Made by a program: the position numbers and the translations under genes. A DNA stretch of 48,335 nt, taken from the IMG/VR virus record IMGVR_UViG_3300000292_000047. One strand, given 5' to 3'. The notes under the pieces were generated by a model. That model saw only the letters and a list, made by a program, of their open reading frames with translations, searched no databases and was not told the origin of the DNA. Source of the stretch: a virus (lineage: Duplodnaviria; Heunggongvirae; Uroviricota; Caudoviricetes). Positions 1 through 48,335 of this stretch are shown piece after piece (within the stretch, counting starts at the first letter, position 1; each line of letters begins with the position of its first letter).

Positions 1-118
1 ATCAGATTTCTCCGGTTTAACCAGGGCGGGTATCGCTCGGTTTCGGGTATAACCTTAGGAAATTTTTTCCCACCTGTAAAGCGCTTTTTATATAAATCTA
101 TAATTATATAATTCTATG
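1..118. repeat. Copy A of ~105-bp conserved promoter/5'-leader repeat (minus-strand sense); first 54 bp identical to window end
   Basis: Near-identical to 7517-7640 and 16999-17108; contains ccggagaaatctgATG (SD + start) in minus sense and AT-rich tatataaatctataattatata block. Confidence 0.8.
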
Positions 119-701
119 CCACTTGCCAGAGAGCATCATGCAACTGGATACCTCCATTGCACTGGTTGCCCCAGCCATGCCAACCATCAGGTAAATCACC
201 GCGAGCAAACAGCTCAATACGAGGAACATCACCTAACAGCCTTACCAGCTTGTCACGAACCACATCAGGCTTCCGAGAATGCTCCAGACGAGGCGATGTA
301 AACGACTGAATGATCCCCGCATCAAGGCGGGTCGGCAATTTGCCTTTTACCGCAAACAAGCAATCTTCACTGTTTGCACGAGTCATATGCCCCATCCCCA
401 TCACCAGCTTATCTGGTTGTCGGCTACCACATTTGTTCCATGTGAAGCCCTTCATGGTCATAAGCCTGAATCCCCATGCTTTCACCACCAGCAACGCTTC
501 TTCTGGCTGAGTCGGAACCCACCACATGGCCAACAAACACGATTCAGGATTAGCAAGCTGCCAGACAGGAATACGAGCAATATCCTCAGCTTTCATCGTT
601 GGATACTTAAAACCAGCTCCACGATTCCCATCCTTACACTTATCTTTGTATTCCCAGGGGGGATCTGCATAAATCAGATTAAACAATGCAATTGCCTCCA
701 T
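114..701 (-). CDS. MT-A70 family DNA N6-adenine methyltransferase
   Basis: 195 aa; N-terminal DPPW motif (LIYADPPWEY); ATG at 699-701 checked, GGAGG upstream. Confidence 0.7.
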   Translation of the reverse strand: MEAIALFNLIYADPPWEYKDKCKDGNRGAGFKYPTMKAEDIARIPVWQLANPESCLLAMWWVPTQPEEALLVVKAWGFRLMTMKGFTWNKCGSRQPDKLVMGMGHMTRANSEDCLFAVKGKLPTRLDAGIIQSFTSPRLEHSRKPDVVRDKLVRLLGDVPRIELFARGDLPDGWHGWGNQCNGGIQLHDALWQVA

Positions 702-1008
702 GTTAGTTGTGCCTCCGGCGCTTATCTCCGGCAGTCATAACGCTGACCAGCTCTACAGCAGACACAACGAAAAGGGCACTAACCAGACTGATTAATGCCC
801 TTGCCTGTTGTGTGCCGGATATCGCCCGACAACGCTGTTTTGGTAACACGGCTACAGTTCCGTGCCGCTCCAGCTTTTACCCCTTTGCGGATAACAGGCC
901 CTGCCTGTAACTTAGCCCCACGTTCGCCCGAAATGCGCACCAGGCACGCATAAAGATGAGCACGAAGAAGTAACTCCACCGCGCTTATCTTTATGTGTGA
1001 GGGTGAAT

Positions 1009-1084
1009 TGGTGGCCCCTACCGGATTTGAACCGATGACCGTGCGATTATGAGTCGCCTGCTCTAACCACTAAGCTAAGGGGCC
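1009..1084 (-). tRNA. tRNA with CAT anticodon (Met or Ile2), CCA encoded
   Basis: Minus-strand reading GGCCCCT..CTCATAA..GGTTCAAATCC..AGGGGCCACCA; 7-bp acceptor stem, T-arm ATCGG/CCGGT, anticodon loop CTCATAA. Confidence 0.8.
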
Positions 1085-1092
1085 ATATTTGA

Positions 1093-1168
1093 TTTGTTTG
1101 TCTGGTGTGGCGCCGCGCACGAAAATCCCAGCCAATAAATTCAGGATTTTTGGGCGCGGCGGCATATC
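1093..1168. other. Long near-perfect inverted repeat / extended hairpin next to the tRNA
   Basis: tgtttgtctg...gcgccgcgc...aaaatcc // ggatttt...gcgcggcgg...cagacaaaca; three nested stem segments. Confidence 0.6.
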
Positions 1169-1253
1169 AGACAAACATGGTTGATGCGTGCGCCCATGAG
1201 AAAAGCGCATAGAATGTTGTAACTATATATTTATATAATTATAGAAATATATA

Positions 1254-1463
1254 TTACTTTCGGCAGTTGATTTCCCATGCCCTGTTATGAGCCAGAATAT
1301 CTTTCTTTGTCTGGCGGTCCATAACATCGATGTCGTGATCAGTCAGGTAGATGGGCTTTACCCAATCACAGGCGGTATCAACCACCACCGGGACGCTTCC
1401 ACGACTCCCGCAGCTCGCGATCAACATCGTCATCAGCCATATGGTTAACACTCTGCTGTACAT
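1254..1463 (-). CDS. Rz1-like outer-membrane spanin lipoprotein (overlaps Rz-like gene)
   Basis: 69 aa; signal sequence with lipobox LIAS-C; overlaps 3' end of upstream ORF in another frame; last gene of lysis cassette. Confidence 0.5.
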   Translation of the reverse strand: MYSRVLTIWLMTMLIASCGSRGSVPVVVDTACDWVKPIYLTDHDIDVMDRQTKKDILAHNRAWEINCRK

Positions 1464-1656
1464 TCCCCGCCTCTTTTGTCACTTCTATACGCCGCTCCGC
1501 AGTGGCTTTTACGGCGGCTGCATTCTCATTAATGCGCTGCTTTTCAGCTTCATCTTCGGCCTTTTCTCGCCCCTTCATACGACCAAAACCAAACGCGCCG
1601 AATGCAACCAATATAATTGTGCCAATAAATGACAAAACGGCCTTCAAACCAGTCAT
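1378..1656 (-). CDS. Rz-like inner-membrane spanin
   Basis: 92 aa; N-terminal TM helix then charged coiled-coil-like region; ATGA start/stop overlap with endolysin. Confidence 0.55.
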   Translation of the reverse strand: MTGLKAVLSFIGTIILVAFGAFGFGRMKGREKAEDEAEKQRINENAAAVKATAERRIEVTKEAGNVQQSVNHMADDDVDRELRESWKRPGGG

Positions 1657-2195
1657 ACCACCACTCGCTCTTTCATCCAGCCGTAGACAAACGACTCATT
1701 CGCCTCGCGCTTCTCCGCCAACTCCAGATAGCGTTCGCCCTGCGTACAGTTCAGCGACGTCAGCATCACCCGTTCGCCGTCTTTTCCCCGATTCCCAAGA
1801 TAAGCACGCAGCGCATTAATGGTACGTGGACCGATTCGTCCATCTGCATCCAAATCGGGATACAGCTTCCCACGCAGATTGAACACATTCAGCCAGCGTT
1901 GAAGCATTTTGGACGCCACTGTTGGCCCCATATTCACACCGGTATCACACAGCTCTGCGGCAATATCAGAGGATAATGCGGCCACCTGATCAAAGCGTGG
2001 TCCGTACCAGTAATCAGCCTCAAGGATTTCTAGTGCCTGTTCGCGGGTTAAATCGCGCATATCGCCACGGTATCCATGAGCACGGGCAGTGTTCTGAGTA
2101 ATGCCCCACTTTGTTGGGCCTCCCTTGTCGTCAGGGTGATCCACATAGCCGCCCTCTTTTCCAAGAATGCTGTTAAAAATCTCATCTTTGGTCAT
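1653..2195 (-). CDS. Endolysin, GH108-type muramidase with peptidoglycan-binding domain
   Basis: 180 aa; EGGYVDHPDDKGGPTKWGIT motif typical of GH108 lysozymes. Confidence 0.8.
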   Translation of the reverse strand: MTKDEIFNSILGKEGGYVDHPDDKGGPTKWGITQNTARAHGYRGDMRDLTREQALEILEADYWYGPRFDQVAALSSDIAAELCDTGVNMGPTVASKMLQRWLNVFNLRGKLYPDLDADGRIGPRTINALRAYLGNRGKDGERVMLTSLNCTQGERYLELAEKREANESFVYGWMKERVVV

Positions 2196-2478
2196 GATTA
2201 AATCCTAATGCGTCAACTATCCGCGCCAGATTGCCCCTGAAATACAGAACAACGATGCAGATAATCAGATTTCCAATAACCACCAGCCAGTGGGATTCTT
2301 GATAAAGACCGAACACATAACGGAAGGGAACATTGGCGTATACAATGACGTAGATATAAGCCAGAAAGGAAACAAATGGACGATGCCTGGAGTCTTTCCG
2401 TCGATAAAGCATCAGCGCCATTACTATTACTGTGCAAAGCACCGCATTAATCAGTGCTGACGGGTCACTGCTTACCAT
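2182..2478 (-). CDS. Small multi-pass membrane protein, lysis-associated (holin/antiholin-like)
   Basis: Track start at 2514 is TTG; ATG at 2476-2478 has GGAGGGGG SD; about 3 hydrophobic helices. Confidence 0.45.
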   Translation of the reverse strand: MVSSDPSALINAVLCTVIVMALMLYRRKDSRHRPFVSFLAYIYVIVYANVPFRYVFGLYQESHWLVVIGNLIICIVVLYFRGNLARIVDALGFNHDQR

Positions 2479-2860
2479 TTGAACCCCCTCCACGTAAGCG
2501 GGAAAGTATTCCAAAGATGCTACCGAGATCCTGGCTGTTTACGAACGTGAGGATTTTAATTGTCAATGCAGCCACAATAACCGCACCAAGCGCATCAAGA
2601 GGTCGATCGTTGTAGCTGGTCCATTTGGCAAGAAATGAGCCAACTAACGGCGCTCCAATCACTCCAACAATGAACGATGTAAAGAAATAGCCAATCAGCT
2701 TGAGACGGCTAATATTCACCGCTGTAGCAACATAGAAAACAGCGCCAGCAAATGCCCCGAATACAACGCCGTAATCAATACCAGTTGCAATACCAAAAAC
2801 GCTGGCACCCATCAGGCCACCAGCAGCAACGGCCGTACCGGAAATTGGTTCTGCTGACAT
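2465..2860 (-). CDS. Holin-like membrane protein
   Basis: 131 aa; multiple Gly/Ala-rich TM helices; GAGGA SD; first gene of lysis cassette. Confidence 0.5.
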   Translation of the reverse strand: MSAEPISGTAVAAGGLMGASVFGIATGIDYGVVFGAFAGAVFYVATAVNISRLKLIGYFFTSFIVGVIGAPLVGSFLAKWTSYNDRPLDALGAVIVAALTIKILTFVNSQDLGSIFGILSRLRGGGSNGKQ

Positions 2861-2873
2861 TGAAATCCTCGTT

Positions 2874-2906
2874 AAAAAAAAAGCCCCGCCGAAAAAGGCA
2901 GGGCTT
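2874..2906 (-). terminator. Candidate intrinsic terminator (hairpin + U-run on minus strand)
   Basis: agccccgcc-gaaaaa-ggcagggct hairpin followed on minus strand by T-run (plus-strand A9). Confidence 0.5.
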
Positions 2907-3050
2907 CATAAAGCAACAAATTACGCGGTAATCGCTTAACGCAGTTTTACTACGTTAAATGAAACACTACACCCAGTTACCACCTAAAACAAGGTTTCCC
3001 CATAAAAAAACCTTCAAAATGTGGTTAATCGATCAATAAAAAAACAATAC

Positions 3051-3326
3051 TCACAGTAGTGCAGAAAAGAATAGCGGCTTAACTGCTTTCCTCACCTCAC
3101 TAGCGTACATCCCCGCAGCTATCTCAGTTGTGAACAAACGCCCTCCAACTAGCCATGCAACAGGTGCAGATGCCAGGGATGCCAGTGCAATTTCATCTGT
3201 AGCAAGCTCTCTTTCAAGATATTCACGAAATCCGGGGTTAATAGTTACCGTATCCAACATTCTCTGGCGCGCTTCCTTACGTTCACGAATATGGGCAATC
3301 AATTGCTCTTTGGTAAAAGTAGCCAT
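3051..3326 (-). CDS. Hypothetical protein, member of tandem paralogous family
   Basis: Internal ATG at 3324-3326 gives MATFTKEQLI N-terminus shared with 3328-3741 and 4017-4466; IALASL motif. Confidence 0.45.
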   Translation of the reverse strand: MATFTKEQLIAHIRERKEARQRMLDTVTINPGFREYLERELATDEIALASLASAPVAWLVGGRLFTTEIAAGMYASEVRKAVKPLFFSALL

Positions 3327-3327
3327 A

Positions 3328-3741
3328 TCACTTCCCTTTCCCCTGAAGCATGGCGGCGCGGCAGGCATTCCAGCCTGTAGCGTATGCAGCCGCTTTGCTG
3401 CTGCCTTCAACTGGCGCATCCTGCCAATACATTTCTTCCGGCACTACCGGCGCTGGCAAGGCAGCGTGATAGTAGAGTGGCATAGTTTTGTACAGTGGTT
3501 CGCCAGGACTTCCGTCAACCTGATTCCATTCTTCAACCCAGGCATCAACAACCGCTTTGCTGGTTGATACATGTTCTTCTGAATCTACATTTTGTCCTGA
3601 TATACAGAACATAACTGCCTCTGCTTCCAGCGATGCCAGAGCAATTTCATAAGCCCGACGCTCAATATTGTCTCGGACGTCCAGGCTGCCTATGCGCTCT
3701 TTGATTTCTTTAATCAGTTCTTTGTCGGTAAAAGTAGTCAT
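3328..3741 (-). CDS. Hypothetical protein, paralogous family member
   Basis: 137 aa; MTTFTDKELI N-terminus, IALASLEAEAV motif, Pro-rich C-terminal region similar to 4017-4466. Confidence 0.5.
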   Translation of the reverse strand: MTTFTDKELIKEIKERIGSLDVRDNIERRAYEIALASLEAEAVMFCISGQNVDSEEHVSTSKAVVDAWVEEWNQVDGSPGEPLYKTMPLYYHAALPAPVVPEEMYWQDAPVEGSSKAAAYATGWNACRAAMLQGKGK

Positions 3742-3751
3742 GTGTTAGTCC

Positions 3752-4015
3752 TTATCCTGCTGTGCTTTCAACTGATGAGGGGAACAAAATCTTTTCATCA
3801 AACCCTGCATTCATATCATGGACAGCAACACACCAATCCATTGACGAACGATTATCAAGAGCCTCCATGATTTCATCCATGCGGCGCAGGTCATACAGGT
3901 AAATGCTTTTATCGCCAATGGTGTAAAAACCAATTTTTTTCGGTGATGGGCAGCGATCAAGAACGTCCTGTAATTCGTTCAACCATGCCCGTTCTTTTTT
4001 TGTTAAAGTTGCCAT
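3752..4015 (-). CDS. Hypothetical protein (shares MATLTKKE N-terminal motif)
   Basis: 87 aa ORF; start context gccatatcactctcctttga shared with neighbours. Confidence 0.45.
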   Translation of the reverse strand: MATLTKKERAWLNELQDVLDRCPSPKKIGFYTIGDKSIYLYDLRRMDEIMEALDNRSSMDWCVAVHDMNAGFDEKILFPSSVESTAG

Positions 4016-4016
4016 A

Positions 4017-4466
4017 TCACTCTCCTTTGATGCGAATGTTTACAGCCTGACAAGCCTCTTCGAGAACCCAGTCAACAGCGTCTTTCCATGCTCCGGTTTC
4101 GACTGGCGGATTTTCACGCTTAACCTGTTCATAGAAGCGCACTGCTTTAATCAATCCTTCTGGTATCAGTGGCACAGGCGGGGGAGTGAATAACGCCTGA
4201 ATTTCATAGCTCGGCCTGTCGTTGCAATCCTCTTTTGTCGGTACATATTTCCAGTCACCAACCCACGGCTCCCCCTGAGAGTCCGTAACGCCTTTTTTCA
4301 CGTAGCGATATCGCCACGCGACTGGCTCTGCTTCCAACGATGCCAGTGCGATACGAAACACATTGGCAAGCAGACTGCTTGAAGATTGGTTATCGTGCGC
4401 CGGGTCGCTCAGGAAGCCTGTGATGAATGATTTAATCTCCGCACGTTCTTTGGTAATAGTGGTCAT
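4017..4466 (-). CDS. Hypothetical protein, paralogous family member
   Basis: 149 aa; MTTITKERAEI, IALASLEAEPVAW motifs. Confidence 0.5.
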   Translation of the reverse strand: MTTITKERAEIKSFITGFLSDPAHDNQSSSSLLANVFRIALASLEAEPVAWRYRYVKKGVTDSQGEPWVGDWKYVPTKEDCNDRPSYEIQALFTPPPVPLIPEGLIKAVRFYEQVKRENPPVETGAWKDAVDWVLEEACQAVNIRIKGE

Positions 4467-4672
4467 TTATTAATCCTCAAAACTTTATGCCCGGGCGCAA
4501 AAGCACGCGTTTTGTCTTTGCTTATTCGCCAGCCATCCTTGCGCGCCTCTTTTGCACAGCCTGCCCATGACGTACCGATATACTCACCGAAGTCTGGCGA
4601 CTGATATTTACCATTTGTACACTGACGACAATCACAGTAGAGATGCATGGTGTAACTTGCGGCAACAGCCAT
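4463..4672 (-). CDS. Small Cys-rich hypothetical protein
   Basis: ATG at 4670-4672 with AGGAGA SD; 69 aa, HLYCDCRQC...AGC pattern. Confidence 0.4.
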   Translation of the reverse strand: MAVAASYTMHLYCDCRQCTNGKYQSPDFGEYIGTSWAGCAKEARKDGWRISKDKTRAFAPGHKVLRINK

Positions 4673-4673
4673 A

Positions 4674-4865
4674 TCACTCTCCTTTAGTACGCAAGTGGTT
4701 TTTCCAGCGGTTTTGCGCCGCGCTGCGCTTATCTTTGACTCCCTCTCTGGCAATTCCAGAAAATGAAAACAACACCACACGGCGATTGCTAACTCTCAAC
4801 CACTGGCTGGGGTAGCAAAGTCTGTATACACGGGAAATAAGCATCTTTGCTTTACGGTTTTTCAT
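4674..4865 (-). CDS. Small basic hypothetical protein
   Basis: ATG at 4863-4865 with GGGGG SD; stop forms TGATATG junction with next gene. Confidence 0.3.
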   Translation of the reverse strand: MKNRKAKMLISRVYRLCYPSQWLRVSNRRVVLFSFSGIAREGVKDKRSAAQNRWKNHLRTKGE

Positions 4866-5101
4866 CGTTTGCCCCCTGCTTTTCTGCCCTTAACACCATG
4901 CGAGAACCATCATCCAGCTCCCAATTGATTTCACCGCCTTCTGCCATGACAAGATGCCAAACGAGTTGTGCGGCCTCGTTGGTTACATCACAACCGCGAT
5001 CATTGCCTACACGGCGTTTTGTTCCGTCACCTAAATCGCGCATTTTGGCCAACACGATGGTTTTTGATAGCGGTGAAAAACCAAGCTGTAGCCGTGCGGA
5101 A

Positions 5102-5731
5102 TTACTCACTGGTTGCCCCCTGAATACGTTTAAACTCAATTACCCATACCCACGGGTTAGATAGCCAGTTCTCTTGCCCGTAAATACCGCGCCAGATATC
5201 ACCAAAGCCAACGCGATAAACAGCTTCCGGCGGTGTAATCTTGTACGTCGCCGGAGATGCGCCTTCCGCTTTAGCATCTGCCTCGCTCATGTCATGCAGC
5301 CGTTCCACACGCACGTCGGTAATTTCCAGCAAAATACGTGAAGCCCAGCGCGGCATGTGAATCGACGGGGTCCAGCCCTCAGCTGGCTTGCTACTATCTG
5401 AGTAATCAGCCTTGTAATCACACAGTTCAGAAGCCAGAGAGACACCATCTTTGATTTCCTGAATGACATCGTTATCCAGCCAAAAAGCGTTGAATGTTTC
5501 ACGGACCCATATGCGATCACCAACGTTACCGAACGGGCATAAACCATGTTCCGGTGCATCCATAACGTGGGTATAGACACCATTGCGTTTCTTTGTCGGT
5601 TTACGGATAACCAGGCAGTTATCGGCCCTGACATTTTTTACAGGTCGACGAGTCTGCGTCTTCCTGCCTTCGAGGATGGCCCTGACCATCGCATCATTAA
5701 AAATCATGCCGCGCTCTTTCATCTTGCTCAC
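5102..5731 (-). CDS. Hypothetical protein, ASCH-like (start uncertain: GTG 5731 / ATG 5722 / ATG 5707)
   Basis: MIFNDAMVRAILEGRKTQTRR and GDRIWVRETF motifs recalled from ASCH-domain proteins. Confidence 0.45.
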   Translation of the reverse strand: MSKMKERGMIFNDAMVRAILEGRKTQTRRPVKNVRADNCLVIRKPTKKRNGVYTHVMDAPEHGLCPFGNVGDRIWVRETFNAFWLDNDVIQEIKDGVSLASELCDYKADYSDSSKPAEGWTPSIHMPRWASRILLEITDVRVERLHDMSEADAKAEGASPATYKITPPEAVYRVGFGDIWRGIYGQENWLSNPWVWVIEFKRIQGATSE

Positions 5732-6093
5732 TTCAACTCCTCCCGACGACGTTCCTGAAGCTCTAGCATTGCGGCTCGGAAATCCTGCCACCATTCCTCA
5801 TCGGCTACTGGGGTGTTCCGCTCCAGCACCTTGTCCGCATCGGCGATCAGGTTTGCCAGACTCTTGTCTGAAATCTTCGTTACCGGAGTCGTTGGTTGCT
5901 CAACCTGCCCGATAGGTTTTATCGTGCTCAAAAGGAGGCGACGGCGGGAAAGTGGTGCCCCACAACGACGGCCATCTTCCTTGCGATATGTTTCTTTCGG
6001 ACCAACACACCAGGTTGTCGGCGTCTCGCGCAACTTCACTTTTTTCTCACCATCATTGGTAATGATTATTCCGGTATGTGTTTTGATGCTCAT
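5728..6093 (-). CDS. Hypothetical protein
   Basis: 121 aa; ATG 6091-6093; ATGA overlap with upstream gene. Confidence 0.45.
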   Translation of the reverse strand: MSIKTHTGIIITNDGEKKVKLRETPTTWCVGPKETYRKEDGRRCGAPLSRRRLLLSTIKPIGQVEQPTTPVTKISDKSLANLIADADKVLERNTPVADEEWWQDFRAAMLELQERRREELK

Positions 6094-6371
6094 GCCACAG
6101 CCCCTCTCAACGGCTTAACTTTGGCTAATAAGGTGTTAAACAACATGGAGTTAGGATTCATGCCAAATGGCAATTCCGGTTTAGCGGAGTAGTACAGGCA
6201 ACCATTTATTTTCCTGGTTGTTATCTGTCCTTCGGCAACCATGCTTCTCAGTCTGCAACGCATAGAGTTCTGCGACACACCAATGTGCTCCGCGATTACG
6301 TCCACTTTTGAACATGGGTGATCGGTCAGGAAATTAATCACATCTTGGGGGTTAATAATTTTGCGTTTCAT
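6090..6371 (-). CDS. Putative winged-helix DNA-binding protein
   Basis: 93 aa from ATG 6369-6371; HTH-like segment VDVIAEHIGVSQNSMRCRLRSMVAEGQI. Confidence 0.4.
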   Translation of the reverse strand: MKRKIINPQDVINFLTDHPCSKVDVIAEHIGVSQNSMRCRLRSMVAEGQITTRKINGCLYYSAKPELPFGMNPNSMLFNTLLAKVKPLRGAVA

Positions 6372-6416
6372 TGTCGAGGCGTCCTTATACATTTATATAA
6401 ATATATAATTCTATAT

Positions 6417-6438
6417 ACGGCGGGAGACATCCCGCCGT
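6417..6438 (-). terminator. Hairpin downstream of 6449-7516 gene (candidate terminator)
   Basis: acggcggga-gaca-tcccgccgt, 9-bp stem, followed on minus strand by AT-rich tract. Confidence 0.45.
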
Positions 6439-6448
6439 AGGCTTACTG

Positions 6449-7516
6449 TCAGGCTTTCAATAGCGATTCTTTCAGATATCGGGCATCAGCCAGGGCGTTT
6501 GGCGTAATCTTGCGAACCCATGCATTACGGGTTGGACTCCACTTAAAGGCGCGTGATTTAAGCAGCGAACGAATGTTTGCCTCTGGTTTGCCAGGGAAAT
6601 AAAACAGGATGCGGTTATCCTCTGGATCTATCTCCATAGAAAAGCCGTCGTATTCTTCGCGCTGTGCTCCTGTTACAGACTTGACCGATTCAAGCTCCTT
6701 AATACGGCTCTGTAGTCGTTTGATTTCGGCGTTATTGTTGCTCAGTGCGTATGAAGGGAATCCGATGCGCCCACAGAAATCTCCGGCCAGTAACTCTTTG
6801 GCTTCGCTTTCTGTAAACCTGAGATCGATTAATGCAGAAAGCTGCTGTATTTGGTCTTTTTTGTATTTGCGAATGGCCTTATTTGCGGCCTTCATTTTGA
6901 CGTGTGACTTCATGCAGCCTTGCAGCTTACGAAGCAACTTAAATAGCGCATCAGGATCATCAGACGAAATTCCATTACGACCAACACCTGCGGCTTTGCT
7001 CTCGTAGTGTGATGCTTTACTTTCGCATTCAACAAACGCTTTTCTGAATAACGCATCAGCTTTAGACAAACGGCGGCGATGGCCTTTCGCGCTATAATGG
7101 TCAACTAAAATCGGCTGGCCTAACGGGATCACATCCAACAGGTCATGCGCTCGCTTATGCGCTACCGCACCTTCTTTTCTGGCTTTTTCTGCACGAGCAA
7201 TATATCGGGCAAGACGCGCGTTCTGGCGTTCCTGATAGGTGTTTACGTAATCATCTCCGCGCTGCTGCTGTTCAAGCCATGCTTTGCGCAGATCTTCTGT
7301 TACGTCCACCAGCTCCGCAGGGATACAACCAGTTTGGGCTTCATAAGAGTAACCATCCTCATAGATACGCCCATCGTCTTCAACAAAGAAAAAGGTTTCG
7401 TGCTCATCGCTTTTGACCATACGACCATTAACATGGCGTAATAGGTAGCCAGTATCAGTGCTTAACAGGCTGTTAGGGTTGTTGATCCAGTCAGAAATAA
7501 TTACTTGTTTATTCAT
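6449..7516 (-). CDS. Conserved hypothetical protein driven by leader copy B (possibly DUF3560-like)
   Basis: 355 aa from ATG 7514-7516 (MNKQVIISDW) immediately after leader SD ccggagaaatctg; family assignment from memory only. Confidence 0.55.
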   Translation of the reverse strand: MNKQVIISDWINNPNSLLSTDTGYLLRHVNGRMVKSDEHETFFFVEDDGRIYEDGYSYEAQTGCIPAELVDVTEDLRKAWLEQQQRGDDYVNTYQERQNARLARYIARAEKARKEGAVAHKRAHDLLDVIPLGQPILVDHYSAKGHRRRLSKADALFRKAFVECESKASHYESKAAGVGRNGISSDDPDALFKLLRKLQGCMKSHVKMKAANKAIRKYKKDQIQQLSALIDLRFTESEAKELLAGDFCGRIGFPSYALSNNNAEIKRLQSRIKELESVKSVTGAQREEYDGFSMEIDPEDNRILFYFPGKPEANIRSLLKSRAFKWSPTRNAWVRKITPNALADARYLKESLLKA

Positions 7517-7640
7517 CAGATTTCTCCGGTTTAACCAGGGCGGGTATCGCTCGGTTTCGGGTATAACCATAGGAAATTTTTTCCCACCTGTAAAGCACTT
7601 TTTATATAAATCTATAATTATATATTTATAGATTTTCGAT
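7517..7640. repeat. Copy B of ~105-bp promoter/5'-leader repeat
   Basis: Near-identical to 1-118 and 16999-17108. Confidence 0.85.
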
Positions 7641-7685
7641 GTTCCCGATGTCTACACACCATCAAAACAGCTCAAAATGACACTT

Positions 7686-8063
7686 TTACTCTCTTCGCTT
7701 TTTCAAATAGTCGACAACATACGCCCTGGCTTTTGCCAGCTTCCGGCGATACTGTCTGAGGCTAAGAGAAAGGGCGTGGGCTTTATCAATATGCGGTGCA
7801 TTTATGTCGAGGCCCCGAATCTCCCACGCCCCGTATTCAATTCGGACAACCAGCGCCGCAGTCTCATCAACTACCGTGAGGGCCGTCACCGCTCCCTCTA
7901 TACTGGTTTCCAGTGAGTCATTTGGTGCGCCGCCCCCTCCGGTAAACTGGCAGCGCGTAACCATCATCATTTCTAACATCGACGCGAAACCGCTACGGGC
8001 GTTGCAGCCATTGCGCACCCACAGCGCCCATAGCTCAAACAAGCTATCCAGATCGCGTCTCAC
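7686..8063 (-). CDS. Hypothetical protein; possible Q-like antiterminator (weak)
   Basis: 125 aa, GTG start; LFELWALW motif loosely resembles Q-family N-termini; sits immediately upstream of leader copy B. Confidence 0.3.
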   Translation of the reverse strand: MRRDLDSLFELWALWVRNGCNARSGFASMLEMMMVTRCQFTGGGGAPNDSLETSIEGAVTALTVVDETAALVVRIEYGAWEIRGLDINAPHIDKAHALSLSLRQYRRKLAKARAYVVDYLKKRRE

Positions 8064-8066
8064 TGT

Positions 8067-8399
8067 TCAGATCTCCCGTATCGTGACGGGATAAAGCGCC
8101 TCTACCTGCTTTTTCTTCATGATGTAGACGTCTGTTCGCACACCTTTAGTGTCGACACAATCAATCGTCCCATCGTCATAAAACACCATGAAATCAAGTT
8201 TATAAACGACACCACCTGGCAGATGAAAAGGCACCTGCATAAGAAACGTCACAACGCGGCCAGCTTTTCTCAGTAGCTTCAGTTCGCAGTAGTAATCAGC
8301 CTCTTTTTTGCTATCAAAAGCGATATCATCGACAACCGTTTTTTTATTGCCGTATTTGCTTTTCCTGGTCGCTGGTTTGCGAAAGCCGGTATATCTCAT
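8067..8399 (-). CDS. DUF1064-like phage protein
   Basis: 110 aa; SKYGNKKTVVDDIAFDSKKEADYYCELKLL motif typical of this lambdoid nin-region family. Confidence 0.55.
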   Translation of the reverse strand: MRYTGFRKPATRKSKYGNKKTVVDDIAFDSKKEADYYCELKLLRKAGRVVTFLMQVPFHLPGGVVYKLDFMVFYDDGTIDCVDTKGVRTDVYIMKKKQVEALYPVTIREI

Positions 8400-8800
8400 T
8401 TGGTATCCCCTGGTACTTCACCAAGACTAAGATCAAACCCAATTTCGTCTTTAACTGACTGCGGCAACAGCTCCCACGTCTGCGCACACAAAAATTCATC
8501 TGTGCCATAACGCTCAACAAAGCGAGCACAATTACTCAGGGGAGGGTGACGAACGGCAATATGCGGAGGCACACGCCCACCACCAGGCACAACACCGCGA
8601 TGATGTGGTGCGCACAACCCAAAGCTATGGAAGTGGCAATTCTCATCAACGCTGCCGTAATCAGGATCGTGATGTAGCTCCGTCCACAGCTCTGGATTCT
8701 CAATTTCACGGCCATCAATAATGCAAGCTATGCAACCCACGTGAGTGAGCACCGCTTGTATATAAAGTTTCTCTTTCTTCGTTGGTGTACGTCCGTTCAT
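8396..8800 (-). CDS. Cys/His-rich putative zinc-binding protein
   Basis: 134 aa; CIACIIDG...ELHHDP...HFHSFGLCAPHHRG. Confidence 0.45.
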   Translation of the reverse strand: MNGRTPTKKEKLYIQAVLTHVGCIACIIDGREIENPELWTELHHDPDYGSVDENCHFHSFGLCAPHHRGVVPGGGRVPPHIAVRHPPLSNCARFVERYGTDEFLCAQTWELLPQSVKDEIGFDLSLGEVPGDTK

Positions 8801-9033
8801 CAGCGCCCCTTACCATTGATAAAGAGGTTGAACTCGTTGATTAACTGGACATACATGCTTCTGGCCGCGTAGTTCTTTGCCAGCTCTTTACGGGATGAGA
8901 TCCCGCAAAACTCACGCAGAATCACAGAGGCCTCAGAACTGTTTGAAACGTTCTTCCCTGTTTTACTGGTCAGAAAGCGCCAGAATTGGGGATTCTGGCA
9001 ATGCATCGCAGCACCGCGAACATAACTACTCAT
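8800..9033 (-). CDS. Hypothetical protein
   Basis: 77 aa, ATG verified, operon context. Confidence 0.4.
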   Translation of the reverse strand: MSSYVRGAAMHCQNPQFWRFLTSKTGKNVSNSSEASVILREFCGISSRKELAKNYAARSMYVQLINEFNLFINGKGR

Positions 9034-9545
9034 TGATGGCCCCCGTCATTTCTGGTGCTTTTCACCGTGCGGCTTCTTAAAAACCTGCCATCACGAACAA
9101 CAGACACTTCTCGTTTACCCAACCTCATTTCACGGCGGTAACATTCAGAAAATGCCTCGTCCGGCATCATATAAATGCGACGCTTCGCCTCCGTATCCAG
9201 AAGGGAACGGCTTGGGGTTACATATAAGAACGACTCATCAATAGGGACAAAACCACGAGCAAGAATTGCTGGCAGAATACCAGGAAGAACGCAGAAAACA
9301 GCTCCACGATGCAGCAACATCTGGTACTCCATGACCTCCGTAATCCCCGTAACGACTGTTACGGTGTCACGTCTGTTACGGCTGGCAACCAGTCGCTGCA
9401 CACCTCCAATTTTCTGCTCTACAGATAGACGTTTGCTATCGTTATCAATATGATCGATAACAAATCCTTTAATCGTTTGATCAAGGTAGTGCACCACCTG
9501 CGATTGAATCTGGTGATTATCACCAAAGAAGGCCAGAATCATCAT
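9030..9545 (-). CDS. Hypothetical protein
   Basis: 171 aa, ATG verified, ATGA coupling with upstream gene. Confidence 0.45.
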   Translation of the reverse strand: MMILAFFGDNHQIQSQVVHYLDQTIKGFVIDHIDNDSKRLSVEQKIGGVQRLVASRNRRDTVTVVTGITEVMEYQMLLHRGAVFCVLPGILPAILARGFVPIDESFLYVTPSRSLLDTEAKRRIYMMPDEAFSECYRREMRLGKREVSVVRDGRFLRSRTVKSTRNDGGHQ

Positions 9546-10036
9546 TCCTCAAGCCTCCCAAGTGCTGAACGCCGGGCGTTGCTAATCTCCTTATGAATCA
9601 GCTCGATATCGCTGGAATCTTTATTCTTAAGCTCCAGCACGGTAATCGCATCACGAACCTCTGAAACGGTTACGTGTGAGTGTTTCCAGCGAGCAATGAA
9701 TCGCGGACCGCGTAGATTGCAACGCTCCGCAGGCATCCCCAGCTCAGAGAAAACCGCTTTCAGCCTTGATAAGCAGTTAACAGGGAGATTCCCTTTGATC
9801 TTGTTCTGCCGAACCGATGTGCCATCGCTACGCTGGCGCTGACGTTCGGCAAAATCTGCCGCCCATTGCTGGACGTTAATCCGGCCTTCCGAATACGCCA
9901 CCAGCAGCGTCAGGTTATCCGCACGAGGGAATCTCTCGAAGCGATACCAGGCACCAATCAGTGATGACGTAAAGCCAAACTTTCTGGCAACACCAATTTG
10001 GCCTCCATTTTCGTCAACCCACTCCTGAAAGGTCAT
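9542..10036 (-). CDS. Putative early regulator (first gene divergent from repressor; Cro/CII position)
   Basis: 164 aa; ATG 10034-10036 with GGAG SD; N-terminal HTH-like GVARKFGFTSSLIGAW. Confidence 0.35.
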   Translation of the reverse strand: MTFQEWVDENGGQIGVARKFGFTSSLIGAWYRFERFPRADNLTLLVAYSEGRINVQQWAADFAERQRQRSDGTSVRQNKIKGNLPVNCLSRLKAVFSELGMPAERCNLRGPRFIARWKHSHVTVSEVRDAITVLELKNKDSSDIELIHKEISNARRSALGRLEE

Positions 10037-10054
10037 TTAACGAACTCCAGTTAA

Positions 10055-10172
10055 ACCACGATATGTGGTATTAAAACCACATATCGTGAGTTTTTCAATG
10101 GGCGAAACAAAAAATAACCTTCTATTTGTGGTCCACCTCTCGTCTTACCATGTGAAAACCACTAAATGTGGT
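10055..10172. promoter_or_regulatory. Immunity operator region with three ACCAC-N5-GTGGT-type sites between divergent genes
   Basis: accacgatatgtggt (10055-10069), accacatatcgtgag (10076-10090), accactaaatgtggt (10158-10172). Confidence 0.6.
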
Positions 10173-10209
10173 AATGTATAAATAACCCACCATTCACGAT
10201 TGATGAGAC

Positions 10210-10866
10210 ATGAAAAGCAACGACGAGAACATCAAGAAAGAAATAGGTCTGCGCATTCAGACTCTACGGAAACAATCCGGCATGACTGCCGGAGATCTCC
10301 AGCAAGTCACTGGAATAGGCTTAAGCACCTTGCAGAACTATGAGGCCGGATTAAGACAACCATCTATACCTGCCATCAAGAAAATCGCGCACGCCCTGAA
10401 AGCATCAGCGCCTTATATCGCGTGCTTAACAGATAACCCGTTCCCACCCCAGAATACTAACGCTCCTGTTATTCCTGGGCTTGTAGCTATAAAAAATGAC
10501 ATAGCATCGCACGCCGGAGAAAAGCCAGTGCTGGCGATAGAACAGGAGATTCTACGAAGCAAGAACATCAACCCATCGTCTCTGTCAGTTCTCCAGAGCA
10601 ACGATGAGTTAATGTCACCAACAATATCCCCTGGCTCCCAAGTCCTGATTAATACAGACGATACAGAGATTCATGAGGGGATCTATGCCCTTGAAGACAG
10701 AAATGGCCTGGTTGTTTTGAGGCACTGTAGAGTCATACCGGGTGACAATGCTGTTATGCTGTCAACCGAAAGGGATGCTGAAATGAACACTAAGCATCTG
10801 AATAACGAGGAATTTAAGCGTTATAAAGTTCTTGGCCGCGTAGTTAGTGTTGTCAACTGGTTATGA
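10210..10866 (+). CDS. CI-type phage repressor (XRE HTH + S24 LexA-like peptidase domain)
   Basis: 218 aa; N-terminal HTH (LQQVTGIGLSTLQNYEAG), C-terminal S24-like region; divergent from early operon. Confidence 0.75.
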   Translation: MKSNDENIKKEIGLRIQTLRKQSGMTAGDLQQVTGIGLSTLQNYEAGLRQPSIPAIKKIAHALKASAPYIACLTDNPFPPQNTNAPVIPGLVAIKNDIASHAGEKPVLAIEQEILRSKNINPSSLSVLQSNDELMSPTISPGSQVLINTDDTEIHEGIYALEDRNGLVVLRHCRVIPGDNAVMLSTERDAEMNTKHLNNEEFKRYKVLGRVVSVVNWL

Positions 10867-10908
10867 TACACAGCACGGCGAAAGCCGTGCATTTCTACGC
10901 TCAAAAAA

Positions 10909-10923
10909 ACCACATTTTGTGGT
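10909..10923. promoter_or_regulatory. Fourth operator-like palindrome downstream of repressor gene
   Basis: accacattttgtggt, same ACCAC-N5-GTGGT architecture; preceded by GNRA-loop hairpin 10872-10889. Confidence 0.5.
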
Positions 10924-10958
10924 TTTGACAACATGTAAAAGTATAAAAGAGGCTACGC

Positions 10959-11333
10959 ATGGAATTACATACAGCCAATAAAAACGAAACTCTGATCACT
11001 GCTGGAATCGAAATCCAAGCGTTGAACATAGCGATTGAGTGTATGTTATGCCAAATCATTGATAATGAGAAAGATATCGACTGGATAGAATCTATCCTTC
11101 ATCTGGCATCAGAACAAAAAGTCTGCCTCAAAACGGCCTTACAATACGATGTGCCAGCGATATCGAAGCTGTGCCAGCCATTGATGGCATATAACAGGGC
11201 TATTATTTCTGTATGCCTCATGATTCTTGATGAAAACACCCCTCTTAGCGACCGCTCAGAAGCTGCTCTCACCCTCTCACGTAAACAGCGACAGCTAGCA
11301 AATCAACTGATATCAACGATAGCTGACCTCTGA
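10959..11333 (+). CDS. Hypothetical protein
   Basis: 124 aa; AAGAGG SD; followed by hairpin aagcgggc-taac-gcccgctt. Confidence 0.45.
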   Translation: MELHTANKNETLITAGIEIQALNIAIECMLCQIIDNEKDIDWIESILHLASEQKVCLKTALQYDVPAISKLCQPLMAYNRAIISVCLMILDENTPLSDRSEAALTLSRKQRQLANQLISTIADL

Positions 11334-11360
11334 CTGAAAGCGGGCTAACGCCCGCTTACA

Positions 11361-11460
11361 TGATTATAGATTTATATAATTATATAAAACGCTTTTCATC
11401 CGCCAAAAAGTTGGTTATGCTTACCTCGTTCTATAAATATAGATTTATAGAATTATATAA
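11361..11460. promoter_or_regulatory. AT-rich repeat block upstream of parA (candidate centromere/operator)
   Basis: ttatagatttatataattatataa and ctataaatatagatttatagaattatataa; same motif as in leader repeats. Confidence 0.55.
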
Positions 11461-11483
11461 CCAAACACATGGAGTCTCGACAA

Positions 11484-12137
11484 ATGACTATCTCTGTAGG
11501 TATTTTCAACGGAAAAGGCGGCGTAACCAAATCAACAATTGCCCGTGCTTTAGCAGTTGCTTATGCAAAGGCCGGCTGGAATGTATGCCTGATCGATATG
11601 GATGTGCTTAACGGAACGGTAACGCGTTGGGTACAACGCAGAATGGCCAACAATATCGAACCTGCAATCGCGGCGCAGCCGTGCGGCACGCCATCACAAG
11701 TCCAGAAAATCATCGAATCAGAAGTATACGACCTGGTTATCGTCGATGGCGGTGCCTACGCATCTGAATCAGTACCGAAGCTCTCTGAATTTCTGGATAT
11801 GGTTATTTTGCCAACCAGATTCTCTACCGATGACCTAGAAACCACCGTTAACACAGCTCACGGCATCGTTAAAAAGGGTGTGCCAATCAAGAAAATTTGC
11901 ATGGTGTTCTCAGGCGCGGCTGAAAACGAAGCCGACTACATTGAAGCCCAAGAGTACCTAGCTAATACGCCATACTTTGTTGTCGATAAGTACATTCCCC
12001 ACAAGCCAGCTCTGAGCAAAGCTCAGGATAAGGGCTTAAGCCTCATTGAATGCTCATACGTTGCGCCACGCAAAAAGGCAGACGACGTTATTCAGGGGAT
12101 TATCAACCAGCTTGAGGCTCTGACTACTGCCGCGTAA
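11484..12137 (+). CDS. parA: ParA/ParF-type partition ATPase (alternative ATG at 11469)
   Basis: Deviant Walker A GKGGVTKST; MinD/ParA fold; GGAG SD before ATG 11484. Confidence 0.8.
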   Translation: MTISVGIFNGKGGVTKSTIARALAVAYAKAGWNVCLIDMDVLNGTVTRWVQRRMANNIEPAIAAQPCGTPSQVQKIIESEVYDLVIVDGGAYASESVPKLSEFLDMVILPTRFSTDDLETTVNTAHGIVKKGVPIKKICMVFSGAAENEADYIEAQEYLANTPYFVVDKYIPHKPALSKAQDKGLSLIECSYVAPRKKADDVIQGIINQLEALTTAA

Positions 12138-12168
12138 TATATAATTATAGTTTTATAGATTTATATAA
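12136..12168. promoter_or_regulatory. AT-rich repeat block between parA and parG-like gene
   Basis: atataattatagttttatagatttatata. Confidence 0.5.
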
Positions 12169-12180
12169 GAGGGGATACAC

Positions 12181-12429
12181 ATGGCCGGACCATCAAAACC
12201 ACCAAAGAAGAACAGCAAAGGCGTACCGCCATCGATCGAACAACCGCAGGTTTTCGACCCGACTGAAACGCCAACCAGAACCAAATCAGGTGGGGCACAA
12301 ATGGCGTTTAACGTCGACCCTGAATTTAAACGCGAGTACAAAACGTTCGCCAGCTCAATGGATATGTCATTGAAAGAAGTGCTGACAAAATCTTTTGAGT
12401 TACTCAAGGCTCAATACAACCAGAAGTAA
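12181..12429 (+). CDS. ParG-like ribbon-helix-helix centromere-binding protein
   Basis: 82 aa immediately after ParA; basic unstructured N-terminus then predicted beta-strand/helix segment; AGAGGGG SD. Confidence 0.55.
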   Translation: MAGPSKPPKKNSKGVPPSIEQPQVFDPTETPTRTKSGGAQMAFNVDPEFKREYKTFASSMDMSLKEVLTKSFELLKAQYNQK

Positions 12430-12491
12430 GAGAAGGTGACGGCCTCCAGCGCCAACTGTTGGCCGTCGCGACACAACAAGGGGAATTTGTT

Positions 12492-12641
12492 ATGTCCGAG
12501 CAACAATATACACGGTTACTGAAAGCTCGTCTAACCGACCTCAAACGGCTGCAAGCTGGTCGCTTATTTGCCCTGCTATCCACCAGGCCAGAATGGGTAC
12601 GTGAAGCAGTTCTGAAAGGCTTAATGCGCTCCAGCGTTTAA
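12492..12641 (+). CDS. Small hypothetical protein
   Basis: 49 aa from ATG 12492 with AAGGGGAA SD. Confidence 0.3.
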   Translation: MSEQQYTRLLKARLTDLKRLQAGRLFALLSTRPEWVREAVLKGLMRSSV

Positions 12642-12650
12642 ATTCAACCA

Positions 12651-12674
12651 TAAAAAAGGCCCCCGAAGGGGCCT
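12651..12674. terminator. Hairpin terminator, usable on minus strand (bidirectional candidate)
   Basis: aggcccc-cgaa-ggggcct perfect stem; A-run on plus gives U-run on minus. Confidence 0.6.
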
Positions 12675-12679
12675 AATCG

Positions 12680-12802
12680 CTACTTGCTGCTAATGTTTAT
12701 CGTCACATTCAGAGCGTTATCAGTAATCTTCCAACCCTCCCCATGTGGCGTAAACAAAGCCCCAGTAACAACGATAAAAATACACATACAGTATTTTTTC
12801 AT
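12680..12802 (-). CDS. Small hydrophobic peptide (40 aa), candidate type I toxin-like or exported peptide
   Basis: MKKYCMCIFIVVTGALFTPHGEGWKITDNALNVTINISSK; ATG inside track ORF 12680-12862; terminator immediately downstream. Confidence 0.3.
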   Translation of the reverse strand: MKKYCMCIFIVVTGALFTPHGEGWKITDNALNVTINISSK

Positions 12803-13200
12803 TGTATGGCCCTTACAGGCCGTTTCACGGCATCCCCACCGACGAAAACAACGCGAGAGCAAGCACGGCTGCTTGTGCTTGCATGTACGGCAACGGAGAA
12901 TCCTCCCCTAAAGTCGGTGCCCGGGTGCGAATCGGCGGGAAGGTCCACAGGTATTTTACGATTATTTTAAGATTAGTAATAGGAAAGAAATTAAACGAAA
13001 AAACTCGTTTATTTTCACAAAATCAGTAACCTACCCACAATCTGTGAGTTTGCAGGCACAACAAGAATCACAATTTTTTGAAGCATAATAGTGGACTATT
13101 ATTACCTTTTGGGTAAAATTAACTTGCTGCTTGTGCTTGCGTGGTTGTTTATACAACGACGTTATGCTGAAAGGACCGCGAATCCGATCAGCACGAAAGA

Positions 13201-13227
13201 ACCGTCCTCAATAGGGCGGTTTTTTTG
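13201..13227 (+). terminator. Intrinsic terminator (plus)
   Basis: accgtcc-tcaata-gggcggt then T7. Confidence 0.6.
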
Positions 13228-13309
13228 TTTCTGCCTACCAATAAACCCACGCTATGTGGTTGTCTCTGTTAAAATCCCGCCGTATTGACATGAATGCGCC
13301 ATTGGTGGA

Positions 13310-13392
13310 CACTTTCCGAGCCGTAGCAAAATCTACGGTCGGGATTGGAACCCCGTAGACACAATGGCGCATACCGCGTTAGCGGTTTTTTT
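13310..13392 (+). ncRNA. Candidate small structured RNA ending at intrinsic terminator, upstream of antirepressor operon
   Basis: TTGACA at 13285-13290; hairpins ccgtag/ctacgg; terminator accgc-gtta-gcggt + T7 (13373-13392); no ORF. Confidence 0.3.
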
Positions 13393-13558
13393 ATGCGTAA
13401 AGCACTGCTACACCCAAATTATGGTGGGGCGTGCGGGGGAGTCGTAAGACTCGCCGGTTCGTCATTGTGTCCGGTAGTTCCAACCCTGCACGTCTCACCA
13501 CCCAATGATTGGAACCTGACGGTGGTGAGTATCCTTAACCTTTAAGGGAATCATCACA

Positions 13559-13750
13559 ATGACAAACCTACCCCATGACTATTACGTCAACCTCGTAAAG
13601 ATCCTTCTCAAGAAAGCCTCATACGCCGATAAATTCCGCCTGGCTGAAATCATCGAGCGCGAAGCTATGCGCATCGCCAGCAACGATAACGCTGTTTCTG
13701 ACGCAAAAATCTCCCTCGTAACCAAAGTTGTTATGGGAGGTGCAAAATGA
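13559..13750 (+). CDS. Small protein translationally coupled to antirepressor
   Basis: 63 aa; stop overlaps ant start (ATGA). Confidence 0.45.
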   Translation: MTNLPHDYYVNLVKILLKKASYADKFRLAEIIEREAMRIASNDNAVSDAKISLVTKVVMGGAK

Positions 13751-14898
13751 AAACGCTTCCGATCGTTAACACCCTACAGCCTATCCTGCATAATCAGATT
13801 CCAGTAATCACAACTGAGCTACTCGCCCGCCTTTATGGAACAGAAGCAATCCGTATACAGCAAAATCACCATGAAAATAAAACTCGGTTCATTGAGGGGA
13901 AGCACTTCTTTAAAGCTGTTGGTGATGAACTCAAAAATTTGCGACTAGTTTTAAACGAGTCACAAAATGAGGTGCAAATTTCCCCCAAAACTCGCTCTCT
14001 CATCCTCTGGACAGAACGCGGGGCTGCACGTCACGCCAAAATGCTTGAAACTAACCAAGCGTGGGATGTGTTCGAACGGCTGGAAGACTGCTATTTCAAC
14101 CAGAACGCGCAAACGGCCGCGACCGTTACCGTCTCGCCAAACAATCCTCGTGAGGTTGTCGATACGCTCAACGCCAAACCGATGTTTTACATTAAGGTGT
14201 GCAACAACGAGCCACTCACAACCTCAGCCGATGTTGCCCAGGCATTCAGCACCACAAACAATTCCATCGTTATGGCCATCGATGCGTTACGCATTCCTCG
14301 TACAGCTGCGGCACGTCATTTCTTTAAAGAGCAACGACCGCTGGAAGGAAGCGACCGCGAAATAACAATCTATCGCATGACAAAAGACGGATTTACCTTG
14401 CTCATGGAAAGTATCGACGGTCCAGGCGTGAAAGATATCAAGCTGGCCTACATTGAAGCCTTTAACGCTATCAGCAGCGTGTTAAAAACACAGTACGAGC
14501 GTGATCTGGCTAAACGACTGTACCAGGAAAAAACGATTATCCGCGCGGCAACAGAGCATAATCGGCTATTAACAGAACCGAAATACAGGAAGGAACTAAT
14601 CAAGGAGTTTGACAAGGCAACAGGGAAAACCAAAGCGGCGCTAAATCTGCCAGCAATGACTCAGGAAAATGTGATATCAGCCTTACTTCTTGATCTGCTC
14701 AGAAACGCCAGAGCACTTATCAGCTTTGACGAAAACCTGAATCCTCAGCTCAAGCTACTACCACCGACAGGCAAAGTAGTCGACCAGGCTGATCACAACA
14801 GCATACTCAGCGTACTGGATGCAAACCTGCCAGCCAGGACACTACAGGATCTGATAAAAACATGTGCTGATAAGCTGGCACAGAAGAGCAGACCATAA
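13747..14898 (+). CDS. Antirepressor-type regulatory protein (ORF6N-like N-terminus + Rha domain)
   Basis: 383 aa; ITIYRMTKDGFTLLMESIDGPGVKDIKLAYIEAFN matches Rha pattern; GGAGG SD. Confidence 0.7.
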   Translation: MKTLPIVNTLQPILHNQIPVITTELLARLYGTEAIRIQQNHHENKTRFIEGKHFFKAVGDELKNLRLVLNESQNEVQISPKTRSLILWTERGAARHAKMLETNQAWDVFERLEDCYFNQNAQTAATVTVSPNNPREVVDTLNAKPMFYIKVCNNEPLTTSADVAQAFSTTNNSIVMAIDALRIPRTAAARHFFKEQRPLEGSDREITIYRMTKDGFTLLMESIDGPGVKDIKLAYIEAFNAISSVLKTQYERDLAKRLYQEKTIIRAATEHNRLLTEPKYRKELIKEFDKATGKTKAALNLPAMTQENVISALLLDLLRNARALISFDENLNPQLKLLPPTGKVVDQADHNSILSVLDANLPARTLQDLIKTCADKLAQKSRP

Positions 14899-14902
14899 CT
14901 AC

Positions 14903-14930
14903 AAGGGGCTACGGCCCCTTACTCTTTTCT
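14903..14930 (+). terminator. Intrinsic terminator after antirepressor gene
   Basis: aaggggc-tacg-gcccctt followed by actcttttctc. Confidence 0.65.
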
Positions 14931-15636
14931 CTCTTATCAACGCCAGAGACTTTCTGAAAATCCTTTCGAATAGCGTCAGCATCACGCGCTAAGCCCATAC
15001 TGGAACGTGTCGCCATATGACGAAAATGATCAACTGCCGGAAACAAAGAAATAATGGACCCAATAGCTTGCAGCAAACTCGCTTTTCTACGCATCATAAT
15101 TCCACCATAACCGATAACCACCCTTCAGACACAACCCCCCCTCCCCCCATACAGGGTGCCCTTTACCGGAGTTCCGGCCCCTTCTCAAAAGCATCAAAAA
15201 AAGCTCGAGATCGAGTACCGGAACTCATGCCACCAGATAGCTCCACATCGTTTCCAATGCTTCGCCGCCGTGTGCGCCCTGTGGCCCACAATCATGCCAT
15301 TGGTCGTCTGATATACCTTCTTCTGCTCATAGAGCACAGGCGAGTTGTCGCACTCCTACCTTTCTCAGACTCGACTTAGTTTAGATCGCTGTTCCTGGCT
15401 TGCGTCAGCACACTTTCCCCTTGTACGCATACCCGCGCGCCACTTCGCCCAAAAACACCGAACCCAACGAAGTGGCAAAGACAACGACGCGAGCGTGAGT
15501 CTGAAATGGGCACCAGTAAAAAAGGGGTTGCAGGCGCAAAAAGATTTGATTATCTTTAGACGCAAGAAAGCCGCCCCAATCAAGAGGTGTCTTTTTAAAT
15601 CCAGCCTACCAAGCAAGATTTAAATTTCAGACTGAA

Positions 15637-15660
15637 AACCGCCCGGCAAGGCGGTTTTTG
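15637..15660 (+). terminator. Intrinsic terminator closing an ORF-poor region
   Basis: ccgcc-cggcaa-ggcgg + TTTTT. Confidence 0.55.
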
Positions 15661-15719
15661 TCTTTCTGGCGCTTACATTACACCACCATAAAACGATCCG
15701 TAAAGGATCATTTGATCCC

Positions 15720-15980
15720 TTATTCCAATTCTGACGACACTTTAACCTTTTCCCATACAAGGGTTTGCAGCCTTAACAGAATCGCATCTTTATCAAGGTG
15801 TGAAAGATCCTTAACCATATCGTCAAACGACAGAACGCGAATGGCCATCTCAATGACCCTCGGCGGCTCACCCTTCTCATATCGCTTATATGTAGCCAAC
15901 GATATCCCAAACTCTTCGGCGGCTCGCTCCTGCGTCCAGTTCATCCCACGACGCCATAATTTCAATTCGTAACCCGTCAT
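15720..15980 (-). CDS. XRE-family HTH transcriptional regulator
   Basis: 86 aa; LKLWRRGMNWTQERAAEEFGISLATYKRYEKG; GAGGA SD. Confidence 0.65.
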   Translation of the reverse strand: MTGYELKLWRRGMNWTQERAAEEFGISLATYKRYEKGEPPRVIEMAIRVLSFDDMVKDLSHLDKDAILLRLQTLVWEKVKVSSELE

Positions 15981-16081
15981 TACATCCTCTACCTTTCCCT
16001 AGATATTCAATAAATTAGACATAGCCACTCACGACAAAATAAGATGTATTAACAATCCAATCTTTAGGCTTTAGGTAAAAA

Positions 16082-16507
16082 ATGAGTTCATCTGCTTTTG
16101 TCACCGTGGTCACTGGTGTAAGTGTTTTTGTTCTAGGCCAACTCATCGTCAAAGGAGCTATTGAGCCTTACATTTCATTCAGGGAACAACTAGGGAAAAT
16201 ATCCAATCTGTTATTGTGTAACCAAGCAAAAATAGTGAATCCTGGCTCGAACTTAAAGCCAGAAATCATTCATGATCTAAAAGATTCCGCAGCACAGTTA
16301 ATGGCGAAATATTCCACTTTACCTTTCTATATCAAAAAGTTACATATCGGCTTTCGTCTTGTTCCATCAGCCACCGAGATTCTTGGAGCAGCTCGAAATT
16401 TGAACTATATAGCGTCAATACATGAAGGTAAGACTGGGGAGAATCCATCTAGGCATCTCGAAGAGATTGGCCATATGCTCAAAATACCAACTACCTATTC
16501 AAGCTAA
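16082..16507 (+). CDS. Membrane-anchored hypothetical protein (N-terminal TM helix)
   Basis: 141 aa; AFVTVVTGVSVFVLGQLIV helix; divergent from HTH gene; AT-rich. Confidence 0.5.
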   Translation: MSSSAFVTVVTGVSVFVLGQLIVKGAIEPYISFREQLGKISNLLLCNQAKIVNPGSNLKPEIIHDLKDSAAQLMAKYSTLPFYIKKLHIGFRLVPSATEILGAARNLNYIASIHEGKTGENPSRHLEEIGHMLKIPTTYSS

Positions 16508-16575
16508 CCCAATGTAAGTTATCGGCTTGCCCCACAATAAGTTATCTATCTTCAAACGCCCCCTATATTAACACT

Positions 16576-16602
16576 CGCAAAGTGTCAAAATGACACTTTG
16601 CG
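16576..16602. terminator. Perfect 12-bp-arm palindrome between convergent genes (bidirectional terminator candidate)
   Basis: cgcaaagtgtca-aaa-tgacactttgcg. Confidence 0.55.
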
Positions 16603-16610
16603 CATTGTGT

Positions 16611-16991
16611 TTACTTAACGAGGAATAAAAATGGTTTATCGTTCGGCGGTGTAATCGGGGCTGGCTCGCTTTTGCTCATGCGATCAGTGTACCAGGCCAA
16701 CTCCTTGTCAAAGTAAGCCTGATTAAAATAGGCCATGAATGTGGTTTCAAATCCATAACGACCGCTAATACGCAGCATCTGATTGCCGTTCTCTGTTTCC
16801 AGATATACCTGGGCACGTTCCTGATTCTCCTTCAGCCAGGTTAAAGCCTCATCGCACGAGGACAAACGATACTCATCATCGTAGCCGTCATCGATGCGGC
16901 TTGAAGAAGAACGGCAAATCACGCCAACAGAACCAGCCAGGATAGTTTGAATTTTAAGGAAAGCGTTTTTGCGGATTTTAATCATGCTCAT
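16611..16991 (-). CDS. Hypothetical protein driven by leader copy C
   Basis: 126 aa; ATG 16989-16991 directly after leader. Confidence 0.55.
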   Translation of the reverse strand: MSMIKIRKNAFLKIQTILAGSVGVICRSSSSRIDDGYDDEYRLSSCDEALTWLKENQERAQVYLETENGNQMLRISGRYGFETTFMAYFNQAYFDKELAWYTDRMSKSEPAPITPPNDKPFLFLVK

Positions 16992-16998
16992 CGGGTTA

Positions 16999-17108
16999 TC
17001 TCCGGTTTAACCAGGGCGAGTATCGCTCGGTTTCGGGCATAACCTTAGGAAATTTTTTCCCACCTGTAAAGCACTTTTTATATAAATCTATAATTATATA
17101 ATTCTATG
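16999..17108. repeat. Copy C of ~105-bp promoter/5'-leader repeat
   Basis: 3 substitutions relative to copy A; SD-proximal end diverged. Confidence 0.85.
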
Positions 17109-17112
17109 ATCA

Positions 17113-17140
17113 CAAAAAAGCCCCTTTGCAACAGGGGCTT
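17113..17140 (-). terminator. Intrinsic terminator of higBA operon
   Basis: Minus strand: aagcccct-gttgcaaa-ggggctt + T6. Confidence 0.65.
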
Positions 17141-17154
17141 ATCATTCGTTCTGA

Positions 17155-17454
17155 TCAGATGTTAAACGCTATTCGTTTTCCTGTGGGAAGCTCAACATCC
17201 AGGCTTAATTTGCCTCCCATAGCTTCAACGTAACGCTTTAATGTCGCCAGCTTTAAATCATTTCCGCGCTGCTCCAGCTTTGTTACTGCTGGCTGGCTTA
17301 TACCCATCGCCTCAGCAACCTGTTTTTGTGATAACTGGAGTTCTTCACGCATCATCTGCAAGCCGACCTCAAGAATCATCTCATCTGCCATTTCTTTAAT
17401 TCGCGCCTGGCTTTCAGGTGAACGGCTGGCAATCACCTCATCTAATGTTCTCAT
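17155..17454 (-). CDS. higA: HigA-like antitoxin (XRE HTH)
   Basis: 99 aa; LSQKQVAEAMGISQPAVTKLE HTH; directly downstream of toxin gene. Confidence 0.65.
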   Translation of the reverse strand: MRTLDEVIASRSPESQARIKEMADEMILEVGLQMMREELQLSQKQVAEAMGISQPAVTKLEQRGNDLKLATLKRYVEAMGGKLSLDVELPTGKRIAFNI

Positions 17455-17801
17455 TACTTGCTCTCCAGTGTGTTCAGATGTGCTGCAAACTCATCCTCAG
17501 CTATACGCACCAGTTTTTCATAAAACCGTTTATCGTTACTTTTGTCTCCTGCACAAAGAACGATGGCCCGGCGAATCGGATCGAACGCATAAAAGGCTCT
17601 TATCGGACGGCCAGAAAACTGAACGCGAAGCTCTTTCATATTTTTGTACCGAGAACCTTTTACGGTATCGGCATATGGCCTGGGTAACTCAGGTCCGTAA
17701 ACCTGTAGCTTTTTCAAATCAGCCAAAACCTTTTCCTGAAGAGCGTCTTCTTGCTCATTTAGCCAGTCGTCAAATCGCTGGCTAAAAAGTACCGTCCACA
17801 T
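17454..17801 (-). CDS. higB: HigB / Gp49-family (RelE/ParE superfamily) toxin
   Basis: Track start is TTG; ATG 17799-17801 with AGGA SD; ELRVQFSGRPIRAFYAF...LCAGDKSNDKRFYEKLVRIAEDE pattern. Confidence 0.65.
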   Translation of the reverse strand: MWTVLFSQRFDDWLNEQEDALQEKVLADLKKLQVYGPELPRPYADTVKGSRYKNMKELRVQFSGRPIRAFYAFDPIRRAIVLCAGDKSNDKRFYEKLVRIAEDEFAAHLNTLESK

Positions 17802-17810
17802 GCTCAATCC

Positions 17811-17856
17811 TATAACCTGTAGTTTATATCACTAACTATATAACCTGTGGGTTATA
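17811..17856. promoter_or_regulatory. higBA promoter/operator with palindrome
   Basis: tataacctgt direct repeat and tataacc-tgtg-ggttata inverted repeat. Confidence 0.45.
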
Positions 17857-18045
17857 ATTTCAAGAAAAACGGGGCTATTTAACATAATGGACGTTATCGG
17901 CACCACCGGATCACCGTTCATTGTCGGATCTAAAAAATCCGCTCAAAAGATCATGTTTTCCTGGGCGTTTTCCACCGTTTTTTATGTTGCTTATTTGTTA
18001 ATGAAATCTCGTTTTCAGTTTCGCCTCATTTTCGACGCGAAAGCC

Positions 18046-18309
18046 CTATTTTTGTGACTTTACTCCTGGCATATGGACTTCCCAGCGACGAATCCCCATA
18101 GCTGCGCAAAAATCAGCCACATAATTCAATCCCGCCCATTCGCGGATACCACCACGGGCTTTTTCAATGAAAACGGCAATCCCTTTTTTATTGAGAGCAA
18201 AAAGCCGCCAGCTTTTTGTCACTTCGTCCTGGGTAGCCACAACACAAGTGAAAGCTCCCATGCGATACAGGTCCAAGAACTCTTTGCGTGTTTTGCGTAC
18301 AAGTTCCAT
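18046..18309 (-). CDS. Hypothetical protein (start uncertain)
   Basis: Track start TTG; ATG 18307-18309 has GAGG SD. Confidence 0.35.
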   Translation of the reverse strand: MELVRKTRKEFLDLYRMGAFTCVVATQDEVTKSWRLFALNKKGIAVFIEKARGGIREWAGLNYVADFCAAMGIRRWEVHMPGVKSQK

Positions 18310-18332
18310 AACAAACCTCATTTTTGCATGTT

Positions 18333-18620
18333 TCAAACATCTGTTTTGTTATCAATGAAGATTAACCCTAACCCAGCGAAGTAACACAGCAGCGCCCAGG
18401 CTGCATACGGAATGCTGGATCTGGATGTGGACTCCTTTAACATCTGCCAGTTGCGAACATTGCGACTATCTTTTAAGCCTAGTTTTTTGGCCAACTGCGA
18501 GCCGCTCATTCCGGTCAGGCCAATGACTGCCCGAACTTCTCCACATGTAGGAGATTCCCATTCATCCGCTTTTTTTAAACAAGCCGGATTCAACATTTTT
18601 AAAACAGTATCTTTATCCAT
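18333..18620 (-). CDS. Putative HTH DNA-binding protein
   Basis: ATG 18618-18620 with GGAGA SD; GLTGMSGSQLAKKLGL..RNVRNWQ. Confidence 0.4.
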   Translation of the reverse strand: MDKDTVLKMLNPACLKKADEWESPTCGEVRAVIGLTGMSGSQLAKKLGLKDSRNVRNWQMLKESTSRSSIPYAAWALLCYFAGLGLIFIDNKTDV

Positions 18621-18999
18621 AACCATCTCCATTTATTATATCTACGATGGTAGGAAATCTTTTCCTATGTGGCAATAGAAATTTACTACATTGCGTATAA
18701 GACAAGTTTTCTATGTCTAATAGGAAATGATGTTTCTTACATTTTATCGCGTTCTGATGGCTACTGTGTGCGTATTTATCGACGTTTATTGATAAGGCTC
18801 GCCCCTTCCTCCTGCAAAGCCCGGCCGTAGGCCTTATTTCGGCCTTATATAAATTGATTTTGTATAGTTCGAAACGTGCCGTTTCGAAAAGGATGATCAG
18901 GCTGCTCCATGCCTCCGGCAAGTGCCGGAGGAGGTATATTTGAGCGTAGCGACTCGAACCGGCGCGAGCTTTAGCTCGCTGCAAGGGCGAACATATTCA

Positions 19000-19260
19000 C
19001 AGGCAAAGCCTGCGTAAGTTAAATAAAGAAAGTCTTAATAAAAGAAAGTGATTTTGCATTTATTTGTTTAGTGCATCTATTATAAAAAACCATTTGCATA
19101 TACATATCAGAACTGTGGATAACTTTATTAGCCGATGCCTGTAAAGGCGATATTTTTGCTGTGTTCAGGTTTAGAGAAAATTAATTTAGATTGTTTTTTG
19201 AACAGATATTTTATTGCGACGTAGATAATCCTCCGGTAAAACCGGATTCATCATTCAGGT
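19000..19260. promoter_or_regulatory. Candidate replication origin downstream of repA (AT-rich, DnaA box)
   Basis: Perfect DnaA box TTATCCACA on minus strand at 19114-19122; AT-rich flanks. Confidence 0.5.
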
Positions 19261-19263
19261 GGG

Positions 19264-20112
19264 TTAATGTTGGAGTGATTTCCAGGTCTTTCTTAACCTG
19301 TTATAACGCTGCTCAACGAGGGATCGTAAATATGCAAGGTCAGCACCAGGATACATGCCATCAGCAAATTCCTGACTAACCTCTCTGGTGATTTGATGAC
19401 GAAGTTCGGCCTCTCCCTTTTCCCGAACAAGACGCGCAGCTCTCTCCGCTGCTTTCTGTTTTGCCTTTATCTCTCTGGCCGTCTTCCTCTGACGCCATAC
19501 ATTCTCCATCTGCTCCTGAATAACAATACGCTTATAATCAGCCTCCGTTATCGCTTTTTTAAGCCGTTCGCTATTCTTCGCATTGAAGTAATTAAGTTTC
19601 TGGCTAACCGCACGTCTCCATGCTTGTTCAGTAATACCAACGGTTTCCAGCAGTTGATCACGAATCTCTATTTTCGCTGGCCAATACTGTTTATTCACCC
19701 GATCCCAGCGACGTTCATAATCAATAAAACCTAACGCTTTCAGTTGCGACAACGCCCTTGTACAGCGCGTTATAGACTTGTTCCCAGCTTCGGATACGGT
19801 AGACAGGCCGCAAAAATCAGCCAACGCCTCAGCACTAGCCAGAACCCGCTTAGAAATGATGTTTACATGGTGCAAAATCGCAGCGATCACAGCATTAATC
19901 GCCCGACGACGATGCTCGTTTATCCGGCGCTTCCGCTCTGACGGTTGATTAACGTAGAACGCAACCTCACACGTAAGATCACGCCCATTAATGCGCTGTA
20001 AAGCATCAGATAACACCAGCGGCAGCTTGTGCGTATGGTGCTTTGGAGGCTGGAACTCCGGCGACAAATTACAAACGTAAGCTGAACGTAGAGACGGCAT
20101 TGGTCTATCCAT
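19264..20112 (-). CDS. repA: IncFII-type (RepFIIA-like) replication initiator RepA; in-frame upstream ATG at 20244 possible
   Basis: RRRAINAVI and GLSTVSEAGNKSITRCTRALSQLKALGFIDYE align by eye with R100 RepA1 (RRRAIDALL, GLATESAAGKLSITRATRALTFLSELGLITYQ); ATG 20110-20112. Confidence 0.7.
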   Translation of the reverse strand: MDRPMPSLRSAYVCNLSPEFQPPKHHTHKLPLVLSDALQRINGRDLTCEVAFYVNQPSERKRRINEHRRRAINAVIAAILHHVNIISKRVLASAEALADFCGLSTVSEAGNKSITRCTRALSQLKALGFIDYERRWDRVNKQYWPAKIEIRDQLLETVGITEQAWRRAVSQKLNYFNAKNSERLKKAITEADYKRIVIQEQMENVWRQRKTAREIKAKQKAAERAARLVREKGEAELRHQITREVSQEFADGMYPGADLAYLRSLVEQRYNRLRKTWKSLQH

Positions 20113-20156
20113 ATGTTCGCTCTTGCGTCCACGGAAAACCAACGTATAATGGGAGT

Positions 20157-20237
20157 TGTCGAGGCGCCCATGGATTGTTGTTGTTGGTTTTCCGTGGATG
20201 TCGCAAGAAGCCCGCAGATTTATCTGCGGGCTTTTTG
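20157..20237 (+). ncRNA. CopA-like antisense RNA countertranscript to repA leader
   Basis: TTGCGT-N16-TATAAT at 20123-20150; strong terminator gcccgcaga-ttta-tctgcgggc + T5 at 20210-20236. Confidence 0.55.
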
Positions 20238-20710
20238 TTTCCATATCTGGTCACTTTCCAACCAGACACCCACAATCATAACCACGTTACGTGGTTTTAA
20301 GAGAACTCTACCACAACACTTTCGGTCATGCACGAAGTCTCTCACTGATCGAACGATAATCCACCAGTAAAAGGATCTAAATTGGATCTCGTTTTGCGAG
20401 CATCATACTACTGGCCTAACTCCAGTCAATGATTCCCAGCCAGAAACCTGCGGTAAACTCATCGTTCAGCAATATGCTGTCCGGCTTCAAAGATAAGGTG
20501 ACATCATCCCTTAACAGCGCGGCCAGTTCAGTTAAAGGGCTGTTCTGATTTAATGCTGGCCACTCATACCTGGTAATAAGTGGTCAGTCTTAACACTCAC
20601 CATTTGATTGCACCCGTGTTGACGATTTGTTACTGGATATCAGACACGCTGGATAGCCAGTAGAAACATACCATTAAAATTATTACAATAATTGGTCACA
20701 TGATTATCTT

Positions 20711-21274
20711 ATGCTGAATAATAAAGATATGAATATTAATGAACTTAAAGACTGTATTCACTATGAAGTAATCGGTAGCGAGCGTCCTTTCTCCTGGCGA
20801 AAGGCAATTGTTCGCGCAATAAAACATAGAAGGGTTCGTTATTTATTTTGGTGGCGCATAGCCAAATACCTTTTTGATAAAGGCGGATACTGTCGGAAGA
20901 TTGCGGGAAAAATAGAACGTTTCATTCTTGATAAATATAATGTAACAGTCCCTTTAACTGTAAATATAGGGAAAGGCTTTGATATTTCTTATCTCAACAG
21001 TGTTGTTATCGGTCACAAAGTAACAATCGGTGAAAATTGTTCAATTAAGCCCGGAGTAACTATTGGACTTCGCGGGGAATTTAATGATATGGATATTGTT
21101 ATAGGGCATAATGTGACCATTGGTTGTAATGCCACCATTCTTGGTGGCAAAGTGCGTATAGGAAACAATGTCACAATAGGTGCTCATGCATTGGTATTGC
21201 ATGATATTCCTGATGATTCAACATTCATCACTAAATTTCAGTCTGAAGTTATCTGCTCGTCCTCCCGAACATAA
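20711..21274 (+). CDS. Hexapeptide-repeat (left-handed beta-helix) acetyltransferase, moron
   Basis: 187 aa; repeated [LIV]-G-x-x-x-x hexapeptides; AT-rich relative to neighbours; 3' end overlaps convergent Tfa gene. Confidence 0.7.
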
Positions 21275-21855
21275 CCCTGATTCATCAGCTCTGGCCATAC
21301 GATATCCGGAGCTGTACTGGTGTCAATTCTACTCACTAATACTCTGTATTTTCTCCAGGAATCCAGTTGTGAATTTTCCTCGTTTGTTGCTATTTCAAGA
21401 TTAACTGCATCCTGCAGAATTGCGATGTTATCTGTTGCTTCCTGGATCAACCTTGCCTTTTTCTCTTCCGCTTCCCGTATCCGAAACAGTTTTTCTGCTT
21501 CCTCATCATTCACCCAGGATACGCCGTCCCACTTCTGATACTCCCCTGCTGGCGACAACCAGGTGACATTCTCTGGTAGCGGTCCGAGTTCAGAAATAAA
21601 CAATGCGTCCCCCGACGCCACGTCATAGACCGTTTTACCACGATGGTCTTCAACAATATTCCACGATTCATTTTCACTGTTAAAAACTGCCACAAAGCCA
21701 GCAGGAATTTCCGGTGGGGCGATATCTGTAGAATTAGCTGGCAGCCCTGTATGAGGTGGAATATATGCGTCACCTTCACCAATAAACTCATTAGTTCCGG
21801 CCAGCAGGTTATAAATTTTTACGGTACGTGATTGTTCACTCATTCTGAATGCCAT
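21238..21855 (-). CDS. Tail fibre assembly protein (Tfa)
   Basis: 205 aa; [42 protein letters not shown] typical enterobacterial Tfa N-terminus. Confidence 0.8.
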
Positions 21856-24701
21856 TATGCAAGCCTCACAATATAATTAAATGCGATGTTTTTAACGGTG
21901 TTTTCCGCGTTACCAGCAGCGTTAACGGTGATGGTGTGTCCATGTGAACCAATCGCAACAGAGTGCGTATGAGCGCCAATACCAACAGTGTGTGCATGTG
22001 CCCCAGCACTTGTAGCGGTACCTGATACTGAGTGGGTATGTGCGCCAGAAGAAGGCACAGTTCCATTCCCCACCACCGTGCCACTTGATGAACCATCCAG
22101 CCAGTCGAAATTCATACCGCCACTGTTTGGTCTCCTTAATGGAACGGTATGAGTATGTGCGCCAGCACTATTTGCAGTACCAGATACATTATGGGTATGT
22201 GCACCTGTGTTATTCGTTGATTTAGTACCGTAATCAAACGACGATGTGGTTTTCGTACCCAAATCCGTATTGGATGCGCTGGCACTGTGGGTGTGCGATT
22301 TAATGCCATCCTGTTCCTGAGACAATACGGCCCGACCACTGGCGGGTTTGCCCTTGATTGTCCAGCCGCGCATATCTGGAATAACACCAGAAGGATAGGC
22401 AATAGCCAGTTTCGGATATGCTGCCTTATCAAACGTCTGCCCCTGCATGATTGCATAACCTGCAGGTGGCGTATCTGATGGCCACGGCAGCGGAACACCT
22501 GGCGGAAACGCTTCAATATTTGCCGAGCCGTCAAATTTTACGCCGTTAATTGTCCTTGCCGTTTTCAGCTTTGTTGCTGTAGCAGCATTGCCGGATAGTT
22601 CGCCTGAAAGACCACCGCTGAATGTCTGTTTCGCCATCCATGTCTGAGCTTCGTCGATAATTGGCACACGTCTTGTCGTGATCGTGCGGCTTCCCGGATT
22701 TCCTGAAATGCGAACCATAAAAAAGCGGTAGTTGGCTTTACTTACAGTGCTGCGCCATACATGCATTGAGCGTCCCGAACCAGAATCATCACTCGGACCG
22801 ACTGAGATGTTTATCAGGTTGCCATCAATGACGCCCCAGTCCATACCGTCGGGAATATTGGTCATGTTATCAAGCCGAACGGTTATCAGACTGCCCGGCA
22901 CAAAATCGTAGGTCTGCCAGTCCAGGCTGGTGAGCTTTGCCACAGCACCGCCGATACCCAGATTCAGGGGAAGTGAATACGAGGTGTAGACTTCCCGCCA
23001 TTCGCTCCATGAGCTGCCGGTAAAGACGCGCTCAAAGGTGCGGCCTTTAAGGGTTGTACCTGTTCCGGCAGTTGTATAACGCTGCCATACATTAACACCA
23101 TCAAACCGCCTCAACACTTCCAGAATGCCGAGTACAGTCACGCCGTTTCCGTCCAGTACTGGACCGTTGGTCGCTTTACCTGTAACGCTGTAAATACCTG
23201 GTGAGGTTACATCATTCAAATCACCTTCGTAATAACGACTCTCTGACTGATGACCGACTCTTAACCACGGTTCCCACTGCGGATTTGATGCATCCCAGCT
23301 TGCCGCAAGACAGCGGACATACATATTTCCACGGCGAGTGGTATAACGTTGCGTTCTTCCATAATTTCCGCCTTCGAGGATCTCAAGCATCCCCTGAGCA
23401 AAGCCGCCTTCCTCTGGATAATTGCGTTCATATGAAGCTATAGCTGAGCTACTGTTACGCCATAAACCAAGATGCTCGGCGGCTCCAAGCGTATTCAGGT
23501 CTATAGTCGTACTCAAAGGGCGGGTAGCAGATTGAGTGTGACGCCATACGCCCCACGGACCATCAGTGCCATTCCACTTATTGGCGAGTTTACGCATGTA
23601 TACATTGCCGTCTCTCGTGGTAAAGCGTTGCGTACCTGCAAAATTGCCGGCAGCAAAAACCTCAAGCACACCGACAGCATTATCTTCCGGGAAATTTTTC
23701 TCCAGTGTTGCGTTGGTGGATGTTGCTTTAGACCAGATACCTGAATAAGCCTTAACAGGACCAAACGTATTCAGATCAGCATCAAGCGGCATTTCGCCAT
23801 TGTTTTTCATAAACGTCAGGCTGGTAACGCCAACATTGTCCAGAAAAGCTGATTTATCCTGGATATCTGCACCGTTCTGATTTTTCGCCAGACGTGAATT
23901 TGCGTTGTCATTTGCTGCCTTGACCGCTTTTGGCGTTGCCGCCTGCGTTTCAGACGTACTGTTAGTGGCACTACTGAGCTGAACTATCCCTTTTTGTGCC
24001 GTGGTGGCATTCTGGGCGGTATATTTTCCGTCAGCCAGGTCATATGCAGCCTTAACAGCCTTAGGCGTCGCTGCGAGCTTTTCAGACGTGCTATTGGTGG
24101 CATTACTGAGTTGAACAATGCCTTTTGATGTTAAAGTTGCATCAGGATGATTACGTGATTGCTCATGTTTTACAATAGCTTGCTTAAGCCGCTTTGCTGA
24201 AACAGCCAGGGAATCATCTGTACCTGCATCAATTTCTTGTTCATTAGCAAATCTTGCTACTCCAACAACAGTTTCGGTTGCGGGAGGGTTAATAAACTCA
24301 ACATCACCAAATGTAATGTTTTTAGTATCAAGATTTTTAATTGCTATATCACTTGATATTAAAGCAATTGTAGAAGATGCTTTATTTATTATTACTTGTT
24401 CTTGCGAGTATACAGCAAACAATGTTCCTTTATTTGTATACAACCCTATTGTATGGACAACATACTCATCTTTACTATCATCCTTCGCAGTTACATGAAT
24501 GGTATCAGGAGAAACGACTTTGCCTCCTATTGTGGTAAGTCGCTTTATTTCATCTGTTATTTTTGTTTGTGTGGTTGATGTGGCATAATATCTACTACCT
24601 AAACCAACAGAAACGATCTCAACTTTATTTGTTCCAGTCTTGTTGGCATTAACCAGCGCCTTACGCCCGGCGTCAGTCATCGTAAATAATAATTTACTCA
24701 C
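21855..24701 (-). CDS. Tail fibre protein (P2 H-like N-terminal/central region, His-rich C-terminal repeats)
   Basis: 948 aa, GTG start with AAGGA SD; [28 protein letters not shown] repeats like P2 gpH; C-terminal GAHTH(S/N/T)V repeats. Confidence 0.85.
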
Positions 24702-24731
24702 GCTTAATTCCTTGGATTAACAAATCGCAAA

Positions 24732-25313
24732 TTAGCACTCACCAATTAATCGTACATAAGACACAGGCTGGAAAGCACCGACAATACCAACACCACCTGA
24801 AACATTGGTTGCTTGCGAAAATGTAAATAGTGTTCTTGCCGACTTTGCACTCTTGATACTTCTTAACGTATCCTCCAACATCTCTTTCGAAGGAACAGCA
24901 CCATCAAAAGAGTTAATCGAAGCAACAATTGAGGCTGTATATGGTTCGCCAGGTGGTGATGTTTCAAACCATTCTGTTATGTTTACCTCTCCACCCAAGC
25001 TATTTACTACATCTTCAACCGCTGCCCTTGTACCCTTTATTCGCTTTGTTCGTATTATTGATTTAAAAACAGAACGCTTTAACGATACAGGCCAACTATC
25101 CCTCCATGTATCAGCATTCCATTGCCAAGCTAAATGATCGAGAACAACTGAGTCCAGGTTATCAACAACGCTATATATTTCTGTCTTATATATTAAATTG
25201 TTAATTGCTTGTAGTTCATCATCAATAGCTTTCGACATAGCTATCACGTTGGGATCGCTAGCTAAGTTAGGAGGTAAAACATCCAACAAGCTAACATTAA
25301 AGATATCAGCCAT
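24732..25313 (-). CDS. Tail/baseplate protein, P2 gpI-like
   Basis: 193 aa, position between J-like gene and fibre; RTKRIKGTRAAVEDVV motif. Confidence 0.65.
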   Translation of the reverse strand: MADIFNVSLLDVLPPNLASDPNVIAMSKAIDDELQAINNLIYKTEIYSVVDNLDSVVLDHLAWQWNADTWRDSWPVSLKRSVFKSIIRTKRIKGTRAAVEDVVNSLGGEVNITEWFETSPPGEPYTASIVASINSFDGAVPSKEMLEDTLRSIKSAKSARTLFTFSQATNVSGGVGIVGAFQPVSYVRLIGEC

Positions 25314-26430
25314 CCTCTAACCCCGCATACTGGCAATTTATATTTCTCTCTCTGGCGACCTGTGTCTCTCCAACCACATTAAAAACAGGACTTGATATTT
25401 CTAATCTTTTAGCCCCAGCATTTTTTAAACGTTGAATAATTTCATCTGGATTTATATCTCTTCCCATAACCGAACGTTGCCATTGTTTATACTCATCAAT
25501 AGCTTTCTCAACCTCACTTTGAATTAAAGTTGTTCTGTTTTTGTCCGATGAGTTAATCCAGTATTTAATTATTATATCGTATTCAATGCTCTCTGGTTTC
25601 TTAACAAGAACTTTATCTGTGAATGGTCGAATATTAGTTGCAGAGAGAACGCTATTTATCTGCTCTAATAGTTCATCAGAAGGTATATCTCCGTTCTCTA
25701 ACAAAGAACGGATTTCTACAATTCCGGGCGATGGTGTATATACATTCACATCTTTTATATTCTGATTGGCTGTTCTTGTCCAATATTTATAAGAATCCTC
25801 CGGCCCTGCTGTAGACAGTTTTTCCGGCGACAGTTTTATTCTTTCAGCATAATTATCATCTGACTCCGTATCAGCACCAGAATTAGATGTTGTTACATTC
25901 CTTACGCTGGAAACATACGGCAACGGAGTCACCAACTCATTTATTTGCCCTGGTAAAAAGCCATTCCCAGATAAACCAGGTATAACAGCATATCCTGAGA
26001 CTGTACCAACTGTTTTCCCAGCAGGTATTTCCAACAAAATATCTGTTTGGAAAATAACACCATTTCCAGTTGAAACTTGAGTGCCAGCAGGTATTGTATA
26101 TATCCCCGATAATTTTGTTGACAGATTAAACTCAAATGTAGTCAAGGCAGATTGAGCTTCCAGCCTAGGCGTATCCGTCAGATAGCCTATATGGTCGAGA
26201 TATTCACCTTCACCATATGTAAGAAGGTTTTGTTTTGCAGAAAAATCGATAGCTTTTCTTTGCTGTATAATAATCTCACACAATGATAAGATGAATAATC
26301 TACGTGGATCAGCAGGTGCTAATGTTTCACCTGTTATACTCTCAAAAGCCCTGATTGAACGAGTTGTTATATCAGTCGGGTTAGAATCTGCGAAAGTAAT
26401 ATCTGGCAAACCACCACGCGGCAACGTCAT
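25306..26430 (-). CDS. Baseplate J-like protein
   Basis: 374 aa; size, order W-J-I-H. Confidence 0.7.
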   Translation of the reverse strand: MTLPRGGLPDITFADSNPTDITTRSIRAFESITGETLAPADPRRLFILSLCEIIIQQRKAIDFSAKQNLLTYGEGEYLDHIGYLTDTPRLEAQSALTTFEFNLSTKLSGIYTIPAGTQVSTGNGVIFQTDILLEIPAGKTVGTVSGYAVIPGLSGNGFLPGQINELVTPLPYVSSVRNVTTSNSGADTESDDNYAERIKLSPEKLSTAGPEDSYKYWTRTANQNIKDVNVYTPSPGIVEIRSLLENGDIPSDELLEQINSVLSATNIRPFTDKVLVKKPESIEYDIIIKYWINSSDKNRTTLIQSEVEKAIDEYKQWQRSVMGRDINPDEIIQRLKNAGAKRLEISSPVFNVVGETQVARERNINCQYAGLEDG

Positions 26431-26747
26431 TCTCTAACTCCTATCACAAGTTTTGGCCTAATAAAACCATCAGAAACGTCCGTTCTTTCAAAAGTAACAG
26501 AATGGATAATCGCTCTAGGCTCAAACTCACTAATTTTTTGAATTATTTCTCGTGTTGCTGTAGCAATAAAAATTGGACTAGGGCTATCAACAAGACTTGA
26601 ATTAATTCCTAATTTTCTGGCATATGGTACAGTGCCAATTTGAGTATTAATAATAGTAGAGACATTTTGCAAAACTTCTTCTACAACTGTTTTGGGCGAC
26701 CAATCAATCGAGTAAGAAGGTGATGATATGGTAAACGTATTATTCAT
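26427..26747 (-). CDS. Baseplate assembly protein W (gp25-like)
   Basis: 106 aa; position upstream of J. Confidence 0.65.
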   Translation of the reverse strand: MNNTFTISSPSYSIDWSPKTVVEEVLQNVSTIINTQIGTVPYARKLGINSSLVDSPSPIFIATATREIIQKISEFEPRAIIHSVTFERTDVSDGFIRPKLVIGVRE

Positions 26748-27211
26748 AATAATTTACCTAACGCACTTCTAGTTTTTGACTCTATATTGCCAGCAATATC
26801 AACTAATGCTTCTTTCAGAGAGGTCTGTCCGACTTCCTGTAATTTAATGCCGACGATAATCACTCGTGGATTCCCAGTTGGACCGAAATAAGTCCATGAT
26901 TCCTCTATATCTGTAATTATAAAATTACCAAAATACTGAATACCAATTACAACAGGATTTACTTCCTGAATTGATTGCATTGTCCTAAGTAATGAAAGCG
27001 CAGCCAATGGAACAATGCCAAGTGTTGTATCCAACCGCATATTAAAACTAACTTCATCCAGATCTGGACCTATATCCTCCAGAACAGGTTTAAGCCCAAT
27101 AACATCATGGCGCGCTACACGACGCTTTGACGTCCTTTTAAAATTGTTGAACGTATTCACCACTATTGATGAGGCAACAAAAGGCATTGTACCAAGCATA
27201 CCCACAATCAT
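26744..27211 (-). CDS. Putative baseplate/tail protein
   Basis: 155 aa between V-like and W-like genes. Confidence 0.4.
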   Translation of the reverse strand: MIVGMLGTMPFVASSIVVNTFNNFKRTSKRRVARHDVIGLKPVLEDIGPDLDEVSFNMRLDTTLGIVPLAALSLLRTMQSIQEVNPVVIGIQYFGNFIITDIEESWTYFGPTGNPRVIIVGIKLQEVGQTSLKEALVDIAGNIESKTRSALGKLL

Positions 27212-27828
27212 GCCTGAGCCTCCGTTGTCGGAGCGTATTCCCCCTGAGCTGTGTGATGGTGGCCTTTAGATTTAATCCCATCAACATCTATATCACCACC
27301 AACAACCTTAACATTCCCAGAAATTGTAGCTGCAACACCTCCAGCAGAAGATCCTTTCATTCCACCTTTGAAGGTTAGTAATCCTTCAACTGTAGCATTT
27401 CCGGTAATGATGGTTTCTGGAGCATCAATAGTTACGGTTCCTGTAGCCTTAATGGTTACATCTCCGACAGCATCAACAAGGAGTAAATTAGATTCTCTGT
27501 CTATCTCAATACGAGTTCCGTTATTAAATCTAATGACGCGTTTATTAACAGTATTAGATGGCGGCTTCTGTGTTTCATCATAAAAACTACCAAGAATAAA
27601 ACCTTGTTGCGGCCCCGCGGGATGAAAGATACACAAAACTTGCTCACCAATATCTGGCATCCAGTAATCAGCATTCTTATCTGTATTTTTCACAATAACT
27701 GATAACTTTGCCGAAGTGACGTTATCCTGATCATCGAAAGTAACTCTTGCTGTAACATCACCATCATCAATATCAGAAACAACGCCAACTCTTATAGTCT
27801 GACGTAATAATGTTTCTAAATCATTCAT
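27208..27828 (-). CDS. Baseplate spike/assembly protein V-like
   Basis: 206 aa; N-terminal OB-like region, C-terminal Gly/Val-rich beta-helix-like repeats. Confidence 0.65.
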   Translation of the reverse strand: MNDLETLLRQTIRVGVVSDIDDGDVTARVTFDDQDNVTSAKLSVIVKNTDKNADYWMPDIGEQVLCIFHPAGPQQGFILGSFYDETQKPPSNTVNKRVIRFNNGTRIEIDRESNLLLVDAVGDVTIKATGTVTIDAPETIITGNATVEGLLTFKGGMKGSSAGGVAATISGNVKVVGGDIDVDGIKSKGHHHTAQGEYAPTTEAQA

Positions 27829-27830
27829 AA

Positions 27831-28832
27831 TTAATACCCATTAATTACTCTTCGGACATCAATCGAGGTGGTATAACCACTAGTCCCAATTGAATGCACA
27901 GCTTTCGATATAAGATATTTTCCAGAAAATGAACCGAATCCCTCCAGATTTATAGTTACACCAGCTACCAATCTGGTGTCTCCAACCAATACTAAAGATC
28001 CGGTATTTTGATATCTATTTTTAAGCCGCAAAGCAGCCTTTGCCTTACGTTTTGCTTCATCTAAATTAGCTACCAGTTTTCTTATCTTAAGATTCGACCC
28101 TTCTTCTACGGATGGATCTACCCAAGTATACGAAAGCGACTTTCTTTTTTTAGGTACGCGATATTTGCACGTGCAACTTTTATACAAATCTGTAGATTGT
28201 GTGCTAAAGCTATATCTGATTATCTCATCAATACCTAACGTAAGCGTAGCGATAGGATCTTTTTGCTCAAACATCTCTTGAGCAAATATTATTAATTGGC
28301 TATCAGTGACCTTTAACGACAACCCTTCATCCTGGCAAAGTCGATGGAGAAATTTTAAATCGCTTTCCTCCATTTGATCTTCACGCGCATAATATGGATT
28401 ACTATCACCATCAATAAGAAACAACAGTTCAAGGTTAGCTAATTTAGCTATAGAAGTTGCTATATCTTTAAGAGTTGTTTTTTCCCATGCATTACTTTTT
28501 AAATCACGTCTAATGCCTGATGAAACAGGAACAGAAACAGCAGTTACCTCAACCACAGAAGGTGGTCCAGAGCAAGTTATGCCATCTACCTGGAATTTCC
28601 CGCACTCAAGGACGATTTGATTTATAGGCTTAAAGCTCAAATCAATAAAATCACCCTTTTTAGGTGTCCAGTCTCCAGACCATTTCCCATCATCATTTTT
28701 TAATATAATAGAAATATCATCGACCTGACCATCTTCATTATCTGTATAAGACATTGACAAAACATCAGGTGACATATGAGCGGTAATATTTACATTCTGA
28801 TATATAACATCAAAAAGCGTTTTACGTAACAC
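27831..28832 (-). CDS. Late control D-like tail/baseplate hub protein
   Basis: 333 aa following tape measure and X-like gene. Confidence 0.6.
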   Translation of the reverse strand: MLRKTLFDVIYQNVNITAHMSPDVLSMSYTDNEDGQVDDISIILKNDDGKWSGDWTPKKGDFIDLSFKPINQIVLECGKFQVDGITCSGPPSVVEVTAVSVPVSSGIRRDLKSNAWEKTTLKDIATSIAKLANLELLFLIDGDSNPYYAREDQMEESDLKFLHRLCQDEGLSLKVTDSQLIIFAQEMFEQKDPIATLTLGIDEIIRYSFSTQSTDLYKSCTCKYRVPKKRKSLSYTWVDPSVEEGSNLKIRKLVANLDEAKRKAKAALRLKNRYQNTGSLVLVGDTRLVAGVTINLEGFGSFSGKYLISKAVHSIGTSGYTTSIDVRRVINGY

Positions 28833-29040
28833 TATTGCGTCTCCACGGAGGAAAATTGTTTACTGATATTGGCATAACCGGAGCATCAGGAACTTTAAGA
28901 ATAATTCCCGCAGAAAAAAGCACCGTAAAGCGGTGCTCAGTATTAGCATCAATAAGAAGATAAGACAGGTACTCATTACCATACAACTTTAAAGCGATAC
29001 TATCCCATGAGTCCCCTTGAACCGTTCTATAATCATCCAA
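28822..29040 (-). CDS. Tail protein X-like (LysM-like)
   Basis: 72 aa; DSWDSIALKLYGNEYLSYLLIDAN LysM-like. Confidence 0.55.
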   Translation of the reverse strand: MDDYRTVQGDSWDSIALKLYGNEYLSYLLIDANTEHRFTVLFSAGIILKVPDAPVMPISVNNFPPWRRNSVT

Positions 29041-31825
29041 AACTTAATCTCCGTTGTTGGAACATATGAGCACTCAATTTCTTCTCAAAATCAGAATATC
29101 CCGCATCTAATGCTCTTTTAGCTGCTGCCTCAGTTTCCTTTGGTGAACCAGCCGGAAGATTGATTACAGGTGAATAGGTTATTCCACCAGTCACAGCGTT
29201 AACGTTCTGGCGAGGTCCAGAAGTCCCAGCGGCAGATATCCCGTGAGGTGATAAATTTGATTGCCCGAACTTGCTTGCTATTGCATTCTGTAAGCTGTTA
29301 TTCCTGCTAACACCTGATGCCAGAGTAGTCATTATTGCACCACCTGACTTTGTTAGCTGTGAGAATGGACCTTTTTTCGCGTCAGAGAACGGTAAATACT
29401 CACGTACAGAAGAAAAAACGCCTTTCACTTCATTAATTAAAGCATTTGCTTTTGATTTTATCCCAGTGATTAACGTCTCAATTATTTTTGCGCCTGACTC
29501 ACTCCAGTTTATTCCAGATAAATAAGTCGTTACAGATTGGAATGCTCTTATAAAGAGTCCAACTGGTGAAAAACGCATAAAAACAGATACCAGTGTATCT
29601 ATGATTTTCTTTCCTGTTTCGCTCCAGTTAATGCCAGAAAGGTAATTTGTTGTAATTTTAAATGCTTTAATTAAGAACGGAAGCGGAGACATCCATTTAA
29701 AAGCACTAATTAATGTACTGTAAATTCTTACTCCTGCCGAACTCCAGTTTATGTTGGAAAGATAATCCCATGCTTTACCAAACATAGATATAATCCATCC
29801 ATTGAGGTCAAAGTTTAAGATAAAGTTTTTTATAGCCTCAAATGATTTAACTGTATATTCCTTAACAGAAGGCCAAACTCTGACAGCATAATCTCTGATC
29901 TTATCCCAATTCTGATAGAGCAATATTCCTGCGGCAACCAGCGCAGATATAGCCATCTGAATCCACCCGAAGGGTGTTAGCTTTGTCGCTACAGATAAAG
30001 CCAGCATAGCTACCCTACACGCTATAACCACACTTTTCATGGTTAGAAACGCACCTGCCGCCATCACTATCTGAGACACAAAATTGGGGTTGTTAGCTAC
30101 AAATTCACTAATTTTTGTAATCAGCGGAACCAAAACACTAAGCGCGGCATTCAAAGCAGGTTGCAAGGCCTGACCAAAACTTAATGATGCATTGCTAGCC
30201 TGAATACGTAATTGTTTCAATCGCTCCGCATTATCTTTCGTTATGTTGGCAAAATCGCGGTCAATAACAGCACTTCCAGCTCCAAGAGATGTTGCTTTGA
30301 TTCTCTGGTATTCCTTCCAGTTTTGAATCATCGGACGAACAAAGTTCTGAACCTGCATATCGCCAAATAGTTCACCAAGTAACTTCTGATCTCCGTTCTT
30401 AGTCATTTTCATGACAGAATGCATTGCAGCTTCGAATGGATTCTTCCCTTTTTTCTGCGCTGTTGTAACAATTTTATATAAATCTACACCGAAATTTTTC
30501 TTTGCTTTTTTTAGTGTTTCAGGGGAAAGTATTTTTGCCAAAAAGTTGTTCATATTATTAGCAGCCTCATCCGAAGTTGCAGCCCCCTTGCGAGCTATCT
30601 GCAAAGCTGCACCCATCGTCGCGGCTGCTTCTTTACCTCCCATTTTTAATGCCTGGAACTGAGCACCAAGCACAGGAAGATTTTTGGCCATATCTTTAAA
30701 TTCAAAGTTCCCCTCTTTCCCTGCCTGAACCAGAATCCCCATTGCAGACTTCATTTGAGATGGATCAATCTTCAATGAGTCACTTAATGTAAATGATGCT
30801 TTCGAGACATCGAGGATATCAGAGCCAGTAGCTGTAGCTGTTCGCCCAATAGTTAGTAGATTCGCCTGAGCCTCTTTATAATCCTGCCCAGCAGCGACGA
30901 GAAAACCCTGAGCGGCCTGAATATCAGATGCAAACTGGTTGGTAGCCGTTCCGGTAACAAGCATCGCCTGCCCCATCGCCTGAACTTCTTCCGGCTTCAT
31001 ATCTGCCGTAAGACCAATCATTTTGTTTTCACGATTGAAATTTGCTGCATTGTTAGCAGCAGCAAATGCACCAGCCGCTACAGCACCAGTTTGTAATCCT
31101 GACCTTACAAGTTGACTCTTTGCCTCACCAAGATGCTCTCGCTTCAATTCACGCTGCCTTTCCAACGCGCGGTTTAACTCCTCCTGAGCACGTTTTACTG
31201 CAAGAACATTTTTCCGTGCTTCAGCCAACGCATTTTTATAGCTGTTAATTTTATCAATACGTTGTTTTTCTAATGCCCGGTTAAGTTCCTCCTGCTGTTT
31301 TTTCACTTGCTGAACATTTGCTCTGGCTAAAGCCAAAGCCGTTCTGTAGCGGTTAACCTGCTCAACGCTACGGGCCTGAGCCTCACGATTACGATCAATG
31401 CTGGCTTTAAGCTCTTTCTCTCTTGAGGCCAAAGCTCTGGCAGATGTATCAGCTCCCTGATAGGCAGACTTTAAAGCGGCCAGTTCTTCACGCTGAGAAC
31501 GTAGTGATGCTCGTAAATTTGATGAATGTGTTTTTGCCTTCTCAAAGTCACGAAGCATCGCTCTGGTTGGATTGGCCGTGTTTTTTATTTGCTTCTGTAA
31601 CTCTTCAACGCGAGCGGCAGCTTTATGATATTCGAGGGCAGTCTGTCCAACCTTTACTTTTACAGATTGTAGCTTTTGAATTTCCCCATGTTCTTTCGTT
31701 AATCCAGCAAGCTCTGCATTTAATTTAGCAACAGCCTGATTAGCTGTAGTAAAACTTTTGGGGAGAGAGGCGGCAACTTTGCCGCCAATTTCAAAAGCCA
31801 GCTTAAAGTTCTTATTGCTGGCCAT
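29033..31825 (-). CDS. Tail tape measure protein
   Basis: 930 aa, coiled-coil rich, hydrophobic central segments. Confidence 0.85.
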   Translation of the reverse strand: MASNKNFKLAFEIGGKVAASLPKSFTTANQAVAKLNAELAGLTKEHGEIQKLQSVKVKVGQTALEYHKAAARVEELQKQIKNTANPTRAMLRDFEKAKTHSSNLRASLRSQREELAALKSAYQGADTSARALASREKELKASIDRNREAQARSVEQVNRYRTALALARANVQQVKKQQEELNRALEKQRIDKINSYKNALAEARKNVLAVKRAQEELNRALERQRELKREHLGEAKSQLVRSGLQTGAVAAGAFAAANNAANFNRENKMIGLTADMKPEEVQAMGQAMLVTGTATNQFASDIQAAQGFLVAAGQDYKEAQANLLTIGRTATATGSDILDVSKASFTLSDSLKIDPSQMKSAMGILVQAGKEGNFEFKDMAKNLPVLGAQFQALKMGGKEAAATMGAALQIARKGAATSDEAANNMNNFLAKILSPETLKKAKKNFGVDLYKIVTTAQKKGKNPFEAAMHSVMKMTKNGDQKLLGELFGDMQVQNFVRPMIQNWKEYQRIKATSLGAGSAVIDRDFANITKDNAERLKQLRIQASNASLSFGQALQPALNAALSVLVPLITKISEFVANNPNFVSQIVMAAGAFLTMKSVVIACRVAMLALSVATKLTPFGWIQMAISALVAAGILLYQNWDKIRDYAVRVWPSVKEYTVKSFEAIKNFILNFDLNGWIISMFGKAWDYLSNINWSSAGVRIYSTLISAFKWMSPLPFLIKAFKITTNYLSGINWSETGKKIIDTLVSVFMRFSPVGLFIRAFQSVTTYLSGINWSESGAKIIETLITGIKSKANALINEVKGVFSSVREYLPFSDAKKGPFSQLTKSGGAIMTTLASGVSRNNSLQNAIASKFGQSNLSPHGISAAGTSGPRQNVNAVTGGITYSPVINLPAGSPKETEAAAKRALDAGYSDFEKKLSAHMFQQRRLSFG

Positions 31826-31830
31826 TAGTA

Positions 31831-32261
31831 TTAATCCTCATTAAACACGTCAATCCATGCGACGATTCGCCTCAACCGAAGCGAAAGCCAGTAGGATATA
31901 GGTGTTGATTGAGATGATTGAGATAGAGAACTCGCGGCCCTCATTATTTGCTTATCAATAGGTTTTTGTTCATCAAAACCTACGAGAGCAAAAAATTCTG
32001 TACCTTTTGACAAACTTTAACAAAGTCTTTCGCTGGTAATCCATTCAGATACTCTATTGGACGACCAATACAGCGAGCAGCCAAGGCTGCATGGACTTTA
32101 TTATCAAGTGATGTTTGAACTGAAACATGCCCTTGAGATTGCAGTAAGTCAGATACCTCTAAAATATCACTGCCTTTTAGGTTGTCTAAATCAAGGTTGA
32201 GTTCAGTCACCGGCTCAAAGTCTTCAAAACGATATTCTTTACTTAATTTAACGGTTTCCAT
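31831..32261 (-). CDS. Tail assembly chaperone pair (E-like 31980-32261; E+E'-like fusion via -1 frameshift extending to 31831)
   Basis: Slippery TTTTTTG (minus strand; plus 31989-31995) just before E-frame stop; overlapping downstream ORF in -1 frame. Confidence 0.6.
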
Positions 32262-32270
32262 TTTGTCACC

Positions 32271-32792
32271 TTATAAACCTAAATCATCACGAACGCTTTT
32301 TAATATATCTTCACCATCAAAGATACAAATAAAGTTCAACTTATCAATTTCCAGGACTTCTTTTCCATCAATAAATAATTTGATATAGAGAACTTCAAAT
32401 TCATTCTCTGAATCAGTAGCCTTTGCCACCTGTAGCGAACCTAAATCCAGTTTTTTAGGGTTTAGCTTCATTGAAGCCCGAATAGGAACCGTTTTATATT
32501 TTCCTGTTCCTGCATCATAAACCTGCTGGCTACCGCGAAAATCTACCTGATGCGATGAGGATAGAAATAATTTTGTACCAGCAGAGGTCAGAGTTCGCCA
32601 TTTAAGAGAGACAGTCATTGGTTTGAAATGCCCCAGCGTTCCGCTCTCAAGCTCTCCAGCGATACCTGCACCACTAACAGTTTCTGTCATCATCTCAATT
32701 GATGGCAGCTTTGCGTCAGCAACACCGATAATACGGTTTCCTTCACCGTATACTGTAAAGTTAATAAGTCTCTCAGGAATTTGATTGCTCAA
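32271..32792 (-). CDS. Tail tube protein (FII-like)
   Basis: 173 aa; TTG start with AGGAGG SD; between sheath and chaperones. Confidence 0.7.
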   Translation of the reverse strand: MSNQIPERLINFTVYGEGNRIIGVADAKLPSIEMMTETVSGAGIAGELESGTLGHFKPMTVSLKWRTLTSAGTKLFLSSSHQVDFRGSQQVYDAGTGKYKTVPIRASMKLNPKKLDLGSLQVAKATDSENEFEVLYIKLFIDGKEVLEIDKLNFICIFDGEDILKSVRDDLGL

Positions 32793-32808
32793 AGCAACCT
32801 CCTATTAT

Positions 32809-34272
32809 TTATTCAGAAAACAAGTTCAGCAGATAATCAGGATTATATTCCATGACGAACTCTATATCTCTGGCAGGTGAGAATGGTGTCATTTTCACAT
32901 GGAATTTAACAATCCCGTCCATCAATGACGTAATCGTGTTTTCAGACTGATCAAAGGTAACAACACCACCTGCAATATCCTGATTACCAGTGAGGCCGTT
33001 AAGCCAAATATTCGCACTAGTAACAATCGATTCAATTAATCGACGGTTTGCAGGATTGTCTATTTTTGACCAATGCGAAAGAATTAACGTATTACCCACC
33101 CAGTTAAACATACGTCGGCAAACACGAAATGCGTCTTTGGGGTCTGTAGATGTTGGATAAATAGCATTACGGTTTCCCCATGATTTCCAACCATCAAAAT
33201 TAAGGCTTGTTACAATCCCCTGTCCATTTAAGTAGTTTGCCTGGCTAATGTTAAGCCATACCTCACTGCCATCTTTACGTACAGCACCGTCCATCTGTAG
33301 TTTTATATTTGACGGAGAACGTGATGGAATATCACCATACTGACTATCCAGCAAGCATGTTGCTGCCGCTAAATGGGTTGAGTGATGGTAAATATTGTCA
33401 CCAAGTTTCACCATCGGCCAGCACACTGTCTGGTTAGCTGCCATATGATTATTGTTCTGCTTCCATTCAGGAACAGCAGAATAATCACTGATAGTAGATT
33501 TATCAGTCGGCGCATCGGTGATAGCTTCTGCTTTGAACAATTCACTAATCAGCGCAGCTTTAGCCGCCATTAGCTGGCCAACTTCACTATCAGAACTAAA
33601 TCCAGGCGCAATCACTTGTCCTGGAACTAGTTTGAAGCGGGGATAAACATCCGACAGTAACTCAAGCCCCGTATTCGCTTTAGTGTTGGAATCCACACCA
33701 CCAATAATATCGTTTTTAGTTACAGCCCCGGGATCAAGATGCGTATAACTAACCTTAAGAGTGGCGTCTTTTTCAGTAATTTTTCCTCCGCTAATAGCGG
33801 TAATGACCGTATAGCCATTATCATCCAGCGCCAGTACATAATCTGTATCAACCGTTAACCCTGGAGAATCACCATCTGCTTTTTTCACAACAACAGATTT
33901 ATATAAGACACCATCGTTAGAGAGCGTACCTTTCCCGCCAGAAAGTTTTACTACCTCATCAGTTACGTCTTTCTTATGCTTTGCTGGATCAAGCACATTG
34001 ATAAATACAACTGGCGCAACACCATATATTCCAAATGCGACTTTAATTACTTCGCTTAAAGTATATTTCTCGAAGTTTGTGCTATATCCTATTTTAGATA
34101 CGGCCTCTGCGTATGTATAAGCAATGATAGGTTTATTTACCGCTGAGGCTGGATCTTCTAACTGATTAACAGGAGTTGTACCAAATGCGACAATCAACCC
34201 AGCACTAACTTGTACTGGAGGAGTTATAGATGTAGCCAGCTCAGATATATAAATACCGTGGCGATATCCCAT
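32809..34272 (-). CDS. Contractile tail sheath protein (FI-like)
   Basis: 487 aa; position and size. Confidence 0.8.
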   Translation of the reverse strand: MGYRHGIYISELATSITPPVQVSAGLIVAFGTTPVNQLEDPASAVNKPIIAYTYAEAVSKIGYSTNFEKYTLSEVIKVAFGIYGVAPVVFINVLDPAKHKKDVTDEVVKLSGGKGTLSNDGVLYKSVVVKKADGDSPGLTVDTDYVLALDDNGYTVITAISGGKITEKDATLKVSYTHLDPGAVTKNDIIGGVDSNTKANTGLELLSDVYPRFKLVPGQVIAPGFSSDSEVGQLMAAKAALISELFKAEAITDAPTDKSTISDYSAVPEWKQNNNHMAANQTVCWPMVKLGDNIYHHSTHLAAATCLLDSQYGDIPSRSPSNIKLQMDGAVRKDGSEVWLNISQANYLNGQGIVTSLNFDGWKSWGNRNAIYPTSTDPKDAFRVCRRMFNWVGNTLILSHWSKIDNPANRRLIESIVTSANIWLNGLTGNQDIAGGVVTFDQSENTITSLMDGIVKFHVKMTPFSPARDIEFVMEYNPDYLLNLFSE

Positions 34273-34562
34273 TATTTAATCTCCATGATAGAAGAAGAAA
34301 CTCTAGAGTACATTACATACTCGACACTGGTTTTATCAGAAAGTCTTTTTTCTGCATCTGAAAAATCACTGGTTGCCACAAACAAACACTTTGCACCAGG
34401 AATATGTGATATTAATTTTTCACACTCTGGAGATAAGCCATTCTTAAATAGTTTATGCTTCAAAATTGAGAGTTGAGGGATTGTTGGCCCTATATATACA
34501 AATGTTTGAGCAACATCTTCCTTCTTTTCTATATCTTCTTTACTACTTTTCTTATTAGCCAT
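34272..34562 (-). CDS. Hypothetical structural-module protein
   Basis: 96 aa between neck genes and sheath. Confidence 0.4.
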   Translation of the reverse strand: MANKKSSKEDIEKKEDVAQTFVYIGPTIPQLSILKHKLFKNGLSPECEKLISHIPGAKCLFVATSDFSDAEKRLSDKTSVEYVMYSRVSSSIMEIK

Positions 34563-35048
34563 TTAGATAAACTCCTGAGACTGAATATTCTGAGGCTTTA
34601 ATACTAGCCACGTTCCAGTTGCTTCCGTTATCCAATATGGATATGGTTGATCATCAAACATTCGCCATCTGATATCACCCTGAAAGAGAAATTTCTCTTC
34701 AAGTAAAGGCTTCTCCTGAAAATGAAACATCATCCTTTCAAGAAGAGCCATTACCCATTCATATCCAGTATGGTCCTCACAAAAACCACCTAGAAGAAAC
34801 TTAACCTTAACTTCATCCGTTTCAGGCTGCATTCCTCCTTCCGTGGGCCTGATAATCACATGAGGAAATTCTGGCGGTTTATCTGGAGATGGTTGTGATT
34901 TAGGAGGCAAGTACCCTTTAAATATTGTTGGAACAAACAATTTAATATCGCTGTCTGTTTCATCATAAGGAGGCCCCTGCACTAATAAATCATGGAAAAC
35001 CTCATGTTCCAACCGATTTTTTATTGCATCTATCAAAAGATTAATCAA
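34563..35048 (-). CDS. Putative tail completion/neck protein
   Basis: 161 aa; position. Confidence 0.4.
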   Translation of the reverse strand: MINLLIDAIKNRLEHEVFHDLLVQGPPYDETDSDIKLFVPTIFKGYLPPKSQPSPDKPPEFPHVIIRPTEGGMQPETDEVKVKFLLGGFCEDHTGYEWVMALLERMMFHFQEKPLLEEKFLFQGDIRWRMFDDQPYPYWITEATGTWLVLKPQNIQSQEFI

Positions 35049-35389
35049 ATCGGCATTCCTCTGTTAGTATTAACAGTGAGAGTTATTTCCAATACACCAA
35101 CATTATCTGATACTTCATCAACAATATAATTTTTACCGTTGATTTTCATTGACTGGTCTTTGACAGGGAGAACAGGAAAATCTTTTCTTGAAACAAATAA
35201 TATTATTTGCCCCTGATTTATTCCCTCTGCAAACTCAGCATATGAGCGTTTATTCCGCTCATGAATAAGGTCTGTATCAATAACGGCAAGGATATCCTTG
35301 CCGTCTATGTTATATGTATCGGCAAACTCTTTTTCATTGAGGAATATTGCAGAAATATCTTGCGCTATAACCTCTTTGAAGGAGTTCAT
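35045..35389 (-). CDS. Putative head-tail connector/head completion protein
   Basis: 114 aa; position after capsid genes. Confidence 0.4.
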   Translation of the reverse strand: MNSFKEVIAQDISAIFLNEKEFADTYNIDGKDILAVIDTDLIHERNKRSYAEFAEGINQGQIILFVSRKDFPVLPVKDQSMKINGKNYIVDEVSDNVGVLEITLTVNTNRGMPI

Positions 35390-35781
35390 TACTTCTTATT
35401 ACCTTTTTTTTGCGTTGATTTTTTCGCATTACTGGTATCAGAAGTAGCTACAGATTCAGATGAATCATCAGCAACCATTTCCTCATTGCCGCCATCATCC
35501 TCAAACTCAACCTCGAATACACAGCTACCCGCCTCCGTTCGCGTAATCAACCCCGCGTCCACAGCATCATTAACAGCAGATGCGTATCCATGCTCAAAAG
35601 CTAACTTAGCAGCATCATAGCCCCCAGCCGATGCCAAATCACCATCCTCTTCGGTGGCAATAGCATGTCCTGACGCAATCAGTTCGGCAATTCTGGAGTT
35701 ATCCATTAGCCCATTAAGCAAACGGCCCGCTTTTAGCGAGCCGTGGCTTATCGTATCAATGTTTTTAATCAGTCTGGCCAT
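35389..35781 (-). CDS. Hypothetical head-module protein with acidic C-terminus
   Basis: 130 aa immediately after major capsid gene. Confidence 0.4.
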   Translation of the reverse strand: MARLIKNIDTISHGSLKAGRLLNGLMDNSRIAELIASGHAIATEEDGDLASAGGYDAAKLAFEHGYASAVNDAVDAGLITRTEAGSCVFEVEFEDDGGNEEMVADDSSESVATSDTSNAKKSTQKKGNKK

Positions 35782-36825
35782 TTAAACCACCTTAGCCACC
35801 AGATAGGCATCAGCCACACCAGGATTAGGCAGTGGAGATGACTTCATGGCAACATAACGGCCAGCCGGCTTACGAGTTACCCAAGTGTCTGGAACTCGTG
35901 GTGACTCAACAATCGTTAGAGTCTTTTCGGCGTCATCTACAAGCTCTACAGCACCATACAGCATCGTTCCTCGACCAGGAGAGCCAAAGAGGATCTTATC
36001 TTCCGGTACTAATGGTTCAGGTTTTCCTGTTTTATCATTGCGAATAAGTTCGTCGTAACCATAAAAATCGACACCTTCAAGATTGCCATAATGAGTTACG
36101 CCTTCTTCTAACTCTTTAGGCTCAATATACCCAAGCTCTTTTCGGCGATTATCAAGATATTTAGTTACTGCTTCATTTTTAACGAAGGCATCAACAACTT
36201 TTGCGCCCATTACGGCAACACGAGGTGTAAAACCTGAAGTTAGTGATACCCGACGTTTCCAGTTGCGAACATTGACTAACGGATCTGATTTTGCTGCACT
36301 CCATAAATCATCACCTGTCAGTTCAAGATATGGTTTATCTCCTTCCTCTTCAGGCCAAAAATAAACTGTGTCATCCACTCCTTCACCAACAATATCAACC
36401 TGCCCCGTAAACAAGACTTGTGCACACATCCATTCTTCACGGCGGTTAACCATTTCATCAAGCTCAAGCAAATCTTTACCTAATTGCTCGGCGGCTCGTT
36501 CTGCTGGCGATTTTGCGTTGTAAATATTCTCACCCGGAAGCCTGTTTAAAAGCAGCTCGGCTGTTGTTACCAAATCAGGTGCAACAAGTGGTGGCTCCAG
36601 AGTTCTCGTTACAAAGCCGCGTCGCTCAACGGTTTTTGAGCCAAAACCTTTACCAACAAACGGAGCCATAGTACGGCCACCGCGAACAAAATCCAGATCA
36701 ACTTTCTTTGTATTAAAGGTCTGAACACCAGGAAAAAAGGTACGAAGAAGAAAACGACGAGCCTTGAAATTCTGAATAACAGGCTCAAGCATCGTACGTC
36801 GTTCAAAAATATCAATATTCGGCAT
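35782..36825 (-). CDS. Major capsid protein (lambda gpE-like)
   Basis: 347 aa; position after protease and decoration genes. Confidence 0.8.
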   Translation of the reverse strand: MPNIDIFERRTMLEPVIQNFKARRFLLRTFFPGVQTFNTKKVDLDFVRGGRTMAPFVGKGFGSKTVERRGFVTRTLEPPLVAPDLVTTAELLLNRLPGENIYNAKSPAERAAEQLGKDLLELDEMVNRREEWMCAQVLFTGQVDIVGEGVDDTVYFWPEEEGDKPYLELTGDDLWSAAKSDPLVNVRNWKRRVSLTSGFTPRVAVMGAKVVDAFVKNEAVTKYLDNRRKELGYIEPKELEEGVTHYGNLEGVDFYGYDELIRNDKTGKPEPLVPEDKILFGSPGRGTMLYGAVELVDDAEKTLTIVESPRVPDTWVTRKPAGRYVAMKSSPLPNPGVADAYLVAKVV

Positions 36826-36845
36826 AAAAATACGACCTCTTTATA

Positions 36846-37229
36846 TTATGCAGATGGATTTTGTTGTGCGGTATTAAGGAATATTCCAACCTTCCGGCAA
36901 GCCAGATATACATCGGCAACTTTTGCTGATTCAGGAAGGATAACCGCATGTGCATTGAACATTCCGGTCAGCCATGCTGTTCCGACTTGCGCTGAATCAG
37001 TCGCATCAATATTGTGTTGAGCGATACAATACGGTTCTTTTGCCTCCCCTTCACCAGAGAGATTTATTGGCGCCACAGTGACAACATTTGTTGTCTGATC
37101 AATACTGACAAAAGCAAGTAACTCACCCCGTTTTACTTTACCGCTGGCAAGTTTAATACTTGTCGGAATTGCTGGCATACCACCAGAAATAATCAGATTA
37201 TCTGGTTCAAATGAAAAAGACTCTCGCAT
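36846..37229 (-). CDS. Head decoration-like protein
   Basis: 127 aa between protease/scaffold and major capsid. Confidence 0.45.
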   Translation of the reverse strand: MRESFSFEPDNLIISGGMPAIPTSIKLASGKVKRGELLAFVSIDQTTNVVTVAPINLSGEGEAKEPYCIAQHNIDATDSAQVGTAWLTGMFNAHAVILPESAKVADVYLACRKVGIFLNTAQQNPSA

Positions 37230-37238
37230 AAACTCACC

Positions 37239-38327
37239 TTAATTTTTATCGCGGTTTTTAAATACTGACCCAATAACATTTTTTACTGCTTCAGCCTGTT
37301 TGTTGCCGTTGTTTTCTGGTTGATTAACATCAACTGAATCATTCACCTCACTTGCGTCTTCTTGCCGTTGATTAAGAAAGTTTTTGTTACGCGCTCGCTC
37401 TGCATTCATAATTTCCAAAGCAAGTTCAGCCGCAGAAACTCCTGTTTTGAATTTTGCATTCTTAACCAGGTCGTCATGACCAGGAATCACGCTATTCTCG
37501 ATTGTTTCAATGCGCTCGCGTTCTGATTTAACGCCCTCGTCTTTACCAGCATTAAAAACCTGATTGTATAATTCTGGATATTTATTTTTTAATTCATCAA
37601 GAGTCACAATATCGTCCTCATTTTGTTCATTTGATTCAGTAGATAACTCATTTTTATTTTGCGGCAACTTTGCGAGTGAATCAGGTAATTTTGAAAACCT
37701 TGATGCTTCAAAAGTTATTCCATTAAGCGAAAGCATCCCTTCCTTTATAGAAGCGGATAAGCGTATTGGTTTTTCAACTTCGTCAGCAAATCCAAGCTCT
37801 ACAGCCTCTTCTGCATTTAGCCATGTTTCCTGATCCATTAGTTCAATTAATTTATCCTCAGAAAGCCCTGTTTTCTCCTTATATGCAGATAAAATACTAT
37901 TGCGTATCTTATCCATCATCTCAGCAATATCACGCAATTCATCCGCATCGCCAGCAGCAAATATCCACGGATTATGGATCATCATCATAGCATTAGATGG
38001 GATAATAATTTTATCACCCGCCATTGCAATAATAGTTGCAGCCGATGCAGCAATCCCGTCGATATAAACCGTAATATTCGCCTTATGACGCTTTAATGAT
38101 GAAAGAATAGCTTGAGCAGTAAAAACAGAACCACCATAACTATTAATTTTTACGTTGATAGTATTTGATGAAATATCCTTTAATTTATTAACTATGTCAG
38201 AAGAAGAAACCTCATCAAATTCACCAATATACCCGTAAATTAAAAGTTCAGCCGGAGAGTCATCTTCACCCGTGCTATTTTTTATTTCCCACCAATTAGG
38301 CATCATCAGTCTCCATATTTTGTTCAT
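37239..38327 (-). CDS. Head maturation protease (ClpP/S49 fold) with C-terminal scaffold-like domain
   Basis: SYGGSVFTAQAILSSL..GIAASAATIIAMAGDKIIIPSNAMMMIHNP; acidic coiled-coil C-terminus. Confidence 0.8.
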   Translation of the reverse strand: MNKIWRLMMPNWWEIKNSTGEDDSPAELLIYGYIGEFDEVSSSDIVNKLKDISSNTINVKINSYGGSVFTAQAILSSLKRHKANITVYIDGIAASAATIIAMAGDKIIIPSNAMMMIHNPWIFAAGDADELRDIAEMMDKIRNSILSAYKEKTGLSEDKLIELMDQETWLNAEEAVELGFADEVEKPIRLSASIKEGMLSLNGITFEASRFSKLPDSLAKLPQNKNELSTESNEQNEDDIVTLDELKNKYPELYNQVFNAGKDEGVKSERERIETIENSVIPGHDDLVKNAKFKTGVSAAELALEIMNAERARNKNFLNQRQEDASEVNDSVDVNQPENNGNKQAEAVKNVIGSVFKNRDKN

Positions 38328-39870
38328 TTACCTCAGAAACAGGAGGTGTAATAAGCCCCAACTCACGGCGAGCATTCTCTTCTCTGCCACAGATTTGTGC
38401 GGTTTCTTCCCAGTTAAGACCTGACATTTCAGCCGCTTCTTTTTCACGGGTAGAGAATGTTTCCTCAACACGCAGTTTTGCAGCTTTGACTTCTTTAAGG
38501 GGATCTAATTGGCCTTGTGATGGGCCATACCATTGAGCGCCACTCCATGCAGCGCGATATTCAGGCCCATAAAAAAAACCAGGGGCAATAACACGACCTT
38601 TAGCAACGGCTTCGGCCAACCATTCCTCATAGATCGGTTGGCAAAATGACTGAACCATCCAGTCACGTCGCATACGGAACATTTTCCAGGCTTCAAGTAA
38701 TGCGGCCCTGCTTGCGCTATAACTTGCTGTAAAATGCTTTACCAAGAGTTCGTAAGGGAGTTCTAAAGCAGCCCCAATTTGACGGCATATGGCGACAACA
38801 AAACCATCAAATGCCGTATTTGGTCGCCCGGGATTTGCTGTATCTATCGACTCACCTTCACCCAAACTTACTATGGAGCCATTCCCCATTTCTTGGGTGT
38901 TATTATCATGGTTATCGATCTGCTCGTACTGAGGGATACCCGATTCACCGACTGGCCCATCAGGAGCGTCTGTTTTAATAAAGACAGTAAACATCCCTGA
39001 CACAACCGCAGCAACCAATTCAGCATCGGTGTATCGTCCTAACTGCTTCAATGCTTCAATTACAGGAGCAAGGACAGGAACGCCACGGCGTTGCCCAGGC
39101 CTTTCAAAATCCTGCATGACATGCAGAATATTTCTTCTTCCTGTTTTACTCCCATATGCGGGAATACGTTCCCACTTGCGGGTTACAAAACCAGAAGTCC
39201 CGGCTGGGTGATGTTTTGCAACCCAGTACGCCACAGGCTCGCTAAATTCACCAACCTCTACGCCACCGTAAAGATTTGGTATAAAACGATCCTCTGGATT
39301 GCAAACACGATCACCTTCAATTAAATAGACGCACAAATCATATATAACACCCTTACGCTTAATAACTGGTAGCGCAGCAAATATATCGCCAGATGTTAAC
39401 GCAGATATTTGGACCAATGATTGCAATTGTCCAAAAGTACACATTCTTGATGCATCACAATTTGGAGAATCAGCCCATAATCTAAACTCACGCTCAACAT
39501 GCTTTTCCCATGCTCGCGCTTCTTCCTGCGTCATCCCCAAGAAATCGGCATCAATGTTCGCATTTAGTTTTAAACCGGAACCAACAACGTTTGTCCTGAT
39601 AGTTTTTATTGCGCCAACAGATAGCGGGTTTCCCATGAAGAGATCACGAGAACGCTCACGCAATTTATCTATATTTTTAACAATATCATCATCAGGAGAA
39701 CCAGCTTTACTAAACCAACCCCTTAATGATTTTTTATGAGTGCTTGCACCATGACGTGAATATCCAAGGTTATTAATACCTTCAAGTGCTTCTAACCGTT
39801 TTCTTGCCAAAGCTCGATTTAATGCCCTCTGAGGTGAAAACGGCGCAATAACTCGATCAAGAATATTCAT
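38296..39870 (-). CDS. Portal protein
   Basis: 524 aa between gpW-like gene and protease. Confidence 0.8.
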   Translation of the reverse strand: MNILDRVIAPFSPQRALNRALARKRLEALEGINNLGYSRHGASTHKKSLRGWFSKAGSPDDDIVKNIDKLRERSRDLFMGNPLSVGAIKTIRTNVVGSGLKLNANIDADFLGMTQEEARAWEKHVEREFRLWADSPNCDASRMCTFGQLQSLVQISALTSGDIFAALPVIKRKGVIYDLCVYLIEGDRVCNPEDRFIPNLYGGVEVGEFSEPVAYWVAKHHPAGTSGFVTRKWERIPAYGSKTGRRNILHVMQDFERPGQRRGVPVLAPVIEALKQLGRYTDAELVAAVVSGMFTVFIKTDAPDGPVGESGIPQYEQIDNHDNNTQEMGNGSIVSLGEGESIDTANPGRPNTAFDGFVVAICRQIGAALELPYELLVKHFTASYSASRAALLEAWKMFRMRRDWMVQSFCQPIYEEWLAEAVAKGRVIAPGFFYGPEYRAAWSGAQWYGPSQGQLDPLKEVKAAKLRVEETFSTREKEAAEMSGLNWEETAQICGREENARRELGLITPPVSEVNEQNMETDDA

Positions 39871-40106
39871 AAATCTCTTATCACCACTCGTTTAATTCGT
39901 GGGCCTCGGCGTACACCTGCTGATAATCTTTCTACTTCATTACGCCAGTAATCCATCTCTTTTCTGACTTCTGATAAATCCGCACGAGTTAACTGCCGCG
40001 TACCAAATTTATATGACTGACCGCCAATAGCAATAGCGCGATATGCTTCCCGCCAGACAGATAACATCTCTCTGGCTTCAGTCAGAGAAAATGCTTCATT
40101 GTTCAT
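39867..40106 (-). CDS. Head-tail joining protein (lambda gpW-like)
   Basis: 79 aa between terminase large subunit and portal. Confidence 0.55.
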   Translation of the reverse strand: MNNEAFSLTEAREMLSVWREAYRAIAIGGQSYKFGTRQLTRADLSEVRKEMDYWRNEVERLSAGVRRGPRIKRVVIRDL

Positions 40107-40117
40107 TTATATTTCCT

Positions 40118-41974
40118 CTATATGGTTACGCCTTTACTTATAACTCTACGGCGTCTTCTACGTATACCTGACGAGTTCTGCACATACACATTACCTCGCA
40201 TTTCCTGTTCGGCAAGCCAGTTAAAATTAGGGTTCAGAATTTCCATCGCGGCAGTTGCATAGTTACGGCAATCAAGAGGCTCGTTACGCTCGTAGACTTT
40301 CACCCACTTTTCTTTTGTCTGCCCATTTTTATATTCAAATATTTTTTTCTCTGATAATAATCCTTTAAAGTATTCGGTATCATATCCTCTGTCAGAATCT
40401 AATGGGAAATGCATATAACCAGGACCAGGATCATGTAGTTTAATTCTTGCCATGATGGTCCCTTTACCATCATCAACCCCCAAATTAAACAACATAGCAC
40501 CCACACGGTTATTATTACTTGGCTTTCCTATAAATGGTAAACCTACCCCACCACGCCCCCTGATAGAGTATATTCGCCTTGATTCTCTCGGCTTAGTAAA
40601 GCGATATACCTCTGTCGTAAAATGCCCACCAGAGTCAATACAAACGGAAGAAATCTGTAATTTTCGACCGTCACGGAATGACCAGCTACGGAGTAAGTAT
40701 TCATCAAGTTGTTTCCAGACAACATCTTGTGCGGGATCACCTGGGAATATTTTATATTCTATCCCCCATGACTCCTTACCTTTTCCCCAACCGACCAATT
40801 CACAAACTAAATACGTGTCCTGTACGTCAACACCAGCACTTAACAATAAAACATCATCTGGTAAAAACTCTTCAAACCTTATTCTGCGTTGCAACAAGTA
40901 TTCAGGATCGATATCGTCTTTAGCATCCTCTTTCCATGGCTCACCCAGCTTAAGGTTAATAAACTCCATTAATCCATTTTTATCGCGGTTTCTGGTTGCT
41001 TCCGTAAATTCTTCAACCAGCTCTGACAATGCAACCCACGGGGAGTAAAGACTGTTAATATGAAAACCAACAATACCTTTAACTCCAGTATGTTCAGCTA
41101 TCCATACCCCCTTCGCCAACCAATCAACGTCTGGTTTACCAGATCCGCGCATAATCCCGCCGCACTCACAGCACTCATATCTGGCCGTTTCCGGTAACGC
41201 CTCACCTGAATCGCTCTTATCCCATCTGACTTGCGACCATTTCATCACCTGCATGGTGCCACAACATGGGCAAGGAACATGGTAGTAACGCTGATCGGAG
41301 AGCTTAAACCACTTGTGGATTTTGCTTGTTTCCTCCAAAACAGGAGTAGAAACAAAAACTTTCTTACGATTATGAAAGTTGGTAGTACGCTGAATACCTA
41401 GTTTTAGTGGGTCGCCCTCCTGCGTCACACCGTAACGATCAATCTCATCAGCTAACAGTATTCGAATTGGCCTGGATGCAAGACCTGCTGGGGAATTAGC
41501 ACCAACAAGTGCTATATATCCACCAGCGTAATGCTTCATACGTATAGTCGTGCTGGACTTTTTGGCTGCACCGCGCCCCTCTTTCCCTTCATGCAGCTTG
41601 TGTTTCAAACCAGGGGAATATTTGAACGTCGGATCAATACGCTCTTTTGAAAAAGCCTCAGCCGCCTCTACCGTTGGATAAATCATCAACTGAGGAGATG
41701 GCTCCTGATCTGCAAAGTAACCCATAACATTTAGCTGTAATTCGGATTTACCAATTTGCGAGCTACATTGCATCACTACTGTTTCTGTATCAGCGTCACC
41801 AATAACATCCATTGGTTCACGCAAATATGGCACTCGGCTTGTACGCCACGGCCCTGGCTCTGGAGACGTTCCCGGCGCTACATGACGATACTTATCAGCC
41901 CATTCGGAAACAGTTAGCCGTGATTTAGGGCGAAGCGCACGGAAAAAAGCGGTGCTCCATACTGTTTCGCCCAT
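40118..41974 (-). CDS. Terminase large subunit
   Basis: 618 aa; ATPase N-terminal region and nuclease C-terminal region; position. Confidence 0.85.
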   Translation of the reverse strand: MGETVWSTAFFRALRPKSRLTVSEWADKYRHVAPGTSPEPGPWRTSRVPYLREPMDVIGDADTETVVMQCSSQIGKSELQLNVMGYFADQEPSPQLMIYPTVEAAEAFSKERIDPTFKYSPGLKHKLHEGKEGRGAAKKSSTTIRMKHYAGGYIALVGANSPAGLASRPIRILLADEIDRYGVTQEGDPLKLGIQRTTNFHNRKKVFVSTPVLEETSKIHKWFKLSDQRYYHVPCPCCGTMQVMKWSQVRWDKSDSGEALPETARYECCECGGIMRGSGKPDVDWLAKGVWIAEHTGVKGIVGFHINSLYSPWVALSELVEEFTEATRNRDKNGLMEFINLKLGEPWKEDAKDDIDPEYLLQRRIRFEEFLPDDVLLLSAGVDVQDTYLVCELVGWGKGKESWGIEYKIFPGDPAQDVVWKQLDEYLLRSWSFRDGRKLQISSVCIDSGGHFTTEVYRFTKPRESRRIYSIRGRGGVGLPFIGKPSNNNRVGAMLFNLGVDDGKGTIMARIKLHDPGPGYMHFPLDSDRGYDTEYFKGLLSEKKIFEYKNGQTKEKWVKVYERNEPLDCRNYATAAMEILNPNFNWLAEQEMRGNVYVQNSSGIRRRRRRVISKGVTI

Positions 41975-41979
41975 GAGGT

Positions 41980-42531
41980 TTATTCTTCCTGCTTAATAAA
42001 TCGGGATTCCTGGAGCGCCTGAAGCGCAAAATTAATCTCGTCTTCAATAATGCGCTCGATCTCCCTGGCTGTTTTGCCTTCACAACGGGGAGCTGCTCTT
42101 GGAGCAATACTAAATAAGCGGCTACGCAATTCATTAGCTGCCAGAAATGCATCATCCCTGACCGCATCTTTAGCGATGAGAGAGCCTTCCTTTTCTTCAA
42201 ATTCAAGGCGTTTCAGCTTTGCCTGATAAATTTTTTCTGCGGTCTTAGCCTTGTTGAATTGCACCGCAACACCGGAAGTACCACCAGCTAATCCGGCATC
42301 ATCAGCGGGTAACTCTGGTTGTTCCGAAGATATCCCATGCCCTCTTTTTCCATTTTCAGCAGATACCTCACGACCAACCTGTCGGCTCGCTTCATAAGCC
42401 GCACTGGCTTTATCAAAATCCAGCTTGCCGCTTTTCAGCACTGGAATGCGACCGGAACGACAGAGCTTCGTAACCATTGCCGGAGAAATACCTTTCCGGC
42501 GGGCAAACTCTGACTTACTGACGATGGCCAT
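41980..42531 (-). CDS. Terminase small subunit (HTH)
   Basis: Track start TTG; ATG at 42529-42531; N-terminal HTH SKSEFARRKGISPAMVTKL. Confidence 0.55.
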   Translation of the reverse strand: MAIVSKSEFARRKGISPAMVTKLCRSGRIPVLKSGKLDFDKASAAYEASRQVGREVSAENGKRGHGISSEQPELPADDAGLAGGTSGVAVQFNKAKTAEKIYQAKLKRLEFEEKEGSLIAKDAVRDDAFLAANELRSRLFSIAPRAAPRCEGKTAREIERIIEDEINFALQALQESRFIKQEE

Positions 42532-43121
42532 TACTTGCAACCATTAGCAAGATACTGAACAAATCCCTCATGCGTTTCATGCGCGTCGTGGTACTGACGA
42601 TAAACATCCAGCAACAATGCAATTTCCATATCCGTCGCGGGAATACGTTCTTTATCAATAGCCAGGTACTTAATTTGAACAACAGGGGAAGAATTATCGT
42701 CTTCTTCCTGCGGCTGTTCATCGCTTAACATTTCGTCAAGCTCTGCATCATTAAACCCAAGCAGATCAATATCAAAATCATCATCCATTAACTCTTTGAC
42801 TTCTTCGGCCAGAAGCTGCATATCCCAGCCAGCATTTAAGGCCAGCTTGTTATCTGCAATCCTGTAAGCCTTCTTCTGTTTTTCAGAAAGGTTACTCAAC
42901 CGAATCGCCGGAACTTTATCCATTTCCAGAATTTCGGCTGCTGCAAGCCGACCATGCCCCGCAATCAGTTCATTCTTTTCATCGATCAGCACAGGATTAG
43001 TGAAACCGAACTCACGGATACTGTTCACCAACTGTTCAACTTGCTCATCTGAATGAGTCCGTGAATTTTTGGCATATCTGAGCAGCTTACCGACTGGTAA
43101 ATATTCGATTTTTAGAGTCAT
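42531..43121 (-). CDS. ParB-like nuclease domain protein
   Basis: 196 aa; ParB N-terminal fold motifs (LIAGHGRLAAA); paralog of 45788-46411. Confidence 0.7.
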   Translation of the reverse strand: MTLKIEYLPVGKLLRYAKNSRTHSDEQVEQLVNSIREFGFTNPVLIDEKNELIAGHGRLAAAEILEMDKVPAIRLSNLSEKQKKAYRIADNKLALNAGWDMQLLAEEVKELMDDDFDIDLLGFNDAELDEMLSDEQPQEEDDNSSPVVQIKYLAIDKERIPATDMEIALLLDVYRQYHDAHETHEGFVQYLANGCK

Positions 43122-43678
43122 TTTTTAACCACCATAACACAACAGGTTAAAGAAAACTGTTTAACTTATTGATACTAAAAGAGAAAAATGACGATCTTTT
43201 TACTCATAAAAAATCACACAAACCAGCATAATTATCTGATTTTATTAAGTTTTTATAAGTAAAAAGGATCTTGCGATGGTGTTTTGGTTAAAAGATTGGA
43301 TGTATTTGCATGATTTATAACGATTTTTATCAGAACAACATCACATTGGTTAAAGATCTGCGCGTATCTTGATGATCTAAAAGAAAATTTTCTACTTTCT
43401 TTTTACCAGCACAAATACAGCAAAAAATCACGTTTTCCCGATATTTTTCAATGAGATGAGTAAATTTCTTTTACCGCAACTTTTAACCTAACTTTTTTCA
43501 CGTTTAGCTAGCCGAACATCGGGGTTCGAATGACCCGCATCCAACGCTTTTGGCCAGAAGGACCCAATTCTGCCGGACGATGAAACGATGCTCGTGCTCA
43601 CCCACAGACAGCCAGCGAGCGACGCTACAGAACACAGTGAATACACCCTGCATAACAACACCATCAACCACACGATGA

Positions 43679-44398
43679 TTAACGAGAGAACGTCTTAGAA
43701 AGAATGTCATCAATAGCCTTTGTGACTTCATCAGCAAACGCATCCTCACCAGCACGTAGCGCCACGCCATGCCAATCAAGACGCTGCGAATAGTTAGGTT
43801 GCTGGATAAACGTAAGGATCAACGTAGGACGCCGCCCAACGCGCTGCCAGACGCCTGGTTGAAGCGGGTTACTTGTACCAGGTCGAACAACAAAAAACTC
43901 CGTAGGCTTGCCCTGACGGCGATTTTGATGCGCATCTCGCTGAACTCTTAGGCCAGATAAGACCTGCTGTAATTGCCCCCGCGAAATATTCCCGTATTTG
44001 TCCAGCTTTGCGCCGGGACCAGGAGCAAGCTGCCAGCCGTTAGGCAAATATCCACCAGCCCTTAGCGCCCCTTCTGAGCGTTTGTACTGTCGTTGGCCAC
44101 CTTCGATTTGCGGAGTCAACGTTACAGGGGCTGGCGTTCCTCCCCATTCACGAGCATACACAATGGCTGTAGGATCACTCTTCTTTGCGGCCAAAACGTA
44201 AGTAGAGTTCTGAATCCACGGCGTGGGCCTGTCAAATACCCGATTAATTTCATTCTTAATCGCAGCCTGAGAAGCCTTTGCCGTTCTGGTTGCCGCAAGC
44301 GCCATTGCGAATGGCAATTCACGTTCTTCAAGGCGCTGGAGTTGTCGTTGAATATCCTGAGAAGAAAAATCCATCTTTATCTCAATTCTGTCAGCCAC
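43679..44398 (-). CDS. Hypothetical protein
   Basis: 239 aa; GTG start with AGGAGG SD. Confidence 0.45.
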   Translation of the reverse strand: MADRIEIKMDFSSQDIQRQLQRLEERELPFAMALAATRTAKASQAAIKNEINRVFDRPTPWIQNSTYVLAAKKSDPTAIVYAREWGGTPAPVTLTPQIEGGQRQYKRSEGALRAGGYLPNGWQLAPGPGAKLDKYGNISRGQLQQVLSGLRVQRDAHQNRRQGKPTEFFVVRPGTSNPLQPGVWQRVGRRPTLILTFIQQPNYSQRLDWHGVALRAGEDAFADEVTKAIDDILSKTFSR

Positions 44399-44414
44399 CA
44401 GCGCCTCCTACACA

Positions 44415-45788
44415 CTACTTAATCAACGGCCGGAAAGCCGCCAGCACATCATCAGATCGTCCGATTGTTGAACCACCAGGCAACGGCAACTCAAACTCAA
44501 AACGAACAGCTTTCTCCAGACTCTCCCAGCGAAGAGAATCATCGTTAATAACGTGCAAATACCAGCTCTTACAGTTGAATATTGACCGCTTAATCCTGAA
44601 ACCATGTACACGACACAACTGCTTCACTTCATCATCAGAGTGAAACTTCTGGTAAAACCAGTGCCCCTTCCGGTACAACGCGGTAAAACCGTTATGATCA
44701 ATAAAATAAAGCCGGCTTTTGGAACTCGCCGCTTGTGTTTGCTTCAGGACTGTTTCCAGCTCTCCACGGCTACGACCAGAAAAGAATATTGACCCACCAG
44801 CTTTACACAGGCCTTTCAGAACCGTCAGAACAGACCATTCAGCCTCGACACTATCGACCGAGTTCAAAACGCTATCGCAAATCACGTAGTCGTAACGCCC
44901 TCGCGTTTTTAAGTCGTCCACCAGCGTATCAATCATCCGGTTTGTTGCGGTCCTATCCAGAGTGTTTCCAGCGCCCTTACGGCGGAAAAGCTCGAGATCA
45001 TGCAGGTTATATCCCTTTGCCCTGAGCATTCGCGCGTAGTCTCCCTGCCCCGAACCAAAATCAATTCCTCTTGGCGTCTTGGCAATGATCGGGAGGATCA
45101 ACGACTCATACAGGTTTGATTTCAGGCTGCCACCATTACGCAACCGCATAAGCTGCGCATACGTCTGGATGTATGTTGTTTTCTCCAGATGAGAATACTC
45201 AAATACACCATAAGTTTTATTCAGATAACTTTGGTATTTTTCCTTCTCAACATCAGGGATCACAAACACCGTTAGCGGTGTGCGCGTCATTTTCGCTGCT
45301 AATGCATACTGAGCACAGTGAATAACCTCACCAGACTGAGTAGCAACACAACCACCCCACGGACCATACTTGATAACCAGTTCCGCTATGTTCTTTCGAA
45401 CATATGCCATTTTCGCGCGCATATTGCCTGAGATCTGGCTTGCCGATACCTGAACAAAACCATGCTTATCTTCCAGACCGGACACCCTGCAACGCTCATC
45501 TCCGCTATCAAAATCCGTTCCGTTATGCAGTTGGTTAAACCGTACTTCGTCGTATACCGTCGTTTCACAGGGCAACACATACACCGCAGCACGCGTTATT
45601 CCCAACTTACGTAGCGCCTTCGTCCTTTGGTGTCCCGCCACCAGCAAATCGCCGCGCACTATCAATGGCTTCACAAGCCCCAGCTCCCTGACGCTTTCCG
45701 CCAGCCTCGCAAGATCATCCTCACCGATAAAACGCGGGTTATATTCCGCGCCGCGTAGGTGCGTTATGTCGTAATTCAGGTGAAGCAT
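44415..45788 (-). CDS. ParB-like domain fused to class I SAM-dependent methyltransferase
   Basis: N-terminal ParB-like region (LVAGHQRTKAL); C-terminal GIDFGSGQGDYA motif I; ATG 45786-45788 with GGAGG SD, TGATG coupling to upstream gene. Confidence 0.7.
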   Translation of the reverse strand: MLHLNYDITHLRGAEYNPRFIGEDDLARLAESVRELGLVKPLIVRGDLLVAGHQRTKALRKLGITRAAVYVLPCETTVYDEVRFNQLHNGTDFDSGDERCRVSGLEDKHGFVQVSASQISGNMRAKMAYVRKNIAELVIKYGPWGGCVATQSGEVIHCAQYALAAKMTRTPLTVFVIPDVEKEKYQSYLNKTYGVFEYSHLEKTTYIQTYAQLMRLRNGGSLKSNLYESLILPIIAKTPRGIDFGSGQGDYARMLRAKGYNLHDLELFRRKGAGNTLDRTATNRMIDTLVDDLKTRGRYDYVICDSVLNSVDSVEAEWSVLTVLKGLCKAGGSIFFSGRSRGELETVLKQTQAASSKSRLYFIDHNGFTALYRKGHWFYQKFHSDDEVKQLCRVHGFRIKRSIFNCKSWYLHVINDDSLRWESLEKAVRFEFELPLPGGSTIGRSDDVLAAFRPLIK

Positions 45789-46411
45789 CAGCACACCTCC
45801 CCAGCCAGCAATGCGGATACAAATCCGATATAGCTGCCATTATCATCAACATAACGAGACACCGCGCAGTCAAAACGATCCGCTTCCTCATCCGTTGCCG
45901 GGATTTTATGACCTCCAAATGACAGGTACTGAACTTTTACGCCTGATTTGGCCTCATCCTTCTCAAATGGGATATCCATACCCTCTGTGTCATCGTAGAC
46001 CGCCGCACTCAATAAGTTATCCAGTTCGCGCTGAGTAAAACCAATTGAGTCCAGAGCAAAATCATCGGCCGCAAGATCTGCAAGCTCCGCGCTTAACAAC
46101 TCTTCATCCCAACCAGCATTCAGCGGAATACGGTTGTCGGCCAGACGATATGCCTTCTTCTGATTCTCCGTTAGCCCAGCCAGAACAATGCAGGGAACAT
46201 CATCCATCCCCAACTGAGTGGCCGCAGCAATTCGACCATGACCAGCAATTACAACGTTGTTCTCGTCTATCAGGATCGGATTAGTCCATCCGTACTCCTG
46301 TATGCTGGCAACAATCTGATCTACCTGCTCCACGGAGTGTGTGCGAGCGTTCTTTTCATAACCAATCAACACAGAAAGTGGTAAAGAAACCACATTAAGA
46401 TGTTTTGTCAT
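45788..46411 (-). CDS. ParB-like nuclease domain protein
   Basis: 207 aa; VIAGHGRIAAA; shares C-terminal region with 42531-43121. Confidence 0.7.
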   Translation of the reverse strand: MTKHLNVVSLPLSVLIGYEKNARTHSVEQVDQIVASIQEYGWTNPILIDENNVVIAGHGRIAAATQLGMDDVPCIVLAGLTENQKKAYRLADNRIPLNAGWDEELLSAELADLAADDFALDSIGFTQRELDNLLSAAVYDDTEGMDIPFEKDEAKSGVKVQYLSFGGHKIPATDEEADRFDCAVSRYVDDNGSYIGFVSALLAGEVC

Positions 46412-46645
46412 GCCGTTTATCCGCTAAAATCCCCTCGCTTGTGCAAGCAAGTGGGCCTCGGTTTGTATCCACGGCACCCTGTGGGTATGAATGACTGTCG
46501 TCAGGTCGCAACTGACGGCGGTCGCCCACCTTCCAGTAATAAAAAAGCCACCAGCATTAACTCCACAGCGAGCTGGAGTTAATGAGGCAGCTTTGGTTTG
46601 CGCATTATCGCAGCCCCTGGTAAGCACAAGAGCTGCTGTAATGCG

Positions 46646-47056
46646 TTACGCAGGGATCAAACGGATGCGGCCGTTATTTACCTCAATACGAGAGTATTCC
46701 GGCTTACCATCAACGATTCCAGTAATGACAAGTTCGCCATCAGACGAGCATTCTTCTTTGTCGTCTTCAAGTACCGCGCCTTCTGGCAAATCAACACAGG
46801 CAAAAACAGGGCAGCCTGGATAACGATCATCTTCCATCGCAATCAACATCGATTCACCGAACCACTCTGTGGTAGCACGACCATCAGCCGCCTGATAGTG
46901 AATCAAATACTGGTTTTCGCCATTTGCATACTGAGCACGGGCTTGAACTTCTCCCCACTCTTCACTGATACGCATTGTTACCAGTTGGGATAATTCAAAC
47001 TTAAACGGAACAGACTCTGCACCAATGGCAATCGGTTTATCTTCTTTCTTTTCCAT
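46646..47056 (-). CDS. Hypothetical protein (internally duplicated domain?)
   Basis: 136 aa, ATG verified. Confidence 0.45.
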   Translation of the reverse strand: MEKKEDKPIAIGAESVPFKFELSQLVTMRISEEWGEVQARAQYANGENQYLIHYQAADGRATTEWFGESMLIAMEDDRYPGCPVFACVDLPEGAVLEDDKEECSSDGELVITGIVDGKPEYSRIEVNNGRIRLIPA

Positions 47057-47103
47057 AACATCACCTGAAAATAAAAGCCCCGCGACACGCGAGGCTGTAA
47101 GAG

Positions 47104-47256
47104 TTACTTTCGATAGAAATCAAGGCGCATTTGCTCCCGCTTAAGCCGAAAAGCTCTCTGCGCCACTAAGATGCGCCACAGGACACCAGCAATAACCACC
47201 AGCGAGATACAAAAACACACAGCCACAACCATCAGAAAAATGCCAAGACCATTCAT
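47104..47256 (-). CDS. Unannotated small membrane peptide (50 aa)
   Basis: Hand translation: MNGLGIFLMVVAVCFCISLVVIAGVLWRILVAQRAFRLKREQMRLDFYRK; ATGA overlap with stop of 47253-47465; below track size cut-off. Confidence 0.4.
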   Translation of the reverse strand: MNGLGIFLMVVAVCFCISLVVIAGVLWRILVAQRAFRLKREQMRLDFYRK

Positions 47257-47465
47257 GAAACTATCCATTTTTCAATGAATACCTCCAGTAATATCAAGAG
47301 ATACGCCGTACCCAGCGCGGTTCCTACCGATATAGCTAAGACAAACCTCAAAGATAACGAGGTATCTTTCGCTTTTCTCCAGACGTAAGCGCCAGCCAGA
47401 AATACCAACAAATCTCTTATTGGAAGCGGAAACCAGAACAAATCACTCGGCATAAGCACGATCAT
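47253..47465 (-). CDS. Small two-helix membrane protein
   Basis: 70 aa, hydrophobic. Confidence 0.4.
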   Translation of the reverse strand: MIVLMPSDLFWFPLPIRDLLVFLAGAYVWRKAKDTSLSLRFVLAISVGTALGTAYLLILLEVFIEKWIVS

Positions 47466-47742
47466 CTTCCGCTGCTGATTTACACGCCGCAGTTACTGAT
47501 ATATTGATAACCGGTGCGCTAATCGTGATGGACGACTCTGTCGGTTGACGCGATATAACTGAACGATGGTTATCAATGAAGTCCACAATCTCATTCAGGC
47601 ATTCTTTAGCTGCCTCATCGTGACTTTTTCCGTATGCTTCACGGAGGACTTTCATCCTCATCATTGCTCCGTCACATATAGTCGAAAGCGCGTAAAGCAC
47701 ATCACTAACCGCCATTTCTTTTTTGGTGCTTGTCGAAGGCAT
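47443..47742 (-). CDS. Hypothetical protein
   Basis: 99 aa; AGGAGA SD. Confidence 0.45.
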   Translation of the reverse strand: MPSTSTKKEMAVSDVLYALSTICDGAMMRMKVLREAYGKSHDEAAKECLNEIVDFIDNHRSVISRQPTESSITISAPVINISVTAACKSAAEDDRAYAE

Positions 47743-47816
47743 CCCATGTTCTCCTTTGTCTGGATGTAAAAAAGCCCCGGCAATTGCCGAGGCTCGTTGT
47801 TCGTTATCGTTACGGT

Positions 47817-48014
47817 TTAATGCTCGCGTCGTCCGGCGACAACTTCGGATTTGTATTTCAGGTCGCCCAGCAAGAATTGCAGTTTAAGCATCTTTGCCGC
47901 CGTGTAGTTCCCTGATTCCACAACCTCTTTCATGAGGTCATAAACGGCCGCTACATCATCAGCCAGGAACTCTTTGCGTTGCTGCTCAGTCGCACGTTTG
48001 AAGGAAATACGCAT
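47817..48014 (-). CDS. Hypothetical protein
   Basis: 65 aa from ATG 48012-48014; TGATG coupling to upstream gene. Confidence 0.4.
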   Translation of the reverse strand: MRISFKRATEQQRKEFLADDVAAVYDLMKEVVESGNYTAAKMLKLQFLLGDLKYKSEVVAGRREH

Positions 48015-48283
48015 CACTCATCATCTCCTGCCGCACATACAACCTCACAAAAAAAATCAGCAGAATGTTTCTCCTTGAACGAATGACGCTCAAAACCGCA
48101 CTCAATATCAGGCGCAAAAACATCCACCACATACGGTCTTTCAGAATGTTTGTTTTCCCAACGATAAACCGTAGTGACGTTGAAATGTTTTAACGCTTCA
48201 CGGAACTCAACGCTGCCCGTCAGGTTTTTTGAGGTCAGGTATTGCAGGAGGTTTTTTACTACTTCACGGTCTTGTACTTTCAT
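48014..48283 (-). CDS. Hypothetical protein, first gene behind leader copy A/D
   Basis: 89 aa; ATG 48281-48283 directly after ccggagaaatctg. Confidence 0.5.
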   Translation of the reverse strand: MKVQDREVVKNLLQYLTSKNLTGSVEFREALKHFNVTTVYRWENKHSERPYVVDVFAPDIECGFERHSFKEKHSADFFCEVVCAAGDDE

Positions 48284-48335
48284 CAGATTTCTCCGGTTTA
48301 ACCAGGGCGGGTATCGCTCGGTTTCGGGTATAACC
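48282..48335. repeat. Copy D of leader repeat, identical to window positions 1-54
   Basis: 54/54 identity with window start. Confidence 0.9.

Follow-up and report, generated by a model that had tools for sequence, protein, structure and literature searches.

The window analysed here, a stretch of 48,335 nucleotides, is a ~48-kb E. coli phage-plasmid that carries an IncFII-family repA gene. This gene lies on the minus strand (19264–20112) and encodes an initiator of 282 aa, or of 278 aa if translation starts at 20100. Its assignment as RepA in the first-pass annotation holds, based on a match to Pfam IncFII_repA (PF02387, E = 1e-43) that begins only at residue 53 of the longer open reading frame 19264–20244. 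A perfect DnaA box (TGTGGATAA) is located at 19114–19122 in AT-rich DNA, ~140 nt beyond the repA stop codon. The combination of a PF02387 initiator and a downstream DnaA box identifies an IncFII RepA replicon, with a putative origin. The translation start region (20098–20112, minus strand) comprises a conserved first ATG at 20112–20110 and a second in-frame ATG at 20100–20098. The likely repA promoter is found upstream (TTGACT-N16-TATGAT, 20402–20429, minus strand); it matches the consensus at 10 of 12 positions and would give rise to a leader of ~290 nt. Plasmid records such as NZ_AP022164 match the repA region as a whole (19200–20700, 1.5 kb) with 100% identity, and the Yersinia phages vB_YpM_39/41/44 match it with 99% identity over 84% of its length.

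On the strand opposite the repA leader, the first-pass annotation had proposed a plus-strand countertranscript of ~80 nt, and the promoter and terminator that it assigned to this RNA are both present where it placed them. The promoter consists of a -35 hexamer, TTGCGT (20123–20128), which overlaps the repA Shine-Dalgarno region of the opposite strand, a 16-nt spacer, and a -10 hexamer, TATAAT (20145–20150). The terminator is a hairpin, GCCCGCAGA-TTTA-TCTGCGGGC, followed by TTTTTGTTT (20210–20240), which in RNA letters reads GCCCGCAGA-UUUA-UCUGCGGGC with a TTTTTGTTT tail. A consensus scan listed neither element: it missed the promoter because the -35 hexamer agrees with the consensus at just 3 of 6 positions, and it missed the terminator because the stem extends into the T-run. 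Thus, judged from a single sequence the promoter does not rise above chance, and the evidence that it does so is comparative. The predicted antisense RNA (20156–20240, plus strand) is ~85 nt long, with its 5′ end placed at 20155–20158 and its 3′ end in the U-run at 20238–20241. The fold of this 85-nt RNA has a free energy of -41.1 kcal/mol (z = -6.4). No plus-strand gene that the terminator might serve was found upstream of it. A small ORF on the antisense RNA itself (GAGG-N5-ATG, 20170) was rejected because its ATG is lost in three variants (L003, L025, and L019) and in group B, the more distant of the two groups of relatives described below. Termination on the sense strand at the same hairpin (20210–20236) was also rejected, because no terminator is conserved there: the sense tail of group A reads UUCUUGCG, that of group B UCUGCGG.

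Protein and DNA searches for relatives of the locus yielded 25 distinct units, which fall into two groups. In group A, which includes E. coli, E. albertii, Salmonella, and Klebsiella, RepA is 62–100% identical to that of the window, and in group B it is 58–60% identical. The TATAAT hexamer is invariant in 25 of 25 variants. It is preceded in all of them, at a distance of 16 or 18 nt, by a -35 hexamer that reads TTGCGT in group A or TTGCAT in group B. Approximately the first 15 transcribed bases, NGGAG(T/G)TGTCGAGGC, are kept in both groups, and common to both are a first stem-loop, a GC-rich terminator, and a U-tail on the plus strand only. The unit is thus retained in 25 variants down to 58% RepA identity. 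Moreover, 52 of the 53 occurrences of the motif are antisense to a RepA homolog and lie 33–537 nt from its aligned start. The antisense RNA gene is well supported by this comparative evidence. The likely repA promoter is also kept in most group A relatives, including Salmonella, and its counterpart in one group B locus reads TTGACG-N17-TAGAAT.

A covariance model of the antisense RNA built from group A scores 103 bits on the plus strand of the window at 20156–20240 and finds group B at 33–35 bits. Its sole other match in the window, at 33 bits, is on the minus strand at 20201–20275 and overlaps the palindromic terminator; no score exceeds 13 bits in the rest of the window, and two RepA loci that lack the motif gave no match. 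Among complete E. coli genomes, 71 of 5,426 contain the antisense unit, including that of the reference strain E. coli ATCC 25922 with its plasmid CP009073 / CP117232, and the unit is plasmid-borne every time. Its relatives are found in Salmonella, Klebsiella, Escherichia albertii, and phages isolated on Yersinia pestis. A scan of one set of genome contigs recovered only a Buchnera RepA, where the motif is absent. One 94-kb record (NZ_CP032086) contains two copies of the unit and was considered as a case of co-resident variants; this was rejected, as the same gene set is present twice with identical RepA, and the duplication looks like a concatemer or an assembly artefact. The pSLy3 phage-plasmid group was likewise rejected as a relative, being SSU5-like and unrelated.

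Comparison of the two groups indicates that the control cassette is modular. In three group B loci (L027, L045, and L049) the cassette directly precedes a RepA paralog that is 32% identical to the RepA of the window, and in L027 this paralog is a complete ORF of 274 aa that starts at the conserved ATG. At the other group B loci, a relic of the paralog (33–162 aa) is located between the cassette and a different repA, and in each case it runs up to or into the start of this repA. A small frameshift in two Salmonella-type lineages makes the first ATG the start of an overlapping ORF of 13 or 46 aa. Since the long group B ORFs are paralog relics and the short ones arise by frameshift, the ancestral arrangement is direct control of repA, and the window retains it. 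If this holds, the locus provides a natural case of control-cassette exchange between divergent initiators.

The predicted antisense RNA has the same fold in every variant: a 5′ tail of 7 nt, a stem-loop I, and a terminator stem-loop II. The 5′ segment UUGUCGAGG (20156–20164, plus strand), of which the first 7 nt are single-stranded, is complementary to a 9-nt apical loop of the mRNA, CCUCGACAA. It is invariant except for a U to G change at the first base in two variants (L019 and L025). The strong sequence conservation of this tail goes beyond what complementarity in cis requires, which counts against the antisense reading proposed below.

Stem-loop I (20163–20202, plus strand; GGCG.CCAUGGA / UCCGUGG.AUGUC) is followed by stem-loop II (20203–20240, plus strand), the intrinsic terminator, which has a stem of 16 bp, a UUUA tetraloop, and the U-run. 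In the group A alignment 99.5% of cells are paired, one stem-loop I pair is seen as GC, AU, GU, and UG, and one stem-loop II pair switches from A-U to G-C. Between groups A and B, stem-loop II shows three compensatory pairs. A joint RNAalifold analysis of the two groups recovered stem-loop II only, because stem-loop I aligns poorly between them. Depending on the variant, stem-loop I contains 2–7 G-U pairs, each of which corresponds to an A-C mismatch on the mRNA strand, and three of the G-U pairs never vary. As a result of this composition the stem-loop differs between strands, with a mean of -11.5 kcal/mol on the plus strand vs. -4.4 kcal/mol for the reverse complement, and the plus strand is the more stable in 25 of 25 variants. 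Taken together, conservation, covariation, and strand asymmetry favour the countertranscript with its own promoter and terminator that the first-pass annotation had predicted in the repA leader.

The apical loop of stem-loop I (20174–20188, plus strand) is hypervariable and (TTG)n-like. We compared 14 distinct but near-identical 1-kb segments of the E. coli type, and found that 14 of the ~17 alignment columns in this loop are variable. Among the same 14 segments, the adjoining 61 nt on one side (20113–20173) contain no variable column and the adjoining 65 nt on the other (20189–20253) contain one, while the 597 nt of repA coding sequence contain 22. The corresponding loop of group B varies too. 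This pattern fits a determinant of specificity or incompatibility. It could also be the product of slippage within the (TTG)n repeat, without selection. The loop may prove useful for typing the replicon or as a marker of its incompatibility.

On the sense strand, the repA leader is highly structured (z = -7.5). The first-pass annotation had noted a perfect inverted repeat of 15 bp around the start of the antisense RNA; the repeat is indeed present and perfect, and its length is 16 nt (20128–20143 / 20183–20198). Its spacer is 39 bp, and no other spaced inverted repeat of 16 nt or more in the 48-kb window is perfect. On the mRNA strand the repeat is lengthened by an 8-bp base helix (20202–20209 / 20120–20127), which results in a long leader hairpin (20120–20209, minus strand) of 28 consensus pairs, 3 of them with compensatory changes. 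The antisense target includes the 5′ arm of this hairpin, C′ (20183–20209), but not the 3′ arm, A′ (20120–20143), which in the base helix holds the Shine-Dalgarno sequence AAGAG (20124–20120). This sequence is 7 nt upstream of ATG 20112, which directly follows the hairpin on its 3′ side. On its apical stem the hairpin exposes a loop of 9 nt, CCUCGACAA, which complements the antisense segment UUGUCGAGG exactly and contains a YUNR motif (CUCG). On the mRNA, the sequence of TATAAT is found on the 3′ side of an internal loop, and no stretch of the locus varies more than the opposite, 5′ side of that loop. A second, upstream hairpin (20242–20268, minus strand) lies outside the antisense RNA and includes a non-conserved ATG at 20244. 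It covaries by eye, with arms GUGUCUGGU/ACCAGAUAU in the window vs. GAUGUUGAC/GUCAGCAUC in Salmonella.

Such a leader might be functional by itself. The hairpins could be cis-acting structures of the repA mRNA, involved in its stability, in ribosome stand-by, or in the binding of RepA or a host factor, with no antisense transcript made and the promoter and terminator features arising as by-products. The strong folding of the sense leader and the covariation of both the long and the upstream hairpin on the sense strand agree with this, and the plus-strand RNA is a prediction from sequence. However, a purely cis-acting leader leaves unexplained why the U-tail is found on the plus strand only, why TATAAT is invariant and TTGCRT is kept at 16–18 nt from it inside sequence that is variable or replaced, and why the G-U pairs stabilise stem-loop I on the plus strand only in all 25 variants. 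The one-sided U-tail, the G-U pairs of stem-loop I, and the invariance of TATAAT lead us to favour a functional plus-strand RNA over leader structure alone, which we regard as unlikely.

The 16-bp inverted repeat could instead act at the level of DNA, as an operator bound by a dimeric protein such as a phage repressor or an autoregulating RepA. A perfect repeat with a 39-bp spacer that overlaps promoter elements would suit such a site. Against this, the arms of group B share no sequence with those of group A and yet preserve their complementarity, and the substitutions seen in the arms among group A variants are compensatory and include G-U intermediates. Because the arms change in this compensatory manner with complementarity kept, we attribute the repeat to RNA pairing and consider a protein-binding site very improbable.

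We consider it likely that the region 20156–20240 (plus strand) encodes a constitutive, cis-encoded antisense RNA of ~85 nt that regulates the copy number and incompatibility of the phage-plasmid's IncFII-family repA replicon. Complementarity between this RNA and the repA leader is complete; it begins with the terminator hairpin and stops midway through the long mRNA hairpin (at about 20156), ~45 nt upstream of the repA start codon. Direct occlusion of the ribosome-binding site is therefore unlikely, and inhibition must be indirect. We infer a negative regulator that, once transcribed, would act through refolding of the mRNA. As long as the mRNA is free, C′ would hold A′ in the long hairpin. 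The antisense RNA, whose 5′ tail probably makes the first contact with the apical loop CCUCGACAA of the mRNA, would pair with C′ and thereby release A′. The freed A′ would then pair with the initiation region, covering ATG 20112 and ATG 20100 in the window and the Shine-Dalgarno sequence in group B. An increase in copy number would raise the antisense dosage and thereby lower RepA synthesis, and cleavage of the duplex by RNase III may contribute.

Folding of the leader with the target blocked in silico is consistent with such a switch. In the window, A′ forms a 15-bp helix over ATG 20112 and ATG 20100, and in relatives its partner segments, identified by eye, have other sequences (ACCAAUG, CCAGCG, and UUCAAC) with pairing preserved. 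Accessibility was computed in separate Shine-Dalgarno and AUG windows, as a wide ribosome-binding-site window gave noisy values. For three group A variants (L003, L013, and L025), the probability that the start codon is unpaired falls from 0.51, 0.82, and 0.90 in the free state to 0.01, 0.01, and 0.00, respectively, with the target blocked. The contrast is small for the window (0.39 free, 0.26 blocked) and for L019. In group B it is the Shine-Dalgarno sequence whose unpaired probability drops, from 0.60–0.84 to 0.14–0.26. The free-state consensus fold of group A already pairs the Shine-Dalgarno AAGAG with UUCUU, so that the on/off contrast of this group is carried mainly by the start codon. 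If true, the locus would be a clean natural case of antisense-induced mRNA refolding in an IncFII-family replicon.

The proposed mechanism has parallels elsewhere. The RNAI of pSK41 in staphylococci and that of ColE2 bind well upstream of the ribosome-binding site and alter the mRNA fold, while hok/sok and the IS10 RNA-OUT/RNA-IN pair use tail-to-loop recognition, in which a single-stranded end pairs with a YUNR target loop. The replicons and sequences of all four are unrelated to the window, and the resemblance would be one of mechanism only.

Antisense control is established for RepA of the IncFII, IncI1, and IncI2 types (PMC12361487, PMC8053102). In R1, CopA blocks tap; in IncI1, IncB, and IncL/M, Inc RNA blocks a leader peptide and an activator pseudoknot; and IncI2 has an antisense RNA and a 19-aa RepR (PMC12361487, PMC8053102). 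The RNA predicted here combines a promoter, a terminator, a stable antisense fold, and conservation with the replicon, as is generally the case for plasmid countertranscripts (ctRNA). We found no description of this antisense RNA, or of its control of copy number, in Rfam or in the literature searched. The locus is best described, as far as sequence analysis allows, as an uncatalogued version of antisense copy-number control that probably operates via an mRNA refolding switch.

Its closest functional parallel is the CopA/CopT/tap system of R1 (RF00042; PMC12361487, PMC8053102). Like CopA (PMC12361487, PMC8053102), the predicted RNA would be cis-encoded, ~85–90 nt in length, and expressed from its own promoter in the leader of an IncFII-family repA, and it shares with CopA a design of two stem-loops in which stem-loop II acts as the terminator. 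By analogy with CopA, the RNA of the window is presumed to repress RepA translation in a dosage-dependent manner and to determine incompatibility. The description "CopA-like" in the first-pass annotation is thus apt for the role; it does not extend to the RNA family. Rfam CopA (RF00042), PK-repBA (RF01089), and PK-repZ (RF01087) gave no match at 19900–20700 with permissive filters (E ≤ 10), and CopA had no match at its gathering score in the whole window. As a positive control, a relative whose RepA is 63% identical (L018) scores 49.3 bits with PK-repBA (gathering score 45) and 34 bits with CopA (E = 1.7e-4), and its loop CAACUUGGCGGAAG carries the canonical UUGGCG. The recognition motif CGCCAA/UUGGCG is absent from 20100–20400. 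There is no separate tap-type leader peptide in the window, where the first ATG (20112) already belongs to the repA frame. Nor is there a copB, as the interval from the repA promoter region to the next gene contains no conserved or annotated ORF. Sub-threshold Rfam matches at 20124–20243 (Thr_leader, trpB, CsrC, and similar) were dismissed as reflecting a generic hairpin-plus-terminator shape.

The RNA could nevertheless be a diverged true homolog of the R1/R100 CopA-CopT-tap system that blocks a leader peptide translationally coupled to repA. The initiator is of the same family, the RNA has the position and the two stem-loops of CopA, and an ORF of 13 or 46 aa overlaps the repA start in some relatives, while in others an ORF of 33–162 aa ends at or overlaps it. 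However, CopA, PK-repBA, and PK-repZ fail to detect the window even at E ≤ 10, while L018 reaches 49 and 34 bits, and the UUGGCG/CGCCAA motif is missing. In the window, L019, and L027, repA itself begins at the first ATG, and the long group B ORFs are relics of the RepA paralog. The recognition elements differ as well. Unlike that of CopA, the terminator loop is a 4-nt tetraloop, unsuitable for loop-loop kissing, and a distance of 45 nt separates the antisense 5′ end from the AUG, so that inhibition would have to be indirect. We therefore place the RNA outside the CopA family on sequence grounds, and its descent from CopA appears highly doubtful.

The other two types each share some features with the window. 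In the Inc RNA-RepY systems of IncI1 (ColIb-P9), IncB (pMU720), and IncL/M, a tertiary or alternative mRNA structure near the ribosome-binding site decides translation (PMC8053102), as is proposed here. Unlike these systems, the window has no PK-repZ or PK-repBA match and no apparent activator pseudoknot, and the switch inferred for it is repressive, with an arm that sequesters the start region, whereas in IncI1, IncB, and IncL/M it is an activator that is lost. By eye, the apical loop CCUCGACAA has no obvious complementarity to the ribosome-binding-site region, and the folding tools used here do not predict pseudoknots. The antisense RNA/RepR system of IncI2 pHNSHP45 is similar in that its repA leader contains an antisense RNA ending at a Rho-independent terminator, that it lacks a pseudoknot of the IncI1 type, and that the start-codon region of the first ORF is placed within a regulatory stem-loop (PMC8053102). 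It differs from the window in its 19-aa leader peptide coupled to repA, its ProQ/FinO protein PcnR, and an antisense promoter that overlaps the leader ORF, with the antisense 5′ end adjoining the ribosome-binding site (PMC8053102). A bolder proposal, to which we give slightly less than even weight, is that the RNA is the founding member of an uncatalogued family that is non-homologous to CopA and Inc RNA. Such a family would be characterised by direct action on repA without a leader peptide, an arm-sequestering switch, a tail-loop contact (the loop maybe being a U-turn), incompatibility set by the loop, and a mobile cassette joined to RepAs as different as 32% identity.

The first-pass annotation had also pointed to the minus-strand ATG at 20244 as the start of a leader or N-terminal extension of RepA. 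This ATG is present and in frame with repA (ORF 19264–20244). That it starts a functional extended RepA or leader (326 aa, PGAP) is scarcely credible: although the frame is open from 20244 into repA in the window and RefSeq records annotate it so, the ATG is missing in Salmonella and other relatives (ATATGG reads GCATCA in Salmonella) and belongs to the 3′ arm of a hairpin that covaries, the frame between 20244 and repA is broken by indels of +2, -2, and -7 nt, the Pfam match begins at residue 53, and no good Shine-Dalgarno sequence is found upstream. The complete RepAs of 58–85% identity that were recovered are all 274–284 aa long and start at the equivalent of 20112/20100. The sequence comparison thus points to ATG 20112 (or 20100) as the real repA start.

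Two further candidate leader ORFs were rejected. One, of 56 aa, starts at a TTG (20275–20105) and is tap-like in that it stops just past the repA ATG, as no other ORF of the window does; its start is not conserved and the same +2, -2, and -7 nt indels break its frame in relatives. The other, of 83 aa from an ATG at 20171, has neither a Shine-Dalgarno sequence nor homolog support. Given an ATG that is unconserved, embedded in a hairpin, and separated from repA by frame-breaking indels, together with homologs of 274–284 aa, the 326-aa RepA annotated from 20244 by RefSeq/PGAP is an over-extension that almost certainly starts 44 codons too early, and annotation of the antisense RNA would correct it.

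The repA loci of related replicons provide evidence, drawn from sequence comparison, of recombination in which initiators are exchanged behind one control cassette. In the group B relatives (L015, L016 and L020–L024, whose RepA is 58–60% identical to that of the window), a relic ORF of 33–162 aa lies between the control cassette and repA. This relic originates from a RepA paralog of 32% identity, and its end is always located at, or overlaps, the repA ATG. An intact, 274-aa version of the same paralog is encoded in the repA locus of another relative (L027, 4672–5496). A further relative, L018, whose RepA shares 63% identity with that of the window, carries a classical cassette at 1863–1989 (PK-repBA, 49 bits; CopA-like RNA, 34 bits; UUGGCG loop) in front of this initiator. 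Therefore, closely related initiators use unrelated antisense cassettes.

The annotated length of RepA differs among records. In E. coli records, PGAP assigns a protein of 326 aa beginning at the ATG at 20244 (WP_224158527.1; 19264–20244, minus strand), while RepA is 274–284 aa long in one Salmonella record and in complete homologs of 58–85% identity. In the 326-aa form, PGAP has probably placed the start too far upstream, as a systematic error. An additional stem-loop was identified in the repA leader (20242–20268, minus strand), outside the segment complementary to the predicted antisense RNA. Its arm sequences differ in each lineage, yet pairing is, as judged by eye, apparently retained, and some of the pairs are G-U, which are workable on the sense strand only.

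Directly downstream of the −10 element of the repA promoter are two GATC sites (20374–20377 and 20385–20388) separated by 7 nt, and the window contains a further GATC at 20347–20350. The GATC-N7/8-GATC layout is preserved in most aligned relatives, with a variable spacer; through these paired sites, transcription of repA may be linked to Dam methylation or SeqA. Upstream of the promoter (~20440–21280) the relatives diverge. In the window this flank encodes a hexapeptide acetyltransferase (20711–21274, plus strand), which in many relatives is replaced by a Hin/Pin-type invertase beside tail-fibre genes. In NZ_CP032086, where the control cassette occurs twice, the tail-fibre segment is present in both orientations.

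On the other side of the initiator gene, TGTGGATAA (complement, TTATCCACA) at 19114–19122 is a perfect DnaA box, located in AT-rich sequence ~140 nt past the repA stop codon. This region is the likely oriR, and the position of the box past repA matches the IncFII layout. Approximately 1.5 kb from repA is a gene for a Gp49/HigB-like toxin (PF05973; 17454–17807, minus strand). The ORF adjoining it upstream is its HTH antitoxin partner, and small conserved hypothetical ORFs accompany the pair, which likely constitutes a plasmid-addiction module.

Rfam searches at the gathering score identified ryfA (12652–12948, minus strand), isrK (13320–13392, plus strand), a C4 antisense RNA (13417–13505, plus strand) and a tRNA (1012–1084, minus strand). 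C4 is an immunity RNA of the P1/P7 immI type, and the RNA matches suggest a P1-like immunity module. A mismatch search with the motif AAATCTATAATTATA returned 14 matches with up to two mismatches, versus 0.22 expected. The sites are dispersed and frequently palindromic (94–113, 1234–1248, 6399–6413, 7608–7635, 11359–11446, 12135–12154, 17084–17103 and 26907–26921). They look like a scattered set of operators for the repressor of the phage, much as the C1 operators are dispersed in P1. The tail-fibre genes of this phage-plasmid match those of P2-like phages.

Follow-up and report, generated by a model that had tools for sequence, protein, structure and literature searches.

A left-handed beta-helix acyltransferase-family gene that accompanies tail-fibre cassettes in E. 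coli prophages and phage-plasmids

Facing the tail fibre assembly gene (tfa) of certain E. coli prophages and phage-plasmids is a small gene for a left-handed beta-helix (LbH, hexapeptide-repeat) protein of the acyltransferase family, which appears from sequence comparison to be an accessory gene coupled physically and evolutionarily to the receptor-binding module. What sets this gene apart is its systematic coupling to fibre cassettes together with a remodelled catalytic pair; its homologues have been noticed twice before, with no function assigned. The copy analysed here lies in a 48,335-nt stretch of DNA (IMG/VR record IMGVR_UViG_3300000292_000047), hereafter the window. Because non-phage relatives are found in polysaccharide loci, one of them in a Leminorella waa operon, we hypothesize, at somewhat less than an even chance, that the protein is made in the lysogen and modifies LPS or some other surface glycan, matched to the receptor of the co-transferred fibre and giving exclusion.

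The gene and its immediate neighbours

The original prediction, made from the letters of the window alone, described an AT-rich, plus-strand hexapeptide-repeat gene lying between the replicon and the tail-fibre genes and converging with tfa over about 37 bp, and it is borne out in each of these particulars (Table 1). Pfam Hexapep (PF00132) matches the protein at E 1.1e-12 (47.5 bits vs a cut-off of 27), and phrog_2154, a family of 'unknown function', matches it over its full length at E 6.9e-79, residues 5-186 corresponding to profile positions 2-184/185 (residue numbers of the protein are those of the 187-aa frame). At a GC content of 0.377 (GC3 0.30) the ORF is poorer in GC than tfa (0.456), the fibre gene (0.471) and the window as a whole (0.445). 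On one side lies repA and on the other tfa (Caudo_TAP in Pfam) and the fibre gene, and the overlap with tfa is exactly 37 bp. Because the phrog_2154 match is full length, 184 of the 5426 complete E. coli genomes carry the gene (at 158 chromosomal places and 58 times on a plasmid) and dN/dS among its alleles is 0.02-0.09, the ORF is a real gene under strong purifying selection and not a chance ORF.

Table 1. Coordinates of the features discussed, in positions of the window
Feature	Position	Strand	Remarks
IncFII-type RepA gene, upstream neighbour of the LbH ORF	19264..20244	-	
Whole imported cassette: gpU fossil, LbH gene, tfa, distal tail fibre	20458..23907	.	comparison with vB_YpM_39
gpU fossil, last 29 codons of a P2 gpU-like tail gene (...SSFSNMLSGFKDKVTSSLNSAASSVKGLF, then stop)	20458..20548	+	matches the 3' end of gpU in prophage L015
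Putative sigma-70 promoter: TAGAAA, 17-nt spacer, TACAAT	20661..20689	+	consensus scan, 9/12 matches
LbH (hexapeptide-repeat) acyltransferase-family ORF	20729..21274	+	181 aa; alternative start 20711 gives 187 aa
Thr79 codon	20945..20947	+	at CysE Asp143 / WcaB Glu position
Tyr94 codon	20990..20992	+	at catalytic His position (CysE His158, WcaB His)
Convergent overlap of LbH ORF and tfa, 37 bp	21238..21274	.	due to loss of the tfa stop codon by a 2-bp indel
Tail fibre assembly protein (Tfa), 205 aa	21238..21855	-	PF02413 E 1.1e-39; phrog_105 E 1.1e-93
Tail fibre gene, 948 aa	21855..24701	-	Phage_fiber_2 and Collar domains

The second of the two candidate start codons, the ATG at 20729, is probably the conserved one, since the upstream ATG is missing from an allele 92% identical to the window gene (that of prophage L016), homologues start MDINELK, more distant ones have their first Met at the equivalent position, and PGAP calls both. 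The 37-bp overlap is particular to the window allele, in which the indel deleted the tfa TGA and made Tfa longer by 15 residues than the form that ends in WPEL; in other alleles and homologues the spacing between the two genes is -14 to +43 bp. A regulatory design was accordingly rejected for the overlap, which is a by-product of the indel.

Homology of all four cassette versions begins approximately at the -35-like TAGAAA (at 20660, one base upstream of it), and the -10 element is TACAAT or TATAAT in four of the four. This conserved promoter-like edge fits a self-contained transcription unit with a putative promoter of its own. The earlier label of moron agrees with this edge, with the low GC content, with an orientation opposite to the late operon and with the occurrence of the gene on several unrelated backbones. 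No terminator-like site was found between the convergent LbH and tfa genes, and a search of 20600-21350 found no tandem repeats of the kind associated with NeuO phase variation.

Protein family, predicted fold and active-site positions

The best NCBIfam matches of the protein are of the EpsC, CysE and WcaB types (the EpsC-type and WcaB families being NF007564, TIGR04016 and NF041874), and all lie far under their cut-offs: EpsC-type, 81.2 bits vs 150; WcaB, 62.4 vs 196 and 60.1 vs 194.65; CysE, 71.5 vs 210.65 (TIGR01172) and 44.7 vs 397 (NF008349). Pfam gave Hexapep-type matches only, with no acyltransferase-3 domain, and among the PADLOC-DB defence models no family matched at E<=1. The xenobiotic, LacA, Maa, Vat and CatB types were rejected at 25-33 bits vs cut-offs of 300-475. 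Despite the 'serine acetyltransferase' label, the best homologues are thus not taken to be metabolic enzymes: the catalytic and serine-binding residues of CysE are absent and the scores fall far short.

An AF2 model (pLDDT 91.4, from 93 sequences) predicts a left-handed beta-helix of serine-acetyltransferase-like fold, and all of the PDB matches listed for it by Foldseek are LbH serine acetyltransferases, at TMq ~0.7. In hhalign comparisons E. coli WcaB scored 99.2% probability and E. coli CysE 98.7%, the latter over CysE residues 109-236 only: the N-terminal ~108 residues of CysE and its C-terminal tail have no counterpart in the window protein (181 aa vs 273).

Within this conserved fold, the catalytic positions differ. 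Four independent alignments, phmmer, MAFFT and hhalign among them, agree in placing Tyr94 and Thr79 at what would be the His and acid positions of the active site, and the serine-binding Arg192-His193 of CysE align with Met127-Asp128. An exhaustive HMMER search of 1.84 billion representatives yielded 7982 relatives at E<=1e-3 and 4 at E<=1e-30; of 116 full-length representatives, 114 have His at the catalytic position, one has Asn and one has Tyr. In the phage clade, the members that keep His (His-type) all have Asp or Glu at position 79, and those with Tyr (Tyr-type) all have Thr, Lys or Val, a pattern which argues that both positions changed together, in a narrow clade. The change to Tyr is fixed and has been kept under purifying selection down to 53% identity, and outside these positions the helix, like the C-terminal coils, is as well conserved as in active relatives. 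Since the His/acid pair is replaced, the chemistry is uncertain. The LbH acyltransferases crystallised by 2011 all share the catalytic His (PMC3046976).

A mobile cassette of fibre tip, Tfa and LbH gene

The window is an E. coli phage-plasmid of ~48 kb. Over the LbH locus it shows 100% identity to many plasmids of 47-50 kb in PLSDB, its structural half is matched by the partial phage record vB_EcoM-613R2, and its backbone is common to three Yersinia phages, vB_YpM_39, 41 and 44, at ~98.7% identity. At 17155-17807 lie genes for a RelE/ParE-family toxin and an HTH antitoxin, so annotated in the identical plasmid pSCU-204-5; together with a ParA gene and an ORF6N-domain gene further upstream, they form the plasmid-maintenance half of the phage-plasmid.

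The extent of the imported segment is given by comparison with vB_YpM_39 (L184, OR545053.1), which matches the window at 19097-20457 (98.4%) and again at 23908-26000 (95%). In place of the intervening 20458-23907, that phage carries at its positions 7194-9875 an Sv-U / U'-Sv' invertible fibre module of the Mu/P1 type, with two Tfa genes, a gp37_C-type alternative tip and the invertase gene hin; the LbH gene is absent from it, as from lambda-type Stf/Tfa loci. In the window element, the cassette therefore displaced an invertase-switched double fibre module. The first 91 bp of the imported segment, between the region upstream of repA and the LbH gene, are a fossil of a gpU gene. A P2-like chromosomal prophage (L015) has an intact gpU-family gene (PF06995) immediately upstream of the same LbH gene, and the fossil differs from its 3' end by two bases and one residue (N for D). 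Since gpU is intact there, segment 20458-23907 is taken to have been imported from a P2-like prophage. At 23898-24169, inside the tail fibre gene, there are Phage_fiber_2 repeats that cross-match several positions of other fibre genes; these are likely recombination substrates for cassette exchange.

Parts of the cassette recur on other backbones. P1-like phage-plasmids (L002) share window positions 20641-23833 at 94.5%, and there too the segment replaces the cin/C-segment region; the P2-like prophage L015 shares 20458-22506 at 95.7%, and another myoviral prophage (L016) shares 20660-22508 at 82%. Because these blocks are held in common with other backbones, the core of the cassette can be taken to run from the promoter region through the LbH gene and tfa to the final ~217 codons of the fibre gene. 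The fibre tip (21855-22506), in the window a mosaic related to lambda Stf-family tips, is common to all cassette versions. Fibre tip, Tfa, LbH gene and promoter-like sequence thus move as a unit among at least four phage backbones: P2-like prophages, P1-like phage-plasmids, the ~48-kb phage-plasmid of the window and other myoviral prophages. Recombination breakpoints fall within tfa and the fibre gene, and the LbH gene co-varies with the C-terminal third of Tfa (breakpoint 21458).

A synteny census of 80 IMG/VR loci plus further loci extends this association to distant homologues. The Tyr-type copies with an intact flank all converge on a Tfa gene, at -37, +10 or +35 bp, with a sole exception (L140). 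Some 20 more distant His-type homologues (34-49% identity) likewise converge on Tfa at -14 to +43 bp, and two face a fibre gene directly; named examples of this arrangement are the homologues of Hafnia phage yong2 (53% identity), Citrobacter phage phiNP ('sat', 39% identity) and the P1-like JL22. The Tfa/fibre association recurs in at least five phage backbones, in homologues only 34-53% identical. Elsewhere, homologues are located at prophage ends beside int or host genes, or are chromosomal orphans; the contexts of an Erwinia copy (L024) and of P0016 and P0014 are of the orphan kind and uninformative. In the P1-like JL22, the homologue named 'sacF' (L014, 1773-9140; 36% identity, His-type) is probably inside the cin-invertible segment, because it lies between U and tfa and adjoins cin; inversion would make it run either with the expressed fibre genes or against them.

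Relatives in glycan loci and the receptors of Stf-type fibres

The window gene itself sits between repA and tfa, outside any polysaccharide or LPS cluster. Three non-phage homologues (P0087, P0025 and P0028; 30-35% identity) are found among genes of glycosyltransferase, flippase, NeuB/sialic-acid and polysialyltransferase type, and one clade member, in Leminorella grimontii, occupies an LPS-core operon of the order waaP-waaB-waaI-waaY-waaZ-[LbH], convergent with waaL (L023, 490-6836). In Salmonella that position in the operon is taken by waaK. The Leminorella protein is His-type, ~40% identical to that of the window and its best match in a set of bacteria with one genome per species; it shares with the clade the motif FWWR, which formed part of the search pattern. 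The closest relatives of this gene (45-63% identity) are prophage genes that face Tfa/fibre genes or lie at prophage ends, and for this reason the waa and phage copies are placed in one clade. Placement in a waa operon concerns this one clade member, other relatives being chromosomal orphans or located at prophage ends beside int: a second waa-embedded homologue was not found, and the four closest Leminorella relatives inspected are all prophage-borne. The Leminorella copy could be a phage gene recruited to the operon, or the source of the phage clade.

The original prediction had further supposed that such enzymes commonly acetylate the O-antigen or other surface glycans and bring about serotype conversion and superinfection exclusion, and here the results are less favourable to it. 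For the O-antigen the supposition is only an analogy, as Oac and GtrC belong to a different family and the LbH precedent is NeuO. O-antigen-specific conversion is held to be unlikely: alleles that match the window gene at 97.0-97.2% of nucleotides come from strains labelled O6:H16, O139:H1 and O121:H19, and the known phage O-acetylases are of another family. Near-identity across O6, O139 and O121 disfavours an O-serotype-specific target and favours a more conserved substrate. The broader proposal of surface-glycan acetylation stands in part, the surface glycan being favoured by the polysaccharide and waa context of relatives; with the catalytic His replaced by Tyr, the acetyltransferase activity is putative.

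The receptors of related fibres offer a mixed picture. That of the Gifsy-1 Stf-type fibre is Gal II of the LPS outer core (PMC12312913); Ur-lambda Stf, by contrast, binds the protein OmpC (PMC12617516), and this counts against the glycan reading, since a cytoplasmic acetyltransferase could not modify that protein. In the literature we found mentions only of clade members and no functional test of any: the role of JL22 'sacF' is called 'still unknown' (PMC9603915), and that of phiNP ORF4 'fitness' (PMC6456863).

A working model and its rivals

On the reading that we tentatively prefer, that of a surface-glycan modifier, the LbH gene would have a promoter of its own and be read against the direction of the late operon and without dependence on it, which would make it active in the lysogen as well. 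Its product would work on the cytoplasmic side of the inner membrane, where its substrate would be lipid A-core or a different lipid-linked intermediate of a surface glycan. The altered surface structure would be met by Stf-type fibres, such that phages with the same fibre type would adsorb less; superinfection exclusion, or the shielding of progeny from re-adsorption, would be the outcome. With Tyr94 and Thr79 in place of the canonical His/Asp pair, the chemistry may be altered (for example, towards an amine acceptor needing no general base), or the protein may bind its target instead of catalysing. A portable pair, in which tip and Tfa recognise the LPS core and the Tyr94/Thr79 protein alters or sequesters it from the cytoplasm independently of His, so that host range and self-exclusion are exchanged together, is quite unlikely in our estimate.

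The replaced residues also invite the reading of a pseudoenzyme, an LbH trimer scaffold that transfers no acyl group and works by binding a ligand or partner, such as CoA, a lipid-linked glycan, an LPS enzyme of the host, or a component of the fibre or of Tfa. The substitution of positions that are otherwise so uniformly His, and in every His-type phage homologue His with Asp or Glu, its fixation under purifying selection, and the catalytic His shared by all LbH acyltransferases crystallised by 2011 speak for it. Against it, the helix and C-terminal coils are conserved as in active relatives, and none of the data indicate a partner. The LbH sugar N-acetyltransferases QdtC and WlbB, moreover, work without a catalytic base. 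A pseudoenzyme is in our judgement unlikely. Rather unlikely, too, is a passenger, that is, an acetyltransferase for a small molecule, metabolite or xenobiotic that has nothing to do with the receptor and occupies a permissive site behind tfa and hitch-hikes when fibre cassettes recombine. Accessory genes of all kinds insert at the 3' end of fibre operons, and mere adjacency could thus reflect hitch-hiking; the weak resemblance to LacA, Maa, Vat and CatB, the homologues at prophage ends and as chromosomal orphans, and the breakpoints inside tfa and the fibre gene are all in keeping with such a passenger. It fits poorly with the low scores against xenobiotic and sugar acetyltransferases, with the recurrence of the Tfa/fibre association at such low identity on so many backbones, and with the nearest non-phage contexts, which are polysaccharide or LPS loci.

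Tight linkage to tfa and the co-variation with the C-terminal third of Tfa might instead point to a role in virion assembly, with the fibre or Tfa being acetylated or chaperoned by the protein. This is very improbable, given that the gene runs opposite to the late operon, that many related Stf/Tfa phages, lambda included, do without it, and that some homologues are distant from any fibre gene, with one in a waa operon; to our knowledge, acetylation or chaperoning of a fibre or Tfa by such a protein has no precedent. As for the name under which the gene is filed in RefSeq, GenBank and PLSDB, 'serine acetyltransferase', it is unsupported because the catalytic and serine-binding residues of CysE are absent and the scores are too low. 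The name and the closest solved folds, which are those of CysE, would favour a genuine CysE-like serine O-acetyltransferase raising cysteine synthesis in the lysogen, but CysE function was rejected, the matches lying far below both CysE cut-offs, the alignment being confined to residues ~109-236 of CysE, and His158, Asp143 and Arg192-His193 being replaced by Tyr, Thr and Met-Asp; such an enzyme is extremely unlikely.

Comparison with known systems

By family, the nearest counterparts are of the WcaB/EpsC type, which resemble the window protein in size (~160-190 aa) and in having a short helical N-domain followed by the LbH; the window gene differs in being phage-borne beside tfa and outside a polysaccharide cluster, and in having Tyr and Thr where WcaB has His and Glu. 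CysE, by comparison, is the closest solved fold, but the window protein lacks its ~108 N-terminal residues, its tail, His158/Asp143 and Arg192/His193.

Other likenesses are of arrangement. Llp of T5, encoded beside pb5, and Cor, encoded after the tail genes of phi80/N15-type phages, are receptor-masking outer-membrane lipoproteins that bind FhuA. By analogy, the LbH gene too would be an accessory gene tied to the receptor-binding module, with a proposed blocking action on the receptor which that module uses, although those proteins are outer-membrane lipoproteins and the one here is predicted to be cytoplasmic and enzyme-like. Oac of Sf6 and GtrC are integral-membrane acyltransferase-3 proteins encoded near int/att; the logic of lysogenic conversion is the same, whereas the window protein is a soluble LbH protein without an AT3 domain. 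The neuO gene lies beside a tailspike gene. NeuO, the polysialic-acid (capsule) O-acetyltransferase of prophage CUS-3, is an LbH enzyme with catalytic His and Trp (PMC3046976). Like the window protein it is prophage-encoded and soluble, and it modifies a surface glycan that such phages recognise; unlike the window gene, in which there is no tandem repeat and His is replaced by Tyr, it has phase variation by a 5' heptanucleotide VNTR. NeuO is absent from the PDB sequence matches of the LbH protein at E<=1e-3 and belongs to a different LbH subfamily.

If a glycan is indeed changed, a swap of fibre cassettes would pass on a host-range determinant and, in the same event, the resistance or exclusion determinant that matches it. 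Cassettes of this kind are frequent among E. coli prophages and phage-plasmids, and some of the latter (P1-like) disseminate resistance genes; the gene would thus be of relevance to the prediction of phage susceptibility, to phage therapy and to engineered Stf-based delivery particles. A widespread misannotation as 'serine acetyltransferase' would be corrected, and the Tyr-type clade is a natural case in which to ask whether an LbH acyltransferase functions when the catalytic histidine is missing.

Damaged, tandem and accompanied copies

Damaged copies of the LbH gene occur occasionally (H112, H139, H140, L145 and protein P0001): in strain E8 an IS1 insertion splits it, there are 5' or 3' truncations, and a frameshift near the tfa overlap gives a 230-aa read-through variant. 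The gene is dispensable in some hosts. On the chromosome of Enterobacteriaceae bacterium BIT-l23 (L003, 8001-9697), three clade LbH genes stand in tandem (49%, 38% and 39% identity to the window protein), away from any phage genes. In Salmonella and Pseudocitrobacter prophages (L190, 4261-4980; L191, 5555-6271), an unannotated gene of ~238 aa without a Pfam match accompanies the LbH gene beside tfa, and may be a second component of the cassette in these lineages.

Follow-up and report, generated by a model that had tools for sequence, protein, structure and literature searches.

A modular tail fibre in an Escherichia coli phage-plasmid, with a distal block that very probably came from a P2-like prophage and replaced an invertible switch

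Introduction

Since the early 1990s, textbooks have described mosaic exchange among the tail fibre genes P2 H, Mu S, P1 S, lambda Stf and T4 gp37. The P2 gpH-type fibres of Peduoviridae carry Phage_fiber_2 repeats and lie in the gene order gpJ-gpI-fibre-tfa. The Mu S/S' (G segment) and P1 S (C segment) loci are switchable and are laid out as Sc-Sv, tfa, inverted tfa' and Sv', and a serine invertase. In T4, the tip of gp37 is a needle in which seven iron ions are coordinated by seven HxH motifs, and the residues needed for LPS/OmpC binding (933-953) fall in its apex region (PMC6957217). The R1/R2 pyocin fibres (6CL5, 6CL6, 6CU2) consist of two knobs, a distal shaft and a lectin-like foot. In R-type pyocins, Knob2 varies more than any other region and has been proposed to set the killing spectrum (PMC6116203).

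Here we analyse a tail fibre gene in a window of 48,335 nt, the whole stretch of DNA that was examined. It is carried by an IncFII-RepA phage-plasmid of E. coli, ~48 kb in size, that has a P2-type baseplate. The locus shares the Phage_fiber_2 repeats and the gene order of the Peduoviridae fibres, and the fibre ends in a needle that aligns with T4 gp37 and the C-terminus of lambda Stf. All modules of the fibre belong to known families; the value of the case is that of a cleanly resolved example, not of a discovery.

Results

The fibre gene is intact and modular

The fibre gene is one uninterrupted reading frame that begins with GTG and encodes 948 aa; the sequence AAGGA stands ~7 nt before the start. 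The annotation of ON470591 includes this CDS, and the protein matches the PHROG 295 tail fibre family (E 6e-222). A search of PLSDB found at least 80% of the gene covered in 19 plasmids; the full-length gene is 98.7-99.9% identical in 18 independently sequenced complete plasmids and 94.5% identical in one further plasmid. The gene is thus intact but ordinary, assembled from the following well-known interchangeable modules.

21855..24701, minus strand: tail fibre gene, 948 aa, GTG start, intact (open reading frame list, PLSDB, PHROG 295)
24162..24701, minus strand: N-terminal domain, aa 1-180, AT-rich, presumed to attach to the baseplate (GC, GC3, lineage identity)
23880..24137, minus strand: two Phage_fiber_2 repeats of P2 gpH / Mu S type, aa 189-274 (Pfam, 88-nt DNA repeat, Mu S structures)
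23907..23998, minus strand: left crossover zone (gene nt 704-795), which falls on the second copy of the 88-nt repeat (homology limits)
23517..23795, minus strand: predicted knob domain U1, aa 303-395
23226..23516, minus strand: predicted knob domain U2, aa 396-492, lineage-specific duplicate of U1 (alignments; missing from Atlantibacter / Citrobacter homologues)
22977..23225, minus strand: predicted knob domain U3, aa 493-575, diverged copy (hhalign, Smith-Waterman)
22632..22976, minus strand: domain U4, aa 576-690, knob-like in predicted fold only
22512..22631, minus strand: linker, aa 691-730, with the conserved [19 protein letters not shown] motif; tip-exchange junction (limit of NC_070906 homology)
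21858..22556, minus strand: T4 gp37-type collar and predicted iron-stapled needle, aa 716-948 (2XGF, Pfam Collar)
22044..22145, minus strand: hypervariable needle apex, aa 853-886, presumed receptor contact (low gp37 identity)

The N-terminal region belongs to the plasmid lineage and is followed by two fibre repeats

The N-terminal ~180 aa are specific to the phage-plasmid lineage, and residues 1-180 are 92-93% identical to the fibres of sister plasmids (85% for L008). The P2-like fibres L003 and L004 score 194-195 bits against the Pfam model PF12571 (Phage_tail_fib), whereas our fibre stays below the 23-bit cut-off, with 16.7 bits for the complete protein and 20.4 bits when aa 1-188 are scored separately. 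Judged by these scores, the N-terminus is at best a distant relative. The fibre departs from P2-like fibres in its lineage-specific N-terminal ~120-180 aa and also in having two fibre repeats where those have one.

An initial reading made from the sequence only had noted a P2 gpH-type motif, KGIVQLS(N/S)[16 protein letters not shown], occurring twice, and it is found at aa 193-219 and aa 237-263. The corresponding Pfam model, Phage_fiber_2 (PF03406), matches two stretches with 138.6 bits (E 4.4e-41), well above its cut-off of 22, the best stretch being aa 233-274, and aa 213-296 match the Mu S structures 5YVQ and 8JU3. An ungapped diagonal scan of the protein against itself gives a score of 113 at offset 44 (maximum of 43 in 20 shuffles), and at the DNA level the repeats appear as an 88-nt direct repeat, 80% identical, at 23907-23994 and 24039-24126. 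Given its sequence, canonical P2 gpH was set aside as an improbable relative of the middle part of the fibre. The matching records that bear the name 'Peduovirus P2' (NC_070906, 31.5 kb) have a 919-aa fibre, with which gene nt 704-2156 are 93% identical.

The same reading had held that the gene changes from an AT-rich 5' end resembling the baseplate genes to a GC-richer 3' part resembling tfa. This shift is real, and composition is not uniform along the gene. Gene nt 1-540 have a GC content of 0.363 and a GC3 of 0.228, close to the baseplate genes (0.376-0.393), while the remainder of the gene lies at 0.49-0.51 and tfa at 0.456. The maximum-likelihood change point falls at gene nt 600 (0.362 versus 0.500, log-likelihood gain of 18.4). 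However, the latest crossover, at nt 704-795, is 100-250 nt downstream of the compositional change at gene nt ~540-600; the latter marks the start of the repeat region shared with P2, Mu and P1-type fibres and not the newest joint.

The middle of the fibre carries predicted knob domains

Three tandem units of ~65 aa had been proposed for the middle of the gene at ~23020-23800. Three units are indeed present there (aa 303-575, window 22977-23795), but their period is 91-93 aa, and the third copy shows little sequence similarity to the other two. U1 and U2 align with a Smith-Waterman score of 181 (z = 32.6, a score reached by 0 of 300 shuffles) and with an hhalign probability of 99.8% (E 2.6e-28), so that an internal repeat is recovered by formal alignment. 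U3 is more distant, both from U1 (Smith-Waterman z = 3.1, 3 of 300 shuffles; hhalign E 7e-6 over 75 columns) and from U2 (hhalign E 1e-4). It should be noted that self-BLASTP of the fibre returned no off-diagonal matches, and the diagonal scan and gapped alignments with shuffles were used instead. Likewise, Tandem Repeats Finder detected no DNA-level tandem array in the fibre gene because the knob copies are too diverged; the DNA repeats found are the dispersed direct repeats of 88 nt and 63 nt.

The isolated units U1-U4 had no match in Pfam-A or NCBIfam, libraries that appear to be without a knob model, and the knob assignment therefore rests on predicted structure. In the structure models, all of which are AF2 monomers, the units fit a pyocin-type knob, an antiparallel five- to six-stranded β-sheet of ~85-95 aa like Knob1 and Knob2 of the R1/R2 fibres, and NCBI names close homologues of the fibre 'pyocin knob domain-containing protein'. 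The models thus identify the repeat unit as a predicted knob domain of ~91-93 aa and add a fourth knob-like domain, U4, seen in the predicted fold only. The tandem arrangement fits internal duplication, with U1, U2 and U3 linked by hhalign and U4 related by fold only. U2 is a recent, lineage-specific duplicate of U1, missing from Atlantibacter and Citrobacter homologues (35-40% identical). Both near and remote homologues of the fibre are plentiful, and among those from E. coli the identity of the knobs varies independently (U1 45-84%, U2 61-89%, U3 46-98%). As modelled, the fibre would have four knob-like domains to the two of the R1/R2 pyocin fibres, and it has a gp37-type needle in place of their distal shaft and lectin-like foot. 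Other knob-domain receptor-binding proteins included in the comparison were phi11 gp45, phage K gp144 and T4 gp34.

The C-terminus is a T4 gp37-type needle with a divergent apex

The His-rich C-terminus, previously described as five or more repeats reminiscent of metal-binding fibre tips, contains seven HxH motifs at aa 803, 835, 849, 888, 902, 911 and 920, five of which read GAH(T/A)H. The likeness to metal-binding tips proved exact. The crystallised tip of T4 gp37 is homologous over its length to residues 716-948 of the fibre (2XGF; E 1.7e-82, 62% identity; gp37 800-1026, chain residues 16-242), and the seven motifs stand in register, one to one, with gp37 H883, H915, H929, H966, H980, H989 and H998. 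The shared collar is also recognised by Pfam (Collar, 40.2 bits, cut-off 24). A self-match at offset 53 (score of 102 in the diagonal scan) and a 63-nt direct repeat (21984-22046 and 22143-22205) occur in this part of the gene. However, the His motifs do not form a simple tandem array; the needle is a hairpin, and the motifs sit on its upward and downward arms, to either side of a hypervariable apex.

The apex (aa 853-886) is only 12% identical to gp37 933-964, and at 34 residues versus 32 it is 2 aa longer, whereas the flanking stem and collar are 69-94% identical and the last 17 residues of the fibre 94%. Given this divergence, the fibre may recognise a receptor other than the OmpC or LPS bound by T4. 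Two further differences from T4 concern the setting of the needle, which is carried here by a P2-type fibre and in T4 by the T-even distal half-fibre, and the chaperone, which is encoded here by a lambda-type tfa and in T4 by gp38. The homology with Peduovirus NC_070906 extends as far as gene nt 2156 (aa 719), a point within the GNAATATKL...FDG motif of the linker; beyond this point the proteins differ, and the NC_070906 fibre ends in a different, gp37_C-type tip. Conserved linkers thus serve as crossover points in these fibres, both at this motif and at the 88-nt Phage_fiber_2 repeat. The domain boundaries defined here are useful for host-range prediction and fibre engineering, with aa 853-886 as the first candidate for receptor specificity.

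The distal fibre belongs to a shared block with two mapped joints

Downstream of the fibre gene lie four further features.

21238..21855, minus strand: tfa, encoding a 205-aa tail fibre assembly chaperone, with a start that overlaps the stop of the fibre gene (Pfam Caudo_TAP)
20711..21274, plus strand: hexapeptide-repeat acetyltransferase gene, within the imported block (Pfam Hexapep)
20459..20545, plus strand: gpU remnant (P2 gpU-family tail gene, final 29 codons), marker of donor DNA
20429..20458, minus strand: remnant, last 10 codons and stop of a Gin/Cin-type invertase gene of the plasmid lineage

The position of tfa directly downstream of the fibre is the lambda arrangement and not that of T4 gp38. 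Tfa scores 136 bits against Caudo_TAP, and the first 398 nt of the gene are 85.5% identical to lambda tfa. The acetyltransferase gene converges on tfa with a 37-nt overlap; its product matches Pfam Hexapep, and its NCBIfam matches (EpsC, CysE and WcaB) are all below cut-off. This gene is co-linear with the fibre and tfa in P1-like and P2-like elements. Acetyltransferase gene, distal fibre and tfa form one block found in three unrelated backbones, the IncFII phage-plasmid, P1-like IncY plasmids (94.3% identical) and P2-like prophages, and the convergence on tfa and the 37-nt overlap recur in all three. What was imported exceeds the fibre part: tfa, the acetyltransferase gene and a fragment of gpU came with it.

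That the receptor-binding part was exchanged by recombination, as suspected earlier from composition, is borne out by mapped breakpoints and by the gene remnants at the right joint. Homology with the sister plasmids extends up to gene nt 795 (window 23907) and resumes at window 20457, and the P2-like element NZ_CP148288 is 94.7% identical from gene nt 704 (window 23998) to window 20458. Of the 59 plasmids with gpI and the 5' end of the fibre gene in common, only 19 share most of the fibre. At the right joint the two remnants abut at 20458/20459. The gpU remnant equals, in 28 of 29 aa, the C-terminus of a full-length 162-aa gene in the P2-like element L004, itself a PF06995 member at 133 bits, and at the chromosomal loci listed the same 96 nt fall within full-length genes annotated as 'phage tail protein'. 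The invertase remnant reads VYRRFLAGNH*, compared with LYRRFPAGNH* in the recombinase (Resolvase and HTH_7) of sister plasmids L006 and L007, and in NZ_AP022814 the region falls under a 'recombinase family protein' gene. In the same place, sister plasmids L006-L008 carry the fibre, tfa, inverted tfa' and Sv', a serine recombinase and repA, which matches the Mu and P1 layout exactly.

In contrast to the Mu G and P1 C loci, the fibre locus in the window is fixed. Inverted Sv'/tfa' reading frames are absent downstream, the invertase is represented by the 10-codon stub only, and the inverted repeats within 19000-25400 are all imperfect and at most 25 nt. A still-invertible fibre locus was therefore rejected, as the invertase, the inverted Sv'/tfa' and long inverted repeats are all absent.

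Discussion

Our current hypothesis, which we hold to be highly probable, is that the gene encodes the modular receptor-binding fibre of a temperate phage-plasmid and that its distal block came from a P2-like prophage and replaced an invertible switch. The product would be a trimeric tail fibre of a temperate myovirus kept as an IncFII-RepA plasmid. The N-terminal ~180 aa would dock the fibre to the P2-type baseplate, the two Phage_fiber_2 repeats would form the proximal shaft, and four bead-like knobs would follow, which, by analogy with R-pyocin and endosialidase knobs, may add secondary saccharide-type contacts. The C-terminal 230 aa would form the T4 gp37 / lambda Stf-type collar and needle, held by seven His-coordinated metal (iron) sites, with the hypervariable apex touching the primary receptor, an outer-membrane protein or LPS core, and with the lambda-type Tfa chaperoning trimerisation of the C-terminal part. 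The receptor, metal content, trimer state and Tfa dependence are proposed here from T4 gp37, lambda Stf/Tfa and R-pyocin fibres. As for its origin, the sequence indicates that a ~3.45-kb block, which begins in the second fibre repeat, takes in the knobs, needle, tfa and acetyltransferase gene, and closes with the 3' end of gpU, was copied from a P2-like prophage by a homologous crossover inside the conserved 88-nt repeat on the left and an illegitimate joint on the right. It replaced a Mu G / P1 C-type invertible host-range segment together with all but the last 10 invertase codons, and the plasmid therefore now makes one fixed fibre rather than two alternating ones. The lineage thus traded a switchable, invertase-driven two-fibre system for one fixed fibre from a chromosomal P2-like prophage, with the joints placed at base level.

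The direction of this transfer, as read from the sequences, depends on the two gene remnants. Had the block arisen in the phage-plasmid lineage and spread from there into P2-like prophages and P1-like plasmids, the 94-95% identity in all three backbones would look the same, so that identity alone gives no direction, and the already GC-rich repeat region (gene nt 541-795) is part of the lineage backbone. However, the window holds just the last 29 gpU codons, where P2-like elements have the full gene beside the acetyltransferase gene, and it keeps only the last 10 codons of an invertase gene that is intact in sister plasmids. In addition, the block has a GC content of 0.464 (0.497 for its fibre part), compared with 0.38-0.39 for the neighbouring baseplate genes. 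Transfer out of the phage-plasmid lineage is thus very unlikely, although a more complex multi-step history could yield the same end state. P1-like plasmids have the same block without the gpU remnant, so the P2-like element that was sampled may not be the immediate donor. The remnants downstream of the block and the loss of the invertase could also suggest a decaying, non-functional chimera or an assembly artefact, and the record vB_EcoM-613R2 represents a predicted prophage rather than an isolated virion, and is listed among such prophages in a preprint, the only literature found on this plasmid lineage. Against this stand 948 uninterrupted codons whose stop overlaps the tfa start, the conservation across the full length in complete plasmids, the retention of all seven metal-site motifs in a collar and stem close to T4 gp37, and the occurrence of the distal module, at a single place and with at least 80% coverage, in 174 of 5426 complete E. 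coli genomes. We regard decay or artefact as extremely unlikely.

Within the favoured reading of an imported, functional fibre, the apex would set specificity. Alternatively, the knobs could be the primary determinant, binding O-antigen or another polysaccharide, with the gp37-like needle acting mainly as a folding and trimerisation nucleus. The independent variation of the knobs, the recent duplication of U2 and the proposed role of pyocin Knob2 in the killing spectrum (PMC6116203) speak for this. However, the receptor-contacting residues of T4 map to the needle apex (PMC6957217), and the apex is the single most divergent stretch here, at 12% inside a frame of 69-94%. We therefore find a primary role for the knobs doubtful; apex and knobs may well act together, as proposed for pyocin fibres.

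Finally, the acetyltransferase could conceivably be a matched receptor-masking enzyme that O-acetylates the surface polysaccharide or LPS recognised by the same fibre. We give this idea a slim chance, and a literature search on fibre-linked acetyltransferases found nothing specific. If it were true, a lysogen with an O-acetylated receptor would exclude phages with the same fibre, and the fibre-tfa-acetyltransferase block would be a self-contained 'key plus lock-changer' host-range cassette.

The fibre gene and its element

The tail fibre gene is a single unbroken ORF of 948 codons with a GTG start, has AAGGA ∼7 nt 5′ of that start, and belongs to PHROG 295, tail fibre (E 6e-222). It is preceded by the P2-type baseplate genes gpD, gpV, gpW, gpJ, and gpI (Tail_P2_I, 95 bits) and followed by a Caudo_TAP tail-fibre-assembly gene, tfa, whose start overlaps the fibre stop. 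Because an IncFII RepA gene lies 1.6 kb beyond tfa and matching DNA is found in ∼47-50-kb non-mobilizable E. coli plasmids and in the predicted prophage vB_EcoM-613R2, the window is a phage-plasmid and 21855-24701 its tail fibre gene. The whole fibre gene is ∼99% identical (98.7-99.9%) in 18 plasmids and 94.5% identical in one further plasmid.

Features of the fibre locus (window coordinates)
20429-20458 (-), last 10 codons and stop of an invertase gene
20459-20545 (+), last 29 codons of a gpU-family tail gene
20711-21274 (+), gene for a 187-aa hexapeptide-repeat acetyltransferase
21238-21855 (-), tfa
21855-24701 (-), tail fibre gene

Probable replacement of an invertible host-range locus

The gpI gene and the fibre 5′ end are common to 59 plasmids at 94 to 100%, and most of the fibre is found in only 19. 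In three sister plasmids (L006-L008), the interval between gpI and repA holds a fibre gene, tfa, inverted tfa′ and Sv′, and a serine recombinase with Resolvase and HTH_7 domains. This arrangement is a Mu G/P1 C-type invertible locus with intact invertible fibre segments (L006 9454-11515, L007 9516-11641, and L008 8052-10217), and the recombinase sits directly upstream of repA. Within this plasmid lineage, the gpI-repA interval is a host-range hotspot. A third arrangement, two tail-protein genes without an invertase, was seen in L005 (NZ_CP103765).

Sister DNA (L006-L008) matches the window from the baseplate genes to 23907 (gene nt 795; L005 to nt 668), and homology resumes at 20457 (L005 at 20433) and continues through repA. 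Between gene nt 704 and window 20458, a P2-like element, NZ_CP148288, has a 94.7% match. Since sister homology stops and resumes at these positions and the P2-like match spans the gap, the variable block can be placed at 20458-23906 (∼3.45 kb). In P1-like IncY plasmids the match (94.3%) runs from gene nt 869 to window 20641, and in Peduovirus NC_070906 (93%) it is limited to gene nt 704-2156.

The left edge of the block falls inside the second copy of an 88-nt fibre repeat that both parents share, which indicates a homologous crossover. At the right edge lie two abutting stubs on opposite strands (20429-20545), which mark an illegitimate joint. The gpU stub is identical at 28 of 29 residues to the full-length protein of the P2-like element (162 aa, PF06995, 133 bits); in the listed chromosomal places, full-length "phage tail protein" genes cover the same 96 nt, and the gene order is tfa, acetyltransferase, gpU. 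The other stub is the end of a Gin/Cin-type invertase gene that is intact in the sisters. A search for long inverted repeats around the locus, as residual inversion sites, found none. On the most parsimonious reading, a P2-like prophage supplied the distal fibre together with tfa, the acetyltransferase gene, and the gpU stub, and this block took the place of the invertible segment along with almost the whole invertase gene. The sequence-only reading had suggested recombinational exchange of the receptor-binding part, and the mapped block and its stubs bear this out.

A third junction was found at aa 719, within a conserved linker, where NC_070906 homology stops and its fibre continues into a different tip. 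In the P1-like IncY plasmid NZ_CP083486 (L002), a 1181-aa fibre (3434-6979) carries the same knob-needle block, with an extra ATKL-type linker copy directly before it (aa 464-520, 60% to window aa 677-733). Within ∼5 kb downstream of that fibre, the annotation shows neither a cin invertase gene nor an alternative fibre set. This layout suggests a parallel replacement of the C segment in P1-like plasmids.

The acetyltransferase gene and tfa converge, with an overlap of 37 nt at the tfa 3′ end. The fibre-tfa-acetyltransferase block also occurs in P1-like IncY plasmids and P2-like prophages. The protein belongs to PHROG 2154, "unknown function," and its best NCBIfam matches (EpsC, CysE, WcaB, and NeuD) are all far under their cut-offs.

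N-terminal domain, composition, and repeats

Residues 1-180 are conserved only among the sister plasmids (92-93% aa identity; L008 85%). Whereas P2-like fibres score 194 bits on the P2 gpH N-terminal family, this region scores 16.7-20.4, below the cut-off of 23 bits. GC content is 0.363 (GC3 0.228) at gene nt 1-540 and 0.49-0.51 beyond, as compared to 0.376-0.393 in the baseplate genes and 0.456 in tfa, so the AT-rich 5′ end and GC-richer 3′ part noticed earlier are real. The best change point is nt 600 (log-likelihood gain 18.4), and the change (nt 540-600) marks where the repeat region in common with P2, Mu, and P1-type fibres begins. It sits upstream of the most recent crossover and is not the latest joint. 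A TTG-start ORF of 132 codons, possibly due to chance, lies in another frame within the gene (22136-22534 (-)), in GC-richer DNA.

The motif described as P2 gpH-type does occur twice (aa 193-219 and 237-263) and is the Pfam Phage_fiber_2 repeat, detected in two stretches (138.6 bits, cut-off 22). At offset 44, the protein matches itself with a score of 113 versus a maximum of 43 in shuffles, and the underlying 88-nt direct repeat (23907-23994 and 24039-24126) is 80% identical.

Knob-like middle domains

Three tandem units of ∼65 aa had been proposed for the middle of the fibre. The units exist where proposed (aa 303-575, window 22977-23795); their period, however, is 91-93 aa. The relationship of U1 (303-395) to U2 (396-492) is clear (Smith-Waterman z = 32.6, profile-profile E 2.6e-28). 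U3 (493-575) is a diverged copy (to U1, z = 3.1 and hhalign E 7e-6; to U2, hhalign E 1e-4) and keeps the landmarks DLN, G(V/I)LEV, QR(F/Y)TT, and W..W. Tandem Repeats Finder saw no tandem repeat at the DNA level in the gene.

U1-U4 had no match among Pfam and NCBIfam profiles. Close homologues are named "pyocin knob domain-containing protein" by NCBI, and relatives of the middle units match the catalogue of knob-domain relatives of R1/R2 pyocin fibres by Buth et al. (PMC6116203). An AlphaFold2 model of aa 290-700, built from 30 homologues (mean pLDDT 76; 80-90 inside domains), predicts a five- to six-strand pattern common to every unit. Distant homologues from Atlantibacter and Citrobacter (35-40% identical) have U1, U3, and U4 and lack U2, which is therefore a lineage-specific duplication of U1. 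The knob region is also shared, at 59% identity, with the distal fibre subunit of the T-even Shigella phage JK23.

C-terminal tip

Residues 716-948 align to the crystallised receptor-binding tip of T4 gp37 (2XGF, E 1.7e-82).

Identity of the fibre tip to T4 gp37
Tip overall, 62%
Collar, 76%
Two stem arms, 69% each
Apex, aa 853-886 (gp37 933-964), 12%
Last 17 residues, 94%

The His-rich end had been likened to metal-binding fibre tips, and all seven of its HxH motifs line up with gp37 H883, 915, 929, 966, 980, 989, and 998, which coordinate seven iron ions along the T4 needle (PMC6957217). The His "repeats" are therefore the two arms, ascending and descending, of a hairpin needle, and this accounts for a 63-nt DNA repeat with copies 159 nt apart. 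In T4, binding to LPS and OmpC requires gp37 residues 933-953, which are part of the apex (PMC6957217); because the two apices are unrelated, the receptor need not be that of T4. Over its first 398 nt, the adjacent tfa shares 85.5% identity with lambda tfa, and tip and tfa together are the lambda Stf/Tfa version of the gp37 tip.

Proposed architecture and relation to known fibres

In our working model, a homotrimer would dock on the P2-type baseplate by its lineage-specific N-terminus, the fibre repeats would form a thin proximal shaft, and four knob beads would stiffen the fibre. By analogy with pyocin Knob2, for which saccharide contact is proposed, and the K1F endosialidase beta-prism, for which it is shown (PMC6116203), the beads may touch surface saccharides as secondary contacts. 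The collar and iron-stapled needle would hold the hypervariable apex toward the primary receptor, and the C-terminal part would need Tfa to fold.

Every module belongs to an already described family, and the swapping of parts among P2 H, Mu S, P1 S, lambda Stf, and T4 gp37 has long been known. The distal module is common: of 5426 complete E. coli genomes, 174 have 80% or more of it in a single place, and 4001 have some portion of it. The fibre is an ordinary mosaic, and the sequence-only reading of it was correct. What we add is a base-level account of the loss of the invertible host-range switch from this phage-plasmid, a recent knob duplication, and a linked acetyltransferase.

Other features of the element

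A tRNA-Met gene (CAT anticodon) is located at 1009-1084 (-) (ARAGORN, Rfam). A cluster of Rfam gathering-level RNAs spans 12652-13505 and consists of ryfA (12652-12948 (-), 141.8 bits), the nearby isrK (13320-13392 (+)), and C4 antisense RNA (13417-13505 (+)). C4 is the antisense RNA of the immI immunity region in P1/P7, and its presence suggests that this P2-tailed phage-plasmid uses antisense control of immunity of the P1/P7 type.

Follow-up and report, generated by a model that had tools for sequence, protein, structure and literature searches.

The minus strand of the 48,335-nucleotide stretch of viral DNA that we analyzed (the window) carries, from position 42531 down to 21238, a whole virion-building operon running from the small terminase subunit (TerS) through the fiber assembly protein Tfa. 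This region is best explained as one compact late operon belonging to a temperate phage-plasmid with a contractile tail, in which the pairing of a lambda-type head with a P2-type tail is old and has been passed on vertically as one unit; we put the probability of this reading at about 0.87. Intergenic gaps were 30 nucleotides or shorter throughout the 21.3 kb, the genes from capsid to sheath abutted or overlapped, and all open reading frames were intact. Family assignments were obtained for all 25 genes by Pfam, PHROG, and PDB sequence searches and by hhalign, and are listed here together with a ParB-like gene directly upstream of TerS.

42531-43121, minus strand: ParB-like nuclease (ParB_N 3.8e-8; phrog_620 5e-75)
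41980-42531, minus strand: small terminase subunit, TerS (phrog_57 1.4e-41)
40118-41974, minus strand: large terminase, TerL, lambda gpA family (GpA_ATPase, PF05876, 7e-76; GpA_nuclease, PF20454, 1e-84)
39867-40106, minus strand: gpW-like head-tail adaptor (DUF6148 7e-16; phrog_118 7e-29)
38296-39870, minus strand: portal, lambda gpB family (Phage_portal_2, PF05136, 7e-101; PDB lambda portal B 8k38, 3e-41)
37239-38303, minus strand: ClpP-type head maturation protease (CLP_protease 1e-31 over residues 33-177; phrog_94 3e-81)
36846-37229, minus strand: probable head decoration protein (phrog_49 3.6e-25)
35782-36825, minus strand: major capsid protein, lambda E family (Phage_cap_E, PF03864, 1.5e-55; PDB lambda gpE 7vi9, 6e-17)
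34272-35781, minus strand: four abutting connector/neck genes, c1 to c4 (phrog_5541, phrog_2551/phrog_82, phrog_2581, phrog_4089)
35389-35781, minus strand: c1, in the position of lambda FI
35045-35389, minus strand: c2, head closure, FII-like by PHROG
34563-35048, minus strand: c3, virion structural protein
34272-34562, minus strand: c4
32809-34272, minus strand: tail sheath (phrog_23 4e-95; hhalign to P2 FI 98.6%)
32271-32792, minus strand: tail tube (Phage_tube, PF04985, 3.5e-44; PDB pyocin tube 1.6e-8)
31980-32261, minus strand: tail assembly chaperone, E-like frame (Phage_TAC_7 1.5e-5; pair with phrog_3140 and phrog_30074)
31831-32013, minus strand: -1 frame extension of the chaperone (sequence and frame read directly)
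29033-31825, minus strand: tape measure protein, TMP (PhageMin_Tail 1e-20; phrog_28 9e-109)
24732-29040, minus strand: baseplate block, X, D, V, U, W/gp25, J, and I
28822-29040, minus strand: X (Phage_tail_X, below cut-off, backed by PHROG or position)
27831-28832, minus strand: D (Phage_GPD)
27208-27828, minus strand: V spike (Phage_base_V and Phage_spike)
26744-27211, minus strand: U (Phage_P2_GpU 2e-22)
26427-26747, minus strand: W/gp25 (GPW_gp25, below cut-off, backed by PHROG or position)
25306-26430, minus strand: J (Baseplate_J 4e-54)
24732-25313, minus strand: I (Tail_P2_I 4e-27)
21855-24701, minus strand: mosaic tail fiber H
21238-21855, minus strand: lambda Tfa-like fiber assembly protein (Caudo_TAP 1e-39)

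By sequence, the proteins for head building and DNA packaging fall into the lambda A/B/E families. The order given in the preliminary description, TerS-TerL-gpW-portal-protease/scaffold-decoration-major capsid, agreed with the coordinates, Pfam, and PHROGs, and is that of the lambda record (Nu1-A-W-B-C-D-E). The window and lambda share families for TerL, portal, and capsid, and the adaptor resembles lambda W by profile (hhalign probability 70.5%, E=3.9e-5). However, identity to lambda is just 27 to 28% in TerL and portal (TerL is 28% identical to lambda A and 63% to that of phage X29), and the capsid relationship is undetectable by BLAST, while hhalign finds it clearly (99.6%, E=9e-24). No hhalign match joined the capsid to P2 N or Mu T. 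TerS aligned with lambda Nu1 over only its N-terminal 30 residues (hhalign, E=8e-4). The decoration protein scored 19.5 bits against Pfam HDPD, under the 29.1 cut-off, was weakly similar to lambda D by hhalign (E=0.034), and had no PDB sequence match. The protease is of the ClpP type, whereas lambda gpC belongs to S49: ClpP/S14 scored best at 110.6 bits, and S49 reached 24.4 bits, short of its 24.9 cut-off. Its C-terminal half (about residues 180 to 354) is a putative scaffold, as its position and length suggest. The ParB-like gene, which keeps its position in X29 and R19R (59 to 62% amino acid identity) and in Salmonella plasmids (79%), is probably part of the packaging block.

Capsid and sheath are separated by the four small connector genes (34272-35781). 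X29 and R19R have counterparts of c2 to c4, Lily and HFM1 of c2 and c3, and KLER1-1 of c3 and c4. Similarity of the connectors to lambda FI, FII, Z, and U, to P2 L, R, and S, or to Mu gp35 to gp38 was undetectable, and beyond their PHROG matches these proteins fitted no known family.

The tail genes encode proteins of P2/R-pyocin families and are laid out in a Mu-like, single-block order. The sheath, tube, frameshifted chaperone, tape measure, and X/D/V/W/J/I/H/Tfa set proposed earlier was recovered by Pfam and PHROGs; that list was right in content and order but incomplete, as it omitted the gpU homologue between V and W, and its extent of 21855-42531 left out the Tfa gene (21238-21855) that it named. 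The sheath matched the R2 pyocin sheath in the PDB (3j9q, 5e-15, residues 186 to 482), while a Pfam search with it gave no match. A slippery heptamer, T_TTT_TTG, lies in frame at 31995-31989, three codons before the stop of the E-like frame, and a -1 frameshift is predicted there, as in P2-type E/E' chaperones. In X29, R19R, Lily, KLER1-1, HFM1, Saumur, a Salmonella plasmid, and P2, the chaperone gene likewise has TTTTTTG close to its 3' end, and the P2 record annotates a -1 frameshift a few bases from it.

Compared with the P2/R-type pyocin tail, the window has homologues of FI, FII, E/E', T, U, D, X, V, W, J, I, H, and G, at 26 to 31% identity to P2 and often over part of the protein. P2 distributes these genes over three operons (V-W-J-I-H-G, FI-FII-E-T-U-D, and X in the O operon), whereas the window has one block, FI-FII-E-T-X-D-V-U-W-J-I-H-G, and its sheath carries about 185 additional N-terminal residues. 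A Peduoviridae assignment for the whole phage was rejected; P2-type head genes (Q, P, O, N, M, and L) are absent, as judged from comparisons with N, M, and L, none of which resembled a protein of the window. Mu gp39 to gp50 follow the tail order of the window, except that X replaces gp43 and gpU is extra in the window; in sequence, beyond fiber and Tfa, only J gave a partial match to Mu (29% over 40%), and hhalign found none between the sheath and Mu L. We also rejected a lambdoid (Lambdavirus-like) virion: the window has a sheath and tube and no homologues of the lambda non-contractile tail, with none of Z, U, V, G, T, H, M, L, K, I, and J present and only the Stf end and Tfa matching.

The closest non-enterobacterial relatives of the module are Vibrio phages X29, phi 2, Rostov 7, XM1, and R19R, for which the name "Weiviridae" has been proposed (PMC11432961). 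These are alike gene for gene, from the ParB-like nuclease and TerS to the fiber and Tfa, with gpU likewise placed between V and W and the TTTTTTG site present, and have identities of 45 to 66% in the head and about 35 to 57% in most tail genes (I and TMP are lower). Unlike the window, these phages are not plasmids: their genomes are linear and carry integrase and O/DnaC-type replication genes. They also have a gpZ-like neck gene that the window lacks, small reverse-strand inserts after TerL, and unrelated fibers. Electron microscopy shows XM1 to be a myovirus with a contractile tail (PMC11432961). Lily, phiERICV, Saumur, Epona, Toutatis, and Lagaffe have a colinear head-plus-tail module (capsid 27 to 41%, sheath 28 to 44%) but their hosts belong to other phyla, and they are not plasmids but integrated prophages that carry integrases or diversity-generating retroelements. 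Lilyvirus and gut/Firmicutes myoviruses have been placed in Virfam "Myoviridae type 1 cluster 6" (PMC5883640). Gene-for-gene synteny extended to X29, R19R, Lily, KLER1-1, and HFM1, and largely to Saumur and Lagaffe. By these comparisons, a lambda-family head combined with a P2-family tail in the gene order of Mu is the established build of a large and ancient lineage, whose members include the X29/XM1 group, Lilyvirus, gut phages like Lagaffevirus, and many prophages.

The element as a whole is a complete circular phage-plasmid of about 48.3 kb that is maintained as a plasmid in E. coli. The final 54 nucleotides of the window repeat the first 54, a profile search found IncFII_repA (1.3e-43), and a ParA gene is present, as are a holin and an endolysin and, more broadly, lysis, immunity, and replication genes; the matching record is a circular plasmid, and 62/62 PLSDB matches are plasmids. 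By carrying plasmid replication and partition genes alongside a complete set of phage genes on a circular replicon outside the chromosome, the element fits the definition of a phage-plasmid. Its architecture and sequence are already known from published or deposited phages, and GenBank holds the sequence both as plasmids (E. coli pECO-b75, NZ_CP009861; the 48.5-kb plasmid of ATCC 25922, NZ_CP009073) and as phages (Escherichia vB_EcoM-613R2/473R2 and Yersinia vB_YpM_39/41/44, at 98 to 99.8% identity). Over the whole element, identity to plasmids and phages on deposit reaches 99.8 to 100%. The vB_..M_ names chosen by the depositors of these near-identical isolates are a myovirus label. Sister plasmids occur in Salmonella (LN890526 and CP053324; about 74% nucleotide and 79% amino acid identity). 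The E. coli, Yersinia, and Salmonella records share their backbone with the window (IncFII-family RepA, ParA, and a RelE/HigB-type toxin pair), and the Salmonella elements differ in having no tRNA and no AT shift in their virion genes.

Searches with head and with tail proteins led to the same relatives. The capsid and sheath tblastn lists had the same phages on top in nearly the same order, and per-gene identities in head and tail matched at four depths of divergence: E. coli/Yersinia records (98 to 100% nucleotide identity over head and tail), Salmonella plasmids (78 to 90% amino acid identity), Vibrio X29-like phages (40 to 66%), and Firmicutes phages (about 35 to 55%). Against the Salmonella plasmids, TerL, portal, and capsid were 84 to 88% identical, and sheath, tube, D, V, U, J, and I were 78 to 90% identical. 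Nucleotide identity stayed flat across the head-tail junction both at 98 to 100% and at about 74%, and the backbone and virion genes had diverged equally from the Salmonella sister (80.5 versus 79.0% amino acid identity). Neighbor-joining trees of head and of tail each grouped the window with Salmonella and X29 with R19R at 100%, and every node that includes the window and has bootstrap support of 97% or more was common to both; the distance to X29 was smaller in the head than in the tail (0.55 versus 0.81), and the Vibrio group was less well resolved in the tail tree. Congruent phylogenies, which the preliminary description had named among the results that would refute its reading, were what these trees gave at the well-supported nodes. 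Farther afield, 60/65 capsid-homologue loci in bacterial genomes, in Bacillota, Bacteroidota, Fusobacteriota, and Armatimonadota, had a cognate sheath and tube 1.6 to 2.2 kb downstream (3.2 kb at one locus), and five lacked a sheath. These results point to vertical inheritance of head and tail as a single unit, along with the plasmid backbone of the element.

The tail had been described as visibly more AT-rich than the head. In the blocks proposed, GC content was 39.3% for the tail (24300-35400) and 43.6% for the head (35400-42531); the difference is therefore real but small. Composition is not strictly uniform, since the head averaged 3.5 GC points above the tail (per-gene p=0.006) and AUA and AGR codons were commoner in the tail. 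These are the observations that would favor a recent hybrid, formed when a lambda-like head recombined with a P2/Mu-like tail in the element itself or in a near ancestor, with the higher AT content of the tail pointing to another donor. However, the GC3 difference was small and not significant (30.7% in the tail versus 33.7% in the head; per-gene Mann-Whitney, p=0.13), the ranges overlapped (head protease gene, 36.8% GC; tail TMP and sheath, 41 to 42%), 37% of sliding block placements along the window gave an equally large difference, and the Salmonella sister elements had the same offset (+2.8 to +3.0 points). Entropy segmentation placed its two strong boundaries at 24101, within H, and at 43506, upstream of the ParB-like gene, and these enclose head and tail jointly (40.8% GC versus 46.7 to 48.7% outside); the best splits within the virion module, 29927 or 38354, lay away from the head-tail joint, where composition took no step and the genes abut seamlessly. 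With flat identity profiles at every depth, congruent trees, and the same head-tail combination in distant phyla, we regard such a recent event as very improbable. The hybrid label holds for the protein families, but as a joining event traced by composition it does not, and the phrase "lambda-like head with P2-like tail" is an artefact of naming genes after model phages rather than evidence for recombination at this locus.

A related proposal, compatible with the vertical reading that we prefer, is that an E-family head block and a P2-family tail block were joined deep in time, with occasional exchange since. E-family capsids are found at 25 to 29% identity in phages with non-contractile tails (Chi-like, Xylella Sano/Salvo, and BcepNazgul), full-length sheath homologues at 27 to 30% occur in transposable BcepMu/phiE255-type phages that are absent from the capsid matches, and the five sheathless capsid loci also fit. 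Head-tail swaps do occur in the lineage, because KLER1-1 is discordant, with a far head (29 to 36%) and a near tail (46 to 54%). These data fit more than one direction and number of such events, however, replacement in other lineages could give the same distributions, and no evidence links an event of this kind to the window; we consider an ancient fusion slightly less than an even bet. X29, Lily, and HFM1 have a gpZ-like neck gene that is missing from the window, which might instead suggest a cryptic, tailocin-like relic that no longer makes infectious phage. The intact reading frames, the presence of lysis, immunity, and replication genes, and the deposition of 98 to 99.8% identical elements as phage genomes (for three, the host given is Yersinia pestis EV76) make a defective remnant hardly credible.

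Recent mosaicism in the vertically inherited operon is confined, on this reading, to the distal fiber genes; besides correcting the hybrid label, our analysis places recombination at the fiber tip. The N-terminal part of H (about residues 1 to 296) is family specific, and its first 175 or so residues are also found in the Salmonella plasmids. The middle (22546-23982) is 93.7% identical in nucleotides to H of P2-like phages, residues 721 to 948 are 66% identical to lambda Stf, and GC content within the gene changes from 39% to 50% at about 23980-24100. Tfa is 81% identical in amino acids and 82.6% in nucleotides to lambda tfa. At the distal fiber end, a DNA invertase/recombinase gene and two opposed Tfa genes are found in the ATCC 25922 plasmid, in YpM_39, and in the plasmid from Salmonella Weltevreden, where the window instead has the lambda-like Stf/Tfa end and an acyltransferase gene.

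From the protein families involved, we infer how the virion might be built. A Nu1/gpA-type terminase would cut at a predicted upstream cos site and package DNA through the lambda-family portal; HFM1, by its record annotation, and Lagaffe (PMC5883640) have cos ends beside the terminase genes. The prohead would be made of the E-family capsid protein, processed by the ClpP-type protease, and stabilized by the gpD-like decoration protein, with closure by the gpW-like and FII-like proteins. The tail would be assembled on a P2-type baseplate (X, D, V, U, W, J, and I) to a length set by the tape measure, assisted by chaperones from -1 frameshifting at T_TTT_TTG; its body would combine a tube with a contractile sheath, both of the P2/R-pyocin type. 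The mosaic fiber H and Tfa would determine host range.

Ten curated phage-plasmid types, including P1, N15, the SSU5 supergroup with pSLy3, AB, and cp32, have been defined (PMC7969092 and 10.1101/2025.08.29.673033), and no description of them matches the architecture of this element; the accessions tested had no match in the supplements searched. We tentatively suggest, as a possibility short of probable, that it is an uncharacterized enterobacterial type combining an X29-like virion module, IncFII-family RepA/ParA, and P1-like C4-RNA/antirepressor immunity. The E. coli-lineage elements carry their own AUA-reading tRNA-Ile, and the shift of their late genes to AT-rich, AUA/AGR-rich codon usage may depend on it. 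Elements of this kind were found in about 1% of complete E. coli genomes, with sisters in Salmonella, and the one carried by ATCC 25922, a standard laboratory and reference strain, is probably inducible.

The virion genes in the window formed a single operon on the minus strand, running from 43121 down to 21238, in which gene families were assigned by Pfam and PHROGs.

Virion genes in transcription order
Minus strand: TerS and gpA-family TerL, head and packaging (Pfam/PHROGs)
Minus strand: small gpW-position adaptor (profile match to lambda W, E=4e-5)
Minus strand: lambda-family portal and ClpP-type protease, head (Pfam/PHROGs)
Minus strand: probable decoration protein and E-family capsid, head (Pfam/PHROGs)
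35389-35781 (c1), 35045-35389 (c2), 34563-35048 (c3) and 34272-34562 (c4), minus strand: four small connector genes between capsid and tail genes
Minus strand: tail genes in the order sheath, tube, chaperone, tape measure, X, D, V, U, W/gp25, J, I, fibre H, Tfa

The preliminary description had read this region as lambda-like head genes joined to a P2/Mu-like contractile tail. The gene content and order that it proposed were borne out by both profile databases, although it had left out the four connectors as well as a homologue of gpU (26744-27211), and Tfa, which it listed, lies just outside the interval of 21855-42531 that it delimited. Matches to solved structures supported both family labels: the capsid matched lambda gpE and the portal lambda gpB, while the sheath and tube matched R2 pyocin, which is P2-like. 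No intergenic gap in the 21.3-kb operon exceeded 30 nt, and the genes from capsid to sheath were abutting or overlapping. Promoter and terminator scans of 24000-43800 showed no enrichment over shuffles, and no terminator was predicted in intergenic sequence between the head and tail genes. ParB N-terminal domains occurred in three minus-strand genes (42531-43121, 44415-45794, and 45788-46411); one of them is fused to a methyltransferase domain, and one adjoins TerS, a position that is kept in the Vibrio phages X29 and R19R. The three may serve in packaging, partition, or DNA modification.

The observed gene order was thus essentially correct, but its reading as the junction of a hybrid was not supported. 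When the capsid and sheath were searched by tblastn against 50,697 phage records, both hit lists were led by the same phages, ranked almost alike, with near-identical E. coli and Yersinia phages first in each.

Identity of capsid and sheath to the window proteins in other phages
Vibrio phages X29, phi 2 and Rostov 7: capsid 46.6%, sheath 53.4%
V. parahaemolyticus phages R19R and XM1: capsid 45%, sheath 50%
Saumur: capsid 41%, sheath 41%
Lily: capsid 40%, sheath 43%
Exiguobacterium phage EalM-137: capsid 36%, sheath 44%
phiERICV: capsid 35%, sheath 44%
HFM1: capsid 35.5%, sheath 46%
Fusobacterium phages: capsid 29%, sheath 33%
Lagaffe: capsid 27%, sheath 28%

Gene by gene, the relatives shared the synteny of the window (Saumur and Lagaffe largely so), and per-gene identities were matched between the head and tail modules. 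In the Salmonella sister plasmids LN890526 and CP053324, respectively, the head proteins TerL (88 and 86%), portal (86 and 84%), and capsid (84 and 84%) were as close to the window as the tail proteins sheath (84 and 85%), tube (90 and 90%), and D (85 and 87%). By comparison, lambda matched only in TerL (28%) and portal (27%), and P2 gave only partial matches of 26 to 31%. Nucleotide identity was flat across the junction, at 98 to 100% for Yersinia phage vB_YpM_39 and the ATCC 25922 plasmid and about 74% for Salmonella. The head (TerL, portal, and capsid) and tail (sheath, tube, D, and J) neighbor-joining trees were congruent: both grouped the window with Salmonella and X29 with R19R, each at 100% bootstrap, and no supported conflict between them involved the window. 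Separate capsid and sheath phylogenies were the check that the preliminary description had proposed, and the congruence seen here is an outcome that it had named as counting against a hybrid. The pairing also extended to distant phyla. A scan of bacterial genomes, one per species, yielded 80 loci with capsid homologues, 65 of them with at least 5 kb downstream, and 60 of these 65 carried cognate sheath and tube genes. These genes lay 1.6 to 2.2 kb downstream of the capsid gene (3.2 kb in one locus), in loci from Bacillota, Bacteroidota, Fusobacteriota, and Armatimonadota.

At great depth, the two modules do differ in distribution. Non-contractile phages had E-family capsids with 25 to 29% identity, and BcepMu-type transposable phages had full-length homologues of the sheath with 27 to 30% identity. 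Additionally, in Pararheinheimera phage KLER1-1 (compared at 700-8600 versus 10400-19500), the tail genes were 46 to 54% identical to those of the window and the head genes 29 to 36%, which probably reflects a head-module replacement within the lineage. Thus, ancient or occasional head-tail exchange is likely in this lineage, but nothing ties any such event to the window element. Identity to relatives that otherwise match at 98 to 100% dipped to 90 to 97% at 33501-34000, 37001-38500, and 29501-30000, within the sheath, protease/decoration, and tape measure genes; this pattern suggests small gene-conversion tracts among family members.

The preliminary description had also called the tail visibly richer in AT than the head. 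The head-tail difference was real but modest (39.3% GC in the tail block versus 43.6% in the head block). GC3 differed by 3 points (30.7 versus 33.7%; per-gene P = 0.13), per-gene GC ranges overlapped (protease, 36.8%; sheath and tape measure, 41 to 42%), and an equally large difference occurred in 37% of equivalent sliding placements within the window. The two strong boundaries given by entropy segmentation fell within gene H (24101) and upstream of the ParB-like gene (43506). These enclose head and tail as one unit of 40.8% GC versus 46.7 to 48.7% outside, and the best split inside the module was at 29927 or 38354 rather than at 34.3 to 35.8 kb. Composition therefore does more to set head and tail jointly apart from the remainder of the plasmid than to separate one from the other. 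The Salmonella sister plasmids showed the same head-tail offset (+2.8 to +3.0 points), so the offset is older than the split between the Salmonella and E. coli lineages.

The late genes were strongly AT shifted in the E. coli lineage. GC3 of the virion genes (24100-43500) was 0.324 in this lineage versus 0.454 in the Salmonella sister LN890526, whereas for backbone genes the values were 0.482 and 0.513. Head, tail, and backbone were co-inherited, with similar amino acid identities to the Salmonella sister for the backbone (80.5%) and the virion genes (79.0%); since the two are equally diverged, replacement of the whole virion module was rejected as the cause of the shift. The E. coli-lineage elements carried a tRNA gene with anticodon CAU (1009-1084, minus strand), called Met by ARAGORN and Ile (ileX-like, AUA reading) by RefSeq, that was absent from the Salmonella sisters and X29. 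Per 1,000 codons, AUA was used 10.8 times in backbone genes, 14.7 times in head genes, 29.7 times in connector genes, and 24.9 times in tail genes.

Neither the four connectors nor the decoration protein had a significant PDB sequence match, and hhalign gave no match of the connectors to lambda FI/FII/Z/U, P2 L/R/S, or Mu gp35-38. In X29, R19R, Lily, KLER1-1, HFM1, and Saumur, c2 and c3 are separated by a gpZ-like "Neck1/tail completion" gene. Comparison of this gene (9168-9734 in comparison genome L003) with 34563-35389 of the window revealed no counterpart in the window, nor was there one in the Salmonella plasmids. The frameshifted chaperone claimed earlier held up: the chaperone frame reads CAG AAT TTT TTG CTC TCG TAG, and a -1 slip at the heptamer T_TTT_TTG (31995-31989) would lead into an open reading frame ending at 31831. 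The chaperone genes of X29, R19R, Lily, KLER1-1, HFM1, Saumur, and the Salmonella plasmid have the same heptamer close to their 3' ends, and P2 has it too, although its record annotates the frameshift a few bases away.

Gene families, order, tight packing, and the slip site can be read from the sequence directly, and together with the relatives they outline how the virion may be assembled. A Nu1/gpA-type terminase would package DNA at a cos site, expected at about 43.1 to 43.6 kb; cos ends are reported in the HFM1 record and for Lagaffe (PMC5883640). The prohead would mature through the ClpP-type protease, the C-terminal half of which would serve as scaffold, and the gpD-like protein would stabilise the capsid. 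The gpW-like and FII-like proteins would close the head, and the tail would have a contractile sheath on a baseplate of P2 type. Among the relatives, XM1 has been identified as a myovirus by electron microscopy (PMC11432961).

The first 54 nt of the 48,335-nt window (1-54) recur as its last 54 nt (48282-48335), which indicates that it is a complete circular replicon whose assembled ends overlap. Counted without the repeat, its length of about 48,281 nt agrees with a 48,282-bp E. coli record that is 100% identical across the virion region. Circular plasmids such as pECO-b75 were 99.8 to 99.9% identical to the window and carry an IncFII-family RepA (PF02387, 1.3e-43), ParA, a RelE/HigB-type toxin pair, holins, and an endolysin. 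Close matches had also been deposited as phages: Escherichia phages vB_EcoM-613R2 and 473R2 showed 99.8% identity, and Yersinia phages vB_YpM_39, 41, and 44 showed 98.3%. Because the same DNA has been deposited both as plasmids with RepA/ParA and as phages, the element is a phage-plasmid. Of 5,426 complete E. coli genomes, 57 contained at least 80% of the virion region, and PLSDB held 62 plasmid matches, all typed as non-mobilizable and including the 48.5-kb ATCC 25922 plasmid. The family was not found among the ten curated phage-plasmid types. Two leads were rejected: pSLy3 belongs to the SSU5 supergroup, and the "plasmid-like" Yersinia phage HQ103 is an unrelated P2-like phage. Literature on enterotoxigenic E. 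coli reference genomes, S. Weltevreden, and carbapenemase E. coli prophages listed the element without further description. The virion operon itself is ordinary and already deposited, with an architecture known from the X29/XM1 group, Lilyvirus, and Lagaffevirus-type phages; of more interest are the phage-plasmid family and, in the E. coli lineage, the AT-shifted late genes of elements that carry their own AUA-reading tRNA. Rfam identified ryfA (12652-12948, minus strand), isrK (13320-13392, plus strand), and C4 antisense RNA (13417-13505, plus strand) just upstream of an ORF6N/antirepressor-like gene (13747-14898), an arrangement that suggests P1/P7-style antisense-RNA control of an antirepressor.

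A true mosaic of the element was found at the fibre tip, where exchange is of a familiar horizontal kind. The N-terminal part of gene H is family specific, with about 296 residues common to vB_YpM_39 (85%) and the first 175 or so also found in the Salmonella plasmids (69%). Homology to vB_YpM_39, ATCC 25922, and the Salmonella elements ends inside the gene near 23.9 kb. Exactly in this mosaic part, at about 23980-24100, GC climbs from 39 to 50%. Window positions 22546-23982 were 93.7% identical in nucleotide sequence to H genes of several P2-like phages, while lambda Stf was 66% identical to H residues 721-948 and lambda Tfa 81% identical to the window Tfa. Sister elements have a different end here, with a gene for a DNA invertase/recombinase and two opposed Tfa genes. 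Where these have the invertase and alternative fibre-assembly genes, the window has a hexapeptide-repeat acyltransferase gene (20711-21274, plus strand) that converges on Tfa, overlaps its 3' end, and is possibly a lysogenic-conversion gene.

Follow-up and report, generated by a model that had tools for sequence, protein, structure and literature searches.

A putative P2-type -1 frameshift site, T_TTT_TTG, in the gene for the tail assembly chaperone of an enterobacterial phage-plasmid

Long-tailed double-stranded DNA phages reportedly share a conserved class of frameshift in their tail assembly chaperone genes, described by Xu, Hendrix and Duda in 2004 and represented by lambda G/GT and P2 E/E+E'. 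In lambda, the slippery heptamer is G_GGA_AAG. Neither lambda product is found in the virion and the ratio of G to GT is important for tail assembly, with the shared domain binding the tape measure protein and the extension recruiting the tube subunit; the frequency of the shift fixes the ratio of the two products, at ~30:1 in lambda, and is 2-3 times higher in P2 (PMC5009743). The P2 shift occurs in the -1 direction at TTTTTTG, giving rise to the 91-aa E and the 142-aa E+E' proteins, and P2-like phages are reported to lack a downstream hairpin (PMC3091744). The RefSeq record of P2 carries a feature described as "site of -1 translational frameshift", and the 91- and 142-aa products could both be reconstructed. 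The annotation of Vibrio phage X29 (NC_024369; YP_009043921 / YP_009091831) likewise contains a curated joined CDS, "lambda gpGT analog", beside a "lambda gpG analog", with the join placed on the same TTTTTTG.

The locus analyzed here lies on the minus strand of a 48,335-nt virus sequence, IMG/VR record IMGVR_UViG_3300000292_000047, and "the window" below refers to this whole stretch. The genes are ordered sheath, tube, chaperone, -1 open reading frame (ORF) and tape measure, all on the minus strand, placing the chaperone pair between the tube and the tape measure. The sheath gene, of P2 FI type (32809-34272, minus strand), matches phrog_23 at E = 4e-95 and bears the RefSeq name 'phage tail sheath family protein', while the tail tube gene, of P2 FII type (32271-32792, minus strand), is situated directly upstream of the chaperone gene and matches PF04985 (Phage_tube) at E = 3.5e-44. 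The 930-aa tape measure protein is encoded at 29033-31825 (minus strand) and matches both PF10145 (PhageMin_Tail, E = 1e-20) and phrog_28 (E = 9e-109). Further downstream are genes for gpX-like, gpD, gpV spike, gpU, gpW, gpJ, gpI and tail fibre proteins, which is the composition of a P2-type tail, and the position of the chaperone pair is that seen in the FI-FII-E-E'-T order of the P2 FETUD tail operon. As a separate observation, phrog_55 gives the FII-type tube protein (32271-32792; L002, 1727-2248; L050, 1-374) the label 'head closure', as do the RefSeq entries for X29 and P2, and this looks like a propagated mislabel.

The zero-frame gene (31980-32261, minus strand), read from its ORF and from profile matches as the analogue of gpG and of P2 gpE, encodes a tail assembly chaperone of 93 aa. 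It starts with an ATG at 32261 that has an AAGGTGA Shine-Dalgarno sequence upstream, and it ends with a TAG at 31982-31980. The 3' end of the ORF reads CAG AAT TTT TTG CTC TCG TAG, and the codons AAT TTT TTG, encoding N-F-L, contain the slippery heptamer T_TTT_TTG (plus-strand positions 31989-31995, read on the minus strand). This is the sole TTTTTTG within the 93-codon ORF; it begins on a third codon base (index 266, phase 2), which is the X_XXY_YYZ phase, and lies two codons ahead of the TAG. The original prediction had put a minus-strand TTTTTTG at plus 31989-31995, a few codons before the stop of the 93-codon ORF, and had the -1 frame staying open to 31831. Its coordinates and description are confirmed as exact in every detail, the heptamer being in phase and exactly two codons before the stop, and the -1 frame closing with a TAA at 31833-31831.

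From 32016 the -1 frame stays open as far as this TAA, a distance of 61 codons, 49 of which lie past the stop of the chaperone ORF. Within it the -1 extension, the analogue of the lambda T domain and of P2 E' (31831-31989, minus strand), was delimited by ORF reading and by a match to phrog_30074, and consists of 52 codons (ALVGFDEQ...VFNED) followed by the TAA. It is overlapped by no other gene, and the residues that a -1 shift would add after the TTG are ALVGFDEQKPIDKQIMRAASSLSQSSQSTPISYWLSLRLRRIVAWIDVFNED. The predicted fusion CDS is complement(join(31989..32261, 31831..31989)), encoding 143 aa, of which 91 residues are shared with the zero-frame product and 52 are new, with a predicted junction peptide of ...VQNFLALVGFDEQK. 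A +1 shift at the heptamer was rejected, as the +1 frame stops after two codons. The ATG of the tape measure gene (31825) is located 5 nt past the TAA of the -1 frame, and its GAGGA Shine-Dalgarno sequence (31835-31839) falls inside the last codons of the extension.

It is very likely, at a probability we would place at roughly 90%, that the product of the 93-codon gene is the assembly chaperone for a contractile tail of P2 type and that a -1 frameshift fusion is made from this gene, a reading based on sequence comparison. In this model, most ribosomes would stop at the TAG and release the 93-aa protein, while a minority would slip one base back on U_UUU_UUG with tRNA-Phe in the P site (UUU) and tRNA-Leu in the A site (UUG). 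Both tRNAs would re-pair, on UUU and UUU, and translation would continue through 52 codons in the -1 frame to generate a 143-aa fusion with the same 91 N-terminal residues. By analogy with lambda and P2, the shared domain would coat the tape measure and the rarer extension would recruit the tube protein; a fixed shift frequency would set the ratio of the two products, neither of which would be expected in the mature virion. We infer that the slip is ribosomal, and the binding partners proposed for the chaperone and the fusion follow presumptively from the same analogy. Going by lambda and P2, the shift probably has an efficiency of between a few per cent and roughly 10%, and the 143-aa fusion is probably essential.

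The features of the class described by Xu, Hendrix and Duda are present at this locus: a location between the tube and the tape measure, an overlapping -1 frame without start signals of its own, and a conserved in-phase heptamer. The resemblance to P2 is close. The P2 E gene has TTTTTTG in the same phase and encoding the same F-L, within a shared K-V-x-x-F-L motif (AAG GTN NNN NNT TTT TTG), and its products of 91 and 142 aa almost match in size the 93 and 143 aa predicted here. Both loci are devoid of a significant downstream hairpin, and P2 E+E' scores 47.8 bits on Phage_TAC_7, the family to which the zero-frame product here very likely belongs as well. Set against this, the P2 and window fusions have no significant pairwise similarity (BLASTP E = 0.58), and the hhalign comparison of the family profile with P2 E+E' is marginal (71-136 against 66-132, with F-L in register and the alignment running on through the extension, E = 0.0093, probability 4%). 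The P2 stop lies six codons past the heptamer rather than two, and the P2 extension overlaps the start of T, whereas the window extension stops 5 nt before the tape measure ATG. The window element also differs from P2 in having a lambda-type head and plasmid replication.

Phage X29, in comparison, is a true homologue with 45% identity over G, an aligned F-L heptamer, a stop two codons later, a 57-codon -1 extension and the same TPIPYW motif. Lambda has another heptamer, and its chaperone is of a different family in which no sequence similarity can be detected; its tail is non-contractile and its T domain is longer.

Profile searches place the zero-frame product among known chaperones. The 93-aa protein matches phrog_3140, 'tail assembly chaperone', at E = 8.7e-43, and matches Pfam PF10109 (Phage_TAC_7) with 23.7 bits (E = 5.1e-5) over 78 of 79 profile positions, which is 1.3 bits under the 25-bit gathering threshold. 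All 19 lineage fusions match Phage_TAC_7 at E <= 0.01, the best at 3.3e-9, and four close relatives (P0001, P0007, P0008 and P0012) have precomputed PF10109 matches, so by transitivity the 93-aa product very likely belongs to Phage_TAC_7. The 143-aa fusion gives one continuous alignment to phrog_3140 across the junction (residues 1-137, E = 2.8e-47), and because it aligns in a single stretch, phrog_3140 must already contain joined members. The 52-residue extension alone matches phrog_30074 at E = 1.7e-31. The Pfam profile for P2 E', PF06528 (Phage_P2_GpE), scores 76.3 bits with P2 E+E' and has no match to the window fusion at E <= 0.1. Judging from these profiles, the zero-frame domain very likely belongs, if distantly, to the P2 gpE family, and any homology between the two extensions is tentative. 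A sequence search of the PDB with the family profile returned nothing relevant, and a single-sequence AlphaFold model, with a pLDDT of 39, was unusable.

A comparative survey took in 51 loci, representing 18 distinct intact lineages with 30-100% identity to the window protein and a locus G+C content of 34-67%, among them a Paenibacillus prophage and viral contigs from metagenomes. A scan of genome contigs contributed one locus only, the Paenibacillus prophage, in which the heptamer is kept. An in-phase T_TTT_TTN occurs at the aligned F-L position in all 18 intact lineages, 2-15 codons before the stop, with a last base of G in 11, T in four, A in two and C in one. Each intact lineage has a -1 extension of 46-64 codons, and in nearly all lineages its end falls in the span from 25 nt ahead of the start of the first long downstream ORF to 50 nt beyond that start. 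Three redundant loci have larger gaps between the extension and this ORF, the true start having probably been missed by the long-ORF search. The +1 frame is mostly closed early among the surveyed lineages.

In an alignment of 19 fusions, Phe-90 is one of four invariant columns, and the residue preceding it varies (N, S, P, D, A or T), with a codon that always ends in T. Moreover, TTT-TTR is chosen even at 63-67% G+C, where local codon usage would lead to an expectation of 0.001-0.002. The joint probability of this codon choice over the 18 lineages, conditional on the encoded residues and on local codon usage, is ~1e-19.6, a figure to be read as an upper bound on significance since the lineages are related; set against this overstated independence is the saturation of synonymous sites at these lineage distances. 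On this comparative evidence the heptamer is conserved beyond amino-acid constraint.

Several apparent exceptions to heptamer conservation were set aside. L032 and L034 (IMG/VR UViG 2880355930_000001 and 2880350357_000007) are assemblies full of homopolymer indels in which the T domain and tape measure can still be made out, scattered over frames; L011 is a truncated element that has lost both its T domain and its tape measure; and the gene calls of P0014 and P0018 have been corrupted by frameshifts. In the indel-ridden contigs and proteins (L032, L034, P0014 and P0018), G, T and the tape measure are spread over several frames by assembly errors, of a kind that could mislead automated frameshift surveys.

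The -1 frame shows the properties of a translated sequence, which bears on two alternatives to a fusion. Every lineage can be aligned over the extension, which carries the motif G(L/F)...(L/M)S..T.TP(I/V).YW(L/M)..P(L/I)..L..W, and conservation of the peptide starts right at the heptamer, with the GF/GL motif, and reaches relatives of ~30% identity. In moderately diverged pairs, substitutions are concentrated at the third position of -1 frame codons, with counts at positions 1/2/3 of 9/6/21 between the window and L012, 14/6/29 between X29 and L033, and 22/8/32 between L039 and L044, which is a protein-coding pattern. A chance pairing of heptamer and open -1 frame, with the 154 nt ahead of the tape measure gene a non-coding spacer, would agree with the AT-richness of the region and its lack of annotation in RefSeq. 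We regard this as the least credible of the alternatives, with next to no chance of being correct, given that the -1 peptide is conserved with a third-position excess of substitutions and that conservation of the heptamer goes past amino-acid constraint. The arrangement is also rare within the window. When the 189 mechanical ORFs with 60 aa or more on the two strands were tested, just two had an in-phase XXXYYYZ among their final 20 codons together with a -1 extension of 40 codons or longer, namely the chaperone ORF and one nested shadow ORF. The second (13967-14365, plus strand, TTTAAAG) was rejected as an artefact of its nesting in a 383-codon gene (13747-14898), its "-1 frame" being that real gene, which leaves a single real ORF with the combination.

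A coding -1 frame might instead be a small gene in its own right, initiated separately at the TTG at 32013 or at an ATG near 31944, with no fusion being made, and several annotations lean this way: the ORF list contains a 60-codon TTG ORF at 31831-32013, the equivalent ORF of Pararheinheimera phage KLER1-1 is annotated as a separate hypothetical protein, and PHROGs places the extension in a family of its own, phrog_30074. The start signals, however, point elsewhere. The anti-Shine-Dalgarno duplexes of the TTG, 8 codons upstream of the shift site, and of the ATG, 15 codons downstream, amount to -0.9 and -0.7 kcal/mol respectively, and further candidates at +38 codons (TTG) and +47 codons (GTG) reach -1.5 and -3.1 kcal/mol, in comparison with a background median of -2.2 kcal/mol and with values between -3.9 and -10.9 kcal/mol at the real starts of ten neighbouring genes. 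No start position within the extension is conserved among the lineages, and the extension of L043 contains no ATG, GTG or TTG at all. Taken with the onset of conservation at the heptamer and the inclusion of joined members in phrog_3140, this makes separate initiation very improbable. The original prediction had named a downstream ORF with its own start and Shine-Dalgarno sequence as the observation that would count against it; the candidates in the extension, at -0.7 to -3.1 kcal/mol, fall outside the range of real starts. Its comparison of the arrangement to P2 E/E' and lambda G/GT is likewise supported, by position, family, heptamer conservation, coding signature and precedent, all of them read from sequence.

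The comparative data fit ribosomal and RNA-polymerase slippage alike. If RNA polymerase were to insert one U too many at the run of six T, a minority of mRNAs would carry the extension in frame and ribosomes would have no need to slip. The site is indeed a homopolymer run, and in 5 of the 18 lineages it is seven T long or longer, which suits a slipping polymerase at least as well as tRNA re-pairing; retention of the preceding T, which lengthens the run, is predicted by both models. Against this, the run is exactly six T in the window and in most lineages, and always in X_XXY_YYZ phase. The identical P2 site is described as a translational frameshift, as is reportedly also stated in the title of a 2002 paper by Christie et al. 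Moreover, efficient slippage by bacterial polymerase has been reported at runs of about 9 A or T (PMC5009743). Transcriptional slippage is therefore improbable in our estimation, if somewhat less so than either separate initiation or coincidence, and re-pairing of ribosome-bound tRNAs on the heptamer is the reading we retain.

Known frameshift sites can be boosted by flanking elements, as in E. coli dnaX (tau/gamma), which needs a strong upstream Shine-Dalgarno-like element and a downstream hairpin, and where the shifted frame terminates almost at once. The window locus resembles dnaX in the -1 slip on X_XXY_YYZ, in its enterobacterial host and in a possible Shine-Dalgarno-like AAGGT upstream, but it has weak stimulators or none, and its shifted frame would add a functional domain. 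Downstream, a possible weak hairpin (31958-31983, minus strand), with a 9-bp AU-rich stem and an 8-nt loop, begins 5 nt past the heptamer and includes the TAG. Compared with shuffled sequences, the window hairpin gives z values of -1.1 to -1.9, which are not significant, and it is absent from relatives of 69% identity; as it is neither significant nor conserved, it was rejected as a defining part of the site. Downstream structure with z < -2 was seen in only 4 of 23 distinct lineages, and an Rfam scan of 31600-32400 returned only a chance match to an lncRNA (E = 0.85). The X29-type Vibrio phages differ from the window lineage in this respect, with a strong GC-rich hairpin 8 nt past the same TTTTTTG at z -4.6 to -7.3. 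Together, the hairpins of the X29-type phages and of Pararheinheimera phage KLER1-1 (L002, 2779-2830; L033; L003, 2779-2830) span z -3.8 to -7.3. The occurrence of hairpins in these phages, and in neither the window lineage nor P2, suggests lineage-specific tuning of shift efficiency.

Upstream, the AAGGT (32002-32006, minus strand) lies 6 nt from the heptamer, has a duplex energy of -3.9 kcal/mol and is present in about half of the lineages, and P2 has AAGGTG 5 nt upstream of its own heptamer (L050, about 669-674). We do not claim an upstream stimulator here, as this patch coincides with conserved Lys-Val codons and is inseparable from protein constraint, and its spacing is short. A bare slippery heptamer, of the kind seen in P2, is the description that fits the site best.

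It is possible, although we hold the idea only tentatively and think it rather doubtful, that the F-L/TTTTTTN site is ancient and positionally homologous across the Phage_TAC_7 superfamily, with boosters that differ by lineage. P2 and the surveyed lineages are otherwise unalignable pairwise, and a site shared between them would therefore have been frozen while its surroundings diverged. The boosters would then comprise the hairpins of the X29-type phages and KLER1-1, none in P2 or the window phage-plasmid, and T7 or longer runs elsewhere, with some lineages conceivably making use of polymerase slippage. If this were true, the family would form a natural series on how shift efficiency can be tuned without changing the slippery site.

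The feature is of an ordinary and well-understood kind, with nothing biologically new for the G/GT paradigm. The case does provide an unusually clean comparative signal for the P2-type TTTTTTG site, and its value is a practical one, in the annotation of a widespread lineage. In the chaperone region, Yersinia phage vB_YpM_39 shares about 99% identity with the window, as do the E. coli phages vB_EcoM-613R2 and 473R2, and ~48-kb E. coli plasmids carrying RepA and ParA/ParB are about 99% identical to the window. Among 5426 complete E. coli genomes, 52 cover the structural half to 80% or more, with 167 of the 179 matching places on plasmids. In none of the lineage records that we inspected (GenBank phages OR545053 and ON470591, and RefSeq plasmid NZ_CP195051) is the fusion joined. 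GenBank names the 93-aa ORF 'hypothetical protein', while in RefSeq it is a 'phage tail assembly protein' and the 154 nt that follow carry no feature, and the protein database contains only 93-aa or indel-corrupted forms for the lineage. The E. coli and Yersinia phage-plasmid records would be put right by an added CDS, complement(join(31989..32261, 31831..31989)), flagged as ribosomal_slippage.

A further ORF in the neighbourhood (28822-29040, minus strand), of 72 codons with a TTG start, overlaps the end of the tape measure gene and has a weak match to Phage_tail_X (LysM-like; 21.1 bits, the cut-off being 22). OR545053 annotates this ORF, and RefSeq plasmid NZ_CP195051 has a 200-nt gap in its place, a probable second omission of annotation.

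The window as a whole (1-48335) is an apparently complete phage-plasmid of ~48 kb. Its first half is 99% identical to E. coli plasmids with repA, ParA and Rha/HTH regulators, and its virion module (21855-41974, minus strand) is a mosaic of a lambda-type head (capsid gpE, PF03864; a lambda-family portal; gpA terminase) and a P2-type contractile tail. The Yersinia pestis phages vB_YpM_39/41/44 are 97-99% identical to the window over the 1.2-kb region compared. The window also carries a single tRNA-Met gene, with anticodon CAT, at 1009-1084 on the minus strand.

Follow-up and report, generated by a model that had tools for sequence, protein, structure and literature searches.

The conserved unit in this region is a two-gene cassette, in which a small acidic ParB-like protein with a cassette-specific C-terminal tail is translationally coupled to a protein that joins a ParB domain to a SAM methyltransferase. 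The best reading of this pair, at a probability of roughly 45%, is that of an NTP-gated, ParB-assisted DNA-modification module that is expressed late. The window (the whole 48,335-nucleotide stretch that was analysed) represents an E. coli plasmid prophage, or phage-plasmid, with RepA and ParA according to the RefSeq annotation of a near-identical plasmid. An ORF check confirmed the three ParB/Srx-fold genes that an earlier note had picked out, all on the minus strand, and Pfam ParB_N matches all three proteins (E 4e-5, 3e-5 and 4e-8). The features of the region are as follows.

45788..46411, minus strand: ParB1, a small acidic ParB/Srx-fold protein of 207 aa, the partner encoded 5' of the fusion
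44415..45788, minus strand: the ParB-methyltransferase fusion, 457 aa
43679..44398, minus strand: a 239-aa gene matching phrog_1924 (labelled 'minor tail protein', E 2.5e-97), with no Pfam match
43122..43678, no strand: non-coding gap of 558 bp with the probable cos region
42531..43121, minus strand: ParB2, 196 aa, a paralogue of ParB1 with the same architecture and tail class
41980..42531, minus strand: small terminase subunit (TerS), 183 aa (phrog_57, E 7e-42; RefSeq annotation of the ATCC 25922 plasmid)
40118..41974, minus strand: large terminase subunit (TerL) of the lambda gpA type, cos-cutting (GpA_ATPase E 7e-76, GpA_nuclease E 1e-84)

All three ParB-type genes sit in the late operon. 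The earlier note treated them as one module, but they do not form a single block: ParB1 and the fusion lie at the right genome end and ParB2, TerS and TerL at the left end, divided by a probable 12-nt cos site in the non-coding gap and by the unrelated 239-aa gene, which the note had left out. Its claim of translational coupling is correct for two junctions, ParB1 to the fusion (TGATG overlap) and ParB2 to TerS (TAATG overlap, in which the TerS ATG overlaps the ParB2 stop codon), but does not extend across the gap that separates ParB2 from the others. The next gene after the fusion, that for the 239-aa protein, starts 16 nt further on. It is not conserved 3' of the fusion at other loci, and it lies outside the conserved cassette although within the span of the earlier note.

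Of 62 evaluable IMG/VR loci, at least 51 have the cassette intact, with a small ParB of the same tail type directly 5' of the fusion; the same pairing is found in all seven independently fetched loci (7/7) and in Bacteroides phage BS-TP3. The small ParB stop and the fusion start overlap or are at most 5 nt apart in 27 of 31 loci. A same-strand terminase follows 0.5-3.6 kb downstream in 50 of 58 IMG/VR loci, and these terminases come from at least five unrelated TerL families (GpA, PF03354, Terminase_6, Terminase_3 and one without a Pfam model) that include both cos and headful strategies. The cassette is carried by phages of Proteobacteria, Bacteroidota and Firmicutes, and occurs in integrated chromosomal prophages as well. 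In other phages the slot ahead of the terminase holds DNA-modification genes.

ParB1 and ParB2 had been proposed to be paralogues that share a C-terminal region, and this is borne out by 48% identity over 201 aligned positions (E 4e-62), which take in the C-terminal region and nearly all of both proteins, and by matches of both to phrog_620 (E 4e-74 and 5e-75). In a wider comparison ParB2 is roughly equidistant from ParB1 (50% identity) and from the partner ParBs of other phages (32-47% identity; 37-49% for ParB1 against the same proteins). As the homologue search with ParB2 was saturated by near-identical E. coli sequences, it was repeated with a distant partner ParB. The second copy was seen only in this lineage (L021-L023 and L026), and ParB2 is thus an extra copy limited to it. 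In the structure model of ParB1 the ParB fold spans residues 7-94, helices follow at 103-142, then a low-confidence linker at 145-155 and a C-terminal domain at 161-202. The N-terminal fold of the protein is of the NTP-binding type, with GHGR as Box II; three acidic helices and a disordered linker lead to a C-terminal domain that is a small beta-beta-alpha-alpha unit of 45 residues (the 'class a' tail); the helical region of the small ParBs is strongly acidic (pI 4.1, one K+R). In the alignment, ParB1 and ParB2 have GHGR(L/I)AA as Box II and the fusion has GHQRTKA, retaining only the last Arg of GERRxRA. The N-terminal ~145 aa of both small proteins are homologous to a module that is elsewhere fused to N6/N4 DNA methylases (E 1e-37 to 1e-52), as also seen from matches to phrog_498 and to PADLOC MTase_II (E 3e-37 and 4e-40), and tblastn gives matches under annotated phage DNA methylases. 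The PADLOC match to a type II methyltransferase is confined to its ParB module and implies no membership of a defence system.

The fusion corresponds end to end to phrog_5475 (E 4e-265), a PHROG with a function-less label; the match covers residues 3-459 of a GTG-start ORF that, at 459 aa, exceeds the 457-aa gene by 2 aa. Its homologues number 716, and among the matches listed mostly 97-100% of the query is covered. Residues 1-95 form a ParB_N fold with YNPR, GHQR and E..R.NQ motifs, which over 74 aa shares 28% identity with ParB1. A second alpha/beta domain, to which no family is assigned, takes up residues 96-195. In the model this domain repeats the order of secondary structure of the ParB fold; a tandem ParB arrangement is not claimed, since sequence gives no support for homology (hhalign of 1-95 against 96-195, probability 0.4%). 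Residues 196-457 comprise a class I SAM methyltransferase with a C-terminal alpha/beta subdomain, matched by Pfam Methyltransf_23 over 233-400 (E 8e-8) and modelled as a Rossmann-like fold with pLDDT above 90. The motif I noted earlier, GIDFGSGQGD, lies at residues 242-251, and the segment after beta4 is CDSVLNSVD. The alignment of homologues has 72 invariant columns, among them D243, F244, G245, G247 and the acidic residue after beta2, E266. The middle and methyltransferase domains are basic, with pI 9.1-9.3.

The methyltransferase domain does not look like that of a known DNA methyltransferase. The earlier note was right that there is no DPPY-type motif: neither the fusion nor a single one of 46 homologues has [DNS]PP[YFWH] (motif IV). 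Features of C5-cytosine enzymes (PCQ and ENV motifs, fold match) were looked for in the fusion and not found. The phage has a separate MT-A70 gene that carries DPPW. The fold of the domain resembles small-molecule and tRNA methyltransferases, and in a BFVD fold search no structure matched the fusion over its full length (TMq at most 0.32), the matches being generic ones to methyltransferase and ParB/Srx domains. This methyltransferase clade is found only within the fusion (398 clusters at 50% identity, nearly all of ~460 aa), which means that catalysis and the ParB domain are obligately linked.

The fusion architecture has been catalogued before. A 2025 PNAS survey lists the combination of a ParB-CTPase fold with Methyltransf_23 (PF02195+PF13489), identical to the window protein and corresponding to phrog_5475, among architectures enriched in phages and prophages (PMC12704722). 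The passages of that survey that deal with it call it a 'predicted DNA methyltransferase', report no activity or substrate for it, and make no mention of an obligate small-ParB partner or of a position next to the terminase.

The closest parallels come from systems in which a ParB-like protein serves a DNA-modifying enzyme. As an example, DpdA requires ATP hydrolysis by the ParB-like DpdB (PMC10164549). There too a ParB-superfamily gene lies just upstream of the modifying enzyme in the same orientation, and in phages ahead of TerS and TerL. At one of the loci compared (L018), such a cassette begins with a sister small ParB that shares the N-module, followed by a DpdA-like TGT, FolE, QueD, QueE and then TerS and TerL, and the gene order is that of mycobacteriophage CRB2 (ORF1-ORF2; PMC6392294). 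Overall, sister small ParBs are seen either fused to N6/N4 DNA methylases or, with other tails, at the head of DpdA/7-deazaguanine cassettes. The present cassette differs in that its enzyme is a SAM methyltransferase bearing its own ParB domain, not a transglycosylase, that Box II is GHGR or GHQR where DpdB has DGQQR, and that the tail of the small ParB is a short beta-beta-alpha-alpha unit where DpdB has a large SspE-like helical C-domain. In a second system, phage ParBs consisting of an NBD, a helix-helix region, a linker and a CTD, without a DNA-binding domain, activate a T-dioxygenase (PNAS 2026, PMC13229309). The ParB1 model has the same NBD, helix-helix, unstructured linker and CTD and no recognisable DNA-binding domain, and these 5mYOX activators are likewise encoded beside a post-replicative DNA-modifying enzyme. 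The difference is in the class of the partner: the neighbour here is the methyltransferase fusion, and no Fe/2OG thymine dioxygenase is present in the window by the RefSeq annotation of the near-identical plasmid. The ParB-N6_N4 fusions (phrog_498, PADLOC MTase_II, e.g. B. cereus Bce_0392) have an N-module clearly homologous to the first ~145 residues of ParB1 and ParB2, which however have no catalytic domain, while the catalytic domain of the fusion described here comes from another methyltransferase family, one that lacks DPPY, and the ParB domain of the fusion is only a distant relative.

The architecture, pairing, coupling, position and family relationships of these genes are observed directly; from the comparative context we infer that DNA is the substrate, that ParB1 is an activator and that the pair has an anti-defence role; of the functions floated in the earlier note, DNA modification or anti-restriction is the best supported. 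ParB1 and the fusion would work together late, as a two-component module that methylates phage DNA after its replication and just before it is packaged. The basic fusion would provide the SAM-dependent catalytic domain and probably also contact nucleic acid, and the small acidic ParB1 would be an NTP-binding activator or loader that docks via its cassette-specific tail and/or the ParB N-domain, much as DpdB does for DpdA and phage ParBs do for T-dioxygenases. Since the catalytic domain lacks amino-methyltransferase and C5 motifs, the mark is unlikely to be m6A, m4C or m5C. The likely benefit is that injected DNA would be shielded from host nucleases or other defences, and ParB2 may duplicate the activator at the left end of the genome, where it is translated together with TerS. 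A bolder version, which we regard as rather unlikely, is that the fusion founds a new class of DNA methyltransferase, placing a non-canonical methyl mark on phage DNA only when the small ParB NTPase loads or activates it. Such a mark could, for example, be on a ring nitrogen (m7G, m3C or m1A type) or on the backbone; ring-nitrogen methylation of this type needs neither a DPPY nor a PCQ motif.

It is also conceivable, at somewhat long odds, that the fusion methylates something other than DNA, such as a nucleotide or nucleotide-derived signal, tRNA or rRNA, or a protein. It would then be an anti-defence or host-takeover accessory that occupies the slot before the terminase by chance, with the ParB/Srx domains as nucleotide-binding or kinase-like modules (cf. 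sulfiredoxin, SerK and SbnI) and not DNA-associated clamps. Against this, the N-module of the small ParB is the one that is fused to bona fide DNA methylases, sister ParBs go with DpdA-type DNA modification, the non-ParB domains of the fusion are basic, and the tight linkage to terminases across phyla suits an activity on packaging-ready DNA. The same linkage could point to packaging, which the earlier note had also considered. The ParB-like proteins, and ParB2 above all, might bind or nick DNA near cos or pac as accessory factors that help the terminase, comparable to the HNH proteins found in HK97-like cos phages. ParB2 comes first after the inferred cos and is coupled to TerS, a ParB-like gene comes first at the left end in Rhodobacter RcDormio, Vibrio X29 and other phages, a cluster of repeats lies between cos and ParB2 (GGTTAAARR, five copies in the AT-rich segment 43122-43488, which are all of the matches in the window, 5/5), and one ParB-methylase is reported to nick DNA (cited in PMC5512222). 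The repeats might just as well serve TerS, in the manner of lambda cosB, and the likeness to HK97 gp74-like HNH terminase accessory nucleases is in position only, none of the three proteins having an HNH domain by Pfam or PHROGs. The extra ParB2 copy is restricted to this lineage, and we know of no SAM methyltransferase with a packaging role. Since the cassette adjoins so many unrelated terminase families of both strategies, a specific partnership is disfavoured and a dedicated packaging role appears improbable.

PMC5512222 also summarises reports of nuclease activity for Osa, some ParB homologues and Bce_0392, so that nucleases degrading or nicking host or competitor DNA could be imagined here; we consider this very improbable. 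The annotation points the same way. 'ParB-like nuclease' is a historical Pfam domain and annotation name, and for the present proteins it should be taken as a domain name only, with no activity implied. Least probable is that they are partition ParBs acting on a parS of the phage-plasmid, as the earlier note had allowed for. The element does have RepA and ParA, the ParB_N domain is present, and the N-terminal fold and three-box nucleotide-binding layout are those of the ParB/Noc/KorB CTP-dependent clamps. However, the proteins have no ParA-binding N-terminal motif, ParA link or partition context, their Box II is not GERR, and no Pfam HTH matches any of the three (the ParB1 model has three short helices there). 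NCBIfam gives sub-threshold ParB/Noc matches only, with TIGR00180 at 16-40 bits, far under its cut-off of 58.45. The sole repeat array found that might be parS is the GGTTAAARR cluster close to cos, which seems more simply explained as a cosB-type array. The cassette's presence in integrated prophages also speaks against partition, and such a role is ruled out for practical purposes by a ParA of the plasmid's own (11484-12134), ~30 kb away, which has a small RHH-like partner of 82 aa just downstream.

A general role for ParB-fold NTPases as helpers of DNA-modifying enzymes is coming into view, and a ParB-assisted DNA-modification module of the kind favoured here would extend this principle to a methyltransferase family whose chemistry is unpredictable from known DNA methyltransferases; its mark may therefore escape standard methylome pipelines and restriction-modification catalogues. 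Should the fusion indeed found a new class, this would be a third kind of ParB-assisted DNA modification, beside DpdAB and ParB-5mYOX. Were the substrate something other than DNA, the pair would instead represent a new enzyme for anti-defence or host takeover, regulated by an unusual nucleotide-binding protein. With 398 methyltransferase-domain clusters and phages of three bacterial phyla, the cassette is widespread. The phage-plasmid is carried by the E. coli reference strain ATCC 25922 and by 74 of 5,426 complete E. coli genomes, which makes genetics, mass spectrometry of virion DNA and challenge with defence systems feasible now.

The inferred 12-nt cohesive end, GGTCATTCGAAC in minus-strand reading, is placed at 43524-43535, where the break points of two Yersinia phage records, vB_YpM_39 and vB_YpM_44, differ by 12 nt. 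Another Yersinia phage, the 'pseudolysogenic' HQ103, was set aside as an unrelated 32-kb phage. A gene for 144-154 aa is found 3' of the fusion in four other loci; neither Pfam nor PHROGs matches it, and the window lacks it. At L018 a homologue of the 239-aa gene lies upstream of the small ParB. Scanning 42400-47200 for sigma-70 promoters gave no promoter-like site in the gap and a total below chance, and the same interval contains a single strong terminator-like hairpin, at 47096-47076.

The conserved unit in this region comprises two genes, a small ParB/Srx-fold protein and, after it, a fusion of a ParB_N domain to a class I methyltransferase (together called the cassette here). In the window the cassette belongs to a longer run of genes, all six of them on the minus strand and within the late region, with the following features in and around it.

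Features of the late-region interval
47076-47096, minus strand, strong hairpin resembling an intrinsic terminator (stem of 9 bp with 7 GC pairs, followed by a T-rich tail)
45788-46411, minus strand, ParB1, small ParB-like protein (207 aa)
44415-45788, minus strand, ParB_N-methyltransferase fusion (457 aa)
43679-44398, minus strand, 239-aa protein, assigned to phrog_1924 ("minor tail protein") and without a match in Pfam
43122-43678, non-coding gap of 558 bp between the 239-aa gene and ParB2
42531-43121, minus strand, ParB2, small ParB-like protein (196 aa)
41980-42531, minus strand, TerS, terminase small subunit
40118-41974, minus strand, TerL, terminase large subunit of the lambda gpA type

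An earlier note, made from the sequence alone, had described three ParB-like genes upstream of the terminase. The three ORFs are exactly where it placed them, and a Pfam domain search matches ParB_N in each and Methyltransf_23 in the middle one, which had been read as a methyltransferase fusion. ParB1 and ParB2 are indeed paralogues, 48% identical over their full length, including the C-terminal ~50 residues that were said to be common to both. They do not form one contiguous block with the fusion, as the 239-aa gene, which the note passed over, and the non-coding gap intervene; the word "nuclease" goes back only to a legacy domain name. Translational coupling had been proposed throughout, and is found between ParB1 and the fusion (TGATG) and between ParB2 and TerS (TAATG), but not at every junction, since 16 nt separate the fusion from the 239-aa gene, with AGGAGG preceding the latter.

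More than 716 homologues match the fusion over its whole length, 72 alignment columns are invariant, and its pairing with a small ParB is obligate. A ParB_N protein of ~200 aa lies directly upstream in seven independently fetched Proteobacteria loci and likewise in the Bacteroides phage BS-TP3, where the fusion is 35% identical. Of 77 IMG/VR loci, 62 could be evaluated, and in at least 51 of these the gene directly before the fusion is a small ParB whose C-terminal tail is of the same kind; several of the seeming exceptions come from scoring artefacts or carry a small ParB within 1 kb. Stop and start codons of the two genes overlap or are at most 5 nt apart in 27 of 31 cases. The position next to the terminase is kept across phyla, with a co-oriented terminase after the fusion in 50 of the 58 loci that could be assessed (34 found with a small TerL panel, at a median of 1.1 kb from the fusion, and 16 further ones with Pfam). 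At least five terminase families are represented: GpA, PF03354/PF20441, Terminase_6, Terminase_3, and one that has no Pfam model and adjoins a Terminase_2 small subunit.

ParB2, as the additional small ParB, is confined to this phage lineage (loci L021-L023 and L026). In the comparison with other phages, ParB2 is 50% identical to ParB1 and 32-47% to the partner ParBs elsewhere, to which ParB1 is 37-49% identical; ParB2 is thus about equally far from both, and therefore not a recent duplicate. Extra small ParBs of the same tail class also occur in two other loci, as a tandem pair upstream of the fusion (L076:4798-6065) and as a single gene ~4 kb upstream (L048:1574-2230).

The 239-aa gene does not belong to the cassette; in other loci, unrelated genes follow the fusion. 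It is sited far from the tail genes; in locus L018 a 30%-identical homologue lies directly upstream of the small ParB, and in locus L016 a Minor_tail_Z protein takes that place, with no similarity to the 239-aa protein detectable by BLASTP. Another gene, of 144-154 aa and with an HCAxCL motif, is absent from the window but adjoins the fusion in four other loci (L003:9419-9883, L005:2210-2644, L011:7412-7867 and L013:6255-6698, minus strand; consensus F(R/K)YFW.K...F....HCA.CL.G.Y), and its L005 copy has no Pfam or PHROG match.

ParB1 and ParB2 both fall into phrog_620 (E 4e-74 and 5e-75). Their first ~145 residues are homologous to a module that is fused to N6/N4 DNA methylases in many phages and plasmids (PADLOC MTase_II, E 3e-37 and 4e-40; phrog_498, E 1.7e-50 and 3.3e-52), and their tblastn matches coincide with genes annotated as DNA methylases in phages of Streptococcus, Vibrio, Psychrobacter and Wolbachia, among others. 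Box II reads GHGR. The model of ParB1 (pLDDT 85) has three strongly acidic helices (pI 4.1, one basic residue), then a disordered acidic linker and a small beta-beta-alpha-alpha domain; Pfam detects no HTH in the small ParBs. When diverse relatives are aligned, all share one N-module, and their C-terminal tails are of at least three kinds. The first tail (residues 156-207 in ParB1) is that of ParB1, ParB2 and every examined partner of a phrog_5475 fusion. The second is found in L018:5001-9041, a phage 7-deazaguanine DNA-modification cassette in which a DpdA-like queuine tRNA-ribosyltransferase homologue, FolE, QueD and a QueE-like radical-SAM protein come after the small ParB, and TerS and a GpA-type TerL directly after these. 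The third, in L016, precedes a divergent fusion of the phrog_5475 family and, as a gene of its own, a Methyltransf_11 protein. As the tail classes go with different downstream genes, the tail behaves like a partner-specific adaptor.

The fusion itself matches phrog_5475, a family of unknown function, from end to end (E 4e-265). Its AlphaFold2 model, built with 46 homologues (pLDDT 93, pTM 0.89), contains four parts.

Domains in the model of the fusion
residues 1-95, ParB fold
residues 96-195, second alpha/beta domain with the same order of secondary structure as the ParB fold
from about residue 196, Rossmann-type methyltransferase
C-terminal, alpha/beta subdomain

The first domain is only distantly related to ParB1 (28% identity over 74 aa) and has altered but conserved nucleotide-binding boxes (YNPR; GHQR, aligned to GERR of Spo0J; E81..R83.N85Q86), and it shares no detectable sequence similarity with the second (hhalign probability 0.4%). 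Both the middle domain and the catalytic part have a basic pI, of 9.1-9.3. Motif I is present as GIDFGSGQGD, and a DPPY-type motif is missing, both as previously described; (D/N/S)PP(Y/F/W) is also missing from all 46 aligned homologues. When the methyltransferase part by itself was run with HMMER against the full database, it gave 398 clusters at 50% identity. Almost all of these are proteins of ~460 aa with the domain in the same position, and therefore this methyltransferase clade exists only inside the fusion.

Published systems provide precedents. In the bacterial Dpd system, insertion of preQ0 into DNA by DpdA requires ATP hydrolysis by the ParB-like DpdB (PMC10164549), and in mycobacteriophage CRB2 the genes run from a ParB-like ORF1 through a DpdA-like ORF2 and que genes to TerS and TerL (PMC6392294). 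In 2026, phage ParBs that consist of NBD, helix-helix, linker and CTD, without a DNA-binding domain, were shown to activate cognate thymine dioxygenases (PMC13229309). A 2025 survey lists ParB-CTPase with Methyltransf_23 as a fusion enriched in phages and prophages, calls these proteins, by prediction only, DNA methyltransferases with a possible anti-defence role, and found ATP binding by ParB-SAM methyltransferase fusions of bacteria (PMC12704722); a full-text literature search found no other publication naming both Methyltransf_23 and ParB. The architecture is thus catalogued and the principle of a ParB-fold helper with a DNA-modifying enzyme established, so the cassette is not categorically new. 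What appears new relative to this literature is the fixed pairing of the fusion with a tail-matched small ParB, the near-universal placement ahead of terminases, a methyltransferase clade confined to the fusion and outside the known DNA methyltransferase types, and modular tails that link the same ParB module to 7-deazaguanine cassettes.

Our preferred reading, with a probability of roughly 0.45, is that ParB1 and the fusion form a late-expressed, two-component, nucleotide-regulated module that methylates replicated phage DNA before packaging. The fusion would provide catalysis and nucleic-acid contact, ParB1 would activate or load it through its tail and/or N-domain, and the product would probably be a non-canonical, protective methyl mark; DNA as the substrate, the mode of activation and the biological benefit are what we infer. 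What speaks most against it is the catalytic fold, which resembles small-molecule or RNA methyltransferases. Because of this, the chief rival, which we would put at about one chance in four, is a substrate other than DNA; the ParB/Srx domains would then bind nucleotides or work in a kinase-like way. A role of the ParB-like proteins as packaging accessories is rather improbable, and would apply mainly to ParB2, which is sited between the probable cos and TerS; for the whole cassette, the diversity of the neighbouring terminases argues against it. A nuclease function is poorly supported and very unlikely, and partition even more so, as the cassette is also present in integrated prophages and the plasmid has its own partition locus on the plus strand, with a RefSeq-annotated ParA (11484-12134) and just downstream an 82-aa protein (~12181-12426) that by eye looks like a ribbon-helix-helix protein.

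The probable place of cos follows from two database records, of the phages vB_YpM_39 and vB_YpM_44, which break inside the non-coding gap (...GGATGCG / GGTCATTCGAAC / CCCGATG...) at points exactly 12 nt apart. This offset is the product expected of a 12-nt cohesive end and fits a TerL of the lambda gpA type, so cosN is probably 43524-43535, with the cohesive end GGTCATTCGAAC. With cos in the gap, ParB2, TerS and TerL would be the first genes, at the left end of the virion DNA, and ParB1, the fusion and the 239-aa gene the last, at its right end, so that the ParB genes would straddle the genome ends. All five exact matches to GGTTAAARR in the genome fall within 43122-43488, in both orientations, in the 370 bp between the putative cos and the start of ParB2, which suggests a candidate cosB-like binding array for TerS or ParB2. 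In vB_YpM_44, ~90 bp of the AT-rich, cos-proximal gap (window ~43310-43400; compared with locus L009) is missing; the window, vB_YpM_39 and the ATCC 25922 plasmid keep it. At the other side of the cassette, the predicted terminator hairpin lies upstream of the 136-aa gene preceding ParB1, so that late transcription would have to read through it, or be antiterminated, to reach the cassette.

In its 48,335 bp the window holds the whole genome, circularly permuted, of a phage-plasmid of the myovirus type. The 4.1 kb with the three ParB-like genes (42400-46500) are 99.3-99.5% identical to E. coli plasmids of ~48 kb, including that of ATCC 25922 (NZ_CP009073.1), and 99% identical to the Yersinia pestis phages vB_YpM_39, 41 and 44 and one induced E. 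coli phage. Matches occur in 74 of 5,426 complete E. coli genomes, and 78 of the 81 places lie on plasmids. RefSeq annotates on the ATCC 25922 plasmid RepA, ParA, a CI-like repressor, lysis genes, a tRNA, an MT-A70 methyltransferase, lambda-type head genes and P2-type tail genes, and residence in this strain makes the element easy to test. The stand-alone MT-A70 family methyltransferase (114-701, minus strand, canonical DPPW motif) lies ~2 kb upstream of the cassette in the same direction and could be an additional client of the small ParBs; archaeal ParB-MT-A70 fusions are on record in the 2025 survey (PMC12704722). The single tRNA (1009-1084, minus strand, CAU anticodon) is called tRNA-Met by ARAGORN and tRNA-Ile by RefSeq on the ATCC 25922 plasmid.

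Some neighbours of the cassette in other loci are worth recording. Amidoligase_2 genes flank it in three loci, prophage or metagenomic (L003/L004, Bradyrhizobium chromosomes; L011, a metagenome contig; L012, a Xanthobacteraceae MAG), and GGACT/AIG2 genes do so in L003/L004 and L012, with an MTS-type methyltransferase close by in L003/L004. In an E. coli lambdoid prophage (L007/L008:6997-7233), a gene matching the Acb2/Tad1-hairpin Pfam family, known as anti-CBASS/anti-Thoeris, is found directly upstream of the cassette.
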